IMG/VR virus record: IMGVR_UViG_3300021979_000001
Coordinates: 130,948 to 194,947 of that record
Source: a virus
Lineage: Duplodnaviria; Heunggongvirae; Uroviricota; Caudoviricetes
Length of the DNA: 64,000 nt
Strand: one strand, 5' to 3'
Part shown: positions 1 to 64,000 of the stretch, in pieces
Numbering within the stretch: position 1 is the first letter of the stretch
Layout of the letters: each line of letters opens with the position of its first letter
Program-made: the position numbers and the translations under genes
The notes under the pieces: model-generated
Databases searched by the model: none
What the model was told of the DNA's origin: nothing
Seen by the model: the letters and a program-made list of their open reading frames with translations, nothing else

Positions 1-76
1 GGAAATCATATGCCCGCTCATATATTTGATTCATCTGATATGCAGGTTTCTGTATATTCAATGACATTAGTTACCG

Positions 77-373
77 ATGCACAGAAAGAAATTATACATG
101 GTTCGTCTGACTAAAGATGATTGGGATAACGTATCCGGCTCAATATATTGGGTTGAACTTAATATTCGGAGACGCGGTTATGCATGGAATTATACACCTA
201 TCGACGAATTACGTAAGACAACACCAATTATTGATGACGTTATGACATTCGTCGAAAATAACGCATCAGGTTGGTGGTATGTTGAAAATGATAATAAAAC
301 CGTGACATTGGTATTCGAGTTAGAAGCAGACCAAACATTATTGTATTTTCGGTTTGGTGATCACGAAATTTGA
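77..373 (+). CDS. Small hypothetical protein of the dispersed family with a C-terminal F-x-x-E-x-D-x-x-x-F-x-L motif
   Basis: 98 aa ORF ending VFELEADQTLLYFRFG; similar tails in several other small ORFs. Confidence 0.6.
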   Translation: MHRKKLYMVRLTKDDWDNVSGSIYWVELNIRRRGYAWNYTPIDELRKTTPIIDDVMTFVENNASGWWYVENDNKTVTLVFELEADQTLLYFRFGDHEI

Positions 374-1142
374 AAGGCATGAAATTCATATGACTTGGTA
401 TATGTTGGGTTATGATAATTATTTGCTTTCATTATCGTTATCAAAATACGCGAATGCCACCATTGGGTGGAAAGCCATAGATAATATTGGCAAAAACTCT
501 AATATTGGCAAAAACTCTAATATTGGTGATAAAAATAAAATCCCGGATTATGTTATTAATAATTCCGCAACCCCATACGTGTTTGAAAATAAATATGCCA
601 TCACGGATTTTATTATTTATGGCATCAATAATATTTTAACAATAAAAGCAACAAAAACCAGGAAATTAATTCAAACCAACCATGAACCATCAACACCTTG
701 GTTTGGTGGGTCAATCAAATTTGAAGATTACTTTATATATAAATTAACATTAAATGATATTACCAAAATCGATATTGGTTCAATTGCCAATCCTAACTTA
801 AATCGGATATTATATAATGTGTCTGTAATTACAAATACAGATGATGATGCATTGAAATTGACTCGATCTTTATATCGACATCATAAAACACGTTTTACCA
901 CATTCAAGTATTTAACGCATCTCGATAATTATTATTTCAATAATGATATTACGCAGGTAAAATCGGCATTGGGAGATAATGTCTTTACCAAAAATTATAC
1001 CTCTACTGTTTTCATTAGCGATATTAGCAGTTTAGTTTGGATGCAGTTTTCTTTGCCCAAAGTGAAAAAGATTTGGGACTTACATACGTGTGAATATATC
1101 ACCATATCCCAAGCTATCGCACGGGAAGTCCAGAAATTATGA
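354..1142 (+). CDS. Hypothetical protein
   Basis: 262 aa ORF overlapping both neighbours; contains NIGKNS tandem repeat. Confidence 0.6.
   Translation: MVITKFERHEIHMTWYMLGYDNYLLSLSLSKYANATIGWKAIDNIGKNSNIGKNSNIGDKNKIPDYVINNSATPYVFENKYAITDFIIYGINNILTIKATKTRKLIQTNHEPSTPWFGGSIKFEDYFIYKLTLNDITKIDIGSIANPNLNRILYNVSVITNTDDDALKLTRSLYRHHKTRFTTFKYLTHLDNYYFNNDITQVKSALGDNVFTKNYTSTVFISDISSLVWMQFSLPKVKKIWDLHTCEYITISQAIAREVQKL
483..526 (+). repeat. 18-bp in-frame tandem repeat (about 2.4 copies)
   Basis: aatattggcaaaaactct x2 plus aatattgg. Confidence 0.9.
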
Positions 1143-1810
1143 TTATCCAGTCATTGAACGTTATCGGTCTTTACGGACATTACTCGTTTCGTTTGAAATT
1201 TGGACGGAAACTGACCGCGATTGTGGGCATAAATGGCACGTATAAATCAACAATTTGTCATATTATCACTTGCCTAACCGGACATCCTGACACAAATGCA
1301 CTATGTAGCCGCATATTTGTTGCCAAAATTACCTTGGTTGTCAAAGACGATGACGGGAAAATAAAGACATTTGACCATAGCGGGTATTTGACCGAAGATG
1401 TGACTAGTGCGTTTAAAAACACGTTAATATCACAAAGTAGTCAGGGTTGCGGAGACTACGGAAAACGTTTTATAAATCAACCAGGTATGGTATTTAATAA
1501 AAATGACTACCTGAAAATGAAGTATGATGTTTATCGCAAAATGAATAAGTATGACCTTATGCTATCAGATGGTCAACGGACCTTTATGGATATAATATTG
1601 GGTATTCCAAATGAACAAATGCCATATATTTTGGATTGTCCAGAAACCAGCTTAGATATATCAGCAACGCGAATATTAGCGGGTAAGTTATCTGGCATTG
1701 TAAATCAAGTTATTATCGTAACGCATTGTCCTACAATGTTATGCGGATTGGATATATCTGGCGATGGGCAGCGTGAATACGATATGGGAGAACTTATTTC
1801 ACACAAATAG
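1139..1810 (+). CDS. ABC/SMC-type (AAA_15/AAA_21-like) ATPase
   Basis: Walker A GINGTYKS, signature LSDGQR, Walker B/D-loop ILDCPETSLD, H-switch VTHCP. Confidence 0.8.
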   Translation: MIIQSLNVIGLYGHYSFRLKFGRKLTAIVGINGTYKSTICHIITCLTGHPDTNALCSRIFVAKITLVVKDDDGKIKTFDHSGYLTEDVTSAFKNTLISQSSQGCGDYGKRFINQPGMVFNKNDYLKMKYDVYRKMNKYDLMLSDGQRTFMDIILGIPNEQMPYILDCPETSLDISATRILAGKLSGIVNQVIIVTHCPTMLCGLDISGDGQREYDMGELISHK

Positions 1811-1842
1811 ACAACATTTTGTGATATTCCGGTTTCTCGCAT

Positions 1843-1878
1843 AAAAAAACCCTTGGTATTATTAACCAAGGGTTTTTT
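1843..1878. terminator. Bidirectional intrinsic terminator
   Basis: aaaaaaacccttgg-loop-ccaagggtttttt between convergent genes. Confidence 0.85.
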
Positions 1879-1895
1879 ATTAGATTTGGCTTTGG

Positions 1896-2966
1896 TTAAA
1901 TTTCGAACCGCATGCCGAGCGAGCCATCATTTTTAATAAAAAGGGTAACGTTGTGAAGTTTGATCATCGAATTGACCATATCGCGGAGAGCAGTCAGTTC
2001 GCTCATGGTGTTTTCCAACGTCGTTTTTTGGGGGCTGGGGGCAGGTTCCGCAGGCTTGGTAGGCAGGGTAAGAGTTTTTTGTTTAACGCCCACTGACGCC
2101 TCTTGTGAGGCCGTGCTGGATACGTTTGGTGTTGCCAGGACCACCGGCTTTGTTGCCGCTTTCGGCTTTGTTACTGTTACCGATACCGTTTTTGTCGAAG
2201 ATGTTTTAGGCAGCGTTTCCTGGCTAATATTCAGGGAGCCGGTTGTCCCGATTTCTTTTTCCTTGCTGGTATAACTGGAATACTTCGGTTGGGGTGCAAT
2301 TGTGTTTGGTTTGATAACGGCATAACCGTCATAAACAACCATTTCAATGTCAGTGATCGCGCTTTCAGGCCAGTCGGCACCGGATTGCTTCAAAAATGCG
2401 ATTGCTGGTGTTGAACGAATACCACGGCTGACTGCATGCGTAGAATATTTCTTCGCGTCGGTGGGAATATCCGCATAAACATTTTGCACTGGTTTGATGG
2501 TGATGGTCCCATCTGATTTTGGTTCGAATAATAACGGTGCTGGCCGGGATTTCCCGGTAATCAATTTCCAAACGGCAGGGTCAAAAGTAAAATGAGCCAA
2601 CTTCCCAGATGTCGAATATTTGATGGTGGTGGTCTGTTGGGACTGATGAACCTGTGCTTTTTTGGAATTCACATGCATTTTATTTAACGCCTTTGCTGTT
2701 TTGTTATCAACTACGCATCGCGCATGATCTTTGAAGGTGTTAAGATCGGCAAACGAAACGCCCGTCTTAACTGCATCTTCAACCCGCTTCATACGAGACT
2801 CTAAATTTTGCTCACTTCGCCCGCGAGTGGTGTTGTTATCAAACAAAATCACCCCCGATTGATGGGTAAAAACCAATCGCTGATTCTGCGAGGTCATTTT
2901 CCATCCTTCTCGGTGCCGAAGCACCGAACTCATGGATTTTGTGTTTCGCATTAACCTAACTCTCAC
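1896..2966 (-). CDS. Hypothetical basic protein with Thr/Lys/Pro-rich linker
   Basis: 356 aa ORF, GC-richer than neighbours; start uncertain. Confidence 0.65.
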   Translation of the reverse strand: MRVRLMRNTKSMSSVLRHREGWKMTSQNQRLVFTHQSGVILFDNNTTRGRSEQNLESRMKRVEDAVKTGVSFADLNTFKDHARCVVDNKTAKALNKMHVNSKKAQVHQSQQTTTIKYSTSGKLAHFTFDPAVWKLITGKSRPAPLLFEPKSDGTITIKPVQNVYADIPTDAKKYSTHAVSRGIRSTPAIAFLKQSGADWPESAITDIEMVVYDGYAVIKPNTIAPQPKYSSYTSKEKEIGTTGSLNISQETLPKTSSTKTVSVTVTKPKAATKPVVLATPNVSSTASQEASVGVKQKTLTLPTKPAEPAPSPQKTTLENTMSELTALRDMVNSMIKLHNVTLFIKNDGSLGMRFEI

Positions 2967-3019
2967 ATGGTGTTATACCAGAACATAATAATCTCACAAC
3001 ACGGAGATAAGTTCAACCG

Positions 3020-4303
3020 TTATTCTCGAATTTTCTCGTTATCAATAAATTCGGCCCATTCAGGAATGAGAGCGGCGATGGAATTACCACGATGCTTTTC
3101 AATGCCCTGGGTGAATTTAACAAACGCATTGAAATGTTTGTCATACCAGCTTTCGCTTTGCATATAATTAACAACTTGATCAATACGATCAAACCAAATT
3201 TTTGATTGGTCCGGCGAATCAGGGCAATCCGTATATTCATCGGCAGAATGAGACGCTTTCCAATTCAATAACCGATCCGCTGCGATTTGTTTTAATTTGT
3301 CCGGCAACACTCTTATATTCAGGTGATCCGGGTGATCCAATACGTTCAGATAGGGGAACGATGTGATGTTTTTGAACTGAACCAGGTAATCCATGAGCGG
3401 AGTGATCGACAGAATGTTGTGTGCTTGAATACAAGCATGCACACCAATCATGATCTTACCATTTGCTGCCATGTCATTCAGGGTATGCAAATTCTTGTCG
3501 ATCACTTTCCATACCGAAGGATAACGAACGTAATCATTGATTTTGTCATAGCCATCAATCGAGACATTGAACAATACCTTATCAAATTTATCCCAATACT
3601 GAATGGCCCGAACCGGAACATTAGTCAGATTTGTGTTGTATTTAATTGTCATATTTTGTGCATATCCGCGATTAATGCACAATTGCAGCAAATCAAGATG
3701 GGCGTCGGCAAGCGTTGGCTCTCCCCCGGTAAAATAAATTTTAGTTATTGTCGATAAATGGGGTTCAATCGTGGTGAGCCAGCTATGATTATCCGGCCAT
3801 GACATATTGTTGGTTAGATGATTGTGTTCATCTTCTGTCAATTTTACCGGATTAACATCATTCCATTCTTTTAACCATTGGTTTGATGAAAATGGAGAAC
3901 ACATCACGCATTTGATATTGCACTTATTACCAAGACGCAAGTCAAGGTAAATAACATTGATGGGTGTGCTACCATCAGCATCCGTGATTTCTATTGGGTT
4001 CGGCACATACTTTTGGTAATTTTTATTTGCGATCATTCGCGGCGAACGCATTCCCTGGGCTTCTTCGCGGAAACATTTTGTGCATGTATTCGGTCGTTCT
4101 CCGGCCAACATTTGCAATCTGATGTCGCGATTGGTTTCACTATTCCACGCTTCTTCGGCAGTAGAGTTGTGTATTTTATGTTTCTTCCCGTTTGTCTGTA
4201 ACAGATTATTGGGGGGAACAGAATTACAGCAAACCCGGAATGACCCGGATGGTGATGTTGCAAGATGCATCCATGGTAGAGCGCAAAAGGTGTTAGATGT
4301 CAT
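3020..4303 (-). CDS. Radical SAM protein with N-terminal twitch/SPASM-like domain
   Basis: CALPW...CC...CxxC N-terminus; CNIKCVMC motif; FTGGEP; YNTN. Confidence 0.9.
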   Translation of the reverse strand: MTSNTFCALPWMHLATSPSGSFRVCCNSVPPNNLLQTNGKKHKIHNSTAEEAWNSETNRDIRLQMLAGERPNTCTKCFREEAQGMRSPRMIANKNYQKYVPNPIEITDADGSTPINVIYLDLRLGNKCNIKCVMCSPFSSNQWLKEWNDVNPVKLTEDEHNHLTNNMSWPDNHSWLTTIEPHLSTITKIYFTGGEPTLADAHLDLLQLCINRGYAQNMTIKYNTNLTNVPVRAIQYWDKFDKVLFNVSIDGYDKINDYVRYPSVWKVIDKNLHTLNDMAANGKIMIGVHACIQAHNILSITPLMDYLVQFKNITSFPYLNVLDHPDHLNIRVLPDKLKQIAADRLLNWKASHSADEYTDCPDSPDQSKIWFDRIDQVVNYMQSESWYDKHFNAFVKFTQGIEKHRGNSIAALIPEWAEFIDNEKIRE

Positions 4304-4314
4304 ATTGAATACTC

Positions 4315-5481
4315 CTAAATTTGAGTATGCAATATATCAGAAAGGGTTGGGAAAGTCAGGTTAAAATTGGTGCCACGTTTTTTATCTAACATAGCAATAT
4401 AATGAAAAAATGTTGTCGTTAATTTTGATCGATCTTCGCTCTTGACATATGATGAAACCAAACTGTTGTTGATATGTGAATGATTTACCGGCGATATGAT
4501 CCTGGCATCAAGATAACTTGGCGCACGCACTTTATTGAAACTGGGTTGGCGTGTCATTTTTTTGAAATTTTGATCGTTAATCCAAGATACAATTTCGTCA
4601 ATATCCAAGGCATTTAATGCTTGCAGGGTAATCCTGAAATCATATGTAAGACAATCCGGGCCAGTATCAATTTTCCTAATATTATCAATAAATGATGCAA
4701 GTGTTTGTGGGTATCGTATGTAAAATGATTTATCCGGGTTGCAATGTTCAATGGATGGCATCAATCGAACATGATTAAAATGTTTCCATATATCAAAAGC
4801 ATTTTGTGGGATAATCGACATATTGGTATTGTAAACCAGATCGATATTTGCTGCCCTTTTTTCTGAAATAAGTTTTTCAAGAACGATAAAATGTGGGCGA
4901 TCCAGTAATGGTTCTCCACCTTGAATATGGATGCGATTAACGTTTTTACATTTGTCAATCATTTCGTTGAAAACTTTACCGGTATCATATTTTCGTGGTT
5001 GATTATGATGCCAGTTCAGCGTTGATGTTATTGTTTCATCCATTGATTTGCTAAGCATGTATTTCTTTAACTCACCCCATTTGCTTGAATCCTCAACATT
5101 ACACATAACACATTGTAGATTACATGTATTATTCAAGCTAATAGAGACATGGGTGATATTATCAAGAGATATACCAACGGGTTTTGTATCTGTCATTTCC
5201 ACTTGGCGACGTGATGGAATACCGGAATCTTCATCCTGTTTGCACTTGCGACATGCTGATGGGAATACGCCAGCATTCAATGATGACCGAATGTTATTCA
5301 TGTTTTCGGAGAAAAACCAGTCTTCCAGTGGTTGTTCATCTACCATAATTTTATGATCTTTCGAGCCATAAAATGAATAATCCGTCACTGAACCACAGCA
5401 AACTTGACCATACCCAGACGGACGAATGAATAAATGATTCCAGGGTAAAGGACACCATGTCATTGCACAGTGATACTCCAA
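4315..5481 (-). CDS. Radical SAM protein with twitch/SPASM-like domain
   Basis: CPLPW...VCC...CRKC; CNLQCVMC; QGGEP; probable start MTWCPLPW. Confidence 0.9.
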   Translation of the reverse strand: MEYHCAMTWCPLPWNHLFIRPSGYGQVCCGSVTDYSFYGSKDHKIMVDEQPLEDWFFSENMNNIRSSLNAGVFPSACRKCKQDEDSGIPSRRQVEMTDTKPVGISLDNITHVSISLNNTCNLQCVMCNVEDSSKWGELKKYMLSKSMDETITSTLNWHHNQPRKYDTGKVFNEMIDKCKNVNRIHIQGGEPLLDRPHFIVLEKLISEKRAANIDLVYNTNMSIIPQNAFDIWKHFNHVRLMPSIEHCNPDKSFYIRYPQTLASFIDNIRKIDTGPDCLTYDFRITLQALNALDIDEIVSWINDQNFKKMTRQPSFNKVRAPSYLDARIISPVNHSHINNSLVSSYVKSEDRSKLTTTFFHYIAMLDKKRGTNFNLTFPTLSDILHTQI

Positions 5482-6026
5482 AATCCGGTATTGCTATCTT
5501 TTTCAAACGAATGATGGAAAGTTGCTCGGGCATCGTCTACTTGGTCATGGACATCCTGCCGGTGCGGCCAGCCATGAAACCCAATAATTTTTCCTCCCTT
5601 ACGAACTTTCGGTAACCAATGTAAGATATGCTGTTTCCATGGCGTTTTATTTGGTCCACGATCACAATCAATAACTAACAGATCAATTGTTTTATCAAAT
5701 GATACCTCGAACGCATCACCACGGATTGGATATGCATTGGGAACATCTTTCATATATTTTTTGAAGTTTTCGATACTATTATAGATAGTATCAACGGTAT
5801 CCAGCCGATACCCATGTCCCTTTTTAATAACTTCATCTTCAATCCACATATCAATTGCATACACCGATGATGTTGGTGCATTCATTGCTAATACATATGT
5901 GACCAATCCATAGCATGGTCCCAACTCAACAATTGTGGAATTATTTGGTAGTGTTATTACCTCGTCATATGCTTTCTTTAATTCATCATTATTGTGCCAG
6001 CCGGGAATGGTTAAATTTATGAGCAT
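5460..6026 (-). CDS. Class I SAM-dependent methyltransferase (Methyltransf_24-like)
   Basis: IVELGPCYG motif I, YAIDMW, IDLLVID, KVRKGGKIIG. Confidence 0.8.
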   Translation of the reverse strand: MLINLTIPGWHNNDELKKAYDEVITLPNNSTIVELGPCYGLVTYVLAMNAPTSSVYAIDMWIEDEVIKKGHGYRLDTVDTIYNSIENFKKYMKDVPNAYPIRGDAFEVSFDKTIDLLVIDCDRGPNKTPWKQHILHWLPKVRKGGKIIGFHGWPHRQDVHDQVDDARATFHHSFEKDSNTGFWSITVQ

Positions 6027-6174
6027 TTACAGCAAATTCCAATTGTTTAAAGTTCAATAAAGTATGGGTATCTCGTGGTATCCATTTAAAAAATGAGATG
6101 TGATTCCTTAGTATATTTATTGTAGTTTTGGTTGACTAACATTTATTATTGCTGTATATAAATAATTCCATACA

Positions 6175-6420
6175 ATGAAAGACAATATGATGAACATTAA
6201 ACGCAAGTCAGACGGTCAATGTTTCACATTTGATTTTGTATCATATGGTCGTGGTGAATGGGCGATCAACTTAATTGGCGTGAACGGCCAACGCCTTGAT
6301 GGGGCAGGAAAAATGCATGGTGACCCCGTGTATAATACCGAACGTGCTGCCCGGAAAGCCGCCCGCGAAACCGTCGATAATTTGGTTAAAACCGAATTTG
6401 GGTGGGTTCAGACGCAATAA
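6175..6420 (+). CDS. Hypothetical protein
   Basis: 81 aa ORF downstream of a TTGACT..TATAAA promoter-like sequence. Confidence 0.6.
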   Translation: MKDNMMNIKRKSDGQCFTFDFVSYGRGEWAINLIGVNGQRLDGAGKMHGDPVYNTERAARKAARETVDNLVKTEFGWVQTQ

Positions 6421-6457
6421 AATTCCCGCATAGCATATAAAGAAATCAATCATTACA

Positions 6458-6691
6458 ATGGAGAAAGACATGACAACATTAAAAAATGTTGTTGATAAAA
6501 TCAACATTTCTGAAATACGACTCTTGGAAGAAACCGGCAATACGAAAAAGGTTCGGTTTGATTCCAAATTTGGCGCATTGCCGGTTAAAACAATGCACCA
6601 AATGTTCAATATCCCTAACGGGGATTTGTGTCTGTATTCAACCTCGTGGCAGACACGGGCTGATGGCACCCGGTTCAAATTGATGGTCTAA
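6458..6691 (+). CDS. Hypothetical protein
   Basis: 77 aa ORF; GGAG before the internal ATG (MTTL). Confidence 0.55.
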   Translation: MEKDMTTLKNVVDKINISEIRLLEETGNTKKVRFDSKFGALPVKTMHQMFNIPNGDLCLYSTSWQTRADGTRFKLMV

Positions 6692-7698
6692 CTATACCAT
6701 TTTCGTAGCGAACGACCGGTTTTGACAATATTGGTTGGGTATTGCACTGTTTTTGCAGTGCAATACAAACCATTTGGATTCTCGGTTGATACCTGTTCAC
6801 ACCAGCGTTTAACAAATTTTAAGAATCCTGGTAGTTCTAATCCATAAACACTTTCTATTGCACTAAACACATATGAGGATGGGTTTTCAGAATTATAAAA
6901 CTTCTGAATGCGTATGCGGCTCACCGGATTAGTGATGTTTGGGTCATTTTTCGTGACAAGATATGCAATCATTGCCCCTTCATCGACATCTGATTTGATA
7001 AAGTGTCTCTTTGAACCATCCACCAAAGATACACATGATTTCCAGGAACGCCCGGTTGACGCCCCTGCTATATCATAGGGATGCCGGGAAATGACAACCA
7101 TCAATGGTTGTTCCAGAATATTTATTCCCTGGCGAAAACGGTCATTTGTAAATAATAGCAAACCATTGTTAAATGACTGGCGCAAGTTATCGATCAATTC
7201 AACATATTGATCATATCTTGCCGGAATAATTTCTTCTGCATCAACGCCTTTTCTAACCCGATCCAACACCCGAACCGCTTTGGTGAACATCTTCCCGATG
7301 GAAAATTCTTTTCCATCCTTTGAAAGAAACATGCCCTTTTTATATTTTTGAATGACCGTTGAATCTTGAAAATCAGTGTTAATGGGTATGTTTATGGATG
7401 AAAACAGCTTATTCCAAAACTCAATATTTTTAACAGTTGGTGCCCAATAATGTTCTACAAATAAACTTAGGTCATTGATATATTTCAGTTCTAAAAAAAC
7501 ATCTTCCATTACACGAATATCATTGAACTGCGACATATCATTTGGTGTAAAATCAAAATATAGTCGATATGAATTATTCCCACGTTGAAATTTCTTAAAA
7601 CGTGCAAATATATCTTCATTTGTTGATCTATCCCAATTCTTCACATATGGTCGGGCCAGGGATATTGGATATGCTTCAAATAAGTCTGTTATTTTCAT
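6688..7698 (-). CDS. Putative virion-internal protein with leader MKITDLFE
   Basis: Leader shared with other late genes; ISRHPYDIAGASTGRSWKSC block. Confidence 0.7.
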   Translation of the reverse strand: MKITDLFEAYPISLARPYVKNWDRSTNEDIFARFKKFQRGNNSYRLYFDFTPNDMSQFNDIRVMEDVFLELKYINDLSLFVEHYWAPTVKNIEFWNKLFSSINIPINTDFQDSTVIQKYKKGMFLSKDGKEFSIGKMFTKAVRVLDRVRKGVDAEEIIPARYDQYVELIDNLRQSFNNGLLLFTNDRFRQGINILEQPLMVVISRHPYDIAGASTGRSWKSCVSLVDGSKRHFIKSDVDEGAMIAYLVTKNDPNITNPVSRIRIQKFYNSENPSSYVFSAIESVYGLELPGFLKFVKRWCEQVSTENPNGLYCTAKTVQYPTNIVKTGRSLRKWYS

Positions 7699-8894
7699 TT
7701 TTTATATTTGTCATATGGGTTATAAATTGAAAACTTCTTAACTACATTTGGGTCCATTTTAGCTATAAGATTAGGTGGCAATTCCGTCATACGGGTGCTA
7801 TTATAATTAAATTCTTTAATCGCGGGGTTATCAACTAGTTTAGTAAAAAATATCTGATCGCCATATATATCATTACCGTTTATCACAACGGTATTAATTG
7901 TTATTCGTGTATCGTTGCCGATGCCGCTTATTAACGCATCTGCTGTTTTTTTTCCCGGTATTCTGTCAGATAACGATACTACTAATTTGTTAATATTAAT
8001 TTTCGCACTAGGTTTGGCAAAGAAACGAACGTTTCTCATTTCAGAAATATTACATATATTAATGTCCCATACATTAACCCGCTTGAATTTTTCTGGTGAA
8101 TTATTATGGAAAAATACACTATCAAACGAACCTATTTTTAATGTTTTTGGCACATGTCCGACGGAATATGTATCTTTACCCAGGGTAATATCCGGGTTTT
8201 TTTGCATTGTGTTCATCAGATCAATTACAGTGAATGCGCTTGATGTTAAAAACACCGCTTGTGTTGCTTCCGCGCCGTGAATTAACCCATAACCGGGATC
8301 GTTAAAACCATCGTAACCGATTTTTCTTAATATCGCGTTCCATCGTTTGGTATTAACATATGTATATTCATCAAATTCGCTAATCCCACCCGCAGCAATT
8401 GCTTTAGTGAAGCCCCAAAGAAAACCAGCAGGAATGTTTACATAATTTTGGTTTGTTCTTGCTGCACTTCTAAAACGGGCAATCATTTCATCGGATAAAT
8501 TTAATACTGATTTCAGTTTGGCTATATCCGCTTCCAAATCACTTTCAGTATAATTTTTGATAAAATTAGGGTCTATATCGGATTTTAGAACATACAAATA
8601 TTTTCCACCATGATATGGTAGTAATGATAAACCACGATTTTCTTTTGGATTGCTAGACTTGTTGTATGGTTCAATATAAGTGTCCCATACATCTTGAATT
8701 CGAAACGCATATATTCCCAATGGGGAATCATGATTATCTGATGATTTTGGGTAAATGCCAACTTTTTTTACATCAGTTGTGTGAATATAAGCCGTTGGAT
8801 CATCTTTATATTGTTTTACAAAATCATACGCGCTTAGTTTAAAATTAACACTTGCGTTTCTTCGTTTTTCAAATAAATCGGCGATAAACATCAC
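7695..8894 (-). CDS. Putative virion-internal protein with ADP-ribosyltransferase-like domain (leader MFIADLFE)
   Basis: YIHTT...PLGIYAF...GYDGF...EATQAVFL pattern; ATAAATA upstream (8917-8923, - strand). Confidence 0.55.
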   Translation of the reverse strand: MMFIADLFEKRRNASVNFKLSAYDFVKQYKDDPTAYIHTTDVKKVGIYPKSSDNHDSPLGIYAFRIQDVWDTYIEPYNKSSNPKENRGLSLLPYHGGKYLYVLKSDIDPNFIKNYTESDLEADIAKLKSVLNLSDEMIARFRSAARTNQNYVNIPAGFLWGFTKAIAAGGISEFDEYTYVNTKRWNAILRKIGYDGFNDPGYGLIHGAEATQAVFLTSSAFTVIDLMNTMQKNPDITLGKDTYSVGHVPKTLKIGSFDSVFFHNNSPEKFKRVNVWDINICNISEMRNVRFFAKPSAKININKLVVSLSDRIPGKKTADALISGIGNDTRITINTVVINGNDIYGDQIFFTKLVDNPAIKEFNYNSTRMTELPPNLIAKMDPNVVKKFSIYNPYDKYKK

Positions 8895-8919
8895 AAAACC
8901 TATATCTAGTGTCGTTTAT

Positions 8920-9126
8920 TTATCCAAATGATAAGTTAAACAACACCTGATTCGATTCGTGTTTGAATTTGAACTCTATATTTGTATGTTCAGTTGGGGT
9001 GTATGCATAGAATACATCAGTCCCCAGAATAATATTATTGTTCGATAGCCAAGTTAACACCGTATCGAACTGTTCGGCATTATCAATATACACCGCGACG
9101 TAATGCCATTCCGCTAAATTTGACAT
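8920..9126 (-). CDS. Small hypothetical protein (C-terminal motif family)
   Basis: Ends IEFKFKHESNQVLFNLSFG. Confidence 0.6.
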   Translation of the reverse strand: MSNLAEWHYVAVYIDNAEQFDTVLTWLSNNNIILGTDVFYAYTPTEHTNIEFKFKHESNQVLFNLSFG

Positions 9127-9347
9127 TATTTACTTACCAAGAACACGAGTAAACAAATCACGGCAACCACACCAATTGCAATTAATACAATGTTGAAGAA
9201 TACCACGAACAACATGATAACCCAGAAAAATGCCCATACGTATGCCATGGGATCATGTAACAAATCCCAGGTCAGTGGAATATCGTAAATCGCGGTATAC
9301 AACACAACACCAACAAACCACCAGAACATTGTTTTTAATACAGGCAT
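9126..9347 (-). CDS. Small membrane protein
   Basis: 73 aa, two to three hydrophobic segments. Confidence 0.65.
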   Translation of the reverse strand: MPVLKTMFWWFVGVVLYTAIYDIPLTWDLLHDPMAYVWAFFWVIMLFVVFFNIVLIAIGVVAVICLLVFLVSK

Positions 9348-9437
9348 GTCATTTTTCCATTATGTTTATGATTAGGTTATCTATATGTTATCTGGTCCAT
9401 GACATGTTTGCAAGGGTAATTTTGTTCAACATTAATT

Positions 9438-10493
9438 TTATAGAATCGCCCGATTGCGACTACTCCAATCGCCCAGCATTTCTTTCATCTTTGTGCGATA
9501 ATCGGTAAGATATTTGGATAGCTGTGTTTCATTTTGGTTAGGATTATATACCAAATTTGTAGCATTGCTGGTGCCTTCAATATCAGCTACGATGTCGATA
9601 ATTTCCCCGGTTCGATTATTTTTGATCCATACCCGAGGTGTAGGTTTACCATTGATAATAACAGTCCCAGCTACCGGTGAAACATCCATTTCAGTTTCAA
9701 CCCGGATGATCACGGATGCAAACAATGGGGCCACGATACGCAGCGATGAACTAAGTTTTTGGTGGGAGAAAGGTTTGCCAATAGCCCAGTTTTTCCAATT
9801 GCCGATAACAAACGCTTCAATTTCTTCAATTAGCGTTACGGTTGATGCGTTTGAGGAAATACTTTCGTTGATGCCCATATTTGACATCGCTTCCTTCGCT
9901 TTGGCGACAAGACCATCAAACCCATCATATGCTTTCATGATCAACGCTTCATCATCGGTTTCCGCTGCTATAGTGGCATATTCCATGAATTCCGATAAAT
10001 CACCATTAATCACTTTGCGTAAAATATCGGGTTCTGCGGCAGCAAATTCATAAACAAGACCCGTCAATTCTGCAATTTGATGATCGTTGAGACTTTCTTC
10101 TGTATCGTCGGTTAATGGGATATATTGTTCAAACGAGGGATCACTGTTCAACCATTTTGCCAGGGCAGTAACACTTCCTGCGGTCCCGTCCATCACCTTA
10201 TGCTCAACAATGGTATAGAGATTAAGTTCGGTTGCGGTGACCGAATATACCAAAATCACCTTTCCATGCACCAAATGAAAGTGCCAAAACCCTTTTAATT
10301 TTCCGTTTTTAAATGGAGTATCTTTTGCGGACACCGGATCGGTTGACGTTTTCTTTTTTTCAATAAAATCATCAATTGATTTGGCAATACCTGGAAACCC
10401 ACGCATATATGCTGCGCGGTCTTTAACAAATCTGTCTGTCATGTAAACATTACGTTCTGTGACACTTTCTGAAATAATATCGATATATCGCAT
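9438..10493 (-). CDS. Multidomain protein with N-terminal YafQ/RelE-like mRNA interferase domain (leader MRYIDIISE)
   Basis: KDTPFKNGKLKGFWHFHL..VILVY..LYTIVEH resembles the YafQ core; late promoter at 10535-10541. Confidence 0.65.
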   Translation of the reverse strand: MRYIDIISESVTERNVYMTDRFVKDRAAYMRGFPGIAKSIDDFIEKKKTSTDPVSAKDTPFKNGKLKGFWHFHLVHGKVILVYSVTATELNLYTIVEHKVMDGTAGSVTALAKWLNSDPSFEQYIPLTDDTEESLNDHQIAELTGLVYEFAAAEPDILRKVINGDLSEFMEYATIAAETDDEALIMKAYDGFDGLVAKAKEAMSNMGINESISSNASTVTLIEEIEAFVIGNWKNWAIGKPFSHQKLSSSLRIVAPLFASVIIRVETEMDVSPVAGTVIINGKPTPRVWIKNNRTGEIIDIVADIEGTSNATNLVYNPNQNETQLSKYLTDYRTKMKEMLGDWSSRNRAIL

Positions 10494-10532
10494 TTGTCAA
10501 TTTTCGCCTAATTATTTAAATTACATATTTAC

Positions 10533-10565
10533 TTTATTTATCTGTATAAAATAAAACATGAATTG
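10533..10565 (-). promoter_or_regulatory. 33-bp late promoter cassette, copy 1
   Basis: tttatttatctgtataaaataaaacatgaattg; contains ATAAATA on - strand; one mismatch to 11908-11940. Confidence 0.8.
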
Positions 10566-10723
10566 GGTGTGCTATTCTCTATTAAGTATAGATAACGCAT
10601 AAAAATATCCATTAACATAACGTGCCATTATTTATAAAAAACGGGACACTGGTATGTCCCGTTTGATTAATGCGATCATCGATTATGTGATGATATTAAT
10701 TTTTATTATGCCATCATCATAAT

Positions 10724-11818
10724 TTACACATCAACAAGATTGTTCGGGTTGATGTCATTTATAAAACGACGGAAATTTGGTTTTTTCGAGGATGACCGCA
10801 TCTTGTCAATTCGTTTGGTATCCCAAAATACATATGCCGTTTGGTCCACCCCGGCAGTGGCAAAATTTCCATTGAATCTAAACCCGACATACCCAAGATG
10901 TTTAAGTTCCCGAATAAGGGTAGTCCAGAAATCAGATGATTTAACCAAAGTGAGACCAAGATGGGTATGGTTGATAAAATTATCAAACGATGGATATTGG
11001 CCGTTGCCTCCAAAATTGAAGTCTTGCCACGCAGCAGGTGCCGGATTGGTCTTTACTTTGTCAATCCAATCATCAAAGGTATGAAATAACTCCATGTTAT
11101 TAGCACTATATACCCCGGCAATCCGCAAATCGTGTTTTTTATCCTCACCGTAGAGATTGATTAAATATCCACGTAAAAAATGAATAAGTTTCATTGTCAT
11201 TGGTGCATCGGCATCATATGTGTTATCCGCATACGATGCAGGAATATCATATACCGACACCCTAGCATTGCCGGTGTATTTTACAATATTGTAATGACCT
11301 TGGGTAGTTTTCACAATGCGATAGTCATCGCCGGATTGTTTAATATCATCTATAAGTTGTTTATATGATGAAATTAATATTTGTTTGCTTTTTGTTCGCC
11401 ATATATTTTGATATTTCTGATTAAGTTTTTCTTCTGCGTTATGAAGTTCTTTGATGTTGTCATAACCTAACTTTTCTCGAATATCACCGATTTCAGACCA
11501 TAACTGTAATTGAATTTTATTCTTTTCTTCTTCTATAATATCAACACACTGCGAATATAACCAATCTCGGATTACTCCGGTTCTACTTTTTCCATTCCGT
11601 AATTCATATCCAGTAAACACTATATCATTGTCATGTTTTGCATAATCACGGGCAACTTTTGAATTAGTGGTGAGATATATCCCTGGACCAAATAACGCAG
11701 TTGACGATGTTTTATCATTATCATATGAATCATAAGTAACACCATCACCACGATATAATCTAATATTTTCCTGGTCTTCATACAAGTTTAGTGTTTCAAA
11801 TAAATCATGAATACGCAT
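10724..11818 (-). CDS. ADP-ribosyltransferase-like protein (leader MRIHDLFE); paralog of the C-terminal half of 11945..13759
   Basis: LYRGDG...ALFGPGIYLT...ARDY...GYVGFRFNG..YVFWD; start moved to ATG 11818 after AAGGA. Confidence 0.65.
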   Translation of the reverse strand: MRIHDLFETLNLYEDQENIRLYRGDGVTYDSYDNDKTSSTALFGPGIYLTTNSKVARDYAKHDNDIVFTGYELRNGKSRTGVIRDWLYSQCVDIIEEEKNKIQLQLWSEIGDIREKLGYDNIKELHNAEEKLNQKYQNIWRTKSKQILISSYKQLIDDIKQSGDDYRIVKTTQGHYNIVKYTGNARVSVYDIPASYADNTYDADAPMTMKLIHFLRGYLINLYGEDKKHDLRIAGVYSANNMELFHTFDDWIDKVKTNPAPAAWQDFNFGGNGQYPSFDNFINHTHLGLTLVKSSDFWTTLIRELKHLGYVGFRFNGNFATAGVDQTAYVFWDTKRIDKMRSSSKKPNFRRFINDINPNNLVDV

Positions 11819-11907
11819 TAATATGTCCTTTAGCGCCGTATAATTATGTCGAATAGTCATCAACAATGCATTGATTAATATGTAAAAAATAATAGCTATA
11901 ATGTTTT

Positions 11908-11940
11908 TTTATTTATCGGTATAAAATAAAACATGAATTG
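11908..11940 (-). promoter_or_regulatory. 33-bp late promoter cassette, copy 2
   Basis: tttatttatcggtataaaataaaacatgaattg. Confidence 0.8.
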
Positions 11941-11944
11941 AATT

Positions 11945-13759
11945 TTAATTATCAATTAATTCTTTTATTTCAGAATAATCAATATCGTTGATCGAAATAT
12001 GATTAAGACGCGGTTTTTTCAACATTGTTTTTGATTTTGAAATAAAATCTGCATCCCAAAAGACATATGATTTTTGTTTAATACCAGAAGTCCCATGATT
12101 TCCATTGAACCTAATACCAACATTTCCTTTATTAGTCATATAATGAATAAAACGTTCCCAAAACAATGCTGGATTATTCATCATCGTTATACCTGGCCCG
12201 GTATCATGTAAAAACTGATATAATGATGGGTATTCACCATTCCCACCAAATGCCTCATTTCCCAAATATGGTCGTGCTGGAATATCTTTTACCTTTTCTA
12301 TCCAATCATTAAATGAATAATTGTTATTCCCATCTTGTTCTAATGAAAGATTGAGTTTTCCAATCATACCGAAATCATTTACCAAAATATCACGAATTAT
12401 TGAAATAATACCCAAATTCATTGGAGCATCTGCATCTATCGTTTTGTTGACATATGATATTGGTAAAAGATATGTCGAAATATTACTATTAGATGTGTTT
12501 TGCACTATATCATAGTAACCTTGCGTTCTTTTAATAATTCTATAATCTTTTTTTCGATTTTTTAAATCATTAATAAATAATTTAATTTCTATATTTACAT
12601 TTTTCTTAAACGTTTTTTTAAGATCATCTTCTAGTTTGGTTATGTCTTTAATATATTGATCGTTTTCATCATCAGTTAACTCTTTATATTTGTTTTTATC
12701 AAAACCATATTTTACAAAAACCGTAGACATTTTATTATTATATTGAGTATTATATTCTGACTTAATTTTATTGATCTTATTAGTTAATTCTTTTCTAACC
12801 CATAAATTGATTATTTCTGATCGATCAGATGCAATATGTTTATTTCTGATTGTCCTACCAGAAAAAACAATATCATCAGTATTGCTAGTATAATCTTTCG
12901 CAACTTTTGGTGATGATGTTAAATATATGCCAGGACCAAACAACGCATTTTCATCAGTTTTACCAACATCATATACATCAAATTTATTTCCATCACCTCT
13001 ATATAATTTTATCATGTCACTAGGTGTTGAAACATTTTCTGAAATATTGTCACTCTGTGGCGACCACCCCCCGTTGTTAAAAATTGATTTAATTTGGTTG
13101 GCGTTGAACACAACAAGTGAAACCCCTGCTTCATCGTTCACCAATGTGCTATCAAATCCTTGGCGACGAAGATCATTGATGTTTTTTTTATCATCTGTTA
13201 CCGATGCAGTATATGATGGGAAATGATTATAAAATAACGTGCGTTGTCTTGTGACAACATCCTGTAATGTTGGCAACTTCGATTTTTTACGTAAAATTTC
13301 TCCCTGTTCTCCGTGCAAATCATCATACAGATAAATTATAATCATTTTATGTATGGGATTGGTTGTATTATCTAACAATTTCTGTTCGTCAACCCCAGTC
13401 ATTATGTCTGGCAACGAGTCAAACCATTCCTGATCCTGTTTTGATAAATCAAGGCCATTGATTCGGGTTGCATTAACATATACCGGAATAAGTCGCATGT
13501 TGCCCTGGGACTTTTTACCATTATCCCATACCCCGGCGATGCTCCCTGATACGGCTCCTTTTGGCGTAAACGAAAGATACACTCCGCCGCGTCCCCCAGC
13601 ATTAACATCAAAGCTGTCAAAATCAGCGGTAGTTGCATGATACATGCGGATAGGATGCCCTGAATTATCCACCACTTTGCTATTTGATAACCACGATGTC
13701 CGGTTTTGAACGGTTTCATCAATGGTTGTTGTGTGGTTTATTATGTCCTGGTAACGCAT
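11945..13759 (-). CDS. Polyvalent protein with two ADP-ribosyltransferase-like domains (ART-PolyVal-like)
   Basis: Domain 1: SKVVD..MYHAT..FDSFD..GVYLS..GFDS..VVFNANQIKS; domain 2: LYRGDG..GPGIYLT; late promoter 13787-13793. Confidence 0.7.
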   Translation of the reverse strand: MRYQDIINHTTTIDETVQNRTSWLSNSKVVDNSGHPIRMYHATTADFDSFDVNAGGRGGVYLSFTPKGAVSGSIAGVWDNGKKSQGNMRLIPVYVNATRINGLDLSKQDQEWFDSLPDIMTGVDEQKLLDNTTNPIHKMIIIYLYDDLHGEQGEILRKKSKLPTLQDVVTRQRTLFYNHFPSYTASVTDDKKNINDLRRQGFDSTLVNDEAGVSLVVFNANQIKSIFNNGGWSPQSDNISENVSTPSDMIKLYRGDGNKFDVYDVGKTDENALFGPGIYLTSSPKVAKDYTSNTDDIVFSGRTIRNKHIASDRSEIINLWVRKELTNKINKIKSEYNTQYNNKMSTVFVKYGFDKNKYKELTDDENDQYIKDITKLEDDLKKTFKKNVNIEIKLFINDLKNRKKDYRIIKRTQGYYDIVQNTSNSNISTYLLPISYVNKTIDADAPMNLGIISIIRDILVNDFGMIGKLNLSLEQDGNNNYSFNDWIEKVKDIPARPYLGNEAFGGNGEYPSLYQFLHDTGPGITMMNNPALFWERFIHYMTNKGNVGIRFNGNHGTSGIKQKSYVFWDADFISKSKTMLKKPRLNHISINDIDYSEIKELIDN

Positions 13760-13833
13760 TAACTTTGGTCCTATTATATTTGATGATATTTATCGCAACT
13801 CAACCAATATTGTTGATACGATTTATACAAAAT

Positions 13834-13866
13834 AAAAGAGGCAAGTCATTAGACTTGCCTCTTTTT
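13834..13866. terminator. Intrinsic terminator
   Basis: aaaagaggcaagtc-atta-gacttgcctctttt. Confidence 0.85.
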
Positions 13867-13898
13867 CGTCGATTCATGTTTATTAACATATCCCGAAA

Positions 13899-14075
13899 TT
13901 AATCTTCATTCAACAACCATTTATGGTCAAACGGTTGGTATCCATAAACCGGGCCACGAAGACGCACCCGCCGTTTTCCAGTGATGCTGTTTTCCTGATA
14001 AAGATAGAGTGGCGTTTTCTTGCATGTTTTCCACGAAAACGGAGTCTTTAACTTGGTTAAAATCACATTAAACAT
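13899..14075 (-). CDS. Small hypothetical protein (58 aa), absent from the ORF track
   Basis: AAGGA RBS then MFNVILTKLKTPFSWKTCKKTPLYLYQENSITGKRRVRLRGPVYGYQPFDHKWLLNED; fills the gap before the terminator. Confidence 0.6.
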   Translation of the reverse strand: MFNVILTKLKTPFSWKTCKKTPLYLYQENSITGKRRVRLRGPVYGYQPFDHKWLLNED

Positions 14076-14090
14076 GACTGTATTCCTTTG

Positions 14091-14357
14091 TTAAATGATG
14101 ACGCCAGTGTTGATCCAATCTTGAATAACTTTACTTTCGTTTAACGGAACTACATGTTTTTGTGCAGCAACCGATTCCGAAAGTTTGTTTTTATTATATG
14201 GGCGCAAACTGGGTGGATTTGCCAAATATTCAGCACGTTCCTGTTCAGAAAGCGTTGCCAATACTGTTTCAGAAGATTTGACAAATTCTTTCCGTTCGGA
14301 AATGCGTTTATTGATAACGCGTTTCTGTATCTCTTTAAACCGGGGTTGGTCCATCAA
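14091..14357 (-). CDS. Hypothetical protein
   Basis: 88 aa ORF with GGAG RBS, co-oriented with neighbours. Confidence 0.6.
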   Translation of the reverse strand: MMDQPRFKEIQKRVINKRISERKEFVKSSETVLATLSEQERAEYLANPPSLRPYNKNKLSESVAAQKHVVPLNESKVIQDWINTGVII

Positions 14358-14391
14358 TCACTCCATATATGGAAATTATTCTTTTATTTAT

Positions 14392-15621
14392 CTATTTCCA
14401 ATATGGTTTGAATTCTGGATATACCGTCAAAAACGATGTTCCATGAAACTTATCTTGCACATCAACATATTTTTGAAAGGCGGGCATAAGATCGCTCCAA
14501 TCCTCACCATTCATATAATTAATAACATTATCACCATTTTTTATCCAATAATCACGGCGTTTTCGCATACGATTACTAAACCATGGCGCATCGTCTAATG
14601 ACTTAAGATTCTCCCATTCCTGGGTAACTTGTTGTTTTAGTTCTTTCGGTAATACCTTAACACTAATTGCACGGGGATATTGAACCAAACTGGTATGAAA
14701 ATTACTACCAAGAGTGGCAAAATATTTAATAGTGTCAATCATACGAGTGATATTCATCATGCTTGATGTAAATGTCCCTGTCAACATAATATTTGGGAGA
14801 ACACTCGCCTTTTTAATATTTTCTTCAACTTTTTTCAAGTTTCCGCCAACTCGCAAGTAATCATATATTTTGGGATCGGCATCGACACTGATACGGATGC
14901 TGACTTCTTTAAAATGCTTCCATACATCAAGAATGCTTTTTCCCTTATATGATAAAGTAGAAAAATTACTGTTATAATTCAAAGTGATGTGGTGGGCATG
15001 GGGGATCATCCGTTCCAGAAAATCATAATGATCCGGGTGATATAATGGTTCACCACCGGTTGTCATAATTTCAGTTAAATTTGGAGCCAGGGCAACAATT
15101 TCATCCATGATTTCAGTTGTCAGCTTAAATGTTGTGTTTTCAGGTTTAAATCCTAATTTCGTTTGTTGATCCATTAATCCTTTGTCTTTTGATAGGTTGT
15201 ATTCCCACAGACTGCTATAATCTGGGGAACAATGTCTACACATAAGATTGCAAATATTATCAAATCTGATTTCGACTGAACCTATTTTGTTCAATGGATA
15301 CGAACCATCATCGTTTACATTGGCAAGAATATCCGCGTCTTTGACGTTGGGGTAAATATCGTTTCTTGCACGATGCCGCAGACTTTCCGCGCCACTTCGT
15401 TCAATATCCCGACAGCTTTTACATCCGCGAGGTGATTTCCCAGCAATCATATCCTGGCGGATAGATTTCATTGCATCGTTATTCCAAACATCTGTCAATT
15501 TTTCAGTTTTCAAATCGCCAACCTGATTTGGAAAGCGCCAGCACGGTGTGACCTTACCTTTATGCTTGATATTCAAATGATGAAACGGCATCACACAATA
15601 CACAGAACAGTTGTTTGACAC
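14392..15621 (-). CDS. Radical SAM protein with twitch/SPASM-like domain
   Basis: CVMPF..PCW..CKSC; CNLMCRHC; TGGEP. Confidence 0.9.
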   Translation of the reverse strand: MSNNCSVYCVMPFHHLNIKHKGKVTPCWRFPNQVGDLKTEKLTDVWNNDAMKSIRQDMIAGKSPRGCKSCRDIERSGAESLRHRARNDIYPNVKDADILANVNDDGSYPLNKIGSVEIRFDNICNLMCRHCSPDYSSLWEYNLSKDKGLMDQQTKLGFKPENTTFKLTTEIMDEIVALAPNLTEIMTTGGEPLYHPDHYDFLERMIPHAHHITLNYNSNFSTLSYKGKSILDVWKHFKEVSIRISVDADPKIYDYLRVGGNLKKVEENIKKASVLPNIMLTGTFTSSMMNITRMIDTIKYFATLGSNFHTSLVQYPRAISVKVLPKELKQQVTQEWENLKSLDDAPWFSNRMRKRRDYWIKNGDNVINYMNGEDWSDLMPAFQKYVDVQDKFHGTSFLTVYPEFKPYWK

Positions 15622-15714
15622 TTTTTAAATCCTAACCAGATTGATAATCATTGAACCATATCACATCTGAAATTTCACACCAAATAAATATATGTAAACG
15701 AAAGGATATTAACG

Positions 15715-16263
15715 ATGCGTTCAATCTCCGCTATGCTCGATTATGAAGCAAAACGTCGGCCTGAAATCGCACAATATATCGAAGATTTACCAAACATGTC
15801 ATCCGATGATATAGACCAACTTATCGTTCCCTTGCCATGGTATCGCAAAGCGTTACACGAGCGAAAAGCAACATTGGAAACGAAGCGTATTGCATTTGAA
15901 TTGGATGAAAAATCGGTATATTGGACTACTATTAAAATAATTGGTGACGTTTACGCATGGAACGGTCCACCAATGAATATACGCATTGTCAATGGTTATG
16001 AAAGTCAATTTGACATACGACCTGGGCAATTAATCTTACTAACGACAAGTGGTGATGCATGGTTCGAATCAATATTCAGTAAAACATTTGATATAACGCA
16101 TATACAATATTTGCGGTTAATCAAGCAGAATGTTGATCGTGGAGAATATTTGCGTATGGTAAGTGAAGAATTACAAGAAACCTATCCGCATGCACCATTG
16201 ATGATTGATCTGACAAATGGTCAGTCAAGAAGTCCACTTGCTTCTGTTCGTTTTAGTAGATAA
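15715..16263 (+). CDS. Hypothetical protein (late promoter)
   Basis: 182 aa; ATAAATA at 15684-15690; AAGGA RBS. Confidence 0.7.
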   Translation: MRSISAMLDYEAKRRPEIAQYIEDLPNMSSDDIDQLIVPLPWYRKALHERKATLETKRIAFELDEKSVYWTTIKIIGDVYAWNGPPMNIRIVNGYESQFDIRPGQLILLTTSGDAWFESIFSKTFDITHIQYLRLIKQNVDRGEYLRMVSEELQETYPHAPLMIDLTNGQSRSPLASVRFSR

Positions 16264-16294
16264 AAAGGGGCGGACAATTAGCCCACCCCTTTTT
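16262..16294. terminator. Bidirectional intrinsic terminator
   Basis: aaaaaggggcgg...cccacccctttt between convergent genes. Confidence 0.7.
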
Positions 16295-16295
16295 A

Positions 16296-17510
16296 TTATT
16301 CGATCATATCGTTTATCGCTAATGTGATAAAGTCAGATCGAGGGATTACATCTGTAACAACCGTGCCAAACTTGCGAATGCTTACGGTGTCATTTTTTTC
16401 ATCATTTGGTCCAACGATGACCAAATACGGGATTTTGAATATCATATGATCTTTGACTTTTTTCGTCATATGGCATTCACGATCATCAACAATGGCTCGT
16501 TTGCAATCGATTGATGCCGCAATACTACGTGCGTAAACATCATTTTCCGGTTTTACACTAATGATTGCAAACTGCACCGGTTGAAGCCAAAATGGAAGAT
16601 TTCCGGCATGATGTTCAAGCAGGATACCAATAAATCGTTCGAACGATCCTAAAATGGCACGGTGTAGCATAATCGGCGTTTGGATTGATCCATCTTGCGC
16701 CGTATATTTTGCACCCAATCTTGCCGGTAAAATCATGTCCAATTGCAATGTGCCGCATTGCCACTCGCGACCATGATGATCAGTTAGGGCAAATTCCAGC
16801 TTGGGACCATAAAATGCCCCTTCACCTTCATAAACATCATACGTCAATCCGGCGGTTTTCACCGCATCCGCCAATGCCGTTTCTGCTAAATCCCAAGTAG
16901 CATCATCACCGGCGCGCTTGGTAGAGTCGGTGGGCCTGGTGCTGAAACCAACCTTAACATTCGTGAAACCGAAATGCTGATATACACGCATTAACAGGTT
17001 ACAAAATGCCGTTGTTTCCTTTTGGATTTGGTCTTCGGTGCAAAAAATGTGTGCATCGTCTTGGGTAAATTGGCGCACTCGCATAATCCCATCAAGTGCG
17101 CCAGATGGTTCATTTCGATGACAACATCCAAATTCAGACAATCGTATAGGTAGATTTTTATACGACACAATCATATTATTGAAAATCTGAACATGTCCGG
17201 GACAATTCATGGGCTTGATTGCAAATATTCTGCCATCACCATCGACATCACTTGCGCCGGTTGCAACGAACATGTTGTCTTTGAATTTGTCCCAATGACC
17301 CGTTTTGTGCCACAAACTTTCGTTGATTAATTGCGGTGTCTTAACTTCCTGATATTCCACCAATTGTCCACGAATATACTGCTCGATGGTATTATACAAG
17401 GTATATCCACGCGGATGCCAAAAGATGGACCCTGCTGCGTCATCCTGGACGTGGAACAGGTCTAATTCGCGCCCAATAGTTCGATGATTTTTTATGTTAT
17501 TGTATGACAT
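16296..17510 (-). CDS. thrS: Threonyl-tRNA synthetase lacking the N-terminal TGS and editing domains
   Basis: NHRTIGRELDLF, KPMNCPGH, HRNEPSG, RVRQFTQDDAHIF, GEGAFYGPK, HRAILGSFERFIG; anticodon-binding domain. Confidence 0.95.
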   Translation of the reverse strand: MSYNNIKNHRTIGRELDLFHVQDDAAGSIFWHPRGYTLYNTIEQYIRGQLVEYQEVKTPQLINESLWHKTGHWDKFKDNMFVATGASDVDGDGRIFAIKPMNCPGHVQIFNNMIVSYKNLPIRLSEFGCCHRNEPSGALDGIMRVRQFTQDDAHIFCTEDQIQKETTAFCNLLMRVYQHFGFTNVKVGFSTRPTDSTKRAGDDATWDLAETALADAVKTAGLTYDVYEGEGAFYGPKLEFALTDHHGREWQCGTLQLDMILPARLGAKYTAQDGSIQTPIMLHRAILGSFERFIGILLEHHAGNLPFWLQPVQFAIISVKPENDVYARSIAASIDCKRAIVDDRECHMTKKVKDHMIFKIPYLVIVGPNDEKNDTVSIRKFGTVVTDVIPRSDFITLAINDMIE

Positions 17511-17691
17511 ATAATGCCTATTAGCCTCCGAGTTTTTGCCCGCCGGAATATTACATACTTTCATCACATAAAGATAGTTTAAATGTTGCTACATCGTGAA
17601 AAATATCAACAATGACACCGCGATAGATAAAAAATGATTGTTAACTGTTTTTGAACAGGTTAGGTAATGAGTAGTAGGAGGTATATGCGAT

Positions 17692-18225
17692 ATGCAAGAT
17701 GTGTTGATGAAACCGGTGCGGATCGTCAAGCGCATTATCGGAGTTTCGGACGATTTGCGTGAAAATACCAAATATAAAAATGGAAAAATGCCTATGCCAA
17801 AATACACTTCGATTCCTGAATCTGAATATATGTATCACTTTTGTTTAGGTATGATATATCGAAAGAAAAATGGTCATCCGGCTGATTCGGTTTTGTTGAT
17901 GAAACAAAAACATCCGTCGTGGCAGGAAGGAAAATTTAACGGTATCCAGGGAGAAGTAAAAATAAATGAAACACCAATATCGGCAATTATTCGAAAAACA
18001 AGGGAAGAAACAGGAATTATAACAACCCAGAACGATTGGGATTTTATTGAAACACACGTGAACGATGACAGTGTTATACACTCATTTGCATGTGTGCTGC
18101 CAGATGACCGGTTTATTTTTAAAAGCAAAACAGACGAATTGATTATCGTCGCTGACCCTCATAACTTGCCAGAAAATTTAGCAAATGAGGTCCATCGCTT
18201 GATTGGCGATTCGTATCCACAATAA
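17692..18225 (+). CDS. Nudix hydrolase
   Basis: Nudix box GEVKINETPISAIIRKTREETGI. Confidence 0.8.
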   Translation: MQDVLMKPVRIVKRIIGVSDDLRENTKYKNGKMPMPKYTSIPESEYMYHFCLGMIYRKKNGHPADSVLLMKQKHPSWQEGKFNGIQGEVKINETPISAIIRKTREETGIITTQNDWDFIETHVNDDSVIHSFACVLPDDRFIFKSKTDELIIVADPHNLPENLANEVHRLIGDSYPQ

Positions 18226-18283
18226 AACCTTGATGATTAAAAATAACCCGGCAGTTTATATGCCGGGTTATTTTCATTACGTA

Positions 18284-18640
18284 TCATTTGCCGGTCTCGG
18301 ACAGTTTGAACATGGTGTAATCCACATCTTCTGAAAATATCAGACGGATTTTATCAACTCTGGGTTTGTCAATCATGATGACTCCTTTAATATCAGTGTT
18401 ATTAAAGTAAGTCATTAAATGCTGAATAGTCATTCTTTTATGGTTTTTAATATCAACATAAATTTTTTTATAGTTCAATAAATCCAGACCAGTAGAAATA
18501 TATGGCATGATTCTGTTGTTTACCGGATATAAGCAACTACCATCAAGAGAAAACAATTCATCAATATTGCAGTTGTATATACTCGCAATATAATTAATCA
18601 TTTGTTCAGTTTTATCAATAGTTTCGGTCATATTACACAT
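18284..18640 (-). CDS. Hypothetical protein (C-terminal motif family)
   Basis: Ends RLIFSEDVDYTMFKLSE. Confidence 0.6.
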   Translation of the reverse strand: MCNMTETIDKTEQMINYIASIYNCNIDELFSLDGSCLYPVNNRIMPYISTGLDLLNYKKIYVDIKNHKRMTIQHLMTYFNNTDIKGVIMIDKPRVDKIRLIFSEDVDYTMFKLSETGK

Positions 18641-19160
18641 TAAATCCTAATATTGCGATACGGTTTAAATAACGTCTTCTTGTATTTTGGGGCCGATCCT
18701 TTTCCCAATCATTAATATATGCAATAAGATCGCCACCAAGGCCGAAAATATCGTCCGTGAGAGCAACTACGTGCATATTTGGGACGGCAAGGGGTTCTAT
18801 CCGCAAAAGCTGTTCTAGGGCCATTGCAGGCGTTTTAAACCCCATGTCTATTAGTATTGCCAAAGTAATACTTGTGGATCGTGAAATCCCAGCATGGCAA
18901 TGCACCAATAGATCGGTATGTCCGTTGGCAAATTCTATTGCCCGAATAACATCGGTCTTTTCTGCCATGCGATACGGGGCCATGGACCCAAGTAAACCGG
19001 GTGCCGGTTCATCCAAGTCAGCAAAAGTCAATACCAATTGATCGGTTGATTTCTTATTTGATCGAACACCATACCTGGTATCACAATTTTCAATCGTTAT
19101 CAGCCGATCAAATTGGTATTTGTTCTTTTTTGCCCAATTTTTACTGGATATTTTGATCAT
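18633..19160 (-). CDS. Cys-based protein tyrosine/dual-specificity phosphatase
   Basis: LVHCHAGISRS (HCX5R), FADLD, PN motif. Confidence 0.9.
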   Translation of the reverse strand: MIKISSKNWAKKNKYQFDRLITIENCDTRYGVRSNKKSTDQLVLTFADLDEPAPGLLGSMAPYRMAEKTDVIRAIEFANGHTDLLVHCHAGISRSTSITLAILIDMGFKTPAMALEQLLRIEPLAVPNMHVVALTDDIFGLGGDLIAYINDWEKDRPQNTRRRYLNRIAILGFNV

Positions 19161-19617
19161 GTTTTCCCAAAAAATCCATAAAAGACAAATTGCCAGGATC
19201 GGTTATTACCACGGCACCCATATTTTTTAGATGGGTTGCATCGTTTAATTTGTTTTGCCATGATTTGATTTTGTTCCGTTCCCAAAATAGTTGGCATACC
19301 TTATCTTTATCCGTTTTTGATGCGGCGGCGGATAACATTGGGTATTTTTTAAATGGAAGTTGATACCAATCACATTTTTTCGAATAATCAGATATTATCT
19401 TTTGAACATCATCCCGTGTCAATAATAACTCTGATTTCTTTCGGCCAAACAACCAAGAAATCCATCCCGTTGATACTTGATTCATTAAATGCTTCGTATA
19501 CTTTTGGTGGATGGATGTTGCTAATGATAAAATTTCATCATCCAGCAATTGCTGTTTTAGAGCAATTGCCTGTTCCAAATTGGAGATGAAGGCATCAACA
19601 TTAATATCAGCTTTCAT
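19141..19617 (-). CDS. Hypothetical protein
   Basis: 158 aa ORF in operon. Confidence 0.65.
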   Translation of the reverse strand: MKADINVDAFISNLEQAIALKQQLLDDEILSLATSIHQKYTKHLMNQVSTGWISWLFGRKKSELLLTRDDVQKIISDYSKKCDWYQLPFKKYPMLSAAASKTDKDKVCQLFWERNKIKSWQNKLNDATHLKNMGAVVITDPGNLSFMDFLGKHDQNIQ

Positions 19618-19623
19618 AACACG

Positions 19624-20214
19624 TTAGTTCCCTTGTTTAAAAATGCCCGCATCTGCTGCTGCCATTACCAAATATGCGGTCGGATTAAGAAACGGCTGGG
19701 TTGTCAGATCAACTGGTTTTTCATTTACGTGATCTAGACTAATTGGTTCAGTAACATATTTAGAATAAACCTCCAAATGCAACATATGCATTGGTCGGCC
19801 TTTGTCCACCTTTAACACTTTCGTTACATTGCCGACAAGCTGACCGCATTTGATCGTTTGTCCATTGTGCAATGTGGGTAACGGGTTAATCTCCCCATAA
19901 CATACCGTGCCTGTTTCCCCTTGAACCATTACCGCATACGTATTATGCCACCATGATGACCCGGCTATTTCGCCGGTAAAGGGAACAATCGAGGTAATTA
20001 CACCATCTTCAACTGCCATAACGTCATCTGCATCATTACAATACAAATCCACACCTTCATGGGTGTGATGTTTTCGCACAAAACCAAATGATCCAGGATG
20101 TGGTCCTATCGGGATTTCCGTTGATGTTGCAAAGTCCACACCAATAAATGATACCGAATTATTTGTTATCCACACATTTTGTTTTTTCAAAGGAAAATGC
20201 CAATATCCCATCAT
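19624..20214 (-). CDS. M23-family metallopeptidase
   Basis: HEGVDL (HxxxD) and HMLHLE (HxH-like); start set at MMGYW. Confidence 0.85.
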   Translation of the reverse strand: MMGYWHFPLKKQNVWITNNSVSFIGVDFATSTEIPIGPHPGSFGFVRKHHTHEGVDLYCNDADDVMAVEDGVITSIVPFTGEIAGSSWWHNTYAVMVQGETGTVCYGEINPLPTLHNGQTIKCGQLVGNVTKVLKVDKGRPMHMLHLEVYSKYVTEPISLDHVNEKPVDLTTQPFLNPTAYLVMAAADAGIFKQGN

Positions 20215-21347
20215 TTTATCTCGTTGCGATTGCCTTTTCGGGATTGAAACTGTGGTGATACCCATTTTAACAGATGTTTTGGATTTTCATCGGATCGAAT
20301 CGTTATACCCTCTCGAATATGCTTTTCTGTTAATGTGCTTTTCCCGTCCCGATGCTGCATGATTTTATTTTTATCAAACGGACCATAATACAAAACGGGC
20401 ACCATGGGCACATTAAGTTTAGATTCCAAGGTTTGCATAAACTTATAATTTGCAATATCGGTTCCCACTCGCATTTCGAACACACGGTAATCAATGTCAG
20501 TTAACCCATATTTCAGGTCAGCCATGGAACTTCCGATTAATTCACCAATTATGGTTATTGGTTTGTTATCATTTGTTTCCGACAATTTATTCATGGCATC
20601 ACCAATTCCATGATCTATTAATCGATTTAACATTCTGACATACAAATTGGTTGTTTCATCAACACAAAAAACAAACCCTTTTTTTGCCAGCATTTTTGAT
20701 GTCACATACAAGTTACCGTCGTGAAATAATTGGTTATTGTTTAAACCAGGAACATACCCGATTTGCATGTTGGTTCCATGTAATTTTTCAGTCACTAATA
20801 CCATTTCCCCATCCACAAAGGTTGCTGGGTGTTTATTGATACTGTTAACATCAAACGGAATCGTTGAGCCAAGAATATTAATTACTTTACCGGTCAGTTC
20901 CACAGGTAAATCAGGTTCCCACTTGGTAATTCCCAAAATTTCCGATACGTCCTGGTTCTCGGAAACGACGATTTCGCAATCAATGGGGCCGATTTTTGGT
21001 AATACTGGCATACCATCATCATTTTTAGACAATGGTAAAATGATACCATCGCTGATGATTCCGCGAAGTTTTACCGGGGAGACCAAATTCCCATTCGGCC
21101 CACCAATAGCGCCTTTTTCTTTTTTGGAATCCCATAACCCAATATATTTTAGAATAAATTCGGGCAAAATGGCATGCTCGGGTATATACACAACATAATC
21201 GTTTACCGATACCCGGTGTTTCCATTCTGATGTTTTCGCCGAAACAACCGTGATGTCATCAATCATAACTAAAGACAATCGATCTGCGTTGGGGTGATCG
21301 GTTGGTTCTGCTAATATTCTTTTCACATTTACGACAAAATCTGCCAT
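20211..21347 (-). CDS. RNA ligase, DRB0094 family
   Basis: OB-fold N-terminus HPNADRL; TEKLHGTN motif I; GELIG; REGITIR; LKWVS. Confidence 0.85.
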   Translation of the reverse strand: MADFVVNVKRILAEPTDHPNADRLSLVMIDDITVVSAKTSEWKHRVSVNDYVVYIPEHAILPEFILKYIGLWDSKKEKGAIGGPNGNLVSPVKLRGIISDGIILPLSKNDDGMPVLPKIGPIDCEIVVSENQDVSEILGITKWEPDLPVELTGKVINILGSTIPFDVNSINKHPATFVDGEMVLVTEKLHGTNMQIGYVPGLNNNQLFHDGNLYVTSKMLAKKGFVFCVDETTNLYVRMLNRLIDHGIGDAMNKLSETNDNKPITIIGELIGSSMADLKYGLTDIDYRVFEMRVGTDIANYKFMQTLESKLNVPMVPVLYYGPFDKNKIMQHRDGKSTLTEKHIREGITIRSDENPKHLLKWVSPQFQSRKGNRNEIK

Positions 21348-21508
21348 GATTTTTGATAATCCTTTAAAAATGTTTACCGAAAATATAACACAACTCTATG
21401 CAAAAACAATAAAAAACCCCCGAACATGATATAAAACATGTTCAGGGGTTTCGGACCTTAAAGCCCCTCACTATCGATCATATCTATTTAGACCATAGTA
21501 TAGGAGAA

Positions 21509-22357
21509 TTAAACCGTTTCTTTTTCTTTATCGTCGGTATCATTATCCTGATCATGTTTAGCAATTAGTTCTGAAAGTGTTCGACTATTTGGAATCATCA
21601 ATTCGAGAACTTGTGTGACCGCAACGGTAAGAATCACCCCAATAACCGGAAAAATTAGAACGGCGACTCCCATCACAAACAAATTACTAATCAACAATTT
21701 GAACTTCGTGCTGTTGTTGATATTATATTTGGAAACTGCAATATCATTTAAACTGAATTTTGCATTGTGATTATCATTTTCTTCGGCAGCTTCATATTGC
21801 TTCGCTAACTGAATACAACGAATTATCACATTATTGACCTTAACTAGTTCATCAAATGAACTTACAAGGAACCCTGTTACCAGAATACAAATCAAGTTAA
21901 CCGTTTCAGATATTGACGGGATATGTAAAAATAACGAAGATATTGTTGAAAAATCATCCCCCCTGAAAATAAGGCAGATGGCAGCATAAATCAGTCCGGT
22001 TATGACACCTAACACTGCATAGATTAAGAACGTCAATACACGCAATGACATTAGATACGGGCGGGCCAGGTCTTCATCGTCGCCAATTCTTTTCATTGAT
22101 GGCTCAATTAGAAAGCATTTTGCTACCCCAAAACACAATGGAAATACCCACATCATCGGTAGATACGAAACAGCAACGGCAAATAGAAGAAGTCCGACAA
22201 CCCGGTATATAATTTTTAACGGATTTTCAAATAAATATTTGCCAACATTGGACAAATACTCATTGTAATTTAACATATCCACATTGATGATTTTGTCATG
22301 CTTTAACATACGATAAATCCTTAATTTTTTGCCACGAAATGTTTTGGTGACATACAA
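21509..22357 (-). CDS. Integral membrane protein
   Basis: About six hydrophobic segments. Confidence 0.7.
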   Translation of the reverse strand: MYVTKTFRGKKLRIYRMLKHDKIINVDMLNYNEYLSNVGKYLFENPLKIIYRVVGLLLFAVAVSYLPMMWVFPLCFGVAKCFLIEPSMKRIGDDEDLARPYLMSLRVLTFLIYAVLGVITGLIYAAICLIFRGDDFSTISSLFLHIPSISETVNLICILVTGFLVSSFDELVKVNNVIIRCIQLAKQYEAAEENDNHNAKFSLNDIAVSKYNINNSTKFKLLISNLFVMGVAVLIFPVIGVILTVAVTQVLELMIPNSRTLSELIAKHDQDNDTDDKEKETV

Positions 22358-22980
22358 TAAACAACGTGATTTCCTATTTGCGCTAATCGCGTCATGCGGT
22401 CAATCCACGCCGGGGTTACAGATATGGTATGATACCATAAACAATTTTTACGAATACCGAGAGGCCGGTTTTCGCGTTCTGAATAAATAAGTTGTCCTGA
22501 CACCATGACAGCTTGATACCATGATTTAAGATCATTGATATGATCGGGACGACCGTCTTTCGTCCATGAAAACTGTGGATATTTTTGTCCTGGTAATATC
22601 TGCCAGACAACTCCACAAATATCATCAGGGTAATATTGACTTTCAACCCGGTTGAGAACGATACTCCCAACCATCTGATACCCAATCTTCCCTTCCCCAC
22701 GCGCCTCATGATACAAGTTACATGCCAAACATGCGACACCAGATTGTCGTAATTGATCGCAATCCGGTGTGATGTTTGACAATAACCGCGCCTGTTTCAC
22801 CAGTAAGCTAGGTGGTTTTGGTTTGGTAGTGACCGTGGTTGGTGGAATATATGTTAACGGGGATGATGATGCATTCGCGGTTGCAATATGGATAATCATA
22901 CACACGCCAATTGCTAATATTCCAACGATGAAATATAACACTAAAATCGCGGTCACTATCTTAACTGCAAATTTATTCAT
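22321..22980 (-). CDS. SleB/Hydrolase_2 cell wall hydrolase with N-terminal membrane anchor
   Basis: CLACNLYHEARGE, VLNRV, YPDDICGVVWQ, QFSW, IGNHVVY. Confidence 0.9.
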   Translation of the reverse strand: MNKFAVKIVTAILVLYFIVGILAIGVCMIIHIATANASSSPLTYIPPTTVTTKPKPPSLLVKQARLLSNITPDCDQLRQSGVACLACNLYHEARGEGKIGYQMVGSIVLNRVESQYYPDDICGVVWQILPGQKYPQFSWTKDGRPDHINDLKSWYQAVMVSGQLIYSERENRPLGIRKNCLWYHTISVTPAWIDRMTRLAQIGNHVVYCMSPKHFVAKN

Positions 22981-23783
22981 TTCGCTACAGTTTCTTCGTG
23001 AAAATGCGATGGCGAAACACCAAATAATTCACAAATACGAGTCAATTGGTCATCAGACACCGAGTTCTTATTATTTTCCCAACGAAAGATGTTGGCCTGA
23101 TTGGTGTGCAGTCCTTCGCTCAATTCGGTTTGGGTTAAATTAGACTTTTTGCGAAGTTCTTTTAATTGATTACCGATATAGTGCCGATTGCTTTTTTTGG
23201 TATCTGAAATGTTGAGTTCGGCTGGATCAATTTCAAACAATTTTGCCAACGTCTGTTTGTATACAGCCTTGATTGACGTTATACTGTCATCGGTTTCCCA
23301 ATGTGAAATTGTTGGCAACGAAATTTCACAATGCGATGATACGTCACACTGTGTCAAATTATGCTTTGCCCGATAATATCGCATCTGTGCGGAAAACGGT
23401 TCATTCGTCATATTGAAATCTTCGGGCGCATCGCCGGTAAGATATGACAGGGGAACTCCGAGTCCAGTAACCAGATTTCCGGTATGTTGGCCGGATATGG
23501 TGGTTGTCGATTTCTCGAAATACGATAGTTTTGGCACACTAGTTTCTAACAATTGTGCCACTTTGCGCTGTGTTAAACCACGAAACCGTCTTGCGATATA
23601 CACCCGCCGCCCAATAATATTATACGATTTTTCCAATACAGGCATATCAATATTTTGTTCAGTCGTATCATCCTGATCTTGACATGAAACATTGGTTACC
23701 GAAGGTGTTTCATGCGTTTCGAAGATTTGGTGACTGATAACTTTTTTGAATTGTGGGTGTGTCATTTTTGTGTATCCAAACAT
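22977..23783 (-). CDS. Transcription regulator with three XRE-type HTH domains
   Basis: RRFRGLTQRKVA, RAKHNLTQCDVS, RKKSNLTQTELS, each followed by an S/R-x-W/F-E helix. Confidence 0.85.
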   Translation of the reverse strand: MFGYTKMTHPQFKKVISHQIFETHETPSVTNVSCQDQDDTTEQNIDMPVLEKSYNIIGRRVYIARRFRGLTQRKVAQLLETSVPKLSYFEKSTTTISGQHTGNLVTGLGVPLSYLTGDAPEDFNMTNEPFSAQMRYYRAKHNLTQCDVSSHCEISLPTISHWETDDSITSIKAVYKQTLAKLFEIDPAELNISDTKKSNRHYIGNQLKELRKKSNLTQTELSEGLHTNQANIFRWENNKNSVSDDQLTRICELFGVSPSHFHEETVAK

Positions 23784-23926
23784 TAAACCATCGAATTAAA
23801 TACATAATGTAAATTATCGTTTACCGTCAATATTTTTTTAATGGTGTTGCAACATTATTTTTTGTGGTTGATTGTCACGACGGTTTCCCATATATAGATG
23901 GACAACAATAATTTTGGGGAACATAC

Positions 23927-24166
23927 ATGTCAAACCCGATTGTAATCAACAATCATATCATTGCTGCCGACAATTGGGATCATGCCCAGGCGGCAATGGC
24001 GCGACATGGTATACGTTTGATCAGTTACACCGTCGATCATGACGCGGTGTCAATCACCTATGGGTGCCAAACAATTCAGCAGATCGGTAATTTTCATATC
24101 GATATTGCTTACCCACCAACCAAAAAACAATCATTGTGGCGAAAGTTCCTGAATTGGATCAAGTGA
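23927..24166 (+). CDS. Hypothetical protein
   Basis: 79 aa with GGGA RBS. Confidence 0.55.
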   Translation: MSNPIVINNHIIAADNWDHAQAAMARHGIRLISYTVDHDAVSITYGCQTIQQIGNFHIDIAYPPTKKQSLWRKFLNWIK

Positions 24167-24691
24167 TATTTCATTTATATTGATCGTCGCCGGTTGATCG
24201 ATAACCCATTTAATCACGTTCGCCGCATATTCCGGGGTGATTTTATTTTTGGTGGGGTGTTTTTCTTCAACTTTGGGGGTTGCCAAATATCCATATGAAA
24301 TGTAGCTGATCCGAATGCCAACACCGCCAATAGCGATATAAGACAGATTTCGACAATAATCTTTTAATGATTTTTTCTCGATAGGATACCGCCAGGGTGA
24401 TCCCCGAACACCGGTATCAGCGGTAGACCCGATATTGATGATATGTCCGGTCTTTTGTTCGGTATGCCATCTGGTTGCAACTTCTTCGAGCAACATGGTT
24501 TGATTAAACCGCCACAATGCTGAACTGTTGATGAAAATATCATATTTCAAACTTAGTTCAACTGCGGCCTTAATACCATCATGGTTGCATAAATCATAAC
24601 CGGTTTCCCGGCTGATGAAATCCCCACCTATGACCATATCAATCGCTTGGGCCAATCCATAATTTTTATTGCCAGTCGTCAAAATATTCAT
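24131..24691 (-). CDS. Short-chain dehydrogenase/reductase
   Basis: ILTTG..YGLAQAI, DIFINSS, HIINIGS, YPIEK (YxxxK). Confidence 0.85.
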   Translation of the reverse strand: MNILTTGNKNYGLAQAIDMVIGGDFISRETGYDLCNHDGIKAAVELSLKYDIFINSSALWRFNQTMLLEEVATRWHTEQKTGHIINIGSTADTGVRGSPWRYPIEKKSLKDYCRNLSYIAIGGVGIRISYISYGYLATPKVEEKHPTKNKITPEYAANVIKWVIDQPATININEISLDPIQELSPQ

Positions 24692-24693
24692 GA

Positions 24694-25179
24694 TTAATAT
24701 AATCCATATGGTGTTGGTTGTTGTATTTCTCGTTTCAAATTATCGTTGAACACATATTCAATCTTGCCTTTTCGATACATTCCCTTTTCAACATTGGTTA
24801 AAGAAAAATCATACCGATTGACGAAAATTCGAGAATAGGTATGCATCATTTCTTCTGAAACGGTGACAACCGGTTTGCTGGCATTCAGTGATGTTAATAA
24901 TCTATCTATGATATGCAACCCAATACCTCGATTGGCAATCATTGGATCAACCCGAATACAGCGTAATTTTGGCACGTTGCCCGATCTACCCAGCCCGACA
25001 CCTACTACGGTGTCTTTCTCCCTGGCAAGAATAAGAACCCCGTCACCTCCTATCACATCTGGTATCATTTTGTTAACATACCAGTCATCAAAATTGGGAT
25101 AATAATTTCGTATTGATTTGATACATTCATATGCTGAATGAAGATCAACTAATGATTTGCTTGACGAATAAGTGACCAT
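24694..25179 (-). CDS. GNAT acetyltransferase
   Basis: KLRCIRVDPMIANRGIG acetyl-CoA motif. Confidence 0.8.
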   Translation of the reverse strand: MVTYSSSKSLVDLHSAYECIKSIRNYYPNFDDWYVNKMIPDVIGGDGVLILAREKDTVVGVGLGRSGNVPKLRCIRVDPMIANRGIGLHIIDRLLTSLNASKPVVTVSEEMMHTYSRIFVNRYDFSLTNVEKGMYRKGKIEYVFNDNLKREIQQPTPYGLY

Positions 25180-25194
25180 TGGGTTTACTCATTG

Positions 25195-26127
25195 TTAATC
25201 AAAAAATAAATTATAATACTTTGCCGCATACTCATTGGAACCTACCCAATATTTGTCATGATTTTTTTTCTTTATCCAGTCCGCCCGATAATGCCCATAT
25301 AAATCATTTCCGCTGAAAAAATATTTTACATAATCAGTCGTTTCAAGATAACTGTTATTTTCAATACTTAATTCTATCATATGGTTGATTGTAGAACTTG
25401 ATTTTCCAGCATGGGTTCCAATTAATACACACTTGTTTGATAAAAATTGTATAATATTGACCATTTCATCATTATCAAATAAACTCGCATCATCAATAAT
25501 AATGTAATCGTATTCTTTTATACTGTCCTCTGTTACGTGTTCACTAAGAATGAATTCAATATTATTATTTGAATCCATATCATTGCATGTTTTCTTCAAA
25601 ATATTCAATTGATCAACATCATAACAAATGAAAAGTGGTTTATATATATTGGCAATAAATCTATTATACGGCAAATAGACTGCAACAAAACACAATACTG
25701 ATGTTAATCCGGTGTGAGCGGTTGATACCAATATTTTATGTTTAATCCAATTATTATCAAATATTTTTTCAATCATATCTGCTTGGATATTATTGAATTT
25801 ACCAGATATGCCACCGGTCAATTTGTTACCATTTATTTTTGCAATCATTTCATCAATGCGGTAATTATTTTCATGCGTTTTAGTAGCCACAACCGAACCA
25901 TCAAGTATTAACGTTTCGAGTTTGCTGACCATTTTTGCAAACTCGTCAAAACTATTAGATTTTGAGAGGTCACTTTTGCCACTTTTTATTAGTTCTGATA
26001 TTATATTAAAACGTAGATCAATTTCATCCATGTGTTTATTACTCCTTAAAAGGCAATGTTTATTTTTATCATGTTCTATTAGGTTGAAGCAATATTTAAA
26101 AAATGTATCATATATATATATTGACAT
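25195..26127 (-). CDS. Degenerate P-loop ATPase-like (terminase/helicase-like) protein
   Basis: STAHTGLTS (degenerate Walker A) and YIIIDDASLF (Walker B-like). Confidence 0.45.
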   Translation of the reverse strand: MSIYIYDTFFKYCFNLIEHDKNKHCLLRSNKHMDEIDLRFNIISELIKSGKSDLSKSNSFDEFAKMVSKLETLILDGSVVATKTHENNYRIDEMIAKINGNKLTGGISGKFNNIQADMIEKIFDNNWIKHKILVSTAHTGLTSVLCFVAVYLPYNRFIANIYKPLFICYDVDQLNILKKTCNDMDSNNNIEFILSEHVTEDSIKEYDYIIIDDASLFDNDEMVNIIQFLSNKCVLIGTHAGKSSSTINHMIELSIENNSYLETTDYVKYFFSGNDLYGHYRADWIKKKNHDKYWVGSNEYAAKYYNLFFD

Positions 26128-26198
26128 TCAGACATGATATTAGGGATAATGTATGAAATGAAATCAATCATCTTTATCAAACACACGGTAGTAATATA

Positions 26199-27164
26199 AT
26201 GTTCAAACTTATCAAGATACTAATGAAGATAAAACAACAAAAGAAGCAACAAAAGAAACAACAAACGGAGCAGCAAACGGATCAACAGAATACACCACAG
26301 AATACGCAAATCATAGAAAACACATCCGATCTAAGATGGGCAAAATTATATACCCCTGATTTTATTTTCAACATAAATCACGATCAGCATCTTGATACCT
26401 GTTATTCTGATATTTCCGAATATAAGTTAACCGGTAATCGAGCAAAGCTGAAAGATTTTTTTCTTTCGATGTTTAATGATCATAATTGGGTCTGCAACTC
26501 CGTTGATGTGAAAACGGAATTTGTCAATGCAATTATCACCAATTTTAATAATTATTGTGCAGATAAAACAACTGAAATATTAAATTGCACCATTAATTTC
26601 AATGATAAAACCAATTACACCGTTTATACCAACGAAACAACTGGAAATAAAATCATATCCTTTGATAATATAAGTATCAAGGAGAATGGCATCACTGCGA
26701 TTGAGTATGAACAATCGTATGATATTTTTGATAATCACTATTTGATCTACAGCAATTCTAATGCCTTTATTAAAAATATGAAAGATACTATTGTTATATC
26801 TACTTATAATGAATACGTCAAAAAATATCCAATGGTGTTTAACAAGTTAGAAACCAAATTCAATAGTTTTATCGATAGTCATGTAATTCCAACTGATTCG
26901 GATAATTTTAATGAAAACGATTTTCGTAGTTTGTATTGTTCAAGAAATGAGTTTGCACATCTGTTAGTTTGCTCATTATTGTATAGTGATAATACGTTTA
27001 ACTATGAATTAATGTGTAATAGAAACGAATTTTCAAAACATTTGGTTAATCTTTCCGCAATTAGTCAAGAGTTACCATACAAGGTTACAATTCATCATTC
27101 TGGTATTACGTCAAATCTAATGATTGACCGACAAGAATTGAAATACTTTCTTGATTTGATGTGA
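26199..27164 (+). CDS. Hypothetical protein with Gln/Lys-rich N-terminus
   Basis: 321 aa ORF. Confidence 0.65.
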   Translation: MFKLIKILMKIKQQKKQQKKQQTEQQTDQQNTPQNTQIIENTSDLRWAKLYTPDFIFNINHDQHLDTCYSDISEYKLTGNRAKLKDFFLSMFNDHNWVCNSVDVKTEFVNAIITNFNNYCADKTTEILNCTINFNDKTNYTVYTNETTGNKIISFDNISIKENGITAIEYEQSYDIFDNHYLIYSNSNAFIKNMKDTIVISTYNEYVKKYPMVFNKLETKFNSFIDSHVIPTDSDNFNENDFRSLYCSRNEFAHLLVCSLLYSDNTFNYELMCNRNEFSKHLVNLSAISQELPYKVTIHHSGITSNLMIDRQELKYFLDLM

Positions 27165-27165
27165 T

Positions 27166-27199
27166 AAAAAAGGCGGTGTTTTTATGCACCGCCTTTTTT
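27166..27199. terminator. Bidirectional intrinsic terminator
   Basis: aaaaaaggcggtg...caccgcctttttt. Confidence 0.85.
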
Positions 27200-27917
27200 A
27201 TCTACTGGTTGATACTTTTTTATAAAGTTCATCTGCCTGGTGATAAGCTGATGCTATTCTTTTTAGGAATTTTTTTCGATATACTGGGTTAAGATTTGCA
27301 ATAAAGTTTTTTTCTGACATATTCAAATTGTTAATGTAGTCAAATAAATTATCACCCAAATAATCTTCGCGCATTTCGAGATAAAATTCGGCATCATCGG
27401 ACTGTAAATATGTTATGTATAACAATATATCGTCGGCAATATTGAAATAGTAAGCGTTATATTCAGATGGGTTATTGTAATACTGTTCTTTCCATTTACG
27501 ATAGTCATCCGCATTATTTGGAACATCACTTGAATAATAAGTATTGGATGCACCACGTTTATCGTCCAGGTAATGGATGAATTCGTGAGAAAAATATTTC
27601 AACCCCTCCAATGAACTGCGGATTTTATCTATGCTGGTGTATATGCCGATTACATATTTCCCTGTTGGTAGGGCCGTGAAATATCCTTTCACTTTATCAT
27701 TTGAGTTATGAGCATGCTCATGCTCATAAATGTAAAGATCGGGAAAACCTAATGGTGCAAGAGAATATCGGTTTATAATTTCATTTTTTCGTCTAATTTT
27801 CACCGGGCCTGATACCTGGTTTAATCTTTGAAATACACTTAATGCAAGATTATTTGTATCCGCGTCATCTATTGCTAACTCTGTTAGATTTTGTTGGAAT
27901 AATTCCATTACGTTCAT
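27198..27917 (-). CDS. Zincin-like metallopeptidase, putative virion protein (leader MNVMELFQQNLTE)
   Basis: HEFIH plus YYNNPSEYNAY; TATAAATA at 27947-27954 (- strand) supports the later start. Confidence 0.65.
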   Translation of the reverse strand: MNVMELFQQNLTELAIDDADTNNLALSVFQRLNQVSGPVKIRRKNEIINRYSLAPLGFPDLYIYEHEHAHNSNDKVKGYFTALPTGKYVIGIYTSIDKIRSSLEGLKYFSHEFIHYLDDKRGASNTYYSSDVPNNADDYRKWKEQYYNNPSEYNAYYFNIADDILLYITYLQSDDAEFYLEMREDYLGDNLFDYINNLNMSEKNFIANLNPVYRKKFLKRIASAYHQADELYKKVSTSR

Positions 27918-28012
27918 TTTCACATAGCCCATCAATAAATATAGACTATTTATAAAAAAAAGCCCGTGTTGTCGTGACACGGGCAAACTAAGTTTGGGTG
28001 GATGGGAACCGG

Positions 28013-28438
28013 TTAGATACGTGCAAAATATCGTTTGGTAAATGCAATAAACGTGGGGGTCTGGTGGTCAATACGAATATCGTTGCGAACCAAAGCCCGC
28101 ACAATCATCAGCGGGAATGCACCGGGTGATACTCGGATGCTAGGCGAAAGCGTCGTATCACCGTTAATCATGATTTCCATGAGTTCATTATTATCATGTG
28201 TGTCATCATTTGTAAAGTTTTCCAGCAAATAACGAATCAACAAATCCGTATCGGCGGTCACCTGGGACACAATTTCAGGGGTATTTTTAAATTCGGTATA
28301 TATACGAACCAACCGTTGTGCTTCTTTGAAAGCAATATCATATTTATCGTTGGCAGCAAATGCTGTTATTGGGGCGGATATTGATGCCCCCGAAGCCACA
28401 ATAGCAATGGTTGCTTGTAAAAAATTACGGCGATCCAT
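28013..28438 (-). CDS. Protein with twin-arginine (Tat) signal peptide
   Basis: MDRRNFLQ, hydrophobic stretch, AFA cleavage site. Confidence 0.75.
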   Translation of the reverse strand: MDRRNFLQATIAIVASGASISAPITAFAANDKYDIAFKEAQRLVRIYTEFKNTPEIVSQVTADTDLLIRYLLENFTNDDTHDNNELMEIMINGDTTLSPSIRVSPGAFPLMIVRALVRNDIRIDHQTPTFIAFTKRYFARI

Positions 28439-28794
28439 TTGGTAATCCTTTGGTTTCAGTGTATTTTTATAAGACTGAAAATTTCTGCTTATGTTTGCTC
28501 GTTTAATTGAACGATAAACCAGTAATGGTATTTGTCAAACAGTTTGTTGTTGCATTTTTTTGCCCATTATGCCTTGTTTCTGCCGATTTTTGATGACATG
28601 CATTGGTGTTATGCAAGCAATGCATGTTTCTAATACGTTTCTAAATTCGTTTTGTTCCGCTATAACGTGAAAATACCAATTCGGTTGTTCGCACCATATC
28701 CCCAAATGGGGAGTAACTTCGGTATCTTTGATAAATAAAAATAATATGTCCGATGATATTTTACCGGAAAATATTTTTTAACGAGGGAACCTTG

Positions 28795-29232
28795 ATGTAT
28801 AATAATGAGATGCGAAAATTTATCAATTTGGTTGAAGGTCGCGTTGCTAAACCGAAGAAGCGCCAATTGACAGAATCCGCTATGGATAATGGGAATGATT
28901 TTTCGTTTGAAATCACACCTAACGGCAATCTTAAATTTAAGGTATTGACAGAAGATGGCCGTGAAATTCTTCAAGATAAAAACTTTGTATGGTCCGTTTC
29001 TGATATGCTAGATCATGAAGGATGGTCAGGTAACGACATGTTGTATGAAGTGTCACCAAGCGATATTGGTGCGCTTACAGATGCCCCTATCGTCACGGAT
29101 GCAGTCGAACGCGATGATGAAGGCGATGTTATCAGTGTCGGTAATGTATGGTGGTTTCCATCGTATGCAGTTGATTCATGGGAAGAAATTCTATATAACA
29201 CCGGTGAAGTTATTTTCAGTAAATCAAAATAA
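28795..29232 (+). CDS. Acidic putative virion-internal protein (leader MRKFINLVE)
   Basis: GAGGG RBS before ATG 28795; ATAAATA at 28731-28737. Confidence 0.65.
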   Translation: MYNNEMRKFINLVEGRVAKPKKRQLTESAMDNGNDFSFEITPNGNLKFKVLTEDGREILQDKNFVWSVSDMLDHEGWSGNDMLYEVSPSDIGALTDAPIVTDAVERDDEGDVISVGNVWWFPSYAVDSWEEILYNTGEVIFSKSK

Positions 29233-29255
29233 TTGAATCTGTATCAAAAATGTCG

Positions 29256-29284
29256 TTGACATTTATTTGGTATAACACTACTAT
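29256..29284 (+). promoter_or_regulatory. Sigma70-type promoter of the tmRNA gene
   Basis: TTGACA, 17 nt spacer, TACTAT. Confidence 0.75.
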
Positions 29285-29290
29285 AACGAT

Positions 29291-29562
29291 ATAGCCAATG
29301 ACCAATCGGAATAGACAGTTCTGGACTCCGGGGCGGCACCGGACGGCTCCACCAAAAGCATAGTTTCTTAAGTATGCTTTTCCATGGGGCCGAAGTAGGT
29401 TCGACAGGATGTAATAAAGGATATGCGAGGCTATCGGTAAGGAACGACCGATCCATCTGTCCAATCTTGTAAATGCAAACGATAATGTTGCATCTAACAT
29501 GGCTGTTGCTGCCTAAGCACAACCATGTATCGGTCTGAACACCGGGAAACAGAACGTTCACG
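29291..29562 (+). ncRNA. ssrA: Circularly permuted (two-piece) tmRNA
   Basis: Acceptor piece ends TCCGG-GGCGGCA-CCGGA-CGGCTCCACCA (29354); spacer hairpin; coding piece starts GGGGCCGAAGTAGGTTCGAC (29386); tag ANDNVASNMAVAA-stop at 29475-29516. Confidence 0.95.
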
Positions 29563-29592
29563 AAAACGCCGGGGTTCATCCCCCGGCGTTTT
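29563..29592. terminator. Bidirectional terminator after ssrA
   Basis: aaaacgccgggg-ttcatc-ccccggcgtttt. Confidence 0.9.
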
Positions 29593-29832
29593 TCATTTTG
29601 ATGTTTTAGGTGCCCCGAACGCGGGGTTAGTTAGCTTATAAAACGTGCCACACTCTGCACAATATAACTCGATAGTTCTAAACACCATTTTATTAAAATG
29701 TGCTTCTGTCACAGTGCCACACTCCATGCACGTAAAACTGATAGGACCAATATATAATTTTTGTGTTGGGTCTGTGGACTTAGACCCAATTGCTTCTTTC
29801 CCTGGAAAACGAATTACCTTCATATTTTGCAC
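29593..29832 (-). CDS. Zinc-ribbon protein
   Basis: CMECG and CAECG. Confidence 0.7.
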   Translation of the reverse strand: MQNMKVIRFPGKEAIGSKSTDPTQKLYIGPISFTCMECGTVTEAHFNKMVFRTIELYCAECGTFYKLTNPAFGAPKTSK

Positions 29833-29925
29833 TCCATACGCTGTGCTTTGTTACAAATATTTAGAAGGTATCGTGCCTGGGTTGTGTGCTATGATTTCTC
29901 ATTGATCCATAATGATAATGTTTGA

Positions 29926-31587
29926 TTATCCAAATCTATGCTTTATACCAGCCTTGAAGAATTTCCGGTATTTCTGCAAAACATTCGCCGGTTCATTTCG
30001 AACATCGCCCGGATAGATATAATTATCATACTTGGGTTTGTTTGATGTTCTACGTGATATTGGATTTCCCGTATCAAACTCAAAACCATTATCGTCTTCA
30101 ATCCATCCTGGGCTACCAAATTGTTCGCGAGCATAAGCATCAATTGGAATCACTCGTTCAATTTTCAATTTGTCAAAATGTTCCGCTGGGACAAATATTT
30201 CATTTCCCCACCGACCAAGTGTATCGTATTTTGTAATTGATGGGTCAGCCTGAAAAATAACAACAAATGGCCGCAAATACCCATGTTTATTGACCCATTC
30301 TTCTACCGAAGTGGTTAAATAAATTCCGCTATGTCCTGACCGGTCAGTTAACGAAATTGCATTATCTTCTGGCTGATAGTTTTTGTTTAATGAAAACTTT
30401 GCCTTATTTGTGATATGATAAAGAGTTAATTTTCCATTTTTTGATGTTGACTCCCCAATCAGTTCAGAAAAATCGCGGTCATTTTTCATCATGTCGTGCA
30501 ACCATTTATCAATTGCTTCTGCGTCGTCAGTGTCTTTTTTGAAGTTCTTAGTTTCATCATATGGTGTTACACGTTCAATCGCGGGTGGATATTTATAATT
30601 TTCTATGTTGATCGGGCCGCGCCATTCACCAAAATAATAATATAAGCAATCAATGTATTCCAGACCAAGTGAATAATAAACTTCCTGGTGAATTGCCATA
30701 TATGCAGGCCACACATACAATGTGTTTCCATCGTATGACAGTAGCGCCCGAAGGCTTTCATGTTTTTTTGCTAAGTTTTCAAATGTTCGTCTGGATGGAT
30801 TTTTTACAACATCGAATGGAAGCCCACTCGAATTAGTCAAACGAACTTCATTGAGAGTTTCTAATGTTAAATCTTTTTCATATGCTTTGACACGTGCATC
30901 CCACAAATCATCCATTACACCAAGATTACGTAAACTTTTGAATGCAAGATTTTCAATTGAATATTCACCGGATTTTTCAAACCCAGCTTGACGCAGTTTT
31001 CGTAATTTGTCCTGCATCTTTTCAATATCGGTAACAGATGGATCGTTGTTAATCAGACTCGCAATTTCGTCGGCATACGCATTAGTTTTTGCGACAACGG
31101 CATGATTATCAAATTCAGGTATTTCTTTAGATGGTTTCTTAATCCATTCGTTACGAAGGATACTGAAAATACCGTTCGCGTTAACCGGTTCTGCAATATC
31201 TTCGACATACATTTCAACAGGTAGTCCACGCACGGTGATATTATATGTTTCACCCCACAATGCTTTTTTTGCTCGAAAAAAGTTATCGGCCAGGGCACCG
31301 AACGCGCTGTAATCGGTAATGATATGTATATCAATGTCACTCAAATTTGTATAATTGTATGCCGCATTACTACCAGTGATAATCACATCACTAATCTTCA
31401 TGTTGTCTACACCAATATACTTTACATATTCGAGTGCATTTTTTAACAGTGTGGCGCGAACCTTTGGTATCATATCACCAGTAGAATCCCATATTTTGGG
31501 ATTAAGGTTATCTGCAAACTTTAAGTATTTTGAAACTTCATCGTCGCTAAATTCATCAGACAATATTAATGACATGGTTAAACTCAT
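29926..31587 (-). CDS. Pol-beta-family nucleotidyltransferase fused to further domains, the last ART-like; putative virion protein
   Basis: TGSNAAYNY..SDIDIHI, VEMYVE; C-terminal LYHIT..GIYLT..GNEIF; TATAAATA at 31600-31607 (- strand). Confidence 0.75.
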   Translation of the reverse strand: MSLTMSLILSDEFSDDEVSKYLKFADNLNPKIWDSTGDMIPKVRATLLKNALEYVKYIGVDNMKISDVIITGSNAAYNYTNLSDIDIHIITDYSAFGALADNFFRAKKALWGETYNITVRGLPVEMYVEDIAEPVNANGIFSILRNEWIKKPSKEIPEFDNHAVVAKTNAYADEIASLINNDPSVTDIEKMQDKLRKLRQAGFEKSGEYSIENLAFKSLRNLGVMDDLWDARVKAYEKDLTLETLNEVRLTNSSGLPFDVVKNPSRRTFENLAKKHESLRALLSYDGNTLYVWPAYMAIHQEVYYSLGLEYIDCLYYYFGEWRGPINIENYKYPPAIERVTPYDETKNFKKDTDDAEAIDKWLHDMMKNDRDFSELIGESTSKNGKLTLYHITNKAKFSLNKNYQPEDNAISLTDRSGHSGIYLTTSVEEWVNKHGYLRPFVVIFQADPSITKYDTLGRWGNEIFVPAEHFDKLKIERVIPIDAYAREQFGSPGWIEDDNGFEFDTGNPISRRTSNKPKYDNYIYPGDVRNEPANVLQKYRKFFKAGIKHRFG

Positions 31588-31714
31588 TATGTTTAACCAT
31601 ATTTATACAATGTGCCTATCTGAACGATGTATATTCGTCCATATTTTTATATTGATTTTATCATCAATTATGGGTTACATAATGTGTGATTTGCTAATGA
31701 CAAGAGGTGTATTG

Positions 31715-32050
31715 ATGTTTGATGTTAAATTTTTTGGTTACAATAATCTCGAATACACTGGCAAAACACCAAAGGATGGCAGCAATCCTTTGGTGAAAAC
31801 CCATAACAAATGTTGGGGATGGGGAACACACAACAACATATGTGTGTCTTTTTGGGGAAAAATGGGGGGCAGTTACCTCCAATTTAAGCAGATCAACAAA
31901 CACAACGCATCATCGATGCAAACAGCAAAACTCCGGTCTGGGTATGTTGATTTGTCCGAAAAAGAGTGGCGTGAAAAATTCCCGAATTGGGACGAAGTGG
32001 TCACACTGTATTATACTATGGCGTTGATGTCAGATAAGATCAAAATGTGA
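31715..32050 (+). CDS. WGR-like domain protein
   Basis: NKCWGW..FWGKMG..KLRSGY; GAGG RBS before ATG 31715. Confidence 0.55.
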   Translation: MFDVKFFGYNNLEYTGKTPKDGSNPLVKTHNKCWGWGTHNNICVSFWGKMGGSYLQFKQINKHNASSMQTAKLRSGYVDLSEKEWREKFPNWDEVVTLYYTMALMSDKIKM

Positions 32051-32067
32051 TTGCTCTGTGATTTTCG

Positions 32068-32223
32068 ATGGTTACGACATAGGCGAGTGATTACAATTCG
32101 TATCAAAGAAACATATGATTCGTTATGTGAATGAGATTTGTTTTCGGTGGAATACCCGCTGGAAGTCAGCGGAAGACCGAGTTGAGATTCTTATCTCAAG
32201 AACTCTTTGTAGACGACTACCAT
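32068..32223 (+). ncRNA. Candidate structured RNA upstream of tnpB
   Basis: Several nested hairpins in an ORF-free gap, closed by atggt/accat. Confidence 0.35.
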
Positions 32224-32368
32224 TGGACCACTTAAGTTCTTAGGACAGGGTTTTAACCCAAATTGATAAATAAAAATGAACGGTAATCATCGGGTGCCAC
32301 CAACACCCAATGAGGCACCTCAAGGCGAAGTGTTGTCCCGTTCTAATGTATTTATCAAGGCGGGAATA

Positions 32369-33580
32369 ATGACTTCCAATAAAGCATATAAATTACGGAT
32401 ATATCCGACAAAACAACAAGCCGAATTGCTTAAGCAAATCGGTGGCAATTGCCGTTGGCTCTGGAATAAATTACTCGCTGATAACCAATCTCACTACACA
32501 AAAACCAAAAAGTTCTTCTTTTACAAAGATATGTCTGCTTCACTACCAAGAATGAAGCAAGAAACCGAATGGCTCGGTGAGGCACCAGCCGTGTCCCTAC
32601 AACGAGTTGCCAAGAACCTTGATACGGCTTTGAAGCAATGCTTCAAAGCCGGTAAAGGCTTCCCTCGCTTCAAAAAGAAATCAACCAATAAAGATTCATT
32701 CTATATCACCAATCAGCAATTCGGTATCAAAGACAACAAGGTCAAAATACCGAAAGTGGGTTGGGTTAAATTCCGTGCTGGTTGCGTTCCTGTGGAACGC
32801 ATCCTGTCAGCAACCGTATCTCAAGACGGCGACCACTGGTATTGCTCCGTCATGTGCGAGTATGAAACATCCGATTTGGTGGAACCAACCAATGCCATCG
32901 GTATTGATTTGGGTTTGAACTATTTAATCACAACAAGTGATGGTGAGGTCGTTGATAACCCACGCCATTTACGTAAAGCAGAAAAGAAACTCACACGGAG
33001 ACAACGCCAGTTGTCTCGTGCCGAAAACAAAAGAAAGAAAAACGAAGGTAGAAAAAGAACTTCAAATAATTACCGCAAGAAACAACTGAAATTATATCGG
33101 TTGCACCGCAAGGTGCGAAACCAACGCAATGATTTCTTGCACAAACTAACAACGGAATTGATAGCCAATAATTCTGTTATTTGTCTGGAAGACCTCAACA
33201 TCAAAGGACTACACCGCACCCAATTAGCCAAATCCATATCGGATGTGGCATGGGGTGAATTGGTGCGTCAGTTGACCTACAAGGCTCACTGGTATGGTAA
33301 GCATATTGTCAAGATTGGACGATTTGACCCATCTTCACAAATTTGCTCTTGTTGTGGTCACAGACAAAAAATGTCTTTAGACAAAAGAACTTACGAATGC
33401 CCTTCTTGTGGGATGTCAATGGATCGGGATTTGAATGCCGCCATTAATATCAAAAATTGGGGAATAAACAAACTGGTAGGGCGAGGAACGCCCGAACCTT
33501 ATCAGGACGCTTTGCGTCCCGATAATACGCCTGTGGATGATACCTCTGACGGGGTTTATTCAGCACTTGCTGCTGAATAA
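32369..33580 (+). CDS. tnpB: IS200/IS605-family RNA-guided endonuclease TnpB
   Basis: KAYKLRIYPT, GFPRFKKK, RuvC IGIDLG / CLEDL / DRDLNAA, zinc finger CSCC..CPSC. Confidence 0.95.
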   Translation: MTSNKAYKLRIYPTKQQAELLKQIGGNCRWLWNKLLADNQSHYTKTKKFFFYKDMSASLPRMKQETEWLGEAPAVSLQRVAKNLDTALKQCFKAGKGFPRFKKKSTNKDSFYITNQQFGIKDNKVKIPKVGWVKFRAGCVPVERILSATVSQDGDHWYCSVMCEYETSDLVEPTNAIGIDLGLNYLITTSDGEVVDNPRHLRKAEKKLTRRQRQLSRAENKRKKNEGRKRTSNNYRKKQLKLYRLHRKVRNQRNDFLHKLTTELIANNSVICLEDLNIKGLHRTQLAKSISDVAWGELVRQLTYKAHWYGKHIVKIGRFDPSSQICSCCGHRQKMSLDKRTYECPSCGMSMDRDLNAAINIKNWGINKLVGRGTPEPYQDALRPDNTPVDDTSDGVYSALAAE

Positions 33581-33656
33581 ATTAGTCATGTGTCGTTGAA
33601 GCAGGAATATCATTGGCTACCACATATAGTGGTCTGCTATTTTAAAGTGATAGTTC
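33475..33656 (+). ncRNA. Predicted TnpB omegaRNA (reRNA) scaffold
   Basis: gggcg-aggaa-cgccc and tttattcagca/tgctgaataaa hairpins, GAAGCAGGAA (33598-33607), tatca/tgata stem then gttc. Confidence 0.6.
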
Positions 33657-33876
33657 CGTAAAAATAAAAAACAATAAGGGGACTATTATTTTAATTGACT
33701 AGAAAAACAAGTGTAATATCAATGGGTTAGCGCACTTTTTAATGTATAATAGGAATAAATTTATTAACAAATGTTAAAAAAGTGTTTACGAAACAGCATT
33801 CTTGGTCTATACGTTAGATTATAGCGAACGATTAACGTTCCTCCCCCACAATTGGTTACACAAGAGGTGCTTACCA

Positions 33877-34683
33877 ATGCCTAACAAAATTACGTTTAAC
33901 AAACCTGCTTGCATGATTTTTGGGGGCGAAAATGATGTCGGCATTCAGATCAAGGTTGAAAACGGCATTGCTTATTTTCGTCCTGCCATGACCGAAACCG
34001 ATGATGTCGTGAAGTTGCACGACCGTGGCAGTTCACATTCAGAAAACGCCCGTGGTGGCAGTGAAATGTTTCTGAAAGGTGGTTCTCGTCGAAATGAACT
34101 TGTAATGGCGCTGCAAAATCCGCATGGGCCGTATTTTGTTCTTGAACGAGATACCCACGGTTGGTTCAAGGCCATTCCGTTTGTTCCATCCCACAAACCG
34201 GCAAAGAAGACACTATCTGTTGCACCCCCGAAAAATGCACCGCACATTCGGGTATGGCGCAATCGGGTGACAAAAAAAGCCCCGGTGTTGACGCGCAACT
34301 TGGTTGAACTCGTCAATCGAGCAAACCAAAAAAATCCAGCACCCGTATCATATAAGGCAGCAAAAAATCTGGTTGCCGAGTATCAGCGTTATGATCGTGC
34401 TGGTCGGCCACTGCGTGAGGTATCCAGGGCAAAAAAGATAATTGCTTCATTTGAAACATCCGGTGGTGATGTAAATGCGGCGATGGCCCTTCAACTTCCA
34501 ACCGTTGCGACAACGGTCACGCCATCTACATCGCGGGCAAAGGGTTCGGTATCAGAACAAAATATCATCGCCCGTCAACAACAGATGATCGAAACCCAGA
34601 AAGAACAGCTTGAATCGCTGTCAAAATTGGTGTTGTCAATGGCGGGAAAGAAACTGACACCCGACGACCTTGCAATGTTATAA
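33877..34683 (+). CDS. Hypothetical basic protein with C-terminal coiled coil
   Basis: GAGG RBS before MPNKITF; GC-richer than neighbours. Confidence 0.7.
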   Translation: MPNKITFNKPACMIFGGENDVGIQIKVENGIAYFRPAMTETDDVVKLHDRGSSHSENARGGSEMFLKGGSRRNELVMALQNPHGPYFVLERDTHGWFKAIPFVPSHKPAKKTLSVAPPKNAPHIRVWRNRVTKKAPVLTRNLVELVNRANQKNPAPVSYKAAKNLVAEYQRYDRAGRPLREVSRAKKIIASFETSGGDVNAAMALQLPTVATTVTPSTSRAKGSVSEQNIIARQQQMIETQKEQLESLSKLVLSMAGKKLTPDDLAML

Positions 34684-34819
34684 TCGCACCCGCATTTTGC
34701 GGCCAGGCGGTTCAACAATATAATCTCATAAAAGCAGGACCATGAAATGTGGTCCTGCTTTTTTTGTTAGAAAGCAACGACGATAAATAAGATATATACT
34801 CGTTGCTAAAGGAAATTCC

Positions 34820-35332
34820 ATGGCTATTGATCTTGAAGTTTTACAAGATTCCCCGCATTTGCTTGATATTTTGTTACAAATGGAAGATGTATTAGATTCA
34901 TTGGACATTTACGTATCCAAAAATTGGTTTAAGGGTGAATTAATTGATGGGCCAAATGTTAGACGCTATTGGCTGGGCATGACTTTGCGATATGATTATC
35001 ATGATATGCCAAATCCCAAAGGGGCATTACGCCTTACCAAACATGGGATTAAGGTGCAGTTCAATAAAGTTGATGATGAACGGGATGCCGAAGATTCAGA
35101 AGCGGAGAAACAGGATGATGATCGGTATCATTGGGAAATTACTATTGAAATTCCACGTCGAATAATTGGGCAATTTTCCACCACCGAACTCGATTTTTAT
35201 GATGACGAGGTTGATATTGATGATGTCCAAGATGCACGTGATAGCGGCATGAATGATGAAACCGGCTATGATCGCGAGGAAAACGACGATTTTAACAATG
35301 ACTCCGAGGAAAATGATGACCAACCGTTCTAA
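34820..35332 (+). CDS. Jumbo-phage-type hypothetical protein with acidic tail (late)
   Basis: LLQMEDVLDSLDIYVSKNW..GP..RYW; ATAAATA 34783-34789. Confidence 0.7.
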   Translation: MAIDLEVLQDSPHLLDILLQMEDVLDSLDIYVSKNWFKGELIDGPNVRRYWLGMTLRYDYHDMPNPKGALRLTKHGIKVQFNKVDDERDAEDSEAEKQDDDRYHWEITIEIPRRIIGQFSTTELDFYDDEVDIDDVQDARDSGMNDETGYDREENDDFNNDSEENDDQPF

Positions 35333-36044
35333 TTTAACCGAAGGTATGCGCGAAGGTGACCTTGCAAATATGCTATTGCCGATTATATCCGTAGATGAAT
35401 ATGAAAGCAAGATCGATGATAGCGCGGTTGTCATCGGATTTTACATCAATGATTTAAATGCGGCCCGCGATTTAAATCGGTATATACAGAAATCACCACA
35501 GGACATTATTGATACTGAAATTTCCCCTGCCCCCGATCAGCATGGGTATTATTTGGTATTTGTTGAGATTATCAATAATAAACAGCTACCTAAAATTATT
35601 ATGGAAATTATAGCTGACATTTCACCGTTAGTTTCTGTTGATACCTGGGAAATGCGATTACGTGGAGAAGATAGCCCGAAAGTGGCATCCGAATCCACGC
35701 TAATGCAATATTTTGGATATTCCATTGAGGAAAATGTTTACAAAATATTAACCAATACTGAATTACATGAAGCAACGGTCACTGGATCGTGCCTTCGTAT
35801 TGCAACCGAAAAATATGCTGCGGCCTTTGAAGTTATTGATATTGCACCCATTTCCATCATGGAAAATCATAAATTACTACGGGAAGAATCATTATCAATT
35901 ACACGCGATGATGTGAATACCTCAAAGATAATTATGGGTATGCTCGGTGAAGGCTGGTTTGCTGACAAATTTGGCGATTATTGGCTACTACATCAAGGGG
36001 GCAATAGCCAGGGGATTCTTGCCCGTGAAAAATATGAGGGGTAA
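35313..36044 (+). CDS. Jumbo-phage-type hypothetical protein
   Basis: LTEGMREGDL..ISVDEYESKI; GAGGA RBS before 35313. Confidence 0.7.
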   Translation: MMTNRSNLTEGMREGDLANMLLPIISVDEYESKIDDSAVVIGFYINDLNAARDLNRYIQKSPQDIIDTEISPAPDQHGYYLVFVEIINNKQLPKIIMEIIADISPLVSVDTWEMRLRGEDSPKVASESTLMQYFGYSIEENVYKILTNTELHEATVTGSCLRIATEKYAAAFEVIDIAPISIMENHKLLREESLSITRDDVNTSKIIMGMLGEGWFADKFGDYWLLHQGGNSQGILAREKYEG

Positions 36045-36127
36045 TGGCCGTTTATTATTTGACATATGACCACCCGATCAGCTATTTTTTAATACTAATG
36101 GAATTGGACGGATAAAAACAACGTCAG

Positions 36128-36541
36128 ATGCTAAGTCATTGGAATACATGGCTTTATCTGCTGTTTGATGGGGAGATCGAGCCTTTGGACGACCAATTGG
36201 AAGTAGTGTTAGACCTACCGATAACAAATGCTTTCTTCCGGCGAAAAACCTTTCCCCCGCTGGAAAAGATACAAGAAGATGGCACCGAAACAAATGAAAC
36301 CAAATTGAGTGTTTTGTTTTCGGTTTTACCACAAGAAGACCGAGCCAGACCGATGTTGGATTGGCTACACGGGAATATAGCAAAAACTGAATATAAAATG
36401 TATGCTAGGTTTTCATATGTATACAAACAATTCACGACCGATGTTTTTTATCATGGTGTGAATTTTGTTTTCACGGACGAATCCGAAGCCATGCTATTTC
36501 GCTTACGGTTTTTTGAACCCGCAACATCAATCGCCATTTGA
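36128..36541 (+). CDS. Hypothetical protein (C-terminal motif family)
   Basis: Ends FVFTDESEAMLFRLRFF; true start may lie upstream. Confidence 0.6.
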   Translation: MLSHWNTWLYLLFDGEIEPLDDQLEVVLDLPITNAFFRRKTFPPLEKIQEDGTETNETKLSVLFSVLPQEDRARPMLDWLHGNIAKTEYKMYARFSYVYKQFTTDVFYHGVNFVFTDESEAMLFRLRFFEPATSIAI

Positions 36542-36677
36542 CAATAAATGCCCTGTGTGCCACATGCCACAGGGTATTTTTATGTATATACCAGGATGTT
36601 AAAAACATCCATGACAATTATCAACCCTGTGTAATAAATACTAATGTTGTATTTACTTTTTCGCAGGGTTTAAGGTT

Positions 36678-36923
36678 TTGGTAGAATTATTTTCAGGCAT
36701 CATTGGTGCAATAATGGGTGGCGGACCAGAAGCAATGATTGCAATTCTGGTAGTGTTTGTCGTTTTATTGCTCCTAGACCGTCGCCGTTTGCTTGCTGAA
36801 ATCAAGCAAAAAGACGCTAAAGTTGAAAAGATCGTTGATGAATATTACAAAGGAAATTTAACGCTCACCGAGGCGTTGACATCCCTTAAACTCGTTTTAT
36901 TTGAGATTAAAGGGAAATTGTAA
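36678..36923 (+). CDS. Small membrane protein with coiled coil (holin-like)
   Basis: One TM helix then RRR and coiled coil; ATAAATA 36634-36640. Confidence 0.6.
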   Translation: MVELFSGIIGAIMGGGPEAMIAILVVFVVLLLLDRRRLLAEIKQKDAKVEKIVDEYYKGNLTLTEALTSLKLVLFEIKGKL

Positions 36924-36924
36924 T

Positions 36925-37812
36925 ATGGTATGGTGGTTTTCAAAAAAGAAGCAGAAAGATAAATCTGATCGGGATTCACGTCATCAGGAAAAAATTATAT
37001 TAAGCCAGCTTGCCTTGTATTCTGCTGCATCTGATACAGCAGACGTTGCGCAAGATGTTACTAATTTACTTAAGTCCCGCCTGGAAGATACAATCTTGCA
37101 GTTTGAAACAACTGCACGCATTCTTAATGATGCATTGATCATCTGTGAAATGGACGGAACCATAGTTAGTTTTAACCCTGCTGCTGAACAAATTTTCGGA
37201 TATACCGCCGATACAATTATTGGAACACCGGTTCTGCCGCTGTTTAAACCATCACACAACACCGCTGGTAATCTTTGGGCTACCATCAATTACGAATCAA
37301 TTGCAAGCATCCCTGGGGTGCCCTTAAAAGAAGTTCGTGGTGTTCGTGCAAATGGTGAGGTTTTCCACATTGATGTTAATCATACCCGATTGGACAAATC
37401 CGATCATTCATCAATAATGTTAGTTTTAGTCCGGGATATATCCGAATTAATTGAAGCTAAAATCGAAACTAATGCGGCAAATGATCGGTATCAAACCGTT
37501 TTCAATAATAGTTTTGATGGAATATTGATTTTACAGGATGATAAAATCGTCGCAGCAAATCACACCATTAGTAATTTATTTGGATATTCCATCGATACGA
37601 TGTTAGAAAATCCTATTAATTTTCTGTTCGGTGATAAAAGTGAAACGCCATGCAGATTGCCGGTAGGTATATCCGAGCCAATTCATTTTGCACGGGAAGG
37701 CATTCATTCTGATGGTAGTAAAATAAAATTATTAATCACCACTAACAAAATAAAGTGGAATGGCACTGATGCTTGTTTAACGACAATAAAAGAAGTTTTT
37801 ACAAGCAAATAA
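36925..37812 (+). CDS. Tandem PAS-domain protein with no output domain
   Basis: DALIICEMDGTIVSFNPAAEQIFGY...VRDISE and DGILILQDDKIVAAN..LFGY. Confidence 0.85.
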   Translation: MVWWFSKKKQKDKSDRDSRHQEKIILSQLALYSAASDTADVAQDVTNLLKSRLEDTILQFETTARILNDALIICEMDGTIVSFNPAAEQIFGYTADTIIGTPVLPLFKPSHNTAGNLWATINYESIASIPGVPLKEVRGVRANGEVFHIDVNHTRLDKSDHSSIMLVLVRDISELIEAKIETNAANDRYQTVFNNSFDGILILQDDKIVAANHTISNLFGYSIDTMLENPINFLFGDKSETPCRLPVGISEPIHFAREGIHSDGSKIKLLITTNKIKWNGTDACLTTIKEVFTSK

Positions 37813-37856
37813 AACGATTTTAGCATTGAACTGCTTACGCATAATACATTACCAAT

Positions 37857-37888
37857 AAAAAAGGCGGGGTTATTTTTACCCCGCCTTT
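37857..37888. terminator. Bidirectional intrinsic terminator
   Basis: aaaaaaggcgggg...ccccgccttt. Confidence 0.8.
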
Positions 37889-37908
37889 AATTTTTGATCA
37901 AAACAGCG

Positions 37909-38169
37909 TTATGCGTTTTTCTGCAAAAACGCAATCAGGTTTTCGCGGGTAATGGTTTCGCCGGTGGTTTCGCCAGTGAAGCTGTGAATGTTGTCGAGAC
38001 GATAGTTGCGATTTTCGCCGTCCAGTTCCCCCGACACAAGCCAGGTTTTATCGGCAGCAGGACCAGCTTTGGTCAGGGAGACCCGACGGGTGGTGACTTC
38101 GCCATTCGGGCGCTTATATGTAAGTTCACCCGTAATCGGGTTTTTGGTTTCGAATTCGGTAACGCTCAT
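37909..38169 (-). CDS. Stand-alone WYL-like domain protein
   Basis: LTYKRPNGEVTTRRV...ENRNYRLDNI. Confidence 0.7.
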   Translation of the reverse strand: MSVTEFETKNPITGELTYKRPNGEVTTRRVSLTKAGPAADKTWLVSGELDGENRNYRLDNIHSFTGETTGETITRENLIAFLQKNA

Positions 38170-38229
38170 GGGAACCCTTTCAATAAAAATGATGATTTTA
38201 GAATGTGTTTAGAAACGATGATTGACCGG

Positions 38230-38442
38230 TTATTCTCCTTTTGCCTTTAAATCTTCATACCGTTTTCGCCATTCTGCGGCGCATTCCTCTCGGATATGGT
38301 TTGCATAAAAATCGTCACGCACCATACTGGATGTCACCTTTTTGTAGCGTTCCGCCGCTTTTGGGTCATATTTTGGATTAAACGGAGCAGGTGGATTTTT
38401 CCATTCATTATCAAAAAATCCAAGATTTCCTGTATAGTTCAT
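38230..38442 (-). CDS. Hypothetical protein
   Basis: 70 aa ORF between tRNA and WYL gene. Confidence 0.55.
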   Translation of the reverse strand: MNYTGNLGFFDNEWKNPPAPFNPKYDPKAAERYKKVTSSMVRDDFYANHIREECAAEWRKRYEDLKAKGE

Positions 38443-38491
38443 GTTTTTAACCCTTGCGAAGCGGTATATCTTTCAGCGTCAATAAAAAAGT

Positions 38492-38578
38492 TGGTGCGGA
38501 TAGCCGGACTCGAACCGGCATGATCTTAGGATCGGCAGATTTTAAGTCTGCTGCGTATACCAATTTCGCCATATCCGC
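38492..38578 (-). tRNA. tRNA-Leu (anticodon TAA)
   Basis: GCGGATA..GCAGA-CTTAAAA-TCTGC, long variable arm, GGTTCGAGTCC, encoded CCA. Confidence 0.95.
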
Positions 38579-38638
38579 AAACCTGATTGAAATAAAATAC
38601 GGTATCAGGTAATCATAGTCAACCATTTTTTTGTTAAA

Positions 38639-38953
38639 TTATTTATAGTGGGATAACAATAATGTTTCTTTGTCACCCCATCGTATCGCTGCAAATTTTA
38701 CTTCATCAATTGCATCGGAAACTGACATATTAAACCATTCGCCTGCCATACGACGATACCGATTTTCATTGTGTATTTGCTTTTCCATGACTTTAATCAT
38801 GGTCGCGGGAAATTCTTCGGTATGATACAATACAAGTTTTGTCGCCTGCCCTGTTTGAAGCTGGCGCAATCTGCGTTTTGGATCAGCACTAAAACCAATT
38901 TTGACTGGTCCCAGTTCATCCGCTGCGATGACATAGATGCATTTTGTGTTCAT
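38639..38953 (-). CDS. GIY-YIG (T5orf172/MUG113-like) protein
   Basis: IYVI..VKIGFS.DP.RRLRQLQTG..E..IH..GEWF. Confidence 0.85.
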   Translation of the reverse strand: MNTKCIYVIAADELGPVKIGFSADPKRRLRQLQTGQATKLVLYHTEEFPATMIKVMEKQIHNENRYRRMAGEWFNMSVSDAIDEVKFAAIRWGDKETLLLSHYK

Positions 38954-38988
38954 GCATCTATTTATTTCGGGAAAACCCCGATTATGAA

Positions 38989-39393
38989 TTAATTAGCGAG
39001 TTCCAGGACAAATGAATGTTGTTTTTCCCATTCAGCCAGGCCGATCATAATTTTTTCGGACCAGTATTCGTCTGGGTCAATCATGGTCTTGAACACATTT
39101 TTGGCGATTATCCCGAGTTGCACTTGCAACTCTATTGAGGATACACCAGATTTTTGTAAAAATTCAAATATATTTGCGATCATCATCACCCGATAATTTT
39201 TGTCTTCATTGTCGTTGGTGATAGAAATAATAATTTGGTTGACGATCCGGGTTTGAAAAGCCACGTCAAGATCGCCAATGTATGGGGATGCATCATTAAC
39301 AATGCTACCTGCCATATAGACAATATCATCCTGTGACGTTTCCAACTGTTCCAGATATTTTTCAAGTATGGTATTCATTCGATTATCCATCAT
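38989..39393 (-). CDS. Hypothetical protein
   Basis: 134 aa ORF in operon. Confidence 0.6.
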   Translation of the reverse strand: MMDNRMNTILEKYLEQLETSQDDIVYMAGSIVNDASPYIGDLDVAFQTRIVNQIIISITNDNEDKNYRVMMIANIFEFLQKSGVSSIELQVQLGIIAKNVFKTMIDPDEYWSEKIMIGLAEWEKQHSFVLELAN

Positions 39394-39417
39394 TATTTTA
39401 TTATTCCTGGATAATAG

Positions 39418-39792
39418 TCAAGATACCCGAATTTTACAATCATTTTCTAACACAAATTCAGACAATGTGTTTATTTTGGTTGGGCGGTGGTGCCGTGCGC
39501 GGGCCACCATTGACTGATTGGATTTCGTTGAACTTATCCGAAACCACAACAAATTTACCTGATCGATATAAAGGTATCCGCCCGGTTTCAGAAAAGAGAT
39601 CGATTTCCCACTGATACCACCAATACAGAATACCACATTATTTCCTTTACGTTGCAACGCCACAGTATCGTTATCGTTTTTCAAAACAGGACGTATATCA
39701 AACGCATTACTATCAACAATTTTTATCTGAACATCAGATGCATTGATAATTTCTGCTAATTCAGGCCGATTTGGTAAAACAACTTCGATCAT
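39418..39792 (-). CDS. Hypothetical protein
   Basis: 124 aa ORF. Confidence 0.6.
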   Translation of the reverse strand: MIEVVLPNRPELAEIINASDVQIKIVDSNAFDIRPVLKNDNDTVALQRKGNNVVFCIGGISGKSISFLKPGGYLYIDQVNLLWFRISSTKSNQSMVARARHHRPTKINTLSEFVLENDCKIRVS

Positions 39793-40164
39793 TTTAAAAC
39801 CCTGTTTGTGTTGACGCCGGATACCTATCTACAAAGTGGGCATTAGGCAACTGCGTTTTAAGAGCAATATCTGCATGTCAACCTCCCAAAAAGGGTAGGA
39901 CAGTATACTATCATTTCATATATCATATGTTTTCAATATGTTATTAGTATGTGATGGCTGTCACAATTAAGAAAATATTTTTTCATACTGGAAAAACACC
40001 GGCTATTCCACACAACATCCCCGTGTGATTGAGGTTTTGCGGATAGATCAAAAATTGAAATAATTAAAAGATCAACGCAAAACATATGCGCAACAACCAC
40101 CCAACGATTTCGAATCGTGGATAACTTGTTGCACATGAAACTGTGTCAGACCGAAGTGATTTGT

Positions 40165-41310
40165 CTACTTTTGAAAAAAAACATTCATTGTATGAATGGA
40201 CGGCAACGAACATTTTTGTGCAATCGGCTTGGCAATCATATCCATTAATTTGCCATGTTGCTTTACTAACCGATTTCGAGCGGAAATCTGTTTTGTGGGT
40301 GATGCATCTTTCAGATCATACCATATAGTAGACGGGGGGCGGTGCATCAGATTAGTATGATGTTCCCAATTAGCAACCGATATGATTTCATCTTCCATCC
40401 CGGCTTGAATTGCCAGGTATAGCGCCGTTATCTGATCCAGTATTGGTGTTGAATCAAAATAAACGCACCCATATGACATCAACATCCCAGTCATATCATA
40501 TAATCGCAATTCGTATGGGATATGATCGAACTGATCTGGGTGATCTGCATTATCCAACAAACTTATATGTGTTCGCTTGATGCCGAATAGGTGTTTCCTG
40601 CCCGTGAAACGCACCTCCTGGAAGCACAGGAACGCATCTAGCATGTCAGACCCAATAATAGTTTTAACACCACGTATAGAGCGTTTTAAGACCTTTTGTG
40701 CGACACTTTTATTTGTGGGTTTATTATCAAACATGATTGTTTTTGGATAATGATTTTTAACCACATTTATATATTGACGATATGACGAAAAAACCGTCAT
40801 AGTTTCACGAAAACGTGCAACCATATCAATAAATTGTGCATCCCATTTCCGAATTTTATCCTGAATTACAAACGGTTCGGAAATGAAAGATGCAATTTCT
40901 TTTTTGGTCAACTTGCGATATTTTTTGTATTCCGGGAATTTCTTATCAGTGAAGTATTCCCAACGGTTATCATTAATCAAATTGGAAATATTAGATAATC
41001 CCATGGTTTTTTCGATGAACTGCACTGCACTTTTATATGCAATATTCGTTCTACGGTAATACAACTGATCATGAATAGTATTTGATGACATCACATCCGA
41101 TACAATAACAGACCGCTTCTCGATTGAAGCGGTCTGCCACCATTTCAGCATTTCATCGGTAAGATATGATATTGCATCAGGCATATCCATTACCAAATTC
41201 CAGTCAATATTGGGTTCTGCAATTGTCAACCACGACACCAAATCCGGCGTGATTTCTAACAGTTCAATCGAACTATCCACAACATAACGGACATCATGTG
41301 GTAATGGCAT
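40165..41310 (-). CDS. Hypothetical protein with C-terminal C-x6-P-x-x-D...E-x-E-x4-A-N motif; partner of the GG-ending protein
   Basis: YGCVYFDSTPILDQITALYLAIQAGMEDEIISVANW; starts 6 nt after the 41317 gene stop. Confidence 0.7.
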   Translation of the reverse strand: MPLPHDVRYVVDSSIELLEITPDLVSWLTIAEPNIDWNLVMDMPDAISYLTDEMLKWWQTASIEKRSVIVSDVMSSNTIHDQLYYRRTNIAYKSAVQFIEKTMGLSNISNLINDNRWEYFTDKKFPEYKKYRKLTKKEIASFISEPFVIQDKIRKWDAQFIDMVARFRETMTVFSSYRQYINVVKNHYPKTIMFDNKPTNKSVAQKVLKRSIRGVKTIIGSDMLDAFLCFQEVRFTGRKHLFGIKRTHISLLDNADHPDQFDHIPYELRLYDMTGMLMSYGCVYFDSTPILDQITALYLAIQAGMEDEIISVANWEHHTNLMHRPPSTIWYDLKDASPTKQISARNRLVKQHGKLMDMIAKPIAQKCSLPSIHTMNVFFQK

Positions 41311-41316
41311 AACTGT

Positions 41317-41697
41317 TTACCCTCCGCGTAATGGTCTGGTCACAATGGTGCTGGATTGTGCAATTTCATCGGCATCTGATGACCGTTTTACCGTATCAGA
41401 GCGAATGTTACTGTGCGGTTTTGATGCGGAAATACGCCCCGCTGTAAAAAGCTGACTCATGATATTTTCATCGTCAAAAACAATACTTCGTTTGGTCAGC
41501 TTATCAACCGATGTCAGCTTCGTTTTGACTGTTACTTTATTATCATGTAACGTTTCCATAATAAAGAACACATATCCTTTATCGAGTAGGGATTGGATGG
41601 CAAGTTTCATATCGCCATCCACCTCCCGCTCCCAAGTGATGGTGGTATCACCCGAACCATCCAAAAAAGTCATCGTTCTCATAAATTCGACTCCCAC
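41317..41697 (-). CDS. Small protein ending -RPLRGG (candidate ubiquitin-like beta-grasp protein)
   Basis: Free C-terminal diglycine; GGGAG RBS favours start MRTMTF. Confidence 0.6.
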   Translation of the reverse strand: MGVEFMRTMTFLDGSGDTTITWEREVDGDMKLAIQSLLDKGYVFFIMETLHDNKVTVKTKLTSVDKLTKRSIVFDDENIMSQLFTAGRISASKPHSNIRSDTVKRSSDADEIAQSSTIVTRPLRGG

Positions 41698-41762
41698 AAG
41701 TTTTCAATTACAAGACTAAACACTATCAGTCATGTGGTTCAACAACAACCATAATATTAATA

Positions 41763-42971
41763 TTATTTGTAGTCTTCCCAATTAATATTACCAAAAACAG
41801 AGCGCATATTATCTATGTGCGTGCTGTTATTTTGTTGACCGATTTTCCAAAAAGCAAGATCAATGATATTACCCCCATCGTATTCACACCAGAACATTCC
41901 GCCCAACAAGTTGTTGATTTTGCGTAATTCTTTCAATTCCGGCATTGCTGCAACTGATTTCCGGTCACCTGGATGACGTTCTTTAGCTACCTGGACAGCA
42001 TCACGAACCCGTTTAACGGATTTGCCAATTTCCGCATAAAAATCTGTTTCAAATGCTTCCACTTTCTGGCGAACACCATCAACGAACAGGGGACGAGCAT
42101 CATCCATATTGCCATGCACAATCAATCGAACTATGTTTTTTTCATTATTGATGATGTCGTATGATGACGACAACTCACAATACCATTCCGATTTCATTTT
42201 GATCATGTGTCCATCATCAAAACGAATGACAATCCCTTCTTCATCGCGGGCAGTCTTAATGACATTAATCAATTTGTTAATATCAGTCACCCGATGTGAT
42301 ACTGCTTTGATTAGAGGGATACTCGGGTAACGAGAGATTAGTGTTTGCATGTCATCATAAGACCAATACTTGCCGCTTTCTAGTTCGCGAACCGCAGTCA
42401 AAACTAATTTGTCTTCGCCATACGCAAGAACAATTCTGTTGAACGGGGAACACCATTCAAAAATTGGCATTGCACCTTGTTTTTGTAATTCTGCCACAAA
42501 TTCGTCATAGATCGGGTGTTTTTCAACAAATTTGCTCGCCTGGTTGCTCACATCACTAATACCGCGTTTGGTTGACCACACGATACCCGTATCCAAATAC
42601 AATGGTGACACCATACTACCGTCAATTTTTTCCAAGACAATATGCGGCTTGGTGAAATCAATCGTATCTGATTTAGTTTCTGATTTCTCATTGAGATTAA
42701 AAAACTTGTGGTATCTACGACCAACCAATTTCCCGTTGGGATCAAATATCAGACCACGACATTCCCGCAAAATAGCGTAGTTTCGATCTAATTCCGGGTC
42801 ACCCGTCGTCGGCGATGGAAATGATTCATCGCACACAAAATTATAGCTAGAAACAATGTAATCTCCTTTATTATATATCGAGAAACATGGAGATTGTAGC
42901 GTTTTGTTAACCGCATCGATTGCAGTTTGCACATCTTCCAGGGTTAAATTGGTAGGAAAATCATAATTCAT
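41763..42971 (-). CDS. T4 Rnl1-like RNA ligase
   Basis: RECRGLIF, KFFN, EKIDGS, FEWCSP.NRIV, EGIVI, KMKSEWY. Confidence 0.9.
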   Translation of the reverse strand: MNYDFPTNLTLEDVQTAIDAVNKTLQSPCFSIYNKGDYIVSSYNFVCDESFPSPTTGDPELDRNYAILRECRGLIFDPNGKLVGRRYHKFFNLNEKSETKSDTIDFTKPHIVLEKIDGSMVSPLYLDTGIVWSTKRGISDVSNQASKFVEKHPIYDEFVAELQKQGAMPIFEWCSPFNRIVLAYGEDKLVLTAVRELESGKYWSYDDMQTLISRYPSIPLIKAVSHRVTDINKLINVIKTARDEEGIVIRFDDGHMIKMKSEWYCELSSSYDIINNEKNIVRLIVHGNMDDARPLFVDGVRQKVEAFETDFYAEIGKSVKRVRDAVQVAKERHPGDRKSVAAMPELKELRKINNLLGGMFWCEYDGGNIIDLAFWKIGQQNNSTHIDNMRSVFGNINWEDYK

Positions 42972-43065
42972 TTTTCACAATAACCTTACACGTTTATGTA
43001 TCTATGTTATCAATACCATAGTTTTTTTTAAAAAAACAATATATTATTGTTAACTAAAATTTATT

Positions 43066-43971
43066 GTGATCCCTCGCTATATCATGATATATTTTAGCCA
43101 TACCCCTTTCACAATAGGACATAATATCACCATGGCACCGGATTATTTAGATATAGATTATTTGCGTAGTTTGGATGTTGCCCCGGAGTCATTTGGGCTT
43201 GGGTTTATCCAACTGAAATTATCCAAAACGAGCAAAGTCAATTTTTGGGATGTCGCATCCCTTCTAACCGTGGACCAAGAAGATTTTCATACACATCCGT
43301 ATGATTTCACATCCACTATAATTGCGGGGTCCATAACCCACGAAACTGCAATCGTTACCAACGAAACCACGATTACCAATGAAAACAGCAAGCAACCATA
43401 TGGTTATTTACAATTCAAAACCGGATGTTGCCCTGGTAGTAAAGCAATCCTTGATGCAAATATTGATTTGTTATCATTGGGGAAAACAACACTGTCCGTT
43501 GGTTCAAAATATGACTTTCACCATACCATGTATCATCGTGTTCTAAAGGCATATGGTATCACCCATGTGACTAAAGGGAAAAAAGTAGAAGAATATGCCA
43601 AGATTGCAATTAAAACCGAAACCAAATTAAGCAACGCATTTGCAAACCAGTTGACAACAAAAGAATGCTGGGAACGAATTGAACAGATTATTTCACCATT
43701 TTTACCGGCAGAGTTTGAAACCCATCCAGGGTATCATCTAACCAAGATTGCTAAAGGACAGATTGGTGATGTATCAAAAATCGTGGAAGAATGTAATGAA
43801 TTGGTAGATGCCGCCGCGCAAGGTGCAAACATAATGATTTTGCATGAACTGTCCGATATTCATGGTGCAATGGAACTATATTTAAATAAACATCACCCAT
43901 CCTTATCAATCACTGATTTGGGTGTTATGTCTACCATCACCCAACGCGCTTTCACAAATGGGAGACGATAA
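43066..43971 (+). CDS. Cupin-like domain fused to MazG/HisE-like NTP pyrophosphohydrolase
   Basis: FHTHPYDFTS..YHRV (cupin); KIVEECNELVDA..ELSD (all-alpha NTP-PPase); likely start MAPDY. Confidence 0.65.
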   Translation: MIPRYIMIYFSHTPFTIGHNITMAPDYLDIDYLRSLDVAPESFGLGFIQLKLSKTSKVNFWDVASLLTVDQEDFHTHPYDFTSTIIAGSITHETAIVTNETTITNENSKQPYGYLQFKTGCCPGSKAILDANIDLLSLGKTTLSVGSKYDFHHTMYHRVLKAYGITHVTKGKKVEEYAKIAIKTETKLSNAFANQLTTKECWERIEQIISPFLPAEFETHPGYHLTKIAKGQIGDVSKIVEECNELVDAAAQGANIMILHELSDIHGAMELYLNKHHPSLSITDLGVMSTITQRAFTNGRR

Positions 43972-44576
43972 TGAATATCAAATCATTATCACGCATTGTC
44001 GAGACAGCTACCTTTTTTCGTAACCTAAATTATGTCGAAATTGAATTGCCTTGGACCGCATCAAAGGCGGCAATGGAAACGACGATTGATCTGACACATG
44101 TCATGTCGTTATCATGCAACGGGGCTGATTATGGATTATTGGTTGGGTCTGCCGAACAGGCTTTTATCCAAAAGATGATTGATGGTGAATTATCGCCTGG
44201 GAAATATCAATCATTCACCCCCTGTTTCCGTCCTGATCCGGTGGATGAATTGCATCAGACTTATTTTACTAAGTTGGAATTGTGTGAACTTGTTTCACAT
44301 AAGACCGATATGGACGAATGCCAACATCGATTGGATTATATTACCCGGTGTTGTCGGGGAAATTTCACACGATTGGTGCGCGATGATGGTTTTGATGATC
44401 CGAATGTTGTTCACATCGTCAAAACACACGCTGGGTATGACATCGAAATCAACAATATTGAGATCGGTTCATATGGGATTCGCCAATTTGGCAAATTTAC
44501 ATGGATTTATGCTACTGGGATAGCTGAACCCCGTTTTGGCAAAGCGGTTTCCCAACTCCAATATATACCGGCTTGA
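43971..44576 (+). CDS. Truncated class II aminoacyl-tRNA synthetase-like catalytic domain
   Basis: GSAEQAF, motif 2 TPCFR..H.TYFTKLEL, EIGSYG, motif 3 TGIAEPR; no anticodon domain. Confidence 0.7.
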   Translation: MNIKSLSRIVETATFFRNLNYVEIELPWTASKAAMETTIDLTHVMSLSCNGADYGLLVGSAEQAFIQKMIDGELSPGKYQSFTPCFRPDPVDELHQTYFTKLELCELVSHKTDMDECQHRLDYITRCCRGNFTRLVRDDGFDDPNVVHIVKTHAGYDIEINNIEIGSYGIRQFGKFTWIYATGIAEPRFGKAVSQLQYIPA

Positions 44577-44841
44577 TATATTGGGTATCTGTATTCAAGT
44601 AAAATTCGCTTAGCATGAACAGCACATCATCAACCTGGCTACCAGTGATGACATGAATTTCATACTTGGAATACTCGATTACCCAATTATTTGACCGCAT
44701 GTTTTCGGCACACCAACATTCCAGCCATCTTGCCATAACCATCGAATTAACCGCACTTATCCCCGCGCCCATATGATCATAGACGTATATGATGCCAGTT
44801 CGCGATCTGGTGTGGTGTTTATCGTAAATGAGTTTGCCCAT
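44512..44841 (-). CDS. Hypothetical protein
   Basis: 109 aa; ATAAATA upstream; weak match to the small-protein motif family. Confidence 0.5.
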   Translation of the reverse strand: MGKLIYDKHHTRSRTGIIYVYDHMGAGISAVNSMVMARWLECWCAENMRSNNWVIEYSKYEIHVITGSQVDDVLFMLSEFYLNTDTQYIKPVYIGVGKPLCQNGVQLSQ

Positions 44842-45015
44842 GATCTTATTTATGTTGTGATTGTCGATAGTGATTATATAGGAACGAAAAAAAGCCCGGA
44901 AAGGTTCCGGGCTTAATTTATATTATTTTATAATCCGAATGTCAGCGTTTTTTCGTCCCAACACATAGCATCACCTGGTTCAGCCGGGTGGATAATATGG
45001 CAGTGGGTGATACTA

Positions 45016-45294
45016 TTATCCACTCCTGGTGATATTTCCCATATTTGAGACATCACCATGAATGTCACCGCATTCAAGATTACCACGATTTGAGACATCA
45101 CCATGAATGTCACCACATTCAAGGTTACCGGAATTATTGATGTTATCAATAGTCCCGTCAACAACAACGATTTTAGTTGTATCGCTGGATAACGATATGG
45201 TCTGCGTTCCAACGATTATCGAGTCGATAGTGATGGCGAAGTTATCGCCATCACTAAGATTATATTCAGTTCCATTGATCCGAATCGTTGTCAT
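45016..45294 (-). CDS. Small beta-solenoid-like repeat protein
   Basis: GNLECGDIHGDVSN repeats; follows clpP. Confidence 0.6.
   Translation of the reverse strand: MTTIRINGTEYNLSDGDNFAITIDSIIVGTQTISLSSDTTKIVVVDGTIDNINNSGNLECGDIHGDVSNRGNLECGDIHGDVSNMGNITRSG
45043..45129. repeat. 45-bp in-frame tandem repeat (about 2 copies)
   Basis: atttgagacatcaccatgaatgtcacc(g/a)cattcaag(a/g)ttacc x2. Confidence 0.9.
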
Positions 45295-45297
45295 AGT

Positions 45298-45882
45298 TTA
45301 CAATTCACTACGACTGGAAACAACTTTGTCAATGATGCCATATTCCAACGCATCATGTGCGGACAAGAATTTATCTCGTTCCATGTCGTTCAATACCGTT
45401 TCATAATCTTTGCCGGTATTTTCAGCCATCATCGTTGTGAGGCGATGTTTCAGACGTTCCCCTTCTTTCAGGGAAATAAACTGATCAGTGATTTTGCCTT
45501 GGGTGCCGGATGACGGTTGATGAATCATTACGGTCGAGTCGAGAAGCGCGATACGATGCCCTTTGGTCCCGCAAGATAGGAACATCGCCCCCATGGACAT
45601 CGCCGAACCGGTAACCACCGTAACAATCGTGTTCTTGACAAATCGCATGGTATTGATCACGGCCAAACCATCATAAACCGATCCACCCGGCGAGTTAATA
45701 TACATATAAATTGGTTTTTCCGGGTCTTCGGCTTCAAGATGCAATAATGATGCCGTAATAACGGATGCCATCCGCGTTTCAACTACACCATCAACAAAAA
45801 TGATGTTTTCTTTCAGAAGCCGCGAATAGATGTCATATGACCGTTCGTTATGACCATCATTGGTAACTACTATTGGAATCAT
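45298..45882 (-). CDS. clpP: ATP-dependent Clp protease proteolytic subunit
   Basis: DIYSRLLKE, YINSPGGSV, AMSMG (catalytic Ser), MIHQP, ERD. Confidence 0.95.
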   Translation of the reverse strand: MIPIVVTNDGHNERSYDIYSRLLKENIIFVDGVVETRMASVITASLLHLEAEDPEKPIYMYINSPGGSVYDGLAVINTMRFVKNTIVTVVTGSAMSMGAMFLSCGTKGHRIALLDSTVMIHQPSSGTQGKITDQFISLKEGERLKHRLTTMMAENTGKDYETVLNDMERDKFLSAHDALEYGIIDKVVSSRSEL

Positions 45883-45895
45883 TACAATATTTTCC

Positions 45896-46159
45896 TTAAA
45901 CTGACAGTTTGACCATCACACTGTCTTCATACAATTCAAATCCAACCAATAACTCTCCACCACCCCCACCCCCGATTACATCCAAATATGTCCATCTACC
46001 AACACCAGACTGATACATGATTTCATTGATACGGGCACAACCATATGGGGATTTGGGATCAATTGATACAATGTGCCAACCAGTAGGTATCATTTGTCGA
46101 TTGAGTGTCAAATAATTTGGTGAAAGAGAATACACCAAATTTTTTAATTTCACATCCAT
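45896..46159 (-). CDS. Small hypothetical protein (C-terminal motif family)
   Basis: Ends LVGFELYEDSVMVKLSV. Confidence 0.55.
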   Translation of the reverse strand: MDVKLKNLVYSLSPNYLTLNRQMIPTGWHIVSIDPKSPYGCARINEIMYQSGVGRWTYLDVIGGGGGGELLVGFELYEDSVMVKLSV

Positions 46160-46219
46160 ATCATTTACCTAATCAGGGCAAAATCAGGGGAGAATTTATT
46201 TATATTCTCCCCTGATGGA

Positions 46220-47473
46220 TTATTTCCGGTGATCTTCGTATACCGCCGTTACCCCAAATGGAGACTGCGGGGCATTTTCCCCATACACGACAAATAACGT
46301 TTCGCAATAATCTGGGTCGCCCCAACCAGAACAAGGGTATCCGTCGGTAAAGAAAATCAACCGTTCCGGGCGAATTTCCTTTTCCTTCATGAACGCCCAG
46401 TTAACATTAAAATCGGTGCCACCGCCCCCTTGCATTTTGTAATCCACAATTTCTGACAAATTGGTTTCATCGTATTCTGTGAAACCATATACTTTCGTAT
46501 CAAAGGTCCACAATTTTACTTTTGCCTGTGAAAAGGTTTCCAGAATCCCTTTCGTTTCCGTCAAGAAATCGGTCAACATTTCCTGGGTCATTGATCCGCT
46601 TGTATCAATCGTGATACAAACATCAATCGTATTTTGGAAATTTTGCGCTGGCAACCGAACACCCGGCAACGCCCAATTCCGACGACTGAAACGGGTATAG
46701 GTATAATCGTCTTTTACTGCGGACCGAAAGGTCTGCTCCAACATGGTCCGCCAGTCAAGTTGCGCGTCACCCAACTCGTCAATCATCCGTGCAACGCCAA
46801 GCGGATAATCACCCGCCTTGCTACTTGCAATTGCTTGCATCGTTGCGGCCCGCATATCATTGCGAATTTCCGCAATTTCATCCGCCGACAATTTTGGCGG
46901 ACCATTTTCTCCGATGACAGTGATGGTTCCGTTGTTGGTCCCATCTTTATTACTGTCACCGTTATTGCCACCGTCTCCGGCCCCAAAATCGTGGTGTTCA
47001 TCCATTTCATCTTCGGGCCGAATAGTAACCGAATTTTGGATCAGAAGATCATAAATGGCTTCTGCACCCAATTCATCGGTATAGCGTTCGTCATACAGTG
47101 CCCCTTTGGGCATGACGCCAACACATCCTTTTTTTAAGGATTTCAATGCGGAATTGACCACATAATCGGTTGCCATGGCCCAAATTTTTGGATCACGTGA
47201 CCCACGCCGGTTGGCGTGATCATAAACCAGGTGCATTGTAATATGTGAAATTAAAAAAGAAACCCCACCCAGGCCATATTTTTCAACGGTTTTAATAATA
47301 AAATCACGGTTATAAAATAGCCGCCGCCCGTCTGATGTTATTGTTTTGCACCATTTCGATGCATCAACCTCGGTGAGCCGAATACTTAACTGCCCCAAGA
47401 ACGGATAATCGAATAGCATTTGAACTCGTGATGTAACAATTGCCCGGATTACAGGATCATCTTTTTCCATCAT
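46220..47473 (-). CDS. DUF2201-like metallopeptidase-like plus VWA domain protein
   Basis: TSDGRRLFYN, ATDYVVN, MIDAS IDTSGSM, GGGGTDF, FTDG. Confidence 0.85.
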   Translation of the reverse strand: MMEKDDPVIRAIVTSRVQMLFDYPFLGQLSIRLTEVDASKWCKTITSDGRRLFYNRDFIIKTVEKYGLGGVSFLISHITMHLVYDHANRRGSRDPKIWAMATDYVVNSALKSLKKGCVGVMPKGALYDERYTDELGAEAIYDLLIQNSVTIRPEDEMDEHHDFGAGDGGNNGDSNKDGTNNGTITVIGENGPPKLSADEIAEIRNDMRAATMQAIASSKAGDYPLGVARMIDELGDAQLDWRTMLEQTFRSAVKDDYTYTRFSRRNWALPGVRLPAQNFQNTIDVCITIDTSGSMTQEMLTDFLTETKGILETFSQAKVKLWTFDTKVYGFTEYDETNLSEIVDYKMQGGGGTDFNVNWAFMKEKEIRPERLIFFTDGYPCSGWGDPDYCETLFVVYGENAPQSPFGVTAVYEDHRK

Positions 47474-47543
47474 AATTTAATCCTCGTATATTCAAAAAAT
47501 GAGCGACAATAATTATCTTAATTGTCGCTCATTCACATGTCAA

Positions 47544-49040
47544 TTATTTACTTGTGCCGCCCATCAAAGGACCATATTTCGCCGCAAAATTGGCGAAATA
47601 TTTTGATTTTGCAGAGAACGGAAGCTGGTATTGACCCACGGCCATTTTGATAGCCAAGATGCATACTTCGGTTTTGAAGTTTTCCATCGAAAATTTCACA
47701 TAGTTATCGGCATATTTATGCCATTTTTGGCCCTGCTCGGTATTATTGAAAACCGAGACGGACGCATTGTTGTGGAATGCTTCCTGCCGCAATTGATCAG
47801 CACGTTCTTTGAGCATTTGCGACATGGCCGTGATCAGTGCAAATGACATTTGCGGATCAAGCTGTTCGCTCGCCTTGGTAATTGTCCCATCCAAGATTCC
47901 AGCAGGACTTGGCATTGCATCCAGCCGTTTGTAAAATGAACAGAACTTTTGTCCGTCAATGTCTCCGATAGCCCCATTCACGCTGGCATGGAACACATCT
48001 GTTCCAACGCGAACCCCGCGTTTTTCGTTGTGTTCCTTTGCTTTCAGCAAGTCGGACACAAACATCCACGTCCGGGGGGCGGAAAAACCCCGAACCGATT
48101 TAACCATATCATCTTGGCTGGAACTCAACTGCCCCTGAAAATGTGTCAGATACCCGATGACCGCCGGATGATACATCGCGTCAATGGCATGGGTTTGCCA
48201 GTCTTCGAAATTCGCGACCATTTCGACATGCACCAAGCGGCTACGCACCGGTGAAGGCAAAACAAATGTGATACCACGGTCGCCTTCCCGATTGCCGCAT
48301 GCGACAATCTGAAAATCATCGGGCAACTCATACTCGCCCAAACGACGGTCAAGCAACAATTCATAACATGCCGCAATCACTGATTGCGGGGCCGAATTTA
48401 ATTCTTCAAGCCCGAGAATGCCACGGGCTTTGCCGGAAACATTGACGCGAAGGTTGCCAGGTTCAAGATATTCGAACAGCAAGTCCGACAAGTCGTCGAT
48501 TGACAACGATTTGTTTTGCGCAATGATCCCCATTGCCGTGGCGTGGTTATGTTCTGTCGTCAAGCATACATCGACGTAATCGACGCCTTTGCTAACCAAA
48601 ATCGGCACGGTCCCGGCAGTCAGTTTGCGCAAATTGACATCGGTCTTTTGCACATATGGAATGTGATTTGCGCCCAACGGGTTCAAAAATTCAACCCGGA
48701 CAATTTCCTTGTGGTTAATTTCGGCCACGTGGTTGAAGTTAAGGTCGCGTGGTAGCGTCACCGGCGACGACCACGACAATGCGTTAATTCCGCCCCGCTC
48801 GTAAGGCATCGGAATACCACGCAAATCAGATGGGTCCATCTGGGAAAGGCGCATATCGATAAATGCCATATTTTCTTCGGTCGCAAATTGTTTGCAAACA
48901 GCGGACTTCCCGATGCCGGGCGCGCCCCAGATAAACATACTGACCTTTCCCGAGCCAGTCAGTCCCGTCGAGTTCAACAACCGCAATGCAGGCACCATCG
49001 TTGATGGTGTCAATGTTAAAACTTGTGTTTCTTTTGCCAT
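47544..49040 (-). CDS. MoxR-like AAA+ ATPase with a roughly 100 aa insertion
   Basis: GAPGIGKS, DMRLSQMDPSDLRGIP, LEELNSA, VACGNR, SAPRTW. Confidence 0.9.
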   Translation of the reverse strand: MAKETQVLTLTPSTMVPALRLLNSTGLTGSGKVSMFIWGAPGIGKSAVCKQFATEENMAFIDMRLSQMDPSDLRGIPMPYERGGINALSWSSPVTLPRDLNFNHVAEINHKEIVRVEFLNPLGANHIPYVQKTDVNLRKLTAGTVPILVSKGVDYVDVCLTTEHNHATAMGIIAQNKSLSIDDLSDLLFEYLEPGNLRVNVSGKARGILGLEELNSAPQSVIAACYELLLDRRLGEYELPDDFQIVACGNREGDRGITFVLPSPVRSRLVHVEMVANFEDWQTHAIDAMYHPAVIGYLTHFQGQLSSSQDDMVKSVRGFSAPRTWMFVSDLLKAKEHNEKRGVRVGTDVFHASVNGAIGDIDGQKFCSFYKRLDAMPSPAGILDGTITKASEQLDPQMSFALITAMSQMLKERADQLRQEAFHNNASVSVFNNTEQGQKWHKYADNYVKFSMENFKTEVCILAIKMAVGQYQLPFSAKSKYFANFAAKYGPLMGGTSK

Positions 49041-49153
49041 CGTTTGTTAGCCTTTCTAAATTCGGATACAGTTATTTTGATAGTGGCAGATCAACGTAAT
49101 CAATGCCTTTGTCACGCAACATTTTCGAGAAAATGGCAGACACACCCAACCAC

Positions 49154-49253
49154 TTGTTTTCGGATGCATCCGATGTATTCGAAACATCTTGACGACAATT
49201 GTTTTCGGATGCATCCGATGTATTCGAAACATCTTGACGACAATTGTTTTCGG
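49154..49253. repeat. 45-bp non-coding tandem repeat (2.2 copies) with internal palindrome
   Basis: ttgttttcggatgcatccgatgtattcgaaacatcttgacgacaa x2 plus ttgttttcgg. Confidence 0.9.
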
Positions 49254-49516
49254 TAATATGAGCCATTTCAACCCTCCCAGTCGCGCATACTTGATAATTA
49301 ATAACCCAATGATGATCAATGGTAGATCATCTAGGACGTGGATATAGAGGAAATCCCCCAGGTGATCAATAATAAATCAAACGTTGCTGTTCCCCCTAAC
49401 GGTTGGCGTCATTTCATTTTGTCATATTGTCTTGATGACTTAATAATAACCATCTTTTAAAACCACCGTCAACCATAATTTTTAAAAAAATGTTAGCTTG
49501 TTTCGAGAGGATAGTT

Positions 49517-49909
49517 TCAACTATACATTTGTATAAGATTGGTCAAGCTACCATTGCACAGGGCCAATGTAATATACATATGCCGATCAAACAGTATCAC
49601 TTGTTTATATTGATAGGTAAAATAATAAGGAAATGTTGATATGCGATCAAATTCCGTTAGGTCTTTCAACCTAGGATATTCGTTTAAATCAACCGCATTA
49701 TGCGAGTATGTTTTGGATAAAATATTAAATGCAAGGGGCTTTAATCGTAACCCGGTTGCATTGTCAATATTAGTGCCACGGAAATTCTTGAAAACAAAAT
49801 GACCGAAAGTAATATCGGACATTTTATTGATTTCCGGGGCCATTGCAGCATCGTTGTCCGCATAATAAATGCGGACAACTTTAAAAATATCTTTATATAT
49901 GTTACTCAT
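49517..49909 (-). CDS. Hypothetical phage protein
   Basis: 130 aa; GLRL..F..L, PYY; coupled to the upstream gene. Confidence 0.65.
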   Translation of the reverse strand: MSNIYKDIFKVVRIYYADNDAAMAPEINKMSDITFGHFVFKNFRGTNIDNATGLRLKPLAFNILSKTYSHNAVDLNEYPRLKDLTEFDRISTFPYYFTYQYKQVILFDRHMYITLALCNGSLTNLIQMYS

Positions 49910-50202
49910 ACATCATTTTCTGTTACCATTACACCACCGGTTAACATGTAAACCATAAATTTATCAGTTTTAAACAACTTGTTTAATTTTTCAGCCAAAT
50001 TAAAGGCATGACCAGGATTGGAAAATGACACTTTTTTATATTTTGGTCCTGGATAATCAAGTAATGTATTCAATGATCGCAAATTGATCGGTTGCCCATC
50101 AAAAAATACAGCAAATATCGCTTCTGCTTTTAATACTTGTTCTGATTTAAATGTCTTTGGGTCAGTAAAATTCAACAAAACATCTGGTTTTGGACGACTC
50201 AT
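49906..50202 (-). CDS. Jumbo-phage-type hypothetical protein
   Basis: MSRPKP..PKYKKVSFSNPGHAFNLAEKLN; AAGGA RBS; late promoter 50249-50255. Confidence 0.75.
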   Translation of the reverse strand: MSRPKPDVLLNFTDPKTFKSEQVLKAEAIFAVFFDGQPINLRSLNTLLDYPGPKYKKVSFSNPGHAFNLAEKLNKLFKTDKFMVYMLTGGVMVTENDV

Positions 50203-50306
50203 TTTTTTAGTATCCTTATTTACGCTGTGGGTCCATTCCACACATCATTATTTATTCCAAACTACAAAAAACCGCGTTTGGTAATAAAGCGCTAAGGAAC
50301 TGTTAA

Positions 50307-50600
50307 CTATTGTGGATTAATCGTGCATTTTAAATCGTAGCCATTTTCTTGTGCGGCCCGGACAATGATGTCCCGTTTGGTCTCGGCCACATCATGCGTG
50401 AACGGACCAAACCCCGTGCAACCATTGTTGTGAACCGACCATGCATATAACGTTGCCGTATCTGGGTTAATTTTAAACACATCAATAATCAATAATATAA
50501 CAAAACTCAACGGTGTTGTGTCGTCATTGTGAATAATGACACACCACATCGACGGTTTTTTATTTTCAACCTTCTGGTTTTCCAAAATTCTTTCGTCCAC
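50307..50600 (-). CDS. clpS: ClpS N-degron adaptor
   Basis: WCVIIHNDDTTPLSFV..VH..G..DVAETK. Confidence 0.85.
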   Translation of the reverse strand: MDERILENQKVENKKPSMWCVIIHNDDTTPLSFVILLIIDVFKINPDTATLYAWSVHNNGCTGFGPFTHDVAETKRDIIVRAAQENGYDLKCTINPQ

Positions 50601-50818
50601 AACATATATCCTTGTGTGTTTTCAAACGAATATCATATCATATCAATACTACACAGCGCGTTCAACACATTATTGTATCAATCGCACCAACAGTTGCATA
50701 CCACCCACTGATCCAGTAGACAATTTAAGGGTGTATGCAGCATATTAAGATGATTATTAATTTTATATTTTTAAATAAATAAAGGCATAGCACCTAATTT
50801 ATCATGAGAAGGCGAACT

Positions 50819-52507
50819 ATGTTATTAGCTGATTTGTTTGAAGGAACGACTGACACCGGATCACGGTATTTTATCGAAGAACTTGATTTATCACCTGGAC
50901 GGATTATTGATTCCAAGATTGGTAATGCCCGTATATCATACACCGTATATGATGACTACATCAAACTGCATTCGATACGAGTAAGTCAACCAAACCGCAA
51001 AAAAGGAAATGCAATCAATGCGTTACGTGAACTTTGTGCGGCGGCTGATACGTATGGGTATGATATTTTTCTTGATGCCTCGCCACTTGATAAACGAACC
51101 CGTCTTGATAAATTAGTTGCATTATATCGAAAATTTGGTTTTGAACTCACCGGAAAAACAATCAATCCGGTTGGCGATCCCCAAATGGTCAGGAAAGCAC
51201 AACCGCCAAAGTTAAATGATAATAGTAATGTAATTTCAGAAAACACTAACTTACAGCAATCGGTAAATAATCCTGCACTGATGACACTAGCAGAATACAT
51301 GACGTTTATGAACCCATCAGATAAACATCATTCGGAAAATGCATATAATTATACGGTGAATTCACTAAATAATATTTCCAATTTTTTCAGTAATCAGGTA
51401 ATGCTACCGTCCGAATGGAAAAACTATTCAGTTTATTCTGATAATAACCAAAACTATTTTATTCGGTTCCAGGACAAGAATGTCGGTTGGGTAGAACATG
51501 GTGTATTGTATATTGATAAACAGTATTATTTAAGAGGATTTGAAGACGCATTCGCCCAGGATTTAGAAATAAAATATGTGAAATATCCCGAACACCATTT
51601 TACTGAAATGCTTGCCGCGAAAGCAAAACGTGAATACCCAATTTTGTTACAAAATTTGTTATCAAAGGGCGAGCAATTTCAGCTACGCAAAAACGAACAC
51701 GATGACCTGGCAATTTTGAATGATCTTGGTCTCATTGTCTCTATAGCACAGAATGAATATGGATGCATTCTAGTATCCACCACAAAAGAATATCGAGGAT
51801 ATGGTTTCGGACGATTACTTGGTATTAGGTTTCGTGAATTACACCCGGATTTTAATACCGGTGGTGTAACCCCAAATGGACAAAAGCAAGTCGTTCGTAT
51901 TTGGAAAAAATACATAAGTGATGCAATAAAAAATGGGCTTTATACCCGCATGCTACGGGCTGGTAATATAACCAAGTCGCGAATCAATGACATCCTGTCT
52001 GATTACGATGGGGCCAAATTTACCTCAAATATCAACAAAACCACCAATATTGCAGCTAAAATACCAGATGATTACAAAAATTGGTTGGTATTTAATTATA
52101 ATAATTCAATAATTGTTTATCATCGTTCTGTATATGATGCATCACCCGCAGACGACGATTTGGAAAAATACATTGTTGGGTATTTACATTTGGAACACAT
52201 GTCGTCGGGAATACCAACATTACACGATATTCAATATGTGAATCAACGGGCAGAAAAGATTTTAATTTACGGATCGTTATTCTTAACAAACAACAAACTT
52301 GCAATAGATCACGAAGCATCCGATTTTACCGATAGTATCAAAACTCTCGATGATGTGACAATTAATAATAACATGGCATCAACAACTCGCGATCTGAATA
52401 TTTTATCGAAACTGTTTGATTATGAAAAAATCATTCGTTTAAAAAATGATCCATATAGCGAATATATGTATGCAATACAATCTGCCGCAGAATCAAAATG
52501 GCTGTGA
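50819..52507 (+). CDS. Polyvalent protein with two GNAT-like domains (leader MLLADLFE); putative virion protein
   Basis: RVSQPNRKKGNA..LYRKFGF and TKEYRGYGFG..TPNG; ATAAATA 50775-50781. Confidence 0.7.
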   Translation: MLLADLFEGTTDTGSRYFIEELDLSPGRIIDSKIGNARISYTVYDDYIKLHSIRVSQPNRKKGNAINALRELCAAADTYGYDIFLDASPLDKRTRLDKLVALYRKFGFELTGKTINPVGDPQMVRKAQPPKLNDNSNVISENTNLQQSVNNPALMTLAEYMTFMNPSDKHHSENAYNYTVNSLNNISNFFSNQVMLPSEWKNYSVYSDNNQNYFIRFQDKNVGWVEHGVLYIDKQYYLRGFEDAFAQDLEIKYVKYPEHHFTEMLAAKAKREYPILLQNLLSKGEQFQLRKNEHDDLAILNDLGLIVSIAQNEYGCILVSTTKEYRGYGFGRLLGIRFRELHPDFNTGGVTPNGQKQVVRIWKKYISDAIKNGLYTRMLRAGNITKSRINDILSDYDGAKFTSNINKTTNIAAKIPDDYKNWLVFNYNNSIIVYHRSVYDASPADDDLEKYIVGYLHLEHMSSGIPTLHDIQYVNQRAEKILIYGSLFLTNNKLAIDHEASDFTDSIKTLDDVTINNNMASTTRDLNILSKLFDYEKIIRLKNDPYSEYMYAIQSAAESKWL

Positions 52508-52577
52508 TTGAAAAATATCAGGAAGACCGTGTGGTTTATGGCATACTCCGCGAAAATGTCAGCTTACCATAAAGCAT

Positions 52578-52612
52578 AAAAACGGGCTTGGTTAATACCC
52601 AAGCCCGTTTTT
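52578..52612. terminator. Bidirectional intrinsic terminator
   Basis: aaaaacgggcttgg...ccaagcccgttttt. Confidence 0.85.
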
Positions 52613-52614
52613 AA

Positions 52615-54090
52615 TTAAAACTTAATTTTTTTAAGTTCTTCCAATTCTGAAATATACACTTGTTTTAATTTAGTGGGTGATTTCAGAATTGAAACATTAA
52701 GTTTTATATTTTTTTCCAGTTCGGCAATTTTATTTTTCACGTCCTGGGAAAATTCAACTGTCCATTTGTATGTGGCAAGATTTACGATTTTTTCTATTTG
52801 AGTGTCGTCAACGTTAATTTTTTTTGCAGTTGCTACTTTGGTAACATCCGCAACAACATCGGCCTTGTTTCCAAATTTTCCCAAACGTTGCGTGAATTTA
52901 TTGGTGAACAGCGCATCAATGCATTTCCAATATAACAATTCGTAATTATCATCCTTTACCAGTTTTTGATACCGGTTTGTATACCAGCCTAGACGCCAGT
53001 TAACAAATTCATAGATAAGGTCTTCGGGTGATGAATATTGTGAAATGGTCGTATAAGCCTGTTTTAAGGCCGTATATGCATCATTGCGCTGTTCCGGTGT
53101 CTGCGCCTTACGCAATTGTTCTTCCGCATCAGTGACCTTCGTGAGCGATCCCACCACAACAATGCGTTCCTTGGTCGTCTCACGCAATTTGAAGAATGTG
53201 ATTGCATCTTTTTCAGTCCAATCTTTAATTTGTCCGCGTTTAAAAGTCACCGTTATATCAATGTTTTCGGTTGACCGATCTGCAAACGTAACAAACTGCT
53301 TTTCTTCCTCCATGGAAATTAATCGTCTACGAAATTGCTCCACGGTCATCATTGGTGGAAGTTCGGTAATACGAATAGTGGTAGTGTTCACAATTTCACA
53401 ACTACCATAGAACGCCCATTGATTATCGCCGACTTTTTCAATTTTGGTGGCATACCGGTCAAATTTTGGTGGAAGCGACTTGATTTTATTTCCGGTTAAC
53501 GCATCTTGCGTTGCATTAATTAAGGCTTTGAGATCATGTGGTAGAATTTCAGTTGACCAACCAACCGCAACCCCTTTGATGCCGTTTAACAGCACAAGCG
53601 GAACTAACGGCAGAAAATGAACCGGTAAATAATTTGAGCCATCATAATTATCTTTTAGTGGCACTAAATTCAAATCTGCATAAAGCAATTTTTCTGCCGC
53701 TTTTGCTCGTCTGATTTCAGTATATCGGGGTGCCCCGATGCCTTCAACCGGTGCTACTCGATTACCAAATTGGCCCAATCCTTCCAGCAACGGGATATTG
53801 TTTTTAAACGGGGCACACAACAATCCAATCATGTTATTTGCCGACGCTTCCCCATGGTGATATAGCTTTTCATATCCCATAAGACCGGTCAGTGCGAAGG
53901 TTTTAAGTTTTTCAGCACGGTTGCGCACCAGCCATAATGCAGTGCGTTGTGCTTCTTTCATACCATCCAATACCAGAGGAATACCACGAGTATCGCAAAC
54001 ATAAATCGCATATTCTCGTGAACTGTCCAGTAGATACTTACTACCTGGGTGATCTTTATCATTTACAATATTCAGAAAATTAAACGTCAT
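52615..54090 (-). CDS. Type IIA topoisomerase medium subunit (T4 gp52/GyrA-like)
   Basis: RGIP..DGMK..QR, YHHGE, GQFG, APRYT catalytic Tyr, ITELP. Confidence 0.95.
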   Translation of the reverse strand: MTFNFLNIVNDKDHPGSKYLLDSSREYAIYVCDTRGIPLVLDGMKEAQRTALWLVRNRAEKLKTFALTGLMGYEKLYHHGEASANNMIGLLCAPFKNNIPLLEGLGQFGNRVAPVEGIGAPRYTEIRRAKAAEKLLYADLNLVPLKDNYDGSNYLPVHFLPLVPLVLLNGIKGVAVGWSTEILPHDLKALINATQDALTGNKIKSLPPKFDRYATKIEKVGDNQWAFYGSCEIVNTTTIRITELPPMMTVEQFRRRLISMEEEKQFVTFADRSTENIDITVTFKRGQIKDWTEKDAITFFKLRETTKERIVVVGSLTKVTDAEEQLRKAQTPEQRNDAYTALKQAYTTISQYSSPEDLIYEFVNWRLGWYTNRYQKLVKDDNYELLYWKCIDALFTNKFTQRLGKFGNKADVVADVTKVATAKKINVDDTQIEKIVNLATYKWTVEFSQDVKNKIAELEKNIKLNVSILKSPTKLKQVYISELEELKKIKF

Positions 54091-54434
54091 CGATTAATAA
54101 CATCCATTAAAATTAAAAGTGCATGATCTTCTGCCTTGGTTAGACATAATGACACTGTGGTTTTATTTGCATTATCTGGGTCAGCCCACGGCACAAACGT
54201 ATGTTTGCCAATAAATCTGGTTTTGTCAAAATCTTTGAATAAAGTCAAATCCAGTTTTCGATTTGGAACAATAATAGGAAAACACATATTGAAAATTTCA
54301 AGAGTGTCCAACGACGATGCCGCGTTGCTTTCTTTGACTTTCTTATGAATGTAGGACAGCAATGACATGCTGTTGACATATCCGTTTTTGTCAACGTCAA
54401 ATAAATTAAGTTCATCATTCGATATTTCTAACAT
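54087..54434 (-). CDS. Hypothetical protein
   Basis: 115 aa; ends CLTKAEDHALLIL. Confidence 0.55.
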   Translation of the reverse strand: MLEISNDELNLFDVDKNGYVNSMSLLSYIHKKVKESNAASSLDTLEIFNMCFPIIVPNRKLDLTLFKDFDKTRFIGKHTFVPWADPDNANKTTVSLCLTKAEDHALLILMDVINR

Positions 54435-54712
54435 CTGAATAGCATCTTTCCCATTTCATAATCTATCCTGGACATAAACCATAACACAACGGTCATATCA
54501 AATTTATCATGAGGAAAATTACGCTGGCGTGATGGTGCAGGCCCGACTACATGTTTCACCATAGATACTTGGTTAACACGCCAATATATTCTTCCAATAC
54601 AACTTTCTCTAACCTTATTTTCAATGTCCGATAATGTCAAGGTATCTGATAGTTCAACATGCAAAGTGTATTTGCATTTTTTTGGTTTTACAACACTATG
54701 TGAGAATATCAT
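54428..54712 (-). CDS. Hypothetical protein
   Basis: 94 aa; ends LWFMSRIDYEMGKML. Confidence 0.55.
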   Translation of the reverse strand: MIFSHSVVKPKKCKYTLHVELSDTLTLSDIENKVRESCIGRIYWRVNQVSMVKHVVGPAPSRQRNFPHDKFDMTVVLWFMSRIDYEMGKMLFRC

Positions 54713-55098
54713 TTTACCCCATAATTTTTCACTAAAAATTCAAATGTTATAGGATTATTGCAAAACACATATGGCAGCGACGTTGCAATAATTATTTTTC
54801 CACTTAACCCGGTGTTCATTAAGTCATACTTATTTACCGGCTGGGGCAACTTGATCACATAACCCATTGAGTGTTCAGCAATCTGACACGCCCCCAAATA
54901 CAGTTTACTGTAATCGTATTTGTCATAATCAGGTGTCATAATTTCAGACATGATTGCATCAATCGAGTAAACAGCATTTCCAGGAATAAGTGACAATGCA
55001 GTAATATGAGTTTGAACACGGCGACAAAAATCCATAAAGGAATCTTGTGTTGCACATTCACCAATGGAAACACACGCATCCCGAACAATATACACCAC
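54709..55098 (-). CDS. Hypothetical protein
   Basis: 129 aa, overlap-coupled. Confidence 0.55.
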   Translation of the reverse strand: MVYIVRDACVSIGECATQDSFMDFCRRVQTHITALSLIPGNAVYSIDAIMSEIMTPDYDKYDYSKLYLGACQIAEHSMGYVIKLPQPVNKYDLMNTGLSGKIIIATSLPYVFCNNPITFEFLVKNYGVK

Positions 55099-55208
55099 TT
55101 TTCACACTCCAAAAAATAACAACGATAACAATTATTGCACACGAACCATTAATATACTCTAAAGAATGGGCGGGGTTTTTACCCACCCACTCTTTCTCTT
55201 TCTCTATC

Positions 55209-57134
55209 TCACATACCAATCCATTCCTTGCGGTCACCCGCCCGATTTGAATTAAATAACAAATCTAACGTTTCGGCAAGCATACTAGATGTGTTTCCAT
55301 GTTCATCAATATAATATTCATTGATAATGGGCCGCAGTTTTGGATTTCCAATAACATGTTTCCAATCCGGCATTTTTAATGCTGCCAAACCTTTTGCTCG
55401 TGTGATTTCCCACCCTTTGAATTTATCCGGTTCAAACATATGATAATTATCATTATACCAATATTTTCGAGTTTTTCCCTTAACTGCAATAATTAATGGC
55501 GTATCAAAAATATAAATAAATGGTTCCTTGTTTTCATCGAATAATTCGGGCCATTGCAGAAAGAAAAAATTAACCAGCAATGCTGCGATATTTTTACCAT
55601 CTTCATCTGCATCGGTGCAGATATAAACCTTACCATACCGCAGGGTTGATCGATTAACACGCTGCCCTGGCACCAACCCAATTGCATTCATTATGTTTGC
55701 CAACGCGGCATTTTCCATCACTGTTTTCTTAGTTTGACCAAAAACGTTCAGAATTTTACCACGTAATGGCAATCCACCATGAATGTCTGGATTTCGAGCC
55801 TCCACCATCCCGGAAATAGCAGATTTCCCTTCACCCAGAAACAGAATCGATTTAGAACGGTCGCGACCACAGGCATCATCTAAATCTTCAATCTTGACCC
55901 GTAAATTTTGCTTTGCCAGGCGATTGACATCACGTGCATCTTGTTTCTGTGTCCGTATTGCACATCGTTCATAGATACGTTCAATCCAGGCTGGGTTATT
56001 CTTGATTATCTTTTTGAAAAATTCAGCATCAGCCATATGGTGTCGAACAACCGAAATCACCCATTCATTGATTAACCGGGTTTTTGATTGTGAGTCAAAA
56101 CTTGGGGCATCCATTTCGGTTACGTTGAAAAGTAGCATTCCGCCAGAAATATCACTACGATTGGGTGACAAATTCTTTCGGCTTCTGTCTTTTTTCAATG
56201 CATCAACCAGCCCCGAATAAAATAGTTTACGAAATGAATCAACATGTGTCCCACCATTGAACACGGGAATGGCATTGACAATACTATGAACAAAATCGGT
56301 AGTTCCATCATCCATGAATTCCGGGACCAAATAAAAATTTGAAAGAAATTTGGCTGTATCGGATTCAATAGTAATCTTGATTGGGTTATTGTTACCGAAA
56401 ATTGTCTTTTCGATGGATTGCTTTGCTTTTAATTGTTGACCATTATAAAAAATCTTTAATTTTGGATAAATCATCGCCACTTCAAACATACGCGACTTGA
56501 CCAGTTCTTCTGGCAAGATCAGATGTTTAAACACGTGTGATGATAACTTAAAATCGACTCTTGTTCCGGTCTGCTTGTTTGAATCGGGGAAAATAGTTGC
56601 ATCATTAATGTTAAGTTTATTCTTCTTCAAATCTTCACTAAACGATTGAGAAAAATGTTTTTTATCACGTCTGATCGAAATATTAAAAAATTCCGAACAA
56701 AAGTTAACAATCGATGCACCAACCCCGTTCAAACCACGGGTGGCCCCGCGATCATCCCCGAAATTTCTGCCCGCCTTGGTTTCAACCATCGCCGCAGTAG
56801 CGATATATTGCTTAATAGTTTTATCAAACGTGATCGGGATACCCCGGCCATTATCTGTAACCGAAAATACCATGGTTTCAGGGTCGTAAGTCACGTCTAT
56901 TCGGTTACCATGCCCTTCGGTTACAACTTCATCAAGTGCATTGTCCAGGATTTCTCGAAATGCAGTGAAAACAGCCGGAACCCAGGTCAGTTCACGAATT
57001 ACAGGGGTATCATTGTCGTAAAGCATAACCTCTTGTGTGTGCGGATCACGCGATCCCAGATACATTTCCGTCCTGATTCGTGCATGCTGATAATCATCTA
57101 ATACTGAAAATTCTTTTTCGCTCTTTGCGGTCAT
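55209..57134 (-). CDS. Type IIA topoisomerase large subunit (GHKL ATPase plus TOPRIM; gp39+60/GyrB-like)
   Basis: EILDNALDE, DNGRGIP, GLNGVGAS, EGKSA, PLRGKILN, TDADEDG, KGL. Confidence 0.95.
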   Translation of the reverse strand: MTAKSEKEFSVLDDYQHARIRTEMYLGSRDPHTQEVMLYDNDTPVIRELTWVPAVFTAFREILDNALDEVVTEGHGNRIDVTYDPETMVFSVTDNGRGIPITFDKTIKQYIATAAMVETKAGRNFGDDRGATRGLNGVGASIVNFCSEFFNISIRRDKKHFSQSFSEDLKKNKLNINDATIFPDSNKQTGTRVDFKLSSHVFKHLILPEELVKSRMFEVAMIYPKLKIFYNGQQLKAKQSIEKTIFGNNNPIKITIESDTAKFLSNFYLVPEFMDDGTTDFVHSIVNAIPVFNGGTHVDSFRKLFYSGLVDALKKDRSRKNLSPNRSDISGGMLLFNVTEMDAPSFDSQSKTRLINEWVISVVRHHMADAEFFKKIIKNNPAWIERIYERCAIRTQKQDARDVNRLAKQNLRVKIEDLDDACGRDRSKSILFLGEGKSAISGMVEARNPDIHGGLPLRGKILNVFGQTKKTVMENAALANIMNAIGLVPGQRVNRSTLRYGKVYICTDADEDGKNIAALLVNFFFLQWPELFDENKEPFIYIFDTPLIIAVKGKTRKYWYNDNYHMFEPDKFKGWEITRAKGLAALKMPDWKHVIGNPKLRPIINEYYIDEHGNTSSMLAETLDLLFNSNRAGDRKEWIGM

Positions 57135-57252
57135 ATCAAAATCACTAATAATTGGTTACGATAGTTTTGTATCTACCACAGTGTATCGTATCCGGTCAAA
57201 ATTAAAAACCGGATAAATACATATAGTTACACATACGGAGTTTTACCTAATA

Positions 57253-57798
57253 ATGGCTAGTTCATCTTACCACGTTGAAATCACTGGAATTTCAGGGACA
57301 TCACCATCAGATGGTTTCATCGACAACAAGAAAATCGAAAACTACATGGCAGATGGATCGATCCCGACCACTTTTGCTAATTCTACCGCAAAAGAGCGAG
57401 GAAATCAACGGTTTGTCTCAATGATCGCACAATTACAACTGATGGCTAACTGTGATCTGGTTGAAATTGTCGCAACCGGCGCGAATGCCAATACGGCACC
57501 ATCCAAATTTGAATTTGATTTGGTTTTTGAACATGGTGATTCCGTATTGGTTACCAATGACGAGTCAAATCCAGGAGAAGTATTAACCGGAATTGACGCG
57601 ATCAAACGGTGTATTGCGCGAATGATGATTGAAGATCGCGAAGATTTTTCTGATATTTACGACCCAACGGAATCAACAACCCCAACTAATGACGAATCTA
57701 TCCCTCGCGTTGGTGTCAGAATTGCGCATATGATAACCGGTCAACTCGTTAATAATTTGACATCAGGGGAAGAAAATATTACTGTATCTACTAATTGA
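57253..57798 (+). CDS. Putative virion structural protein
   Basis: Acidic, Ser/Thr-rich 181 aa; ATAAATA 57213-57219. Confidence 0.6.
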   Translation: MASSSYHVEITGISGTSPSDGFIDNKKIENYMADGSIPTTFANSTAKERGNQRFVSMIAQLQLMANCDLVEIVATGANANTAPSKFEFDLVFEHGDSVLVTNDESNPGEVLTGIDAIKRCIARMMIEDREDFSDIYDPTESTTPTNDESIPRVGVRIAHMITGQLVNNLTSGEENITVSTN

Positions 57799-57978
57799 AA
57801 ATTGATTAGTATATGATAAATGATAACATCATTTTTTAAACAGTTTGACTTTGCTATCTAATACCGGATGGAAATTCATTAACGATATGAATACCCATCC
57901 GGTAATGTTTTTATACCCAATCACTAGAATATTATTATTGTTGTTGATCACGATTATTTATAAGCGAGAAATTTAAAT

Positions 57979-59418
57979 ATGACCAAATTATTCGTTGGGG
58001 TTTTTACTCTTTTATTTGCGATAATCATATCAGGTGTTGCAGCATACTTTTCGGTATATGGTCTTGCTGCCCTGTTTGCTGCTGCCGCACTGCCTGTTAT
58101 CATCATGGGTAGCGCATTGGAAGGCGGAAAACTTATTGCGGCAGCATGGTTACATGCAAACTGGAAAAATCCCCAGGTTAATTTTTTTCATAAAACATAT
58201 TTGATGGCCGCTGTTGTTGCTTTGATGCTTATTACTGCAACCGGGATTTATGGGTATCTATCAAAGGGTCATCTGGAACAGGCCGCGCCGGTGGCTGGTA
58301 TCGAATTAAAAATAGAGCATATACAACAACAAGTAGATGCCAAAGAAACCGATATTAGAAATCTCAAAGCCAGATTGGAACAGCTAAACGCTGCGGTTGA
58401 TGTTTATTTCAAAAACGACTATGCAACAAAAGGTTTGGCAGTTCGTGCTAAACAAAAGGAAGAACGTGCTGAAATTTCAACATCGATGGATGCAAATTAT
58501 GCAGCAATTGCCTCCTATAATGATCAGATTACCAATCTTAAATTGCAAGTAAATGATGTCGAAGCAAAATTAGGCCCGGTAAAATACGTGGCCCAATTAT
58601 TCGGCTGGACCGATCCCGAAATAGCTGTGCGAATGCTGATCCTGTTATTGATGTTTGCATTTGACCCGTTAGCCGTAATCATGGTGCTATCCGGGACGAT
58701 TACTATTGGTGATTACATACGAGATCGGGCGGAACGTAAAGCCAAAAACGATGAAGAAGACATGATCGATGCCAACACCAGATATGCCGAAGCCGAAAAA
58801 TTATTAACCGAAGCCCATGCATTACGCGAAGATAATGAACGAATGCAGGAAATATTGGCAAATAGTGAAAAAGATCAATCCGTCATGGCAGATACCCTCA
58901 AACAACAAATTGCGGATATTGAGCAGAAAAAAGCAGATCATGACAGAATGGTAGAAGAAAGTATCACCTTACATACCGAATTGGATAAAAAATATCAACA
59001 GGTGACCGATGCCGTATATCAAATTGAAATGGATCGAGAGTCATTAGATCAGTTAATTGTCGAGTTGGATCATCAACAGGCGTTAATTGATAATGAACGC
59101 ATGGAAATAAATGCATATCATGACGAAATCAATAAAAAAATTGCCGAATTACACACCATGCAAGATTTGCTGAATGAAGACAGAGATCAATTAATCGCAA
59201 TTGCAACTGATATGCTGGATAAAGAAAGAATACTTTCTGATTTTGATGCAGAACACAACAGTATCTTGCCGGAATTAGAAAAATTATTAATCGAAAATAA
59301 CACCCACGTTATTGATTCTTTCGATGATATGGCTCCTGATATTGACCAAAATGATATTGAAAATGCAGAAAATAAAACCAGAAATGCTGAATCATGGTTC
59401 TGCGAACCTAAATATTAA
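57979..59418 (+). CDS. Membrane protein with long coiled coils
   Basis: Three N-terminal TM helices, GIYGYLSK, GPVKYVA, FDPLAV, acidic coiled-coil tail. Confidence 0.75.
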   Translation: MTKLFVGVFTLLFAIIISGVAAYFSVYGLAALFAAAALPVIIMGSALEGGKLIAAAWLHANWKNPQVNFFHKTYLMAAVVALMLITATGIYGYLSKGHLEQAAPVAGIELKIEHIQQQVDAKETDIRNLKARLEQLNAAVDVYFKNDYATKGLAVRAKQKEERAEISTSMDANYAAIASYNDQITNLKLQVNDVEAKLGPVKYVAQLFGWTDPEIAVRMLILLLMFAFDPLAVIMVLSGTITIGDYIRDRAERKAKNDEEDMIDANTRYAEAEKLLTEAHALREDNERMQEILANSEKDQSVMADTLKQQIADIEQKKADHDRMVEESITLHTELDKKYQQVTDAVYQIEMDRESLDQLIVELDHQQALIDNERMEINAYHDEINKKIAELHTMQDLLNEDRDQLIAIATDMLDKERILSDFDAEHNSILPELEKLLIENNTHVIDSFDDMAPDIDQNDIENAENKTRNAESWFCEPKY

Positions 59419-59445
59419 TGTGTAGACATTTAAGGATAAAAAATA

Positions 59446-60714
59446 ATGAGTGGTGATAAAAACTTGCACTGTTCGTTTTGTGGTGAAGACGCCAATAACG
59501 TTCGCAAACTGATTGCTGGACCAGACGTTTACATTTGTGACCAATGCGTAACCCTTTGTCACAATATTATTTCTAACGAAGAAAAAATTAATGTAAGCAA
59601 CCTGTCAACCGAAGGATTTGAACCATCCGTTCCATCCCCCCGTAAGATTCGTGAATTTCTAGATCAATATGTTATCGGCCAGGATATGGCAAAAATAGCG
59701 GTATCAGTTGCGGTTTATAACCACTATAAACGATTGGAAAACCCAGTCGTCAATGATATTGAAATTGACAAATCAAATATAATGGTGCTTGGCCCTACTG
59801 GTAGTGGTAAGACTCTTATCGCACAATCGATTGCCAGAATGCTTGATGTGCCCTTTATTATTGCGGATGCCACTACATTAACAGAATCCGGCTACGTTGG
59901 TGACGATGTTGAAAGTATTGTCACGCGGCTCTTACAATCATGTAATTACGATGTTACAAAAGCCCAACGGGGTATTGTCTATATTGACGAAATCGACAAA
60001 AAAGGCAAAAAAGGTTCTGCTTCCAACAACCGGGATGTTTCAGGGGAAGGCGTTCAACAAGCCCTACTCAAACTGATCGAAGGAACCGAAGTTTTTATTC
60101 CGCCCCAGGGACCAAAAAAAGGTGGTGAAATGATTAAGTTCAACACCAAAGATATTTTGTTCATCGTAGCAGGTGCATTCGTTGGTATTGATAAAATCAT
60201 CGAAAAAAGCATTAATAAATCAAGTGGTATCGGCTTTGGTGCAGAAAAAGTTGGCAAAATTAAAATGTCACATGATGAATTGTTACAAAACCTGGAACCA
60301 GATCATTTCGTTCAATTTGGTATTATTCCTGAATTGGTGGGGCGGCTACCCGTTTTTGCCCCATTGACCGAACTTGATGCCGATACCATGATACGTATTA
60401 TGACTGAACCAAAAAATGCAGTAACAAAACAATTCAAAGCAATGTTCGCTCTTGAAAATATCGAACTGGTTTTCGAGGACGATGCTCTTACCGCAATATC
60501 CCAACAAGCACAAAAACGTAAAACCGGGGCACGTGGTATTCGTAGTGTTATTGAAAAGCATTTAATGAAATTACAGTATAATCTTCCCGATCTTAAAGAA
60601 GATGGTGTCACCAAAATCGTGATCAATAAAAAAACAATTGATGATGGCGAAGAACCAAAATTAGTTTTTACCAAACCCAAGAAAACTAAAAAATCAGAAA
60701 CCCCATCAAAATAA
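59446..60714 (+). CDS. clpX: ATP-dependent Clp protease ATPase subunit
   Basis: CSFCG zinc finger, GPTGSGKT, GYVG, DEIDK, RDVSGEGVQQALLK, IGF loop. Confidence 0.97.
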   Translation: MSGDKNLHCSFCGEDANNVRKLIAGPDVYICDQCVTLCHNIISNEEKINVSNLSTEGFEPSVPSPRKIREFLDQYVIGQDMAKIAVSVAVYNHYKRLENPVVNDIEIDKSNIMVLGPTGSGKTLIAQSIARMLDVPFIIADATTLTESGYVGDDVESIVTRLLQSCNYDVTKAQRGIVYIDEIDKKGKKGSASNNRDVSGEGVQQALLKLIEGTEVFIPPQGPKKGGEMIKFNTKDILFIVAGAFVGIDKIIEKSINKSSGIGFGAEKVGKIKMSHDELLQNLEPDHFVQFGIIPELVGRLPVFAPLTELDADTMIRIMTEPKNAVTKQFKAMFALENIELVFEDDALTAISQQAQKRKTGARGIRSVIEKHLMKLQYNLPDLKEDGVTKIVINKKTIDDGEEPKLVFTKPKKTKKSETPSK

Positions 60715-60866
60715 AACGTAATCCCCGCTATACAACCAGGCGGGGATTATTTTTTGACCATAAATCAGATAATACAATCAGAAGTTTTAATAATTACATT
60801 ATAACTCCAATTTTGATAAATACCTGACAACTGTTTTATTATCATACGTTTAGGGAGAATTATTTG

Positions 60867-61427
60867 ATGTCCGATATGCGTCAATTAATTGATTTAGTCG
60901 AAGCACAGCCTCGGGCGGGTGCCAGAACGACTGCGAAAACAAAATCGATGGAATACGGGGATTTTACCCGAGAAGTGTTTTTAACGCATTTGAAAAAAAT
61001 TGCTAAAGAATTATTGGCAGTGAATGATTTGGGTAAAAAATATTCAATGACTATTCACGACAAAAACGTTTTAATCAATGGGTTCAACCCACTGATGAAA
61101 AGTGTCAAAACATCCCTGGCACAAGTAGAAAAAATGGTTAAAAATGCATCAATTCTACCAGAAGATGCAAACCATACCAGAAATGTATTATGGAGCGCAG
61201 AACAATATCGTGTTCATTTAGTCAGTATTAGGGATGATTTGCGCTTACGCTGGTATGGCATCGATAACCCGGAAGTTAAAAAGATGGTCAAAGACCTTTA
61301 TGATACCATCGTAGTTGTCGTTAACGATCTAACTAAACTTATCGATTTAATCGAAAACAAAGATACCAATAACAATGCCAAAAATAATAAAGGCAAAGGT
61401 ATGTTTGGGTTTCTCAAAGGACTGTGA
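60867..61427 (+). CDS. Putative virion-internal protein (leader MSDMRQLIDLVE)
   Basis: ATAAATA 60816-60822; GGGAG RBS. Confidence 0.65.
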   Translation: MSDMRQLIDLVEAQPRAGARTTAKTKSMEYGDFTREVFLTHLKKIAKELLAVNDLGKKYSMTIHDKNVLINGFNPLMKSVKTSLAQVEKMVKNASILPEDANHTRNVLWSAEQYRVHLVSIRDDLRLRWYGIDNPEVKKMVKDLYDTIVVVVNDLTKLIDLIENKDTNNNAKNNKGKGMFGFLKGL

Positions 61428-61837
61428 TTTCAAGCTGTTGGTCAATCTGTGTCACAATGCGAAAATACATTTTTTCAATTTCATACATATGTGCAAAAAA
61501 CTCGCCGACTGGTTTACTGGTCGGCAGTTTTGTTTCTGGATCAACGTCATCGCCGCTAAATGACTGGAAAAAATCAGTCTTATCAACAAACATGATAATA
61601 CACCCCCATATGATCCTATACGTATAGACAGTATGTATCGGTTAGTCAACTAAAATTTCGGGACCAGACCGTTATTTTCTAAATATTAGTGTATTGAAAT
61701 ATTGAAAAACAATAAAATAAGTCTATACCACATAAAATTCATCTTTTGGCCCATAATGAAAGATAACTATTAATGAATATTGCATATCATTTGTGTTTTC
61801 GATAATATTAAAATGTTTAATATTGGAGTTTCAAGAC

Positions 61838-62026
61838 ATGTCTAAACATTTTAATGATAACGGACGTAGTGGTATTTCGGTTTCTGTTCACAATGGTGAT
61901 CTTGAACAAGCAATTCAAGAATTGAACAAAAAATTAAAAAGTGACGGTATTATGAAACAATTGCGTGATCGCGAATATCATAAAACCAACGGACAAATGA
62001 AGCATGCCCGTAGAAAAAAGGAATAA
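61838..62026 (+). CDS. rpsU: Ribosomal protein bS21 homolog
   Basis: VSVHNGDLEQAIQELNKKL..GIMKQLRDREYH; GGAG RBS. Confidence 0.75.
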   Translation: MSKHFNDNGRSGISVSVHNGDLEQAIQELNKKLKSDGIMKQLRDREYHKTNGQMKHARRKKE

Positions 62027-62032
62027 TATGAG

Positions 62033-62374
62033 GTGCAAGAACCAGGATTTGTGTTGGATAGCGACATCGCCAGAAAAATCTGGCGGTCGCTTGTAATTTT
62101 CGAAGATGGCGAGCATTATTTGGTTGGCATCGATGGCGCTAAAGTTGAATTACCAAAATTTTCAACCAATCTGCCATCCGCGCAACGCATTATTTCATGG
62201 TTCCAGGCAAACGGGTTTGTCGTAAAAGCAACTCATGATCCGATTGCAAACGTATACCATGTGTGTTTTATTAAACCAACCAGCACAGATACCACAACCC
62301 AGTTTGCCACTGCACCAACGTTACCTCACGCAATTTGCATTGCGGCATTAACCGCATTAGATCGATATAAGTGA
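62033..62374 (+). CDS. Phage ABA-sandwich-like protein
   Basis: PKFSTNLPSA..APTLPHAICIAAL. Confidence 0.6.
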   Translation: MQEPGFVLDSDIARKIWRSLVIFEDGEHYLVGIDGAKVELPKFSTNLPSAQRIISWFQANGFVVKATHDPIANVYHVCFIKPTSTDTTTQFATAPTLPHAICIAALTALDRYK

Positions 62375-62461
62375 AAAATTATCGTTGACAATTATGCGAA
62401 ACATAATTATGTTCGCTCATAGAAAGAACGATGAACTTATTTTACATAAGGGGAAATATTC

Positions 62462-62650
62462 ATGACCACACATCGTTTTATTCAGATGCACAATCTTTTG
62501 GATACCCTTACATCCAAAGTTCGTCAGTGCCGTAACGCGGCAGAAAACCTGGCCCGAATTGGCAATAAAATCGGATCAGACCACTACACTCACCGTGCAG
62601 ATCGCTATGCGCGTGTTGCCGGTCTTTGCGAAAAACGACTTGAAATGTAA
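62462..62650 (+). CDS. Small hypothetical protein
   Basis: AAGGGG RBS; TTGACA promoter-like sequence upstream. Confidence 0.55.
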   Translation: MTTHRFIQMHNLLDTLTSKVRQCRNAAENLARIGNKIGSDHYTHRADRYARVAGLCEKRLEM

Positions 62651-62682
62651 TCCTGTTGTTTTTCGAAGATAAATAAAAATAT

Positions 62683-62756
62683 GCGGGTATAGCTCAATGG
62701 TAGAGCAGAAGCCTTCCAAGTTTAAGACGAGGGTTCGATTCCCTCTACCCGCTCCA
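62683..62756 (+). tRNA. tRNA-Gly (anticodon TCC)
   Basis: GCGGGTATAGCTCAATGGTAGAGC..CTTCCAA..GGTTCGATTCC..CCCGCTCCA; ATAAATA just upstream. Confidence 0.95.
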
Positions 62757-62977
62757 TCATCATATTTCATTAGGCATTACCATTAATACGCGGCGTATCA
62801 TTTTTTGTTGTGATACGCTATTTTTGTATGCACTATTTTAATGTCCTGTGGACCGCATTAACTATTGTGGCACCCAGACTATCGAGTAGTCATCATATGC
62901 GCTGTATGAGCAGAAAATATGCCCTGGCGGCGATGTTTTTAATAGTCATACCAAACGCCACCCAATTAAACAGAATA

Positions 62978-63988
62978 CTACGAACACAGCAAATGTATTA
63001 ACGTGGCGATTTCATTCGTTCGACACAAATATATGTGTCCAGAATTTTCAATAGGAACAATCACAACATCCGTATTATTCTGGTTATAACCATAACACAT
63101 TAACGGGCTTAGTTTGTTCGGTAATGACCCATCAATAATATATGGTATTGCAGGACCAGTTTCATGATAATAACTGCTAATCAGCATGCAATTTAAATAT
63201 TGTTGAATACGGGTTTCTTCATTATCAGTCAAATAAAATACATTATTAACATTGTCAAAAACACGCAATATACTATGTTCGTCGTAGTCATAACACGTGA
63301 TTGTATATGGAAAATCTTTAAATGTCACCATATCAGAATATTTGGTTTGTTCATCAATAGTGTTCATATTCTGATCATCATTGTGAAATACTAATGTTTC
63401 TAATTTGTTACGGGAATTCATATTTTTACAATATAATATATTATACATAAATTTATTAATTTGATTTGTTTGAAACCATCTATAAAACCCAATGTCAGAT
63501 GATTTGTATACTTTAATATCTTTTCCAACCAATATTGTATTTTTATGGTCGTTCTTAATTATTCCAAAATAATATTCATCCATAACATTAAGCGAACTAG
63601 CATAAAACATACTATTTGATAATTGGTTTTCCATAACGTAAATAAAATGTTCTTTTGACGAATAAGTGGTGATTTTATTACTACAAAATGGTTCAAGACC
63701 AGACAATGTTGCTTGAAGTTTTTTTATAATTTTCACTATTTTATTGGGAATTGCACCGAGGTCATTAGTTTCAATACATTTTTCGGTAACATTTTTTATA
63801 TCTAAAACAATATTACTTTTGTTAATAACTTGAGCAGAAGATATATTGATATAAAATTCATTGGTGATGCAAAAATACCCATTTTTGCTGTTTTTATCCC
63901 GCAACGCAATATTGATATAAATCATGAGTTGATCCTTAGAACAAGATAACCATTCATTCCTATACCGATTATCATCAAATTTCAACAA
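62978..63988 (-). CDS. Hypothetical protein (start uncertain, at window edge)
   Basis: 336 aa AT-rich ORF. Confidence 0.55.
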   Translation of the reverse strand: MLKFDDNRYRNEWLSCSKDQLMIYINIALRDKNSKNGYFCITNEFYINISSAQVINKSNIVLDIKNVTEKCIETNDLGAIPNKIVKIIKKLQATLSGLEPFCSNKITTYSSKEHFIYVMENQLSNSMFYASSLNVMDEYYFGIIKNDHKNTILVGKDIKVYKSSDIGFYRWFQTNQINKFMYNILYCKNMNSRNKLETLVFHNDDQNMNTIDEQTKYSDMVTFKDFPYTITCYDYDEHSILRVFDNVNNVFYLTDNEETRIQQYLNCMLISSYYHETGPAIPYIIDGSLPNKLSPLMCYGYNQNNTDVVIVPIENSGHIYLCRTNEIATLIHLLCS

Positions 63989-64000
63989 AACGCGACTACC

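Follow-up and report, generated by a model that had tools for sequence, protein, structure and literature searches.

A shared N-terminal leader on dispersed late genes of a T4-superfamily jumbo phage probably acts as a capsid-targeting propeptide

The 64,000-nt window analysed here is part of the 457,165-bp genome of an uncultured T4-superfamily jumbo phage of the Atu_ph07/Phosso clade, for which the evidence is sequence alone. Within it lie nine open reading frames that begin with similar short leaders, copies of the heptamer ATAAATA upstream of them (Table 1), and genes for ClpX, ClpP and ClpS; an S77 prohead protease of the gp21 type and a capsid protein of the gp23 type are also encoded in this genome. 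All nine starts translate, on the implied strands, into the leaders quoted in the original prediction. Seven of the nine coincide with independent gene calls, while starts 27917 and 28810 fall five codons within slightly longer calls (27932 and 28795), the latter preceded by a Shine–Dalgarno-like GAGGGA.

Table 1 Leader genes and ATAAATA motifs of the window
Feature	Coordinates	Strand	Description
Leader gene 1	6688..7698	-	336 aa; leader Met-Lys-Ile-Thr-Asp-Leu-Phe-Glu
Leader gene 2	7695..8891	-	398 aa; leads the two-gene operon that includes gene 1
Leader gene 3	9438..10493	-	351 aa; RelE/ParE/YafQ-like predicted fold at residues ~6-120, directly after leader
Leader gene 4	10724..11818	-	364 aa; paralogue of gene 5, weak ART-like N-terminal region
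Leader gene 5	11945..13759	-	604 aa; ART-PolyVal ADP-ribosyltransferase and second ART-like module
Leader gene 6	27198..27917	-	239 aa; alternative start 27932; H-E-x-x-H motif
Leader gene 7	28795..29232	+	145 aa from 28795; start 28810 in the original prediction; type-B leader, core Arg-Lys-Phe-Ile-Asn-Leu-Val-Glu
Leader gene 8	50819..52507	+	562 aa; leader, GNAT-like module, then C-terminal domain
Leader gene 9	60867..61427	+	186 aa; type-B leader, [LI]-x-E ends at residue 12
ATAAATA late-promoter core	8917..8923	-	32 nt upstream of 8891 start
ATAAATA	10535..10541	-	48 nt upstream of 10493 start
ATAAATA	11910..11916	-	98 nt upstream of 11818 start, atypically far
ATAAATA	13787..13793	-	34 nt upstream of 13759 start
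ATAAATA (here as TATAAATA)	27947..27953	-	36 nt upstream of 27917 start
ATAAATA	28731..28737	+	64 nt upstream of 28795; 79 nt from 28810
ATAAATA	50775..50781	+	44 nt upstream of 50819 start
ATAAATA	60816..60822	+	51 nt upstream of 60867 start

The likeness among these N-termini far exceeds chance and is specific to that end of the protein. Over 8–15 residues, a leader opens with Met and most often a basic residue, continues through two or three variable positions to an acidic or amide one, and closes with a hydrophobic pair followed by Glu or x-Glu, while a second sub-type has the core Arg-Lys-Phe-Ile-Asn-Ile/Leu-Val-x-Glu. The tag, in its two sub-types, is present on about 27 genes spread across 360 kb, many of which encode enzymes, and the tagged proteins are not basic (median pI 5.7). 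Genome-wide, a leader pattern (residue 2 in RKLFN, then [DEN][LI][FIVC][ESNQ] at residue 5 or 6) matched 21 of 622 N-termini, whereas shuffling residues 2–16 within each protein gave a mean of 0.75 and a maximum of 4 matches (1000 shuffles) and internal Met positions predicted 0.66. A looser 4-mer peaked precisely at residue 5 (~19 matches versus 1.6 expected per position), and PSSM scores of at least 8 were reached by 25 N-termini versus about 2 for internal windows. The open reading frames had been described as unrelated, which is not true of all: genes 4 and 5 are paralogues (39% identity over 349 residues), and an ART domain is common to several leader proteins.

ATAAATA is the late promoter of this phage. 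Its frequency peaks 30–49 nt upstream of gene starts, and it occurs 31–41 nt upstream of six of seven morphogenesis genes versus none of 12 replication genes at that position. The claim that each leader gene, or the first gene of its operon, has ATAAATA shortly upstream stood for starts 8891, 10493, 13759, 27917, 50819 and 60867 (32–51 nt), but the motif lies farther off at 11818 (98 nt) and 28810 (79 nt); start 7698 is served via the 8891 operon, since the two genes overlap by 4 nt and so form one operon. Across the genome, the expected enrichment of the leader among ATAAATA-driven genes was recovered, with 21 of 27 curated leader genes in ATAAATA operons versus 118 of 595 other genes (~20%), and 18 of 25 in an uncurated leader set (odds ratio 10–14, p 1e-7 to 5e-10). 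No recognisable ATAAATA operon was found for the remaining six of the 27 curated leader genes.

The cargo assignments differ in strength. Those to ART-PolyVal, Nudix and amidoligase families are solid, with four significant ART-PolyVal matches, and three weaker ART matches, behind the leader. Among the YafQ-like RNase, ART-like, zincin and GNAT domains originally proposed, ART alone reached a curated Pfam threshold (gene 5 against PF18760, E 1.4e-17, 65 bits for a cut-off of 31); its paralogue gene 4 matched ART-PolyVal (E 0.017) and DUF3990 (E 0.006), both sub-threshold. Gene 3 reached only E 0.094 against Pfam YafQ and had no sequence homologues among 5.8 billion proteins, although its Atlas model matches RelE/ParE/YoeB/YafQ clusters (TM 0.57–0.74), and the modelled RelE/YafQ fold is a lead only. 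The zincin and GNAT assignments are likewise leads only. Gene 6 may encode a zincin, judging from its sequence motif, a sub-threshold match to Peptidase_M90 (E 0.017) and a weak structural resemblance to M78/M48/SprT (TM 0.3–0.44), and gene 8 matched Acetyltransf_7 below threshold (E 6e-4). Residues 153–561 of gene 8 match phrog_29287 (E 7.5e-45) and Atu_ph07 gp377, a leaderless protein listed for the virion, and the single sequence homologue found for gene 6 (P0003) retains the metal motif and lacks the leader; cargo homologues without the leader therefore exist, and the tag is modular. Gene 2 had no match in Pfam or PHROG, and its single-sequence AF2 model reached a pLDDT of only 40. Gene 1 falls in a phage family that is large (2026 homologues) and uncharacterised, and its AF2 model, without a fold match in the PDB, has an overall pLDDT of 81.5 but values below 50 at residues 1–9, which places the leader outside the modelled fold.

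The leader typically ends in [LI]-x-E. Among 32 leaders (N-termini with a PSSM score of at least 6), 26 contain this motif within the first 25 residues, versus 109 of 577 other proteins, and it is missing from that stretch in the other six; in gene 5 the first [LI]-x-E terminates at residue 15. Within the gene 1 family, Glu8 is invariant (20-sequence alignment), and Leu or Ile occupies P3 relative to the leader Glu in 95% of 80 diverse homologues. The leader peptide motif is retained in homologues of less than 50% identity from many other phages. A Leu-Met-Glu conserved in the capsid proteins of this phage, Atu_ph07 and Phosso directly precedes the conserved mature N-terminal block, the junction at which the T4 gp23 Leu-Thr-Glu cut site lies (65 residues are removed from T4 gp23; PMC9958956), and the scaffold-position gene ranks second-highest in [LI]-x-E density among 335 proteins. 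On these sequence comparisons, the terminal motif of the leader is likely the cut site of the head protease, and cleavage would follow the leader Glu.

Leader proteins were expected in virions, and in the cultured relative Atu_ph07 they are found there. The published ESI-MS/MS table (PMC6102473, Table S5), to which ORFs were matched by molecular weight, covers whole virions of PEG-purified phage, with no peptide-level data or position within the virion. With a scoring matrix trained solely on the 457,165-bp phage, and thus in an unbiased test, 8 of 12 leader proteins were listed versus 124 of 784 others (p 1.3e-4). A pattern written after viewing the Atu_ph07 N-termini gave a stronger but post-hoc result, 24 of 25 leader ORFs versus 109 of 771 others (14%). 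Window genes 1 and 8 and the genome gene at 60287-61588 each have an orthologue among the listed proteins; the gene 1 homologue, gp394 (18 peptides), is itself leader-bearing. The near-complete presence of tagged Atu_ph07 proteins in virions suggests that the tag probably directs its bearers into the head, as in T4.

Taken with the promoter link, the gp21-type protease and [LI]-x-E, this supports the proposal of a portable late promoter and leader tag that loads diverse enzymes, and we consider it probable that the shared N-terminus is a T4-type capsid-targeting propeptide bringing dispersed late cargo into the head. Late in infection, ATAAATA promoters would switch on the dispersed leader genes, and the leader would dock each protein on the scaffolding core during prohead assembly. 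The gp21-type protease would then cut after the Glu of [Leu/Ile]-x-Glu, removing the leader at a site of the type that marks the propeptide junction of the capsid protein and recurs across the scaffold. The processed enzymes would remain in the head beside the DNA and probably accompany it into the host. This cargo, in which several ADP-ribosyltransferases of the ART-PolyVal type are joined by a Nudix hydrolase, an amidoligase, a predicted RelE/ParE-fold protein and further proteins, may serve host takeover or anti-defence.

It is unlikely that the leader is instead an assembly tag for a structure on the outside, either the baseplate or the hair-like fibres that Atu_ph07-type phages bear on head and tail, in which case its bearers would not be injected. 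Such a role would suit the ten-gene leader array of Atu_ph07 (gp54-gp63), which encodes similar ~30 kDa proteins without enzymatic signature, and the proteome gives no position for them within the virion. However, many leader proteins are enzymes of kinds predicted to be head-packaged and injected (ART-PolyVal, Nudix, amidoligase; PMC9503650), the leader terminates in the head protease's site type, and T4 Alt has a similar N-terminus. The leader also occurs on a small prohead-core-position protein adjoining the portal gene in Atu_ph07 and in PA5oct, a phage of the wider Rak2-like group in which it is essentially confined to that protein. Much less credible is a cytoplasmic stability or regulatory tag, for example an N-terminal signal for phage ClpXP/ClpS, with virion presence incidental: the window does encode these Clp proteins, and the Met-basic-hydrophobic start presumably bears a loose likeness to N-terminal ClpX signals, but the 24 of 25 Atu_ph07 leader ORFs in virions, the conserved [LI]-x-E with its invariant Glu and the late-promoter link would all go unexplained. 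A nucleotide or compositional effect, with selection for 5' coding ends that are A+T-rich and unstructured or for a downstream element that enhances translation, is very unlikely, since, although leader codons are A+T-rich (TTA encodes 7 of 10 Leu residues versus 2.9 expected, and ATT all six Ile residues versus 3.3), the composition-preserving shuffles do not reproduce the matches, Asp, Phe and Glu codons track genome usage, residues 2–4 are free to vary, the peptide motif persists in the distant homologues and the virion link acts at the protein level.

The principle underlying a capsid-targeting propeptide is already known from the T4 capsid targeting sequence (CTS); no paper describing the leader in the Atu_ph07/Phosso clade was found in the literature. 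The CTS of T4 stands on the internal proteins IPII and IPIII and suffices to load foreign proteins into the head (Mullaney and Black 1996, cited in PMC9958956 and PMC3012670); both copies were confirmed in the T4 genome. Like the leader, the CTS is about 10 residues long, stands at the extreme N-terminus, ends in hydrophobic-x-Glu and serves diverse, late-expressed cargo, which in T4 is non-essential, and gp21 removes it. Its sequence differs, scoring 1.2 (rank 31 of 260) on the matrix of this phage, which thus makes no case for homology. T4 has two or three clients with a conserved CTS, small basic DNA-binding proteins, versus about 27 dispersed, acidic to neutral clients, including enzymes, here, and packaging and cleavage, known for T4, are predictions for the present phage.

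T4 Alt, a head-packaged, injected ADP-ribosyltransferase from which gp21 removes a small N-terminal peptide, is a further parallel, a head-carried ART expressed from a late TATAAATA promoter. At its N-terminus it is closely similar to the gene 1 leader, and it ranks second of 260 T4 ORFs on the matrix trained on this phage. The enzymes differ in type (Alt/VIP2 in T4 versus PF18760 here) and in number, T4 packaging one ART. The hyperplastic internal-protein locus of T-even phages (PMC3012670) holds diverse ORFs with just the CTS in common, interpreted as anti-defence proteins. A portable leader, late expression and a changing cargo set recur here, at many loci and on large multi-domain enzymes rather than on small proteins of a single locus.

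The repertoire seen here (ART-PolyVal, Nudix, GNAT, amidoligase) is also that of polyvalent proteins and of effectors fused to MuF or portal proteins (Iyer et al. 2017, PMC5512222; 2022, PMC9503650), whose packaging and injection along with DNA are predicted. They enter the head by structural-domain fusion or as a giant polypeptide, in contrast to the separate genes with short, putatively cleavable tags of this phage. The propeptides of phiKZ-like phages are long and are not known to share a common short N-terminal tag, with a small-residue-x-Glu site motif. In these giant phages, a different lineage from the present one, a T4-gp21-related protease (SPN3US gp245) cuts many head and ejection proteins after Glu (PMC5694885, PMC10052503).

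The window covers bases 130,948-194,947 of an IMG/VR virus record, a single 457,165-bp genome with 38% G+C, in which 622 genes were called with a simple self-trained caller, both the gene calls and the choice of starts being our own. It encodes a prohead protease of the T4 gp21 type and a gp23-type major capsid protein within a T4-like head module, ordered portal, small core protein, acidic protein, protease, scaffold and capsid protein. Capsid-protein identity is 74% with Sinorhizobium phage Phosso (469 kb) and 64% with Agrobacterium phage Atu_ph07 (490 kb), PA5oct and Rak2-like phages coming next. The protease, the capsid protein and the kinship with Phosso and Atu_ph07 therefore identify an uncultured T4-superfamily jumbo phage. 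Megablast of window positions 6000-14000 against 50,697 phage records returned no match.

Genes dispersed over this genome share a short N-terminal leader ending in Glu (for example, MKITDLFE in window gene 1), and all nine window ORF starts for which similar leaders had been claimed translate to the quoted peptides. At residue 5, ~19 proteins have the core 4-mer (acidic/amide, Leu/Ile, hydrophobic, Glu/Ser/Asn/Gln), against 1.6 expected per position. A stricter pattern matches 21 N-termini, compared with 0.75 when residues 2-16 are shuffled within each protein (maximum 4 in 1000 shuffles) and 0.66 predicted from internal Met positions, and chance and N-terminal composition are therefore ruled out. 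A position matrix built from those 21 N-termini finds 25 at a score of at least 8 versus ~2 for internal windows, although the pattern statistic is the fair one because all but four of the 25 had been used for training. With evident false positives removed and lower-scoring members of a second sub-type added (two to six residues followed by an Arg-Lys-Phe-Ile-Asn-Ile/Leu-Val-x-Glu core), the count is ~27 leader genes between 44 kb and 408 kb of the genome; nine lie in the window, five of them as one cluster (6688-13759). The proposal that these ORFs are otherwise unrelated holds once the leader is removed, except for a group of paralogous ADP-ribosyltransferases (ARTs). The leader is modular, two cargo domains having homologues without it.

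The heptamer ATAAATA, the putative late-promoter core upstream of leader genes, is no commoner genome-wide than composition predicts. Among copies within 150 nt upstream of genes, however, 73 of 118 lie 30-49 nt before the start codon, and the motif precedes six of seven morphogenesis genes (portal, protease, sheath, terminase, gp25 and a neck protein, identified by T4 homology) versus none of 12 replication or recombination genes. From its position and its distribution among morphogenesis genes, ATAAATA is thus a T4-type late promoter core, in this phage showing no bias towards T in first position. The word 'late' is taken from promoter distribution because BLAST of T4 proteins against this phage's proteome gave no match to the late sigma factor gp55. 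The originally predicted link between ATAAATA and the leader was borne out, with direct copies at 15 of 32 leader genes versus 68 of 577 others. When tight operons were counted, the motif served 21 of 27 curated leader genes versus ~20% of other genes (p = 5e-10), and 18 of 25 in the uncurated set versus the same ~20% (p = 9e-8). The exact coordinates of eight promoter cores in the window were verified, two of them lying atypically far upstream (98 nt and 64-79 nt). On this promoter evidence, the leader genes would be transcribed late from a T4-type promoter.

The leaders also carry the motif expected of a head-protease site. Leu/Ile-x-Glu is found within the first 25 residues of 26 of 32 leader proteins versus 109 of 577 (19%) other proteins, and it usually forms the leader's final tripeptide. 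Leu-Met-Glu directly precedes the conserved mature N-terminal block in the capsid proteins of this phage, Atu_ph07 and Phosso, at the junction where T4 gp23, which loses 65 residues (PMC9958956), has its Leu-Thr-Glu cleavage site. The product of the scaffold-position gene contains 17 Leu/Ile-x-Glu sites in 411 residues, the second-highest density of 335 proteins, consistent with a scaffold that, like T4 gp22, would be broken down by the protease. The highest density in the genome (nine sites) belongs to a 200-residue protein with a weak type-B-like leader, whose gene immediately follows one that has an ATAAATA promoter; possibly this protein, too, is part of the scaffold or core and is degraded by the head protease.

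For the virion of Atu_ph07, 131 proteins have been listed, 102 of them unexplained (PMC6102473). Using the whole Atu_ph07 and Phosso genomes, 140 rows of the Atu_ph07 virion ESI-MS/MS table (PMC6102473, Supplementary Table S5) were assigned to ORFs from gene order and from agreement in molecular weight to 0.01 kDa; the list comes from PEG-purified phage, may include contaminants and covers the whole virion rather than the head interior alone. With the matrix trained only on the window's phage, 12 Atu_ph07 ORFs reach a score of 8 or more, and 8 of these 12 are in the virion list versus 124 of 784 others (p = 1.3e-4). The leader in Atu_ph07 is mostly a Trp-containing variant (Met-Arg/Lys-Trp-x-Gln-Leu-Thr/Asn-Glu). 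A two-variant pattern, written after the Atu_ph07 sequences had been seen, fits 25 ORFs; under this post-hoc pattern, automatic assignment places 23 of them in the virion, and resolving one molecular-weight tie (gp475 versus gp482) raises this to 24, versus 109 of the remaining 771 ORFs (p = 5e-17). Among the leader-bearing virion proteins are the tandem array gp53-gp63, gp33 (65% coverage), gp199 (small, its gene following the portal gene), gp206 (its gene lying just downstream of that for the protease), the weakly ART-like gp381, and gp394, a homologue of window gene 1. In addition, the last 400 residues encoded by window gene 8 are homologous to the virion protein gp377, and the amidoligase-domain protein is homologous to the virion protein gp196. 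Pfam searches of three sampled array proteins (gp54, gp56 and gp63) gave no domain, with a sub-threshold GNAT hint in gp63. Neither the Atu_ph07 paper (PMC6102473) nor the PA5oct paper mentions an N-terminal motif, cleavage or paralogues.

Leaders extend to other relatives at varying frequency. At a matrix score of at least 8, Phosso has 8 N-termini (1.8 expected) and Atu_ph07 has 12 (3.6 expected), while PA5oct, over its first 150 kb, carries the leader essentially on one protein alone, the small virion protein whose gene follows that of the portal. Across 77 IMG/VR loci with relatives of gene 1, it occurs at 14 of 2062 first-ATG N-termini versus 2 of 6357 internal Met positions, with four leaders in one 21-kb stretch of a 499-kb contig and two on a 543-kb contig.

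The cargo is mostly enzymatic and non-basic (median pI 5.7). Of the four classes originally proposed, ART was upheld above the Pfam threshold (ART-PolyVal, gathering cut-off 31.2 bits), while the YafQ-like, zincin and GNAT assignments fell below theirs; Nudix and Amidoligase_2 domains exceed their curated thresholds. For the YafQ-like candidate, a protein homologue search found no homologous protein. Comparison with PHROGs gave matches only to families of unassigned function. The GNAT assignment, for which GNAT-like motifs are visible by eye, is offered as a lead only.

Positions of leader genes, head genes, rejected candidates and neighbouring features
Sequence	Position	Strand	Feature	Detail
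Window	6688-7698	-	Leader gene 1	Large uncharacterised phage family
Window	7695-8891		Leader gene	Single-sequence AF2 model unusable (pLDDT 40)
Window	9438-10493		Leader gene, candidate RelE-fold nuclease	YafQ_toxin E 0.094, 13 bits (cut-off 30); Atlas model residues 1-125 match RelE/ParE/YoeB/YafQ clusters, TM 0.57-0.74
Window	10724-11818	-	Leader gene 4, weak ART-PolyVal paralogue	One of two further weak paralogues
Window	11945-13759	-	Leader gene 5, ART-PolyVal (PF18760)	65.2 bits, above cut-off
Window	27198-27917		Leader gene, candidate zincin	His-Glu-x-x-His at residues 116-120 of longer call, kept in sole homologue found; Pfam M90 E 0.017; weak zincin-like structural matches, TM to peptidases only 0.3-0.44
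Window	50819-52507	+	Leader gene 8, candidate GNAT	Residues 17-109, Acetyltransf_7 20.5 bits (cut-off 27), E 6e-4
Genome	60287-61588		Amidoligase_2	Above curated threshold
Genome	93426-94028		Nudix	Above curated threshold
Genome	116247-117065		ART-PolyVal (PF18760)	78.2 bits, above cut-off
Genome	124558-125316		ART-PolyVal (PF18760)	29.8 bits, just under cut-off
Genome	221138-221677		ART-PolyVal (PF18760)	58.5 bits, above cut-off
Genome	334027-334368		ART-PolyVal (PF18760)	55.1 bits, above cut-off
Genome	222065-223264		Major capsid protein	PF07068, 248.6 bits
Genome	224563-225186		Prohead protease, Peptidase_S77	PF03420, 89.8 bits
Genome	42585-43187	+	Possible scaffold/core protein	
Genome	387297-388661		DNA ligase, rejected as leader gene	Matrix-scoring; no other supporting feature
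Genome	430317		ORF, rejected as leader gene	Matrix-scoring; no other supporting feature
Genome	443244		ORF, rejected as leader gene	Matrix-scoring; no other supporting feature
Genome	219620-221059		Gene pair, rejected as leader genes	One has a sigma-70-like early promoter
Atu_ph07	41844-50592		Tandem array gp53-gp63 and neighbours	Mostly ~30-kDa paralogues; gp53-gp63 all start with Trp-variant leader, all detected in virion proteome
Window	3020-4303	-	Radical-SAM/SPASM-type gene	Pfam-confirmed
Window	4315-5463	-	Similar third ORF	Candidate
Window	14392-15591	-	Radical-SAM/SPASM-type gene	Pfam-confirmed; SPASM-like Cys motif N-terminal
Window	32330-33580	+	Full-length TnpB/IS605 OrfB-type gene	HTH_OrfB_IS605, OrfB_IS605 and Cas12f1-like TNB domain
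Window	45298-45882	-	ClpP	
Window	46220-49040	-	DUF2201 putative metallopeptidase/VWA-like protein and adjoining protein	Adjoining protein 498 residues, no Pfam match
Window	49072-49266	-	Small ORF	
Window	50307-50600	-	ClpS	
Window	59446-60714	+	ClpX	

Gene 1 belongs to a very large family with 2026 representatives (E <=0.001). Its AF2 model, built from a 20-sequence alignment in which the leader Glu is invariant, is confident (pLDDT 81.5), with residues 1-9 disordered and the fold beginning at about residue 12. The N-terminal region is kept in 80 of 150 family representatives, and position P3 of the leader Glu is Leu or Ile in 95% of these 80. Foldseek of the model against the PDB returned nothing at E <=0.001, and the fold is therefore uncatalogued; against BFVD, its matches were confined to uncharacterised proteins of jumbo phages and weak PcfJ-like hits. 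The family core, for which there is no Pfam model, conserves Ser-Arg-His-Pro-Tyr-Asp ... Trp-x-Ser-Cys, and C-terminal extensions span 300 to 1800 residues, with DUF4116 repeats in some.

In T4, diverse internal proteins sharing only a capsid targeting sequence (CTS) are a known principle (PMC3012670), and Alt, an ADP-ribosyltransferase that is packaged in the head and injected, loses a small N-terminal peptide through cleavage by gp21 (PMC9958956). The T4 genome contains two exact copies of the IPII/IPIII targeting sequence, which differs from the leader described here, scoring 1.2 on this phage's matrix (rank 31 of 260). In contrast, Alt scores 9.4 (rank 2 of 260 T4 ORFs, below only UvsY, an evident false positive), lies behind a TATAAATA promoter, and closely resembles the leader of window gene 1 in its first eight residues. 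By this analogy, the leader would act as the CTS and the Alt propeptide do, descent from the T4 internal-protein leader being unsupported by the matrix score, and it would be cleaved from clients that would reside in the head interior and be injected.

Part of these data would also be explained if the leader were an assembly tag for an external structure of the virion, but such a tag gives no account of late promoters, protease-site motif, enzymatic cargo and virion residence in combination. Similarly, a cytoplasmic stability tag read by the phage's own ClpXP/ClpS accommodates some of the observations and leaves the same four features together unexplained. A nucleotide-level effect, which would likewise cover part of the likeness among leaders, fails on that same combination. 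A bolder reading, to which we give somewhat less than an even chance, is that the leader is a sequence-readable address label defining the complete set of injected proteins in a clade of phages of 450-540 kb (~27 clients here and ~25 in Atu_ph07, including ADP-ribosyltransferases, a Nudix hydrolase, an amidoligase and a RelE-fold nuclease), and that the tag has repeatedly been moved onto new cargo genes.

What is new here is a distinct leader family with ~27 mostly enzymatic, non-basic clients, and a first, indirect, experimental cross-check of such a leader against a published virion proteome; in the literature on the Atu_ph07/Rak2 group, with most subscription journals outside its scope, no paper describing the leader was found. 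If the address-label reading is true, several times more protein species would load by the CTS route than are known to in T4. Jumbo-phage virions contain at least 100 protein species, most without a known role or route into the particle, and a leader that predicts virion residence from sequence would account for about one-fifth of the Atu_ph07 proteome (24 of ~132). It would also allow metagenomes to reveal which enzymes uncultured huge phages probably inject, and would tie ART and Nudix enzymes, predicted by comparative genomics to be head-packaged (PMC9503650), to a loading mechanism without structural-protein fusion. In addition, the leader would be a candidate tag for loading foreign proteins into the heads of jumbo phages.

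Several other genes in the window are recorded here as observations in their own right. The phage encodes its own ClpX, ClpP and ClpS, the last head-to-head with leader gene 8, as well as a TnpB-type gene. The product of the small ORF at window 49072-49266 opens with a near-exact internal repeat of ~14 residues, and this is perhaps no real gene. Radical-SAM/SPASM-type genes flank the five-gene leader cluster on both sides. The DUF2201 protein and its neighbour may form a MoxR-vWA-type chaperone pair, as described for group 2.2 jumbo phages (PMC7824862).

What the first reader, a model, noticed from the sequence alone, without database searches (positions are those of the whole stretch)
9438..10493. 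YafQ-like mRNA interferase in a packaged polyprotein with a possible built-in inhibitor
Seen: after the leader comes a roughly 100 aa RelE/YafQ-like domain keeping His residues at positions matching YafQ H63 and H87, then a very acidic helical domain and a third domain, separated by Glu-containing linkers (DTEES, INES). No antitoxin gene is adjacent. Inference: the acidic domain masks the toxin until prohead-protease cleavage, and the active RNase is injected to cut host mRNA on ribosomes.
Basis: partly seen in the sequence, partly recalled or inferred. Interest (0 to 1): 0.75.

Follow-up and report, generated by a model that had tools for sequence, protein, structure and literature searches.

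The report
Phage head-cargo YafQ-like RNase module
A 457-kb T4-like jumbo phage encodes a three-part protein: a T4-style "pack me into the head" tag, a YafQ/RelE-type RNA-cutting domain joined to a conserved acidic helical domain, and an orphan third domain. It is probably loaded into the virion and injected with the DNA, but no experiment yet shows packaging, activity or self-inhibition.

Summary
Window 9438-10493 (minus strand) encodes a 351-aa protein. Residues 12-118 model with high confidence as a RelE/YafQ fold (VIA Z 10.9-11.5 to YafQ-type toxins). The family keeps the equivalents of YafQ H63 (H73), H87 (H98) and K48 (K57). Residues 136-207 are an acidic five-helix domain (net -10). Residues 211-351 are an orphan domain. 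No antitoxin is adjacent.

New here: the YafQ-like plus acidic domain pair is a conserved ~200-aa unit in at least 155 phage or metagenome protein clusters. Most start with the same leader. About 16 proteins of this genome carry that leader, among them ADP-ribosyltransferases, a NUDIX and an amidoligase. It resembles the T4 capsid-targeting sequence MKTYQEFIAE, and the genome encodes a gp21-type prohead protease. Of 22 homologues with a C-terminal extension, 20 have a [LIVM]-x-E motif in the junction window, here I-N-E|S. The linker between the YafQ and acidic domains has no such conserved site.

So packaging and polyprotein processing are plausible. The proposed unmasking by a cut at DTEES is not supported, and self-inhibition stays untested.

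The scan noted similar leader-bearing YafQ-like proteins and cargo polyproteins on other DNA. This is a new variant of known kinds: T4 internal proteins/Alt and BECR RNases of polyvalent proteins.

The parts
10629..10654 (-). Intrinsic-terminator-like hairpin with a T run that closes the upstream ART gene, followed at once by TATAAATA (10629-10636), which matches the T4 late-promoter consensus
   Evidence: Read directly; TATAAATA located. Across the window TATAAATA is no more frequent than chance (9 found against 8.3 expected), so only its position is suggestive.
10535..10541 (-). ATAAATA, 48 nt upstream of the ATG: candidate late promoter
   Evidence: The same heptamer lies 31-40 nt upstream of head genes, including the prohead protease. 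It occurs within 200 nt upstream of 7 of 16 leader-bearing genes, against 5% of random windows.
10467..10493 (-). Leader, residues 1-9, MRYIDIISE. It resembles a capsid-targeting propeptide and ends in I-S-E, an (L/I)-x-E protease-site pattern
   Evidence: Recurs on about 16 ORFs of the genome and on most homologues. T4 IPII and IPIII start MKTYQEFIAE. pLDDT is low (61-70) over residues 1-10.
10140..10460 (-). YafQ/RelE-fold domain, residues 12-118: beta-alpha-alpha-beta4 core plus an extra C-terminal helix at 105-116. Conserved K57, D58, H71, H73, G77, Y83, H98
10089..10139 (-). Acidic linker, residues 119-135, containing DDTEES; it has no (L/I)-x-E site
9873..10088 (-). Conserved acidic five-helix domain, residues 136-207, net charge -10, with the family motifs D-R and F-G-G. 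Its function is unknown
   Evidence: It has no relatives in PDB, Pfam or PHROGs. Only weak HTH-like fold matches, Z below 5.
9864..9872 (-). Module junction I208-N209-E210, followed by S211: candidate prohead-protease cleavage site
   Evidence: 20 of 22 homologues with a C-terminal extension have [LIVM]-x-E in a 28-residue window around this junction (ISE, VRE, LTE, LSE, IRE and others); short homologues end here
9441..9863 (-). Orphan C-terminal domain, residues 211-351, without any cysteine. The model is of low confidence
   Evidence: No homologues in 1.8 billion representative proteins or among the family. pLDDT is 36-74. ESM Atlas look-alikes have a transglutaminase-like fold (TM 0.5-0.7); this is a lead only.

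Best explanation
The gene encodes a cargo protein of the phage head. It is transcribed late.

Proposed steps, all inferred:
1. The 9-residue leader directs the protein into the prohead core.
2. The gp21-type prohead protease removes the leader after I-S-E9.
3. The same protease separates the orphan C-terminal domain after I-N-E210.
4. The YafQ-type domain and the acidic helical domain have no conserved cleavage site between them, so they stay together as one unit of about 200 residues.
5. That unit is ejected into the next host with the DNA. There the YafQ-type domain acts as a metal-independent endoribonuclease. By kinship the target is ribosome-bound mRNA, which would blunt host translation or induced defences at the very start of infection. 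H98 would be the general acid and H73 or H71 the base.

The acidic domain most likely tempers or directs the RNase. Autoinhibition is possible but not shown.

What is shown: the fold, the conserved residues, the modular family, the recurrence of the leader, the junction motif, and a gp21-type protease gene in the genome. What is inferred: packaging, cleavage, injection, RNase activity and the target.
For: Fold and active site:
- VIA Z 10.9-11.5 and Foldseek TM 0.72-0.80 to YafQ-type toxins.
- The family profile's top PDB hits are all YafQ/RelE-type; 27 of 54 members hit Pfam YafQ_toxin.
- H98 (YafQ H87, the residue whose loss abolishes cleavage; PMC4652777) is invariant.
- H73 (H63) is kept in 101 of 102 sequences, D58 in 102 of 102, K57 (K48, 16S rRNA contact) in 84 of 102, and H71 is His in 88 and Arg in 12 of 102.

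Packaging:
- The leader occurs on 12 or more N-termini against about 1.2 expected.
- It sits on enzyme-type proteins: three ART-PolyVal, an amidoligase, a NUDIX, and weaker sub-threshold GNAT- and YunG-like hits.
- It looks like the T4 CTS MKTYQEFIAE. In T4 those 10 residues suffice for head targeting, and residues 8 and 10 govern processing (PMC9026906).
- The genome encodes a Peptidase_S77 prohead protease.
- A late-promoter-like ATAAATA lies upstream, as it does for head genes.

Processing:
- [LIVM]-x-E lies at the module junction in 20 of 22 extended homologues.
- Two extended homologues carry ART-PolyVal after the junction.

Precedent:
- BECR-fold RNases are predicted cargo in polyvalent proteins (PMC5512222).
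- Nucleases fused to the CTS have been packaged in T4.
Against: - There are no virion proteomics, no expression data and no activity data.
- P0001 alone is below Pfam's YafQ threshold (13.4 against 30 bits).
- The equivalents of YafQ H50, D67 and F91 are not kept (T59, K78, D102), so the chemistry or the target may differ.
- The nearest cultured relatives, Sinorhizobium phage Phosso and PA5oct, have neither the module nor the exact M-x3-D-L-F-E leader. No proteome of a cultured phage can therefore be transferred.
- Some homologues lack the leader, including one in a contig that has an S77 protease.
- The cleavage specificity of this phage's protease is unknown.
- An mRNA interferase made late could harm the phage's own late translation unless it is restrained.
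Confidence: 0.55

Rival explanations
1. The acidic domain is a built-in antitoxin that covers the YafQ active site. The prohead protease cuts the DTEES linker, and the freed RNase is injected.
For: The N domain is basic in 98 of 102 family members and the helical domain acidic in 100 of 102, like toxin-antitoxin pairs. The two-domain model has pTM 0.71 with linker pLDDT 77-85, which hints at a defined arrangement. No separate antitoxin was found.
Against: DTEES has no L or I at P3. Only 11 of 102 homologues have [LI]-x-E in this linker, whereas the next junction is conserved. Solo forms without the acidic domain or a neighbouring antitoxin exist in phage contigs. The helical domain resembles no known antitoxin. 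The net charges of the two domains do not co-vary.
Confidence: 0.12
2. The protein is not packaged. It is a cytoplasmic single-chain toxin-antitoxin-like protein, comparable to fused systems such as CapRel or EzeT (recalled from my own knowledge, not checked here). It would act in the producing cell, for example in shut-off, exclusion of other phages or counter-defence. The shared N-terminal motif would then serve another purpose, such as translation initiation or turnover.
For: Some family members lack the leader, and some sit in non-T4-like contexts next to RecT or tail genes. The domain charges are complementary. There are no direct packaging data.
Against: The leader closely resembles the proven T4 CTS and ends in a protease-type site. 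It marks a set of Alt-like ARTs and other effector-type enzymes. The junction motif only makes sense with a Glu-specific processing protease. A late-promoter-like element lies upstream.
Confidence: 0.2
3. The RelE-fold domain is not an RNase here. The 200-residue unit would be a non-catalytic carrier or binding module, for instance one that binds the head core or the ribosome, and it would bring variable C-terminal cargo domains into the head.
For: The unit always sits N-terminal to varied cargo such as ART-PolyVal or orphan domains, behind a cleavable junction. The equivalents of YafQ H50, D67 and F91 are missing.
Against: Most family members are the 200-residue unit alone, with no cargo. The invariant or near-invariant residues (D58, H71, H73, Y83, H98) align with or neighbour YafQ active-site residues, which is the pattern expected of a working enzyme.
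Confidence: 0.1

Closest known systems
E. coli YafQ and H. pylori HP0894/HP0892 (YafQ family of the RelE/ParE superfamily, type II toxins; ribosome-dependent mRNA interferases)
   Same: Same fold (Z 10.9-11.5, rmsd 2.1-2.2 over 88 residues). The K-D motif, the H63 and H87 equivalents and the basic alpha-1 residues are kept.
   Different: There is no DinJ-type partner gene. The H50, D67 and F91 equivalents are replaced. The domain has an extra C-terminal helix, is fused to a conserved acidic helical domain, carries an N-terminal leader and is encoded by lytic-type jumbo phages. P0001 is below the Pfam threshold.
Phage T4 internal proteins IPI-III and Alt (capsid-targeting sequence plus gp21 processing)
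   Same: A short N-terminal leader of the form M-[KR]-x-x-x-[DE]-[FIL]-[IF]-x-E, compared with T4 MKTYQEFIAE. The genome has a gp21-type protease. The leader also sits on ADP-ribosyltransferases, as it does on T4 Alt.
   Different: The cargo is a RelE-family RNase module, which is not known among T4 internal proteins. The protein has several domains joined by an internal junction site. Nothing has been shown experimentally.
Polyvalent proteins and their PBECR RNase domains (Iyer et al. 2017, PMC5512222); MuF polymorphic toxins (Jamet et al. 2017, PMC5576092)
   Same: The concept is the same: BECR-fold RNases and ARTs combined in multidomain proteins predicted to travel in the virion. Two homologues fuse the module to ART-PolyVal.
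   Different: No hit to any PBECR Pfam family. The domain is of the YafQ type, with a His-His active site rather than helix-His plus Ser/Thr. There is no embedded zincin peptidase and no MuF or portal fusion; release seems to rely on the prohead protease. No downstream immunity gene is evident, whereas 89% of MuF toxins have one.
Cami1 (CARF-RelE, cA4-activated ribosome-dependent RNase)
   Same: A RelE-fold RNase fused to a regulatory domain in one chain; structural match Z 9.5.
   Different: The partner domain is a CARF sensor and lies N-terminal. Cami1 is a host defence protein, not a phage protein.

Membership tests
YafQ family (Pfam PF15738, RelE/ParE superfamily) | RelE/YafQ fold (beta-alpha-alpha-beta-beta-beta-beta) | tested here: met
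   AlphaFold pLDDT above 90. 4q2u_B Z 10.9, 4ls4_A Z 11.5. Foldseek TM 0.72-0.80.
YafQ family (Pfam PF15738, RelE/ParE superfamily) | Score above Pfam's gathering threshold (30 bits) | tested here: not met
   P0001 scores 13.4 bits, E 0.094. 27 of 54 relatives hit the family at E 0.1 or better, best E 8.9e-9. This is a divergent sister group rather than a core member.
YafQ family (Pfam PF15738, RelE/ParE superfamily) | Catalytic residues H87 (essential) and H63 | tested here: met
   H98 is kept in 102 of 102 and H73 in 101 of 102 sequences, and they align to H87 and H63. Their roles are taken from PMC4652777.
YafQ family (Pfam PF15738, RelE/ParE superfamily) | H50, D67 and F91 equivalents | tested here: not met
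   The aligned residues are T59 (a variable column), K78 (K or R in most) and D102. H71, at the D61 position, may compensate; that is an inference.
YafQ family (Pfam PF15738, RelE/ParE superfamily) | Cognate DinJ/RelB-type antitoxin gene in an operon | tested here: not met
   The neighbours have no such domain. No RelB or PhdYeFM was found in the genome. The RelB search did not ring above cut-off in its control genomes, so it is weak evidence.
YafQ family (Pfam PF15738, RelE/ParE superfamily) | Ribosome-dependent mRNA cleavage | not testable with these tools
   Needs a biochemical assay.
T4-type capsid-targeted internal proteins | N-terminal leader of about 10 residues resembling the CTS and ending in (L/I)-x-E | tested here: met
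   MRYIDIISE compared with T4 MKTYQEFIAE. The leader recurs far above chance.
T4-type capsid-targeted internal proteins | gp21-type (Peptidase_S77) prohead protease in the same genome | tested here: met
   E 3.8e-26, above the cut-off.
T4-type capsid-targeted internal proteins | Presence in the virion and removal of the leader | not testable with these tools
   The phage is uncultured (an IMG/VR record). The nearest isolates lack the gene.
Polyvalent proteins (Iyer et al. 2017) | Two or more unrelated effector-type domains in one polypeptide of a phage, linked to virion delivery | tested here: inconclusive
   There are three domains, but only one has a predicted activity. Two homologues are fused to ART-PolyVal, and ART-PolyVal genes lie next door.
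Polyvalent proteins (Iyer et al. 2017) | PBECR-family RNase domain or embedded zincin peptidase | tested here: not met
   The Pfam scan at E up to 1 lists no PBECR or peptidase family.
Single-chain (fused) toxin-antitoxin | C-terminal domain that docks on the toxin domain and inhibits it | tested here: inconclusive
   Charge complementarity and pTM 0.71. No coordinates or contact map were available. No covariation signal was found.

The most novel reading that the evidence does not exclude
The 200-residue unit is a self-restrained RNase. The conserved acidic helical domain would hold the YafQ-type domain inactive in the producing cell and inside the head. The RNase would become active only after ejection, for example through unfolding and refolding during passage, host proteolysis of the acidic domain, or binding of a host target. 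That would make it a widespread phage-borne single-chain toxin-antitoxin used as an injected weapon. It would also serve as a standard N-terminal carrier to which other effectors are attached through a protease-cleavable joint.
Probability: 0.2. Interest if true: 0.8.

Novelty: new variant of a known kind. Interest (0 to 1): 0.58.

Why it matters
RelE/YafQ toxins are known as partners in bacterial toxin-antitoxin pairs. I found no report of a packaged RelE-family toxin; my one literature search on this point returned only irrelevant hits, so this is not a thorough check. Here a divergent YafQ-type domain defines a family of at least 155 clusters that appears confined to uncultured phages. In this family the domain is permanently tethered to an acidic partner domain and sits behind a T4-like head-targeting tag.

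If packaging and activity are confirmed, three things follow:
- An mRNA interferase joins the list of proteins that phages inject at the first moment of infection.
- There would be a natural example of a toxin delivered without a separate antitoxin gene.
- The leader together with the [LIVM]-x-E joints would form a modular system for loading many enzymes into jumbo-phage heads. In this genome the leader marks ARTs, a NUDIX, an amidoligase and several unknowns.

The leader motif is also a practical handle for predicting head cargo in related uncultured phages.

Tried and rejected
- Complex prediction of residues 10-122 against 130-212 gave no verdict (score 0.00). It counts neither for nor against binding.
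- Mutual-information covariation on 123 sequences gave no inter-domain signal above noise. The top pairs were artefacts of invariant columns.
- The net charges of the two domains do not correlate (r = -0.08).
- tblastn of P0001 against 50,697 phage records found nothing.
- The word-index protein search found only the protein itself. The exhaustive HMMER search was needed to find the family.
- A scan of GTDB species genomes with one narrow peptide pattern found no relative. This is limited by the pattern and does not prove absence.
- The profile search in Phosso and PA5oct was empty, and so was the exact leader DNA pattern.
- Helical domain: no credible relative in PDB sequences (best E 0.036, centrin), PHROGs or Pfam. 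Fold matches were only Z below 5, to HTH-like bundles. The ESM Atlas gave generic helical look-alikes.
- C-terminal domain: the Pfam hits (HTH_45, DIM) are far below threshold. The similarity to the YunG-like leader protein L013 is not significant (E 0.18). Transglutaminase-fold look-alikes are a lead only, and the domain has no cysteine.
- A literature search for packaged RelE toxins returned only irrelevant hits, because the term matched "release".

Full report
**What is there**

The finding's coordinates hold one ORF on the minus strand, 9438-10493, of 351 aa. The window lies in a 457,165-bp IMG/VR virus record with 38% G+C, which CheckV rates as complete. The record encodes a T4-type major capsid protein and a gp21-type prohead protease, Peptidase_S77, at E 3.8e-26. 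Judged by the protease, the nearest isolates are Sinorhizobium phage Phosso (469 kb, 64% identity) and the PA5oct group (55%).

**The YafQ-like domain**

Alone, the protein gives only a sub-threshold Pfam hit to YafQ_toxin (E 0.094, residues 18-99 over profile positions 5-84 of 88). An exhaustive HMMER search of 1.8 billion representative proteins found 155 relatives.

- 27 of 54 aligned relatives hit YafQ_toxin, the best at 8.9e-9.
- A profile of the family finds YafQ/RelE-type toxins as its eight best PDB sequence hits.
- AlphaFold models residues 11-210 at pLDDT above 90, with the beta-alpha-alpha-beta4 order of the RelE fold.
- Foldseek gives TM 0.72-0.80 to E. coli YafQ.
- VIA-align gives Z 11.5 to the H. 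pylori YafQ-type toxin 4ls4, Z 10.9 to E. coli YafQ (model 13-103 against chain 3-92), and then YoeB, RelE, ParE and Cami1.

K57-D58 pair with K48-D49. Across 102 sequences D58, Y83 and H98 are invariant. H73 and G77 are kept in 101 of 102. H71 is His in 88 and Arg in 12.

In E. coli YafQ, H87A abolishes cleavage, H50 and H63 back each other up as the base, and K48 contacts 16S rRNA (PMC4652777). The equivalents of H50, D67 and F91 are not kept here (T59, K78, D102). The family therefore keeps the essential acid and one base candidate, and it adds a conserved His at the D61 position. This is the conservation pattern of an active but divergent enzyme.

**A conserved two-domain unit**

Most relatives are about 200 aa long and cover residues 12-214 of this protein. 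They comprise the YafQ-like domain with an extra helix (105-116), a linker, and a five-helix domain carrying the conserved motifs D-R and F-G-G.

- The N domain is net basic in 98 of 102 sequences (median +5).
- The helical domain is net acidic in 100 of 102 (median -6; -10 in this protein).
- The helical domain has no relatives in Pfam, PHROGs or PDB sequences.
- Its only fold matches are weak, to HTH-like bundles.
- Residues 211-351 have no homologues at all and model poorly.

**The leader**

The N-terminus MRYIDIISE belongs to a motif, M-[KR]-x-x-[DE]-[LI]-[FI]-x-E, found on about 16 ORFs of this genome.

- A stricter count gave 12 N-termini against 1.1-1.4 expected from internal positions.
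- The exact DNA pattern for M-x3-D-L-F-E occurs five times, and never in the reversed control.
- The bearers are enzyme-type proteins. Three carry ART-PolyVal, including the two genes just upstream at 10724-11818 and 11945-13759. Others are an amidoligase, a NUDIX, weaker GNAT-like and YunG-like hits that are below Pfam's cut-offs, and several unknowns.
- Among the homologues, 86 of 102 have [LIVMF]-x-E within their first 14 residues, typically MRLFE|I.

T4 IPII and IPIII begin MKTYQEFIAE. Those ten residues are sufficient for head targeting, and positions 8 and 10 govern gp21 processing. T4 Alt, an ADP-ribosyltransferase, loses a 7-residue propeptide (PMC9026906). In the models the leader is the only low-confidence part of the N-terminal unit.

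**Joints**

Every close homologue that continues beyond the 200-aa unit has a [LIVM]-x-E motif right where short homologues end. Examples are INE|S (here, E210), ISE|S, VRE|A, LTE|S, LSE|S and IRE|T. In all, 20 of 22 extended homologues have the motif in a 28-residue window, where I estimate roughly a third would be expected by chance. After the joint come varied domains, twice ART-PolyVal.

By contrast, the linker between the YafQ-like and helical domains has [LI]-x-E in only 11 of 102 sequences. The DDTEES of this protein has Asp or Thr at P3. I infer that the prohead protease trims the leader and releases C-terminal cargo, but leaves the RNase and the acidic domain joined.

**Expression signals**

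The upstream ART gene ends in a hairpin with a T run, followed directly by TATAAATA. An ATAAATA lies 48 nt before the ATG. The same heptamer lies 31-40 nt before the prohead protease gene and other head genes. It occurs upstream of 7 of 16 leader-bearing genes, against 5% of random windows. This fits late, T4-style transcription, but it is not proof.

**Does the acidic domain mask the toxin?**

For masking:
- The charge pairing is nearly universal.
- The two-domain model has pTM 0.71 with a fairly confident linker.
- No other antitoxin was found.

Against masking as a requirement:
- Solo forms exist in phage contigs. They end just after the extra helix and have neither a helical domain nor an adjacent antitoxin gene on the same strand.

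I could not inspect coordinates. Covariation was uninformative. The question stays open; I give autoinhibition in any form about one in four.

**Context in what is known**

Iyer et al. predicted that BECR-fold RNases (PBECR) and ARTs in polyvalent proteins are packaged and injected (PMC5512222). Jamet et al. described MuF toxins of temperate phages, usually followed by an immunity gene (PMC5576092). T4 shows how a CTS and gp21 load and trim cargo, and nucleases have been loaded experimentally by this route.

This protein combines these ideas in a form I did not find described:
- a YafQ-type domain, not a PBECR-type one;
- permanent fusion to an acidic domain;
- a T4-like leader;
- protease-type joints instead of an embedded peptidase.

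The family was not found in 50,697 phage records by tblastn, in Phosso or PA5oct, or in GTDB species genomes with one narrow pattern. BFVD holds only a solo look-alike. Earlier notes of this scan describe a leader-bearing YafQ-like protein and a head-cargo polyprotein on other DNA. I did not check those notes, and they are not independent evidence.

**Verdict**

This is a new variant of known kinds. Interest is moderate to high, because it defines a large uncharacterised phage family and gives testable predictions about cleavage and packaging.

Noticed in passing
window 6688-13759 (minus strand): Five consecutive genes all start with the same leader type: MKITDLFE, MFIADLFE, MRYIDIISE, MRIHDLFE and MRYQDIIN...IDE. 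Two of them are ART-PolyVal/DUF3990 paralogues. The region looks like a head-cargo gene island, analogous to the variable internal-protein loci of T4-like phages.
   Followed up: partly
genome G000:C1 44495, 60287, 93426, 124558, 209474, 283703, 328280, 359501, 427073; window 50819-52507 and 60876-61427: Further leader-bearing ORFs are scattered over the genome: Amidoligase_2 (433 aa), NUDIX (200 aa), ART-PolyVal (252 aa), a YunG-like protein (164 aa), a GNAT-like protein (562 aa) and several unknowns. The ART-PolyVal, YunG-like and GNAT-like scores are below Pfam's cut-offs. The leader could serve as a predictor of head cargo in this phage group.
   Followed up: partly
window 9441-9863 (residues 211-351 of the protein): For this orphan C-terminal domain, the ESM Atlas structure look-alikes are transglutaminase-like cores (TM 0.5-0.7). 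The domain has no cysteine, so if the fold is right it would be a non-catalytic version. The model is of low confidence.
   Followed up: partly
window 8920-9347 (minus strand): Two small ORFs lie directly downstream of the target: a 73-aa protein that looks strongly hydrophobic and membrane-like by eye, and a 68-aa acidic protein. Neither has a family hit. No equivalent downstream ORF was evident in the five homologous loci whose ORFs I listed, so I did not treat them as immunity genes.
   Followed up: partly
genome G000:C1 about 223264 (minus strand), outside the window: The ORF over the major capsid protein (Gp23) match starts MSKLFETQ, that is, with an L-F-E like the cargo leaders. The ORF next to it starts MRNYINICEE.
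   Followed up: no
window 3020-6026 and 14392-15621 (minus strand): Three paralogous radical SAM proteins carry an N-terminal SPASM-type Cys domain, and there is also a Methyltransf_24 methyltransferase. Their substrate is unknown.
   Followed up: no
window 16296-17567 (minus strand) and 17692-18225 (plus strand): A class II aminoacyl-tRNA synthetase core with an HGTP anticodon-binding domain (423 aa; tRNA-synt_2b E 1.4e-48), which appears to lack the N-terminal parts of a full-length enzyme. A NUDIX hydrolase lies next to it.
   Followed up: no
L002 8001-10679 (metagenome contig SRR30952582_52008): An 892-aa homologue carries the leader, the YafQ-like unit, a V-R-E junction and then a long extension with a weak, sub-threshold ART-PolyVal match. 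It lies about 2.5 kb upstream of a large terminase gene.
   Followed up: partly
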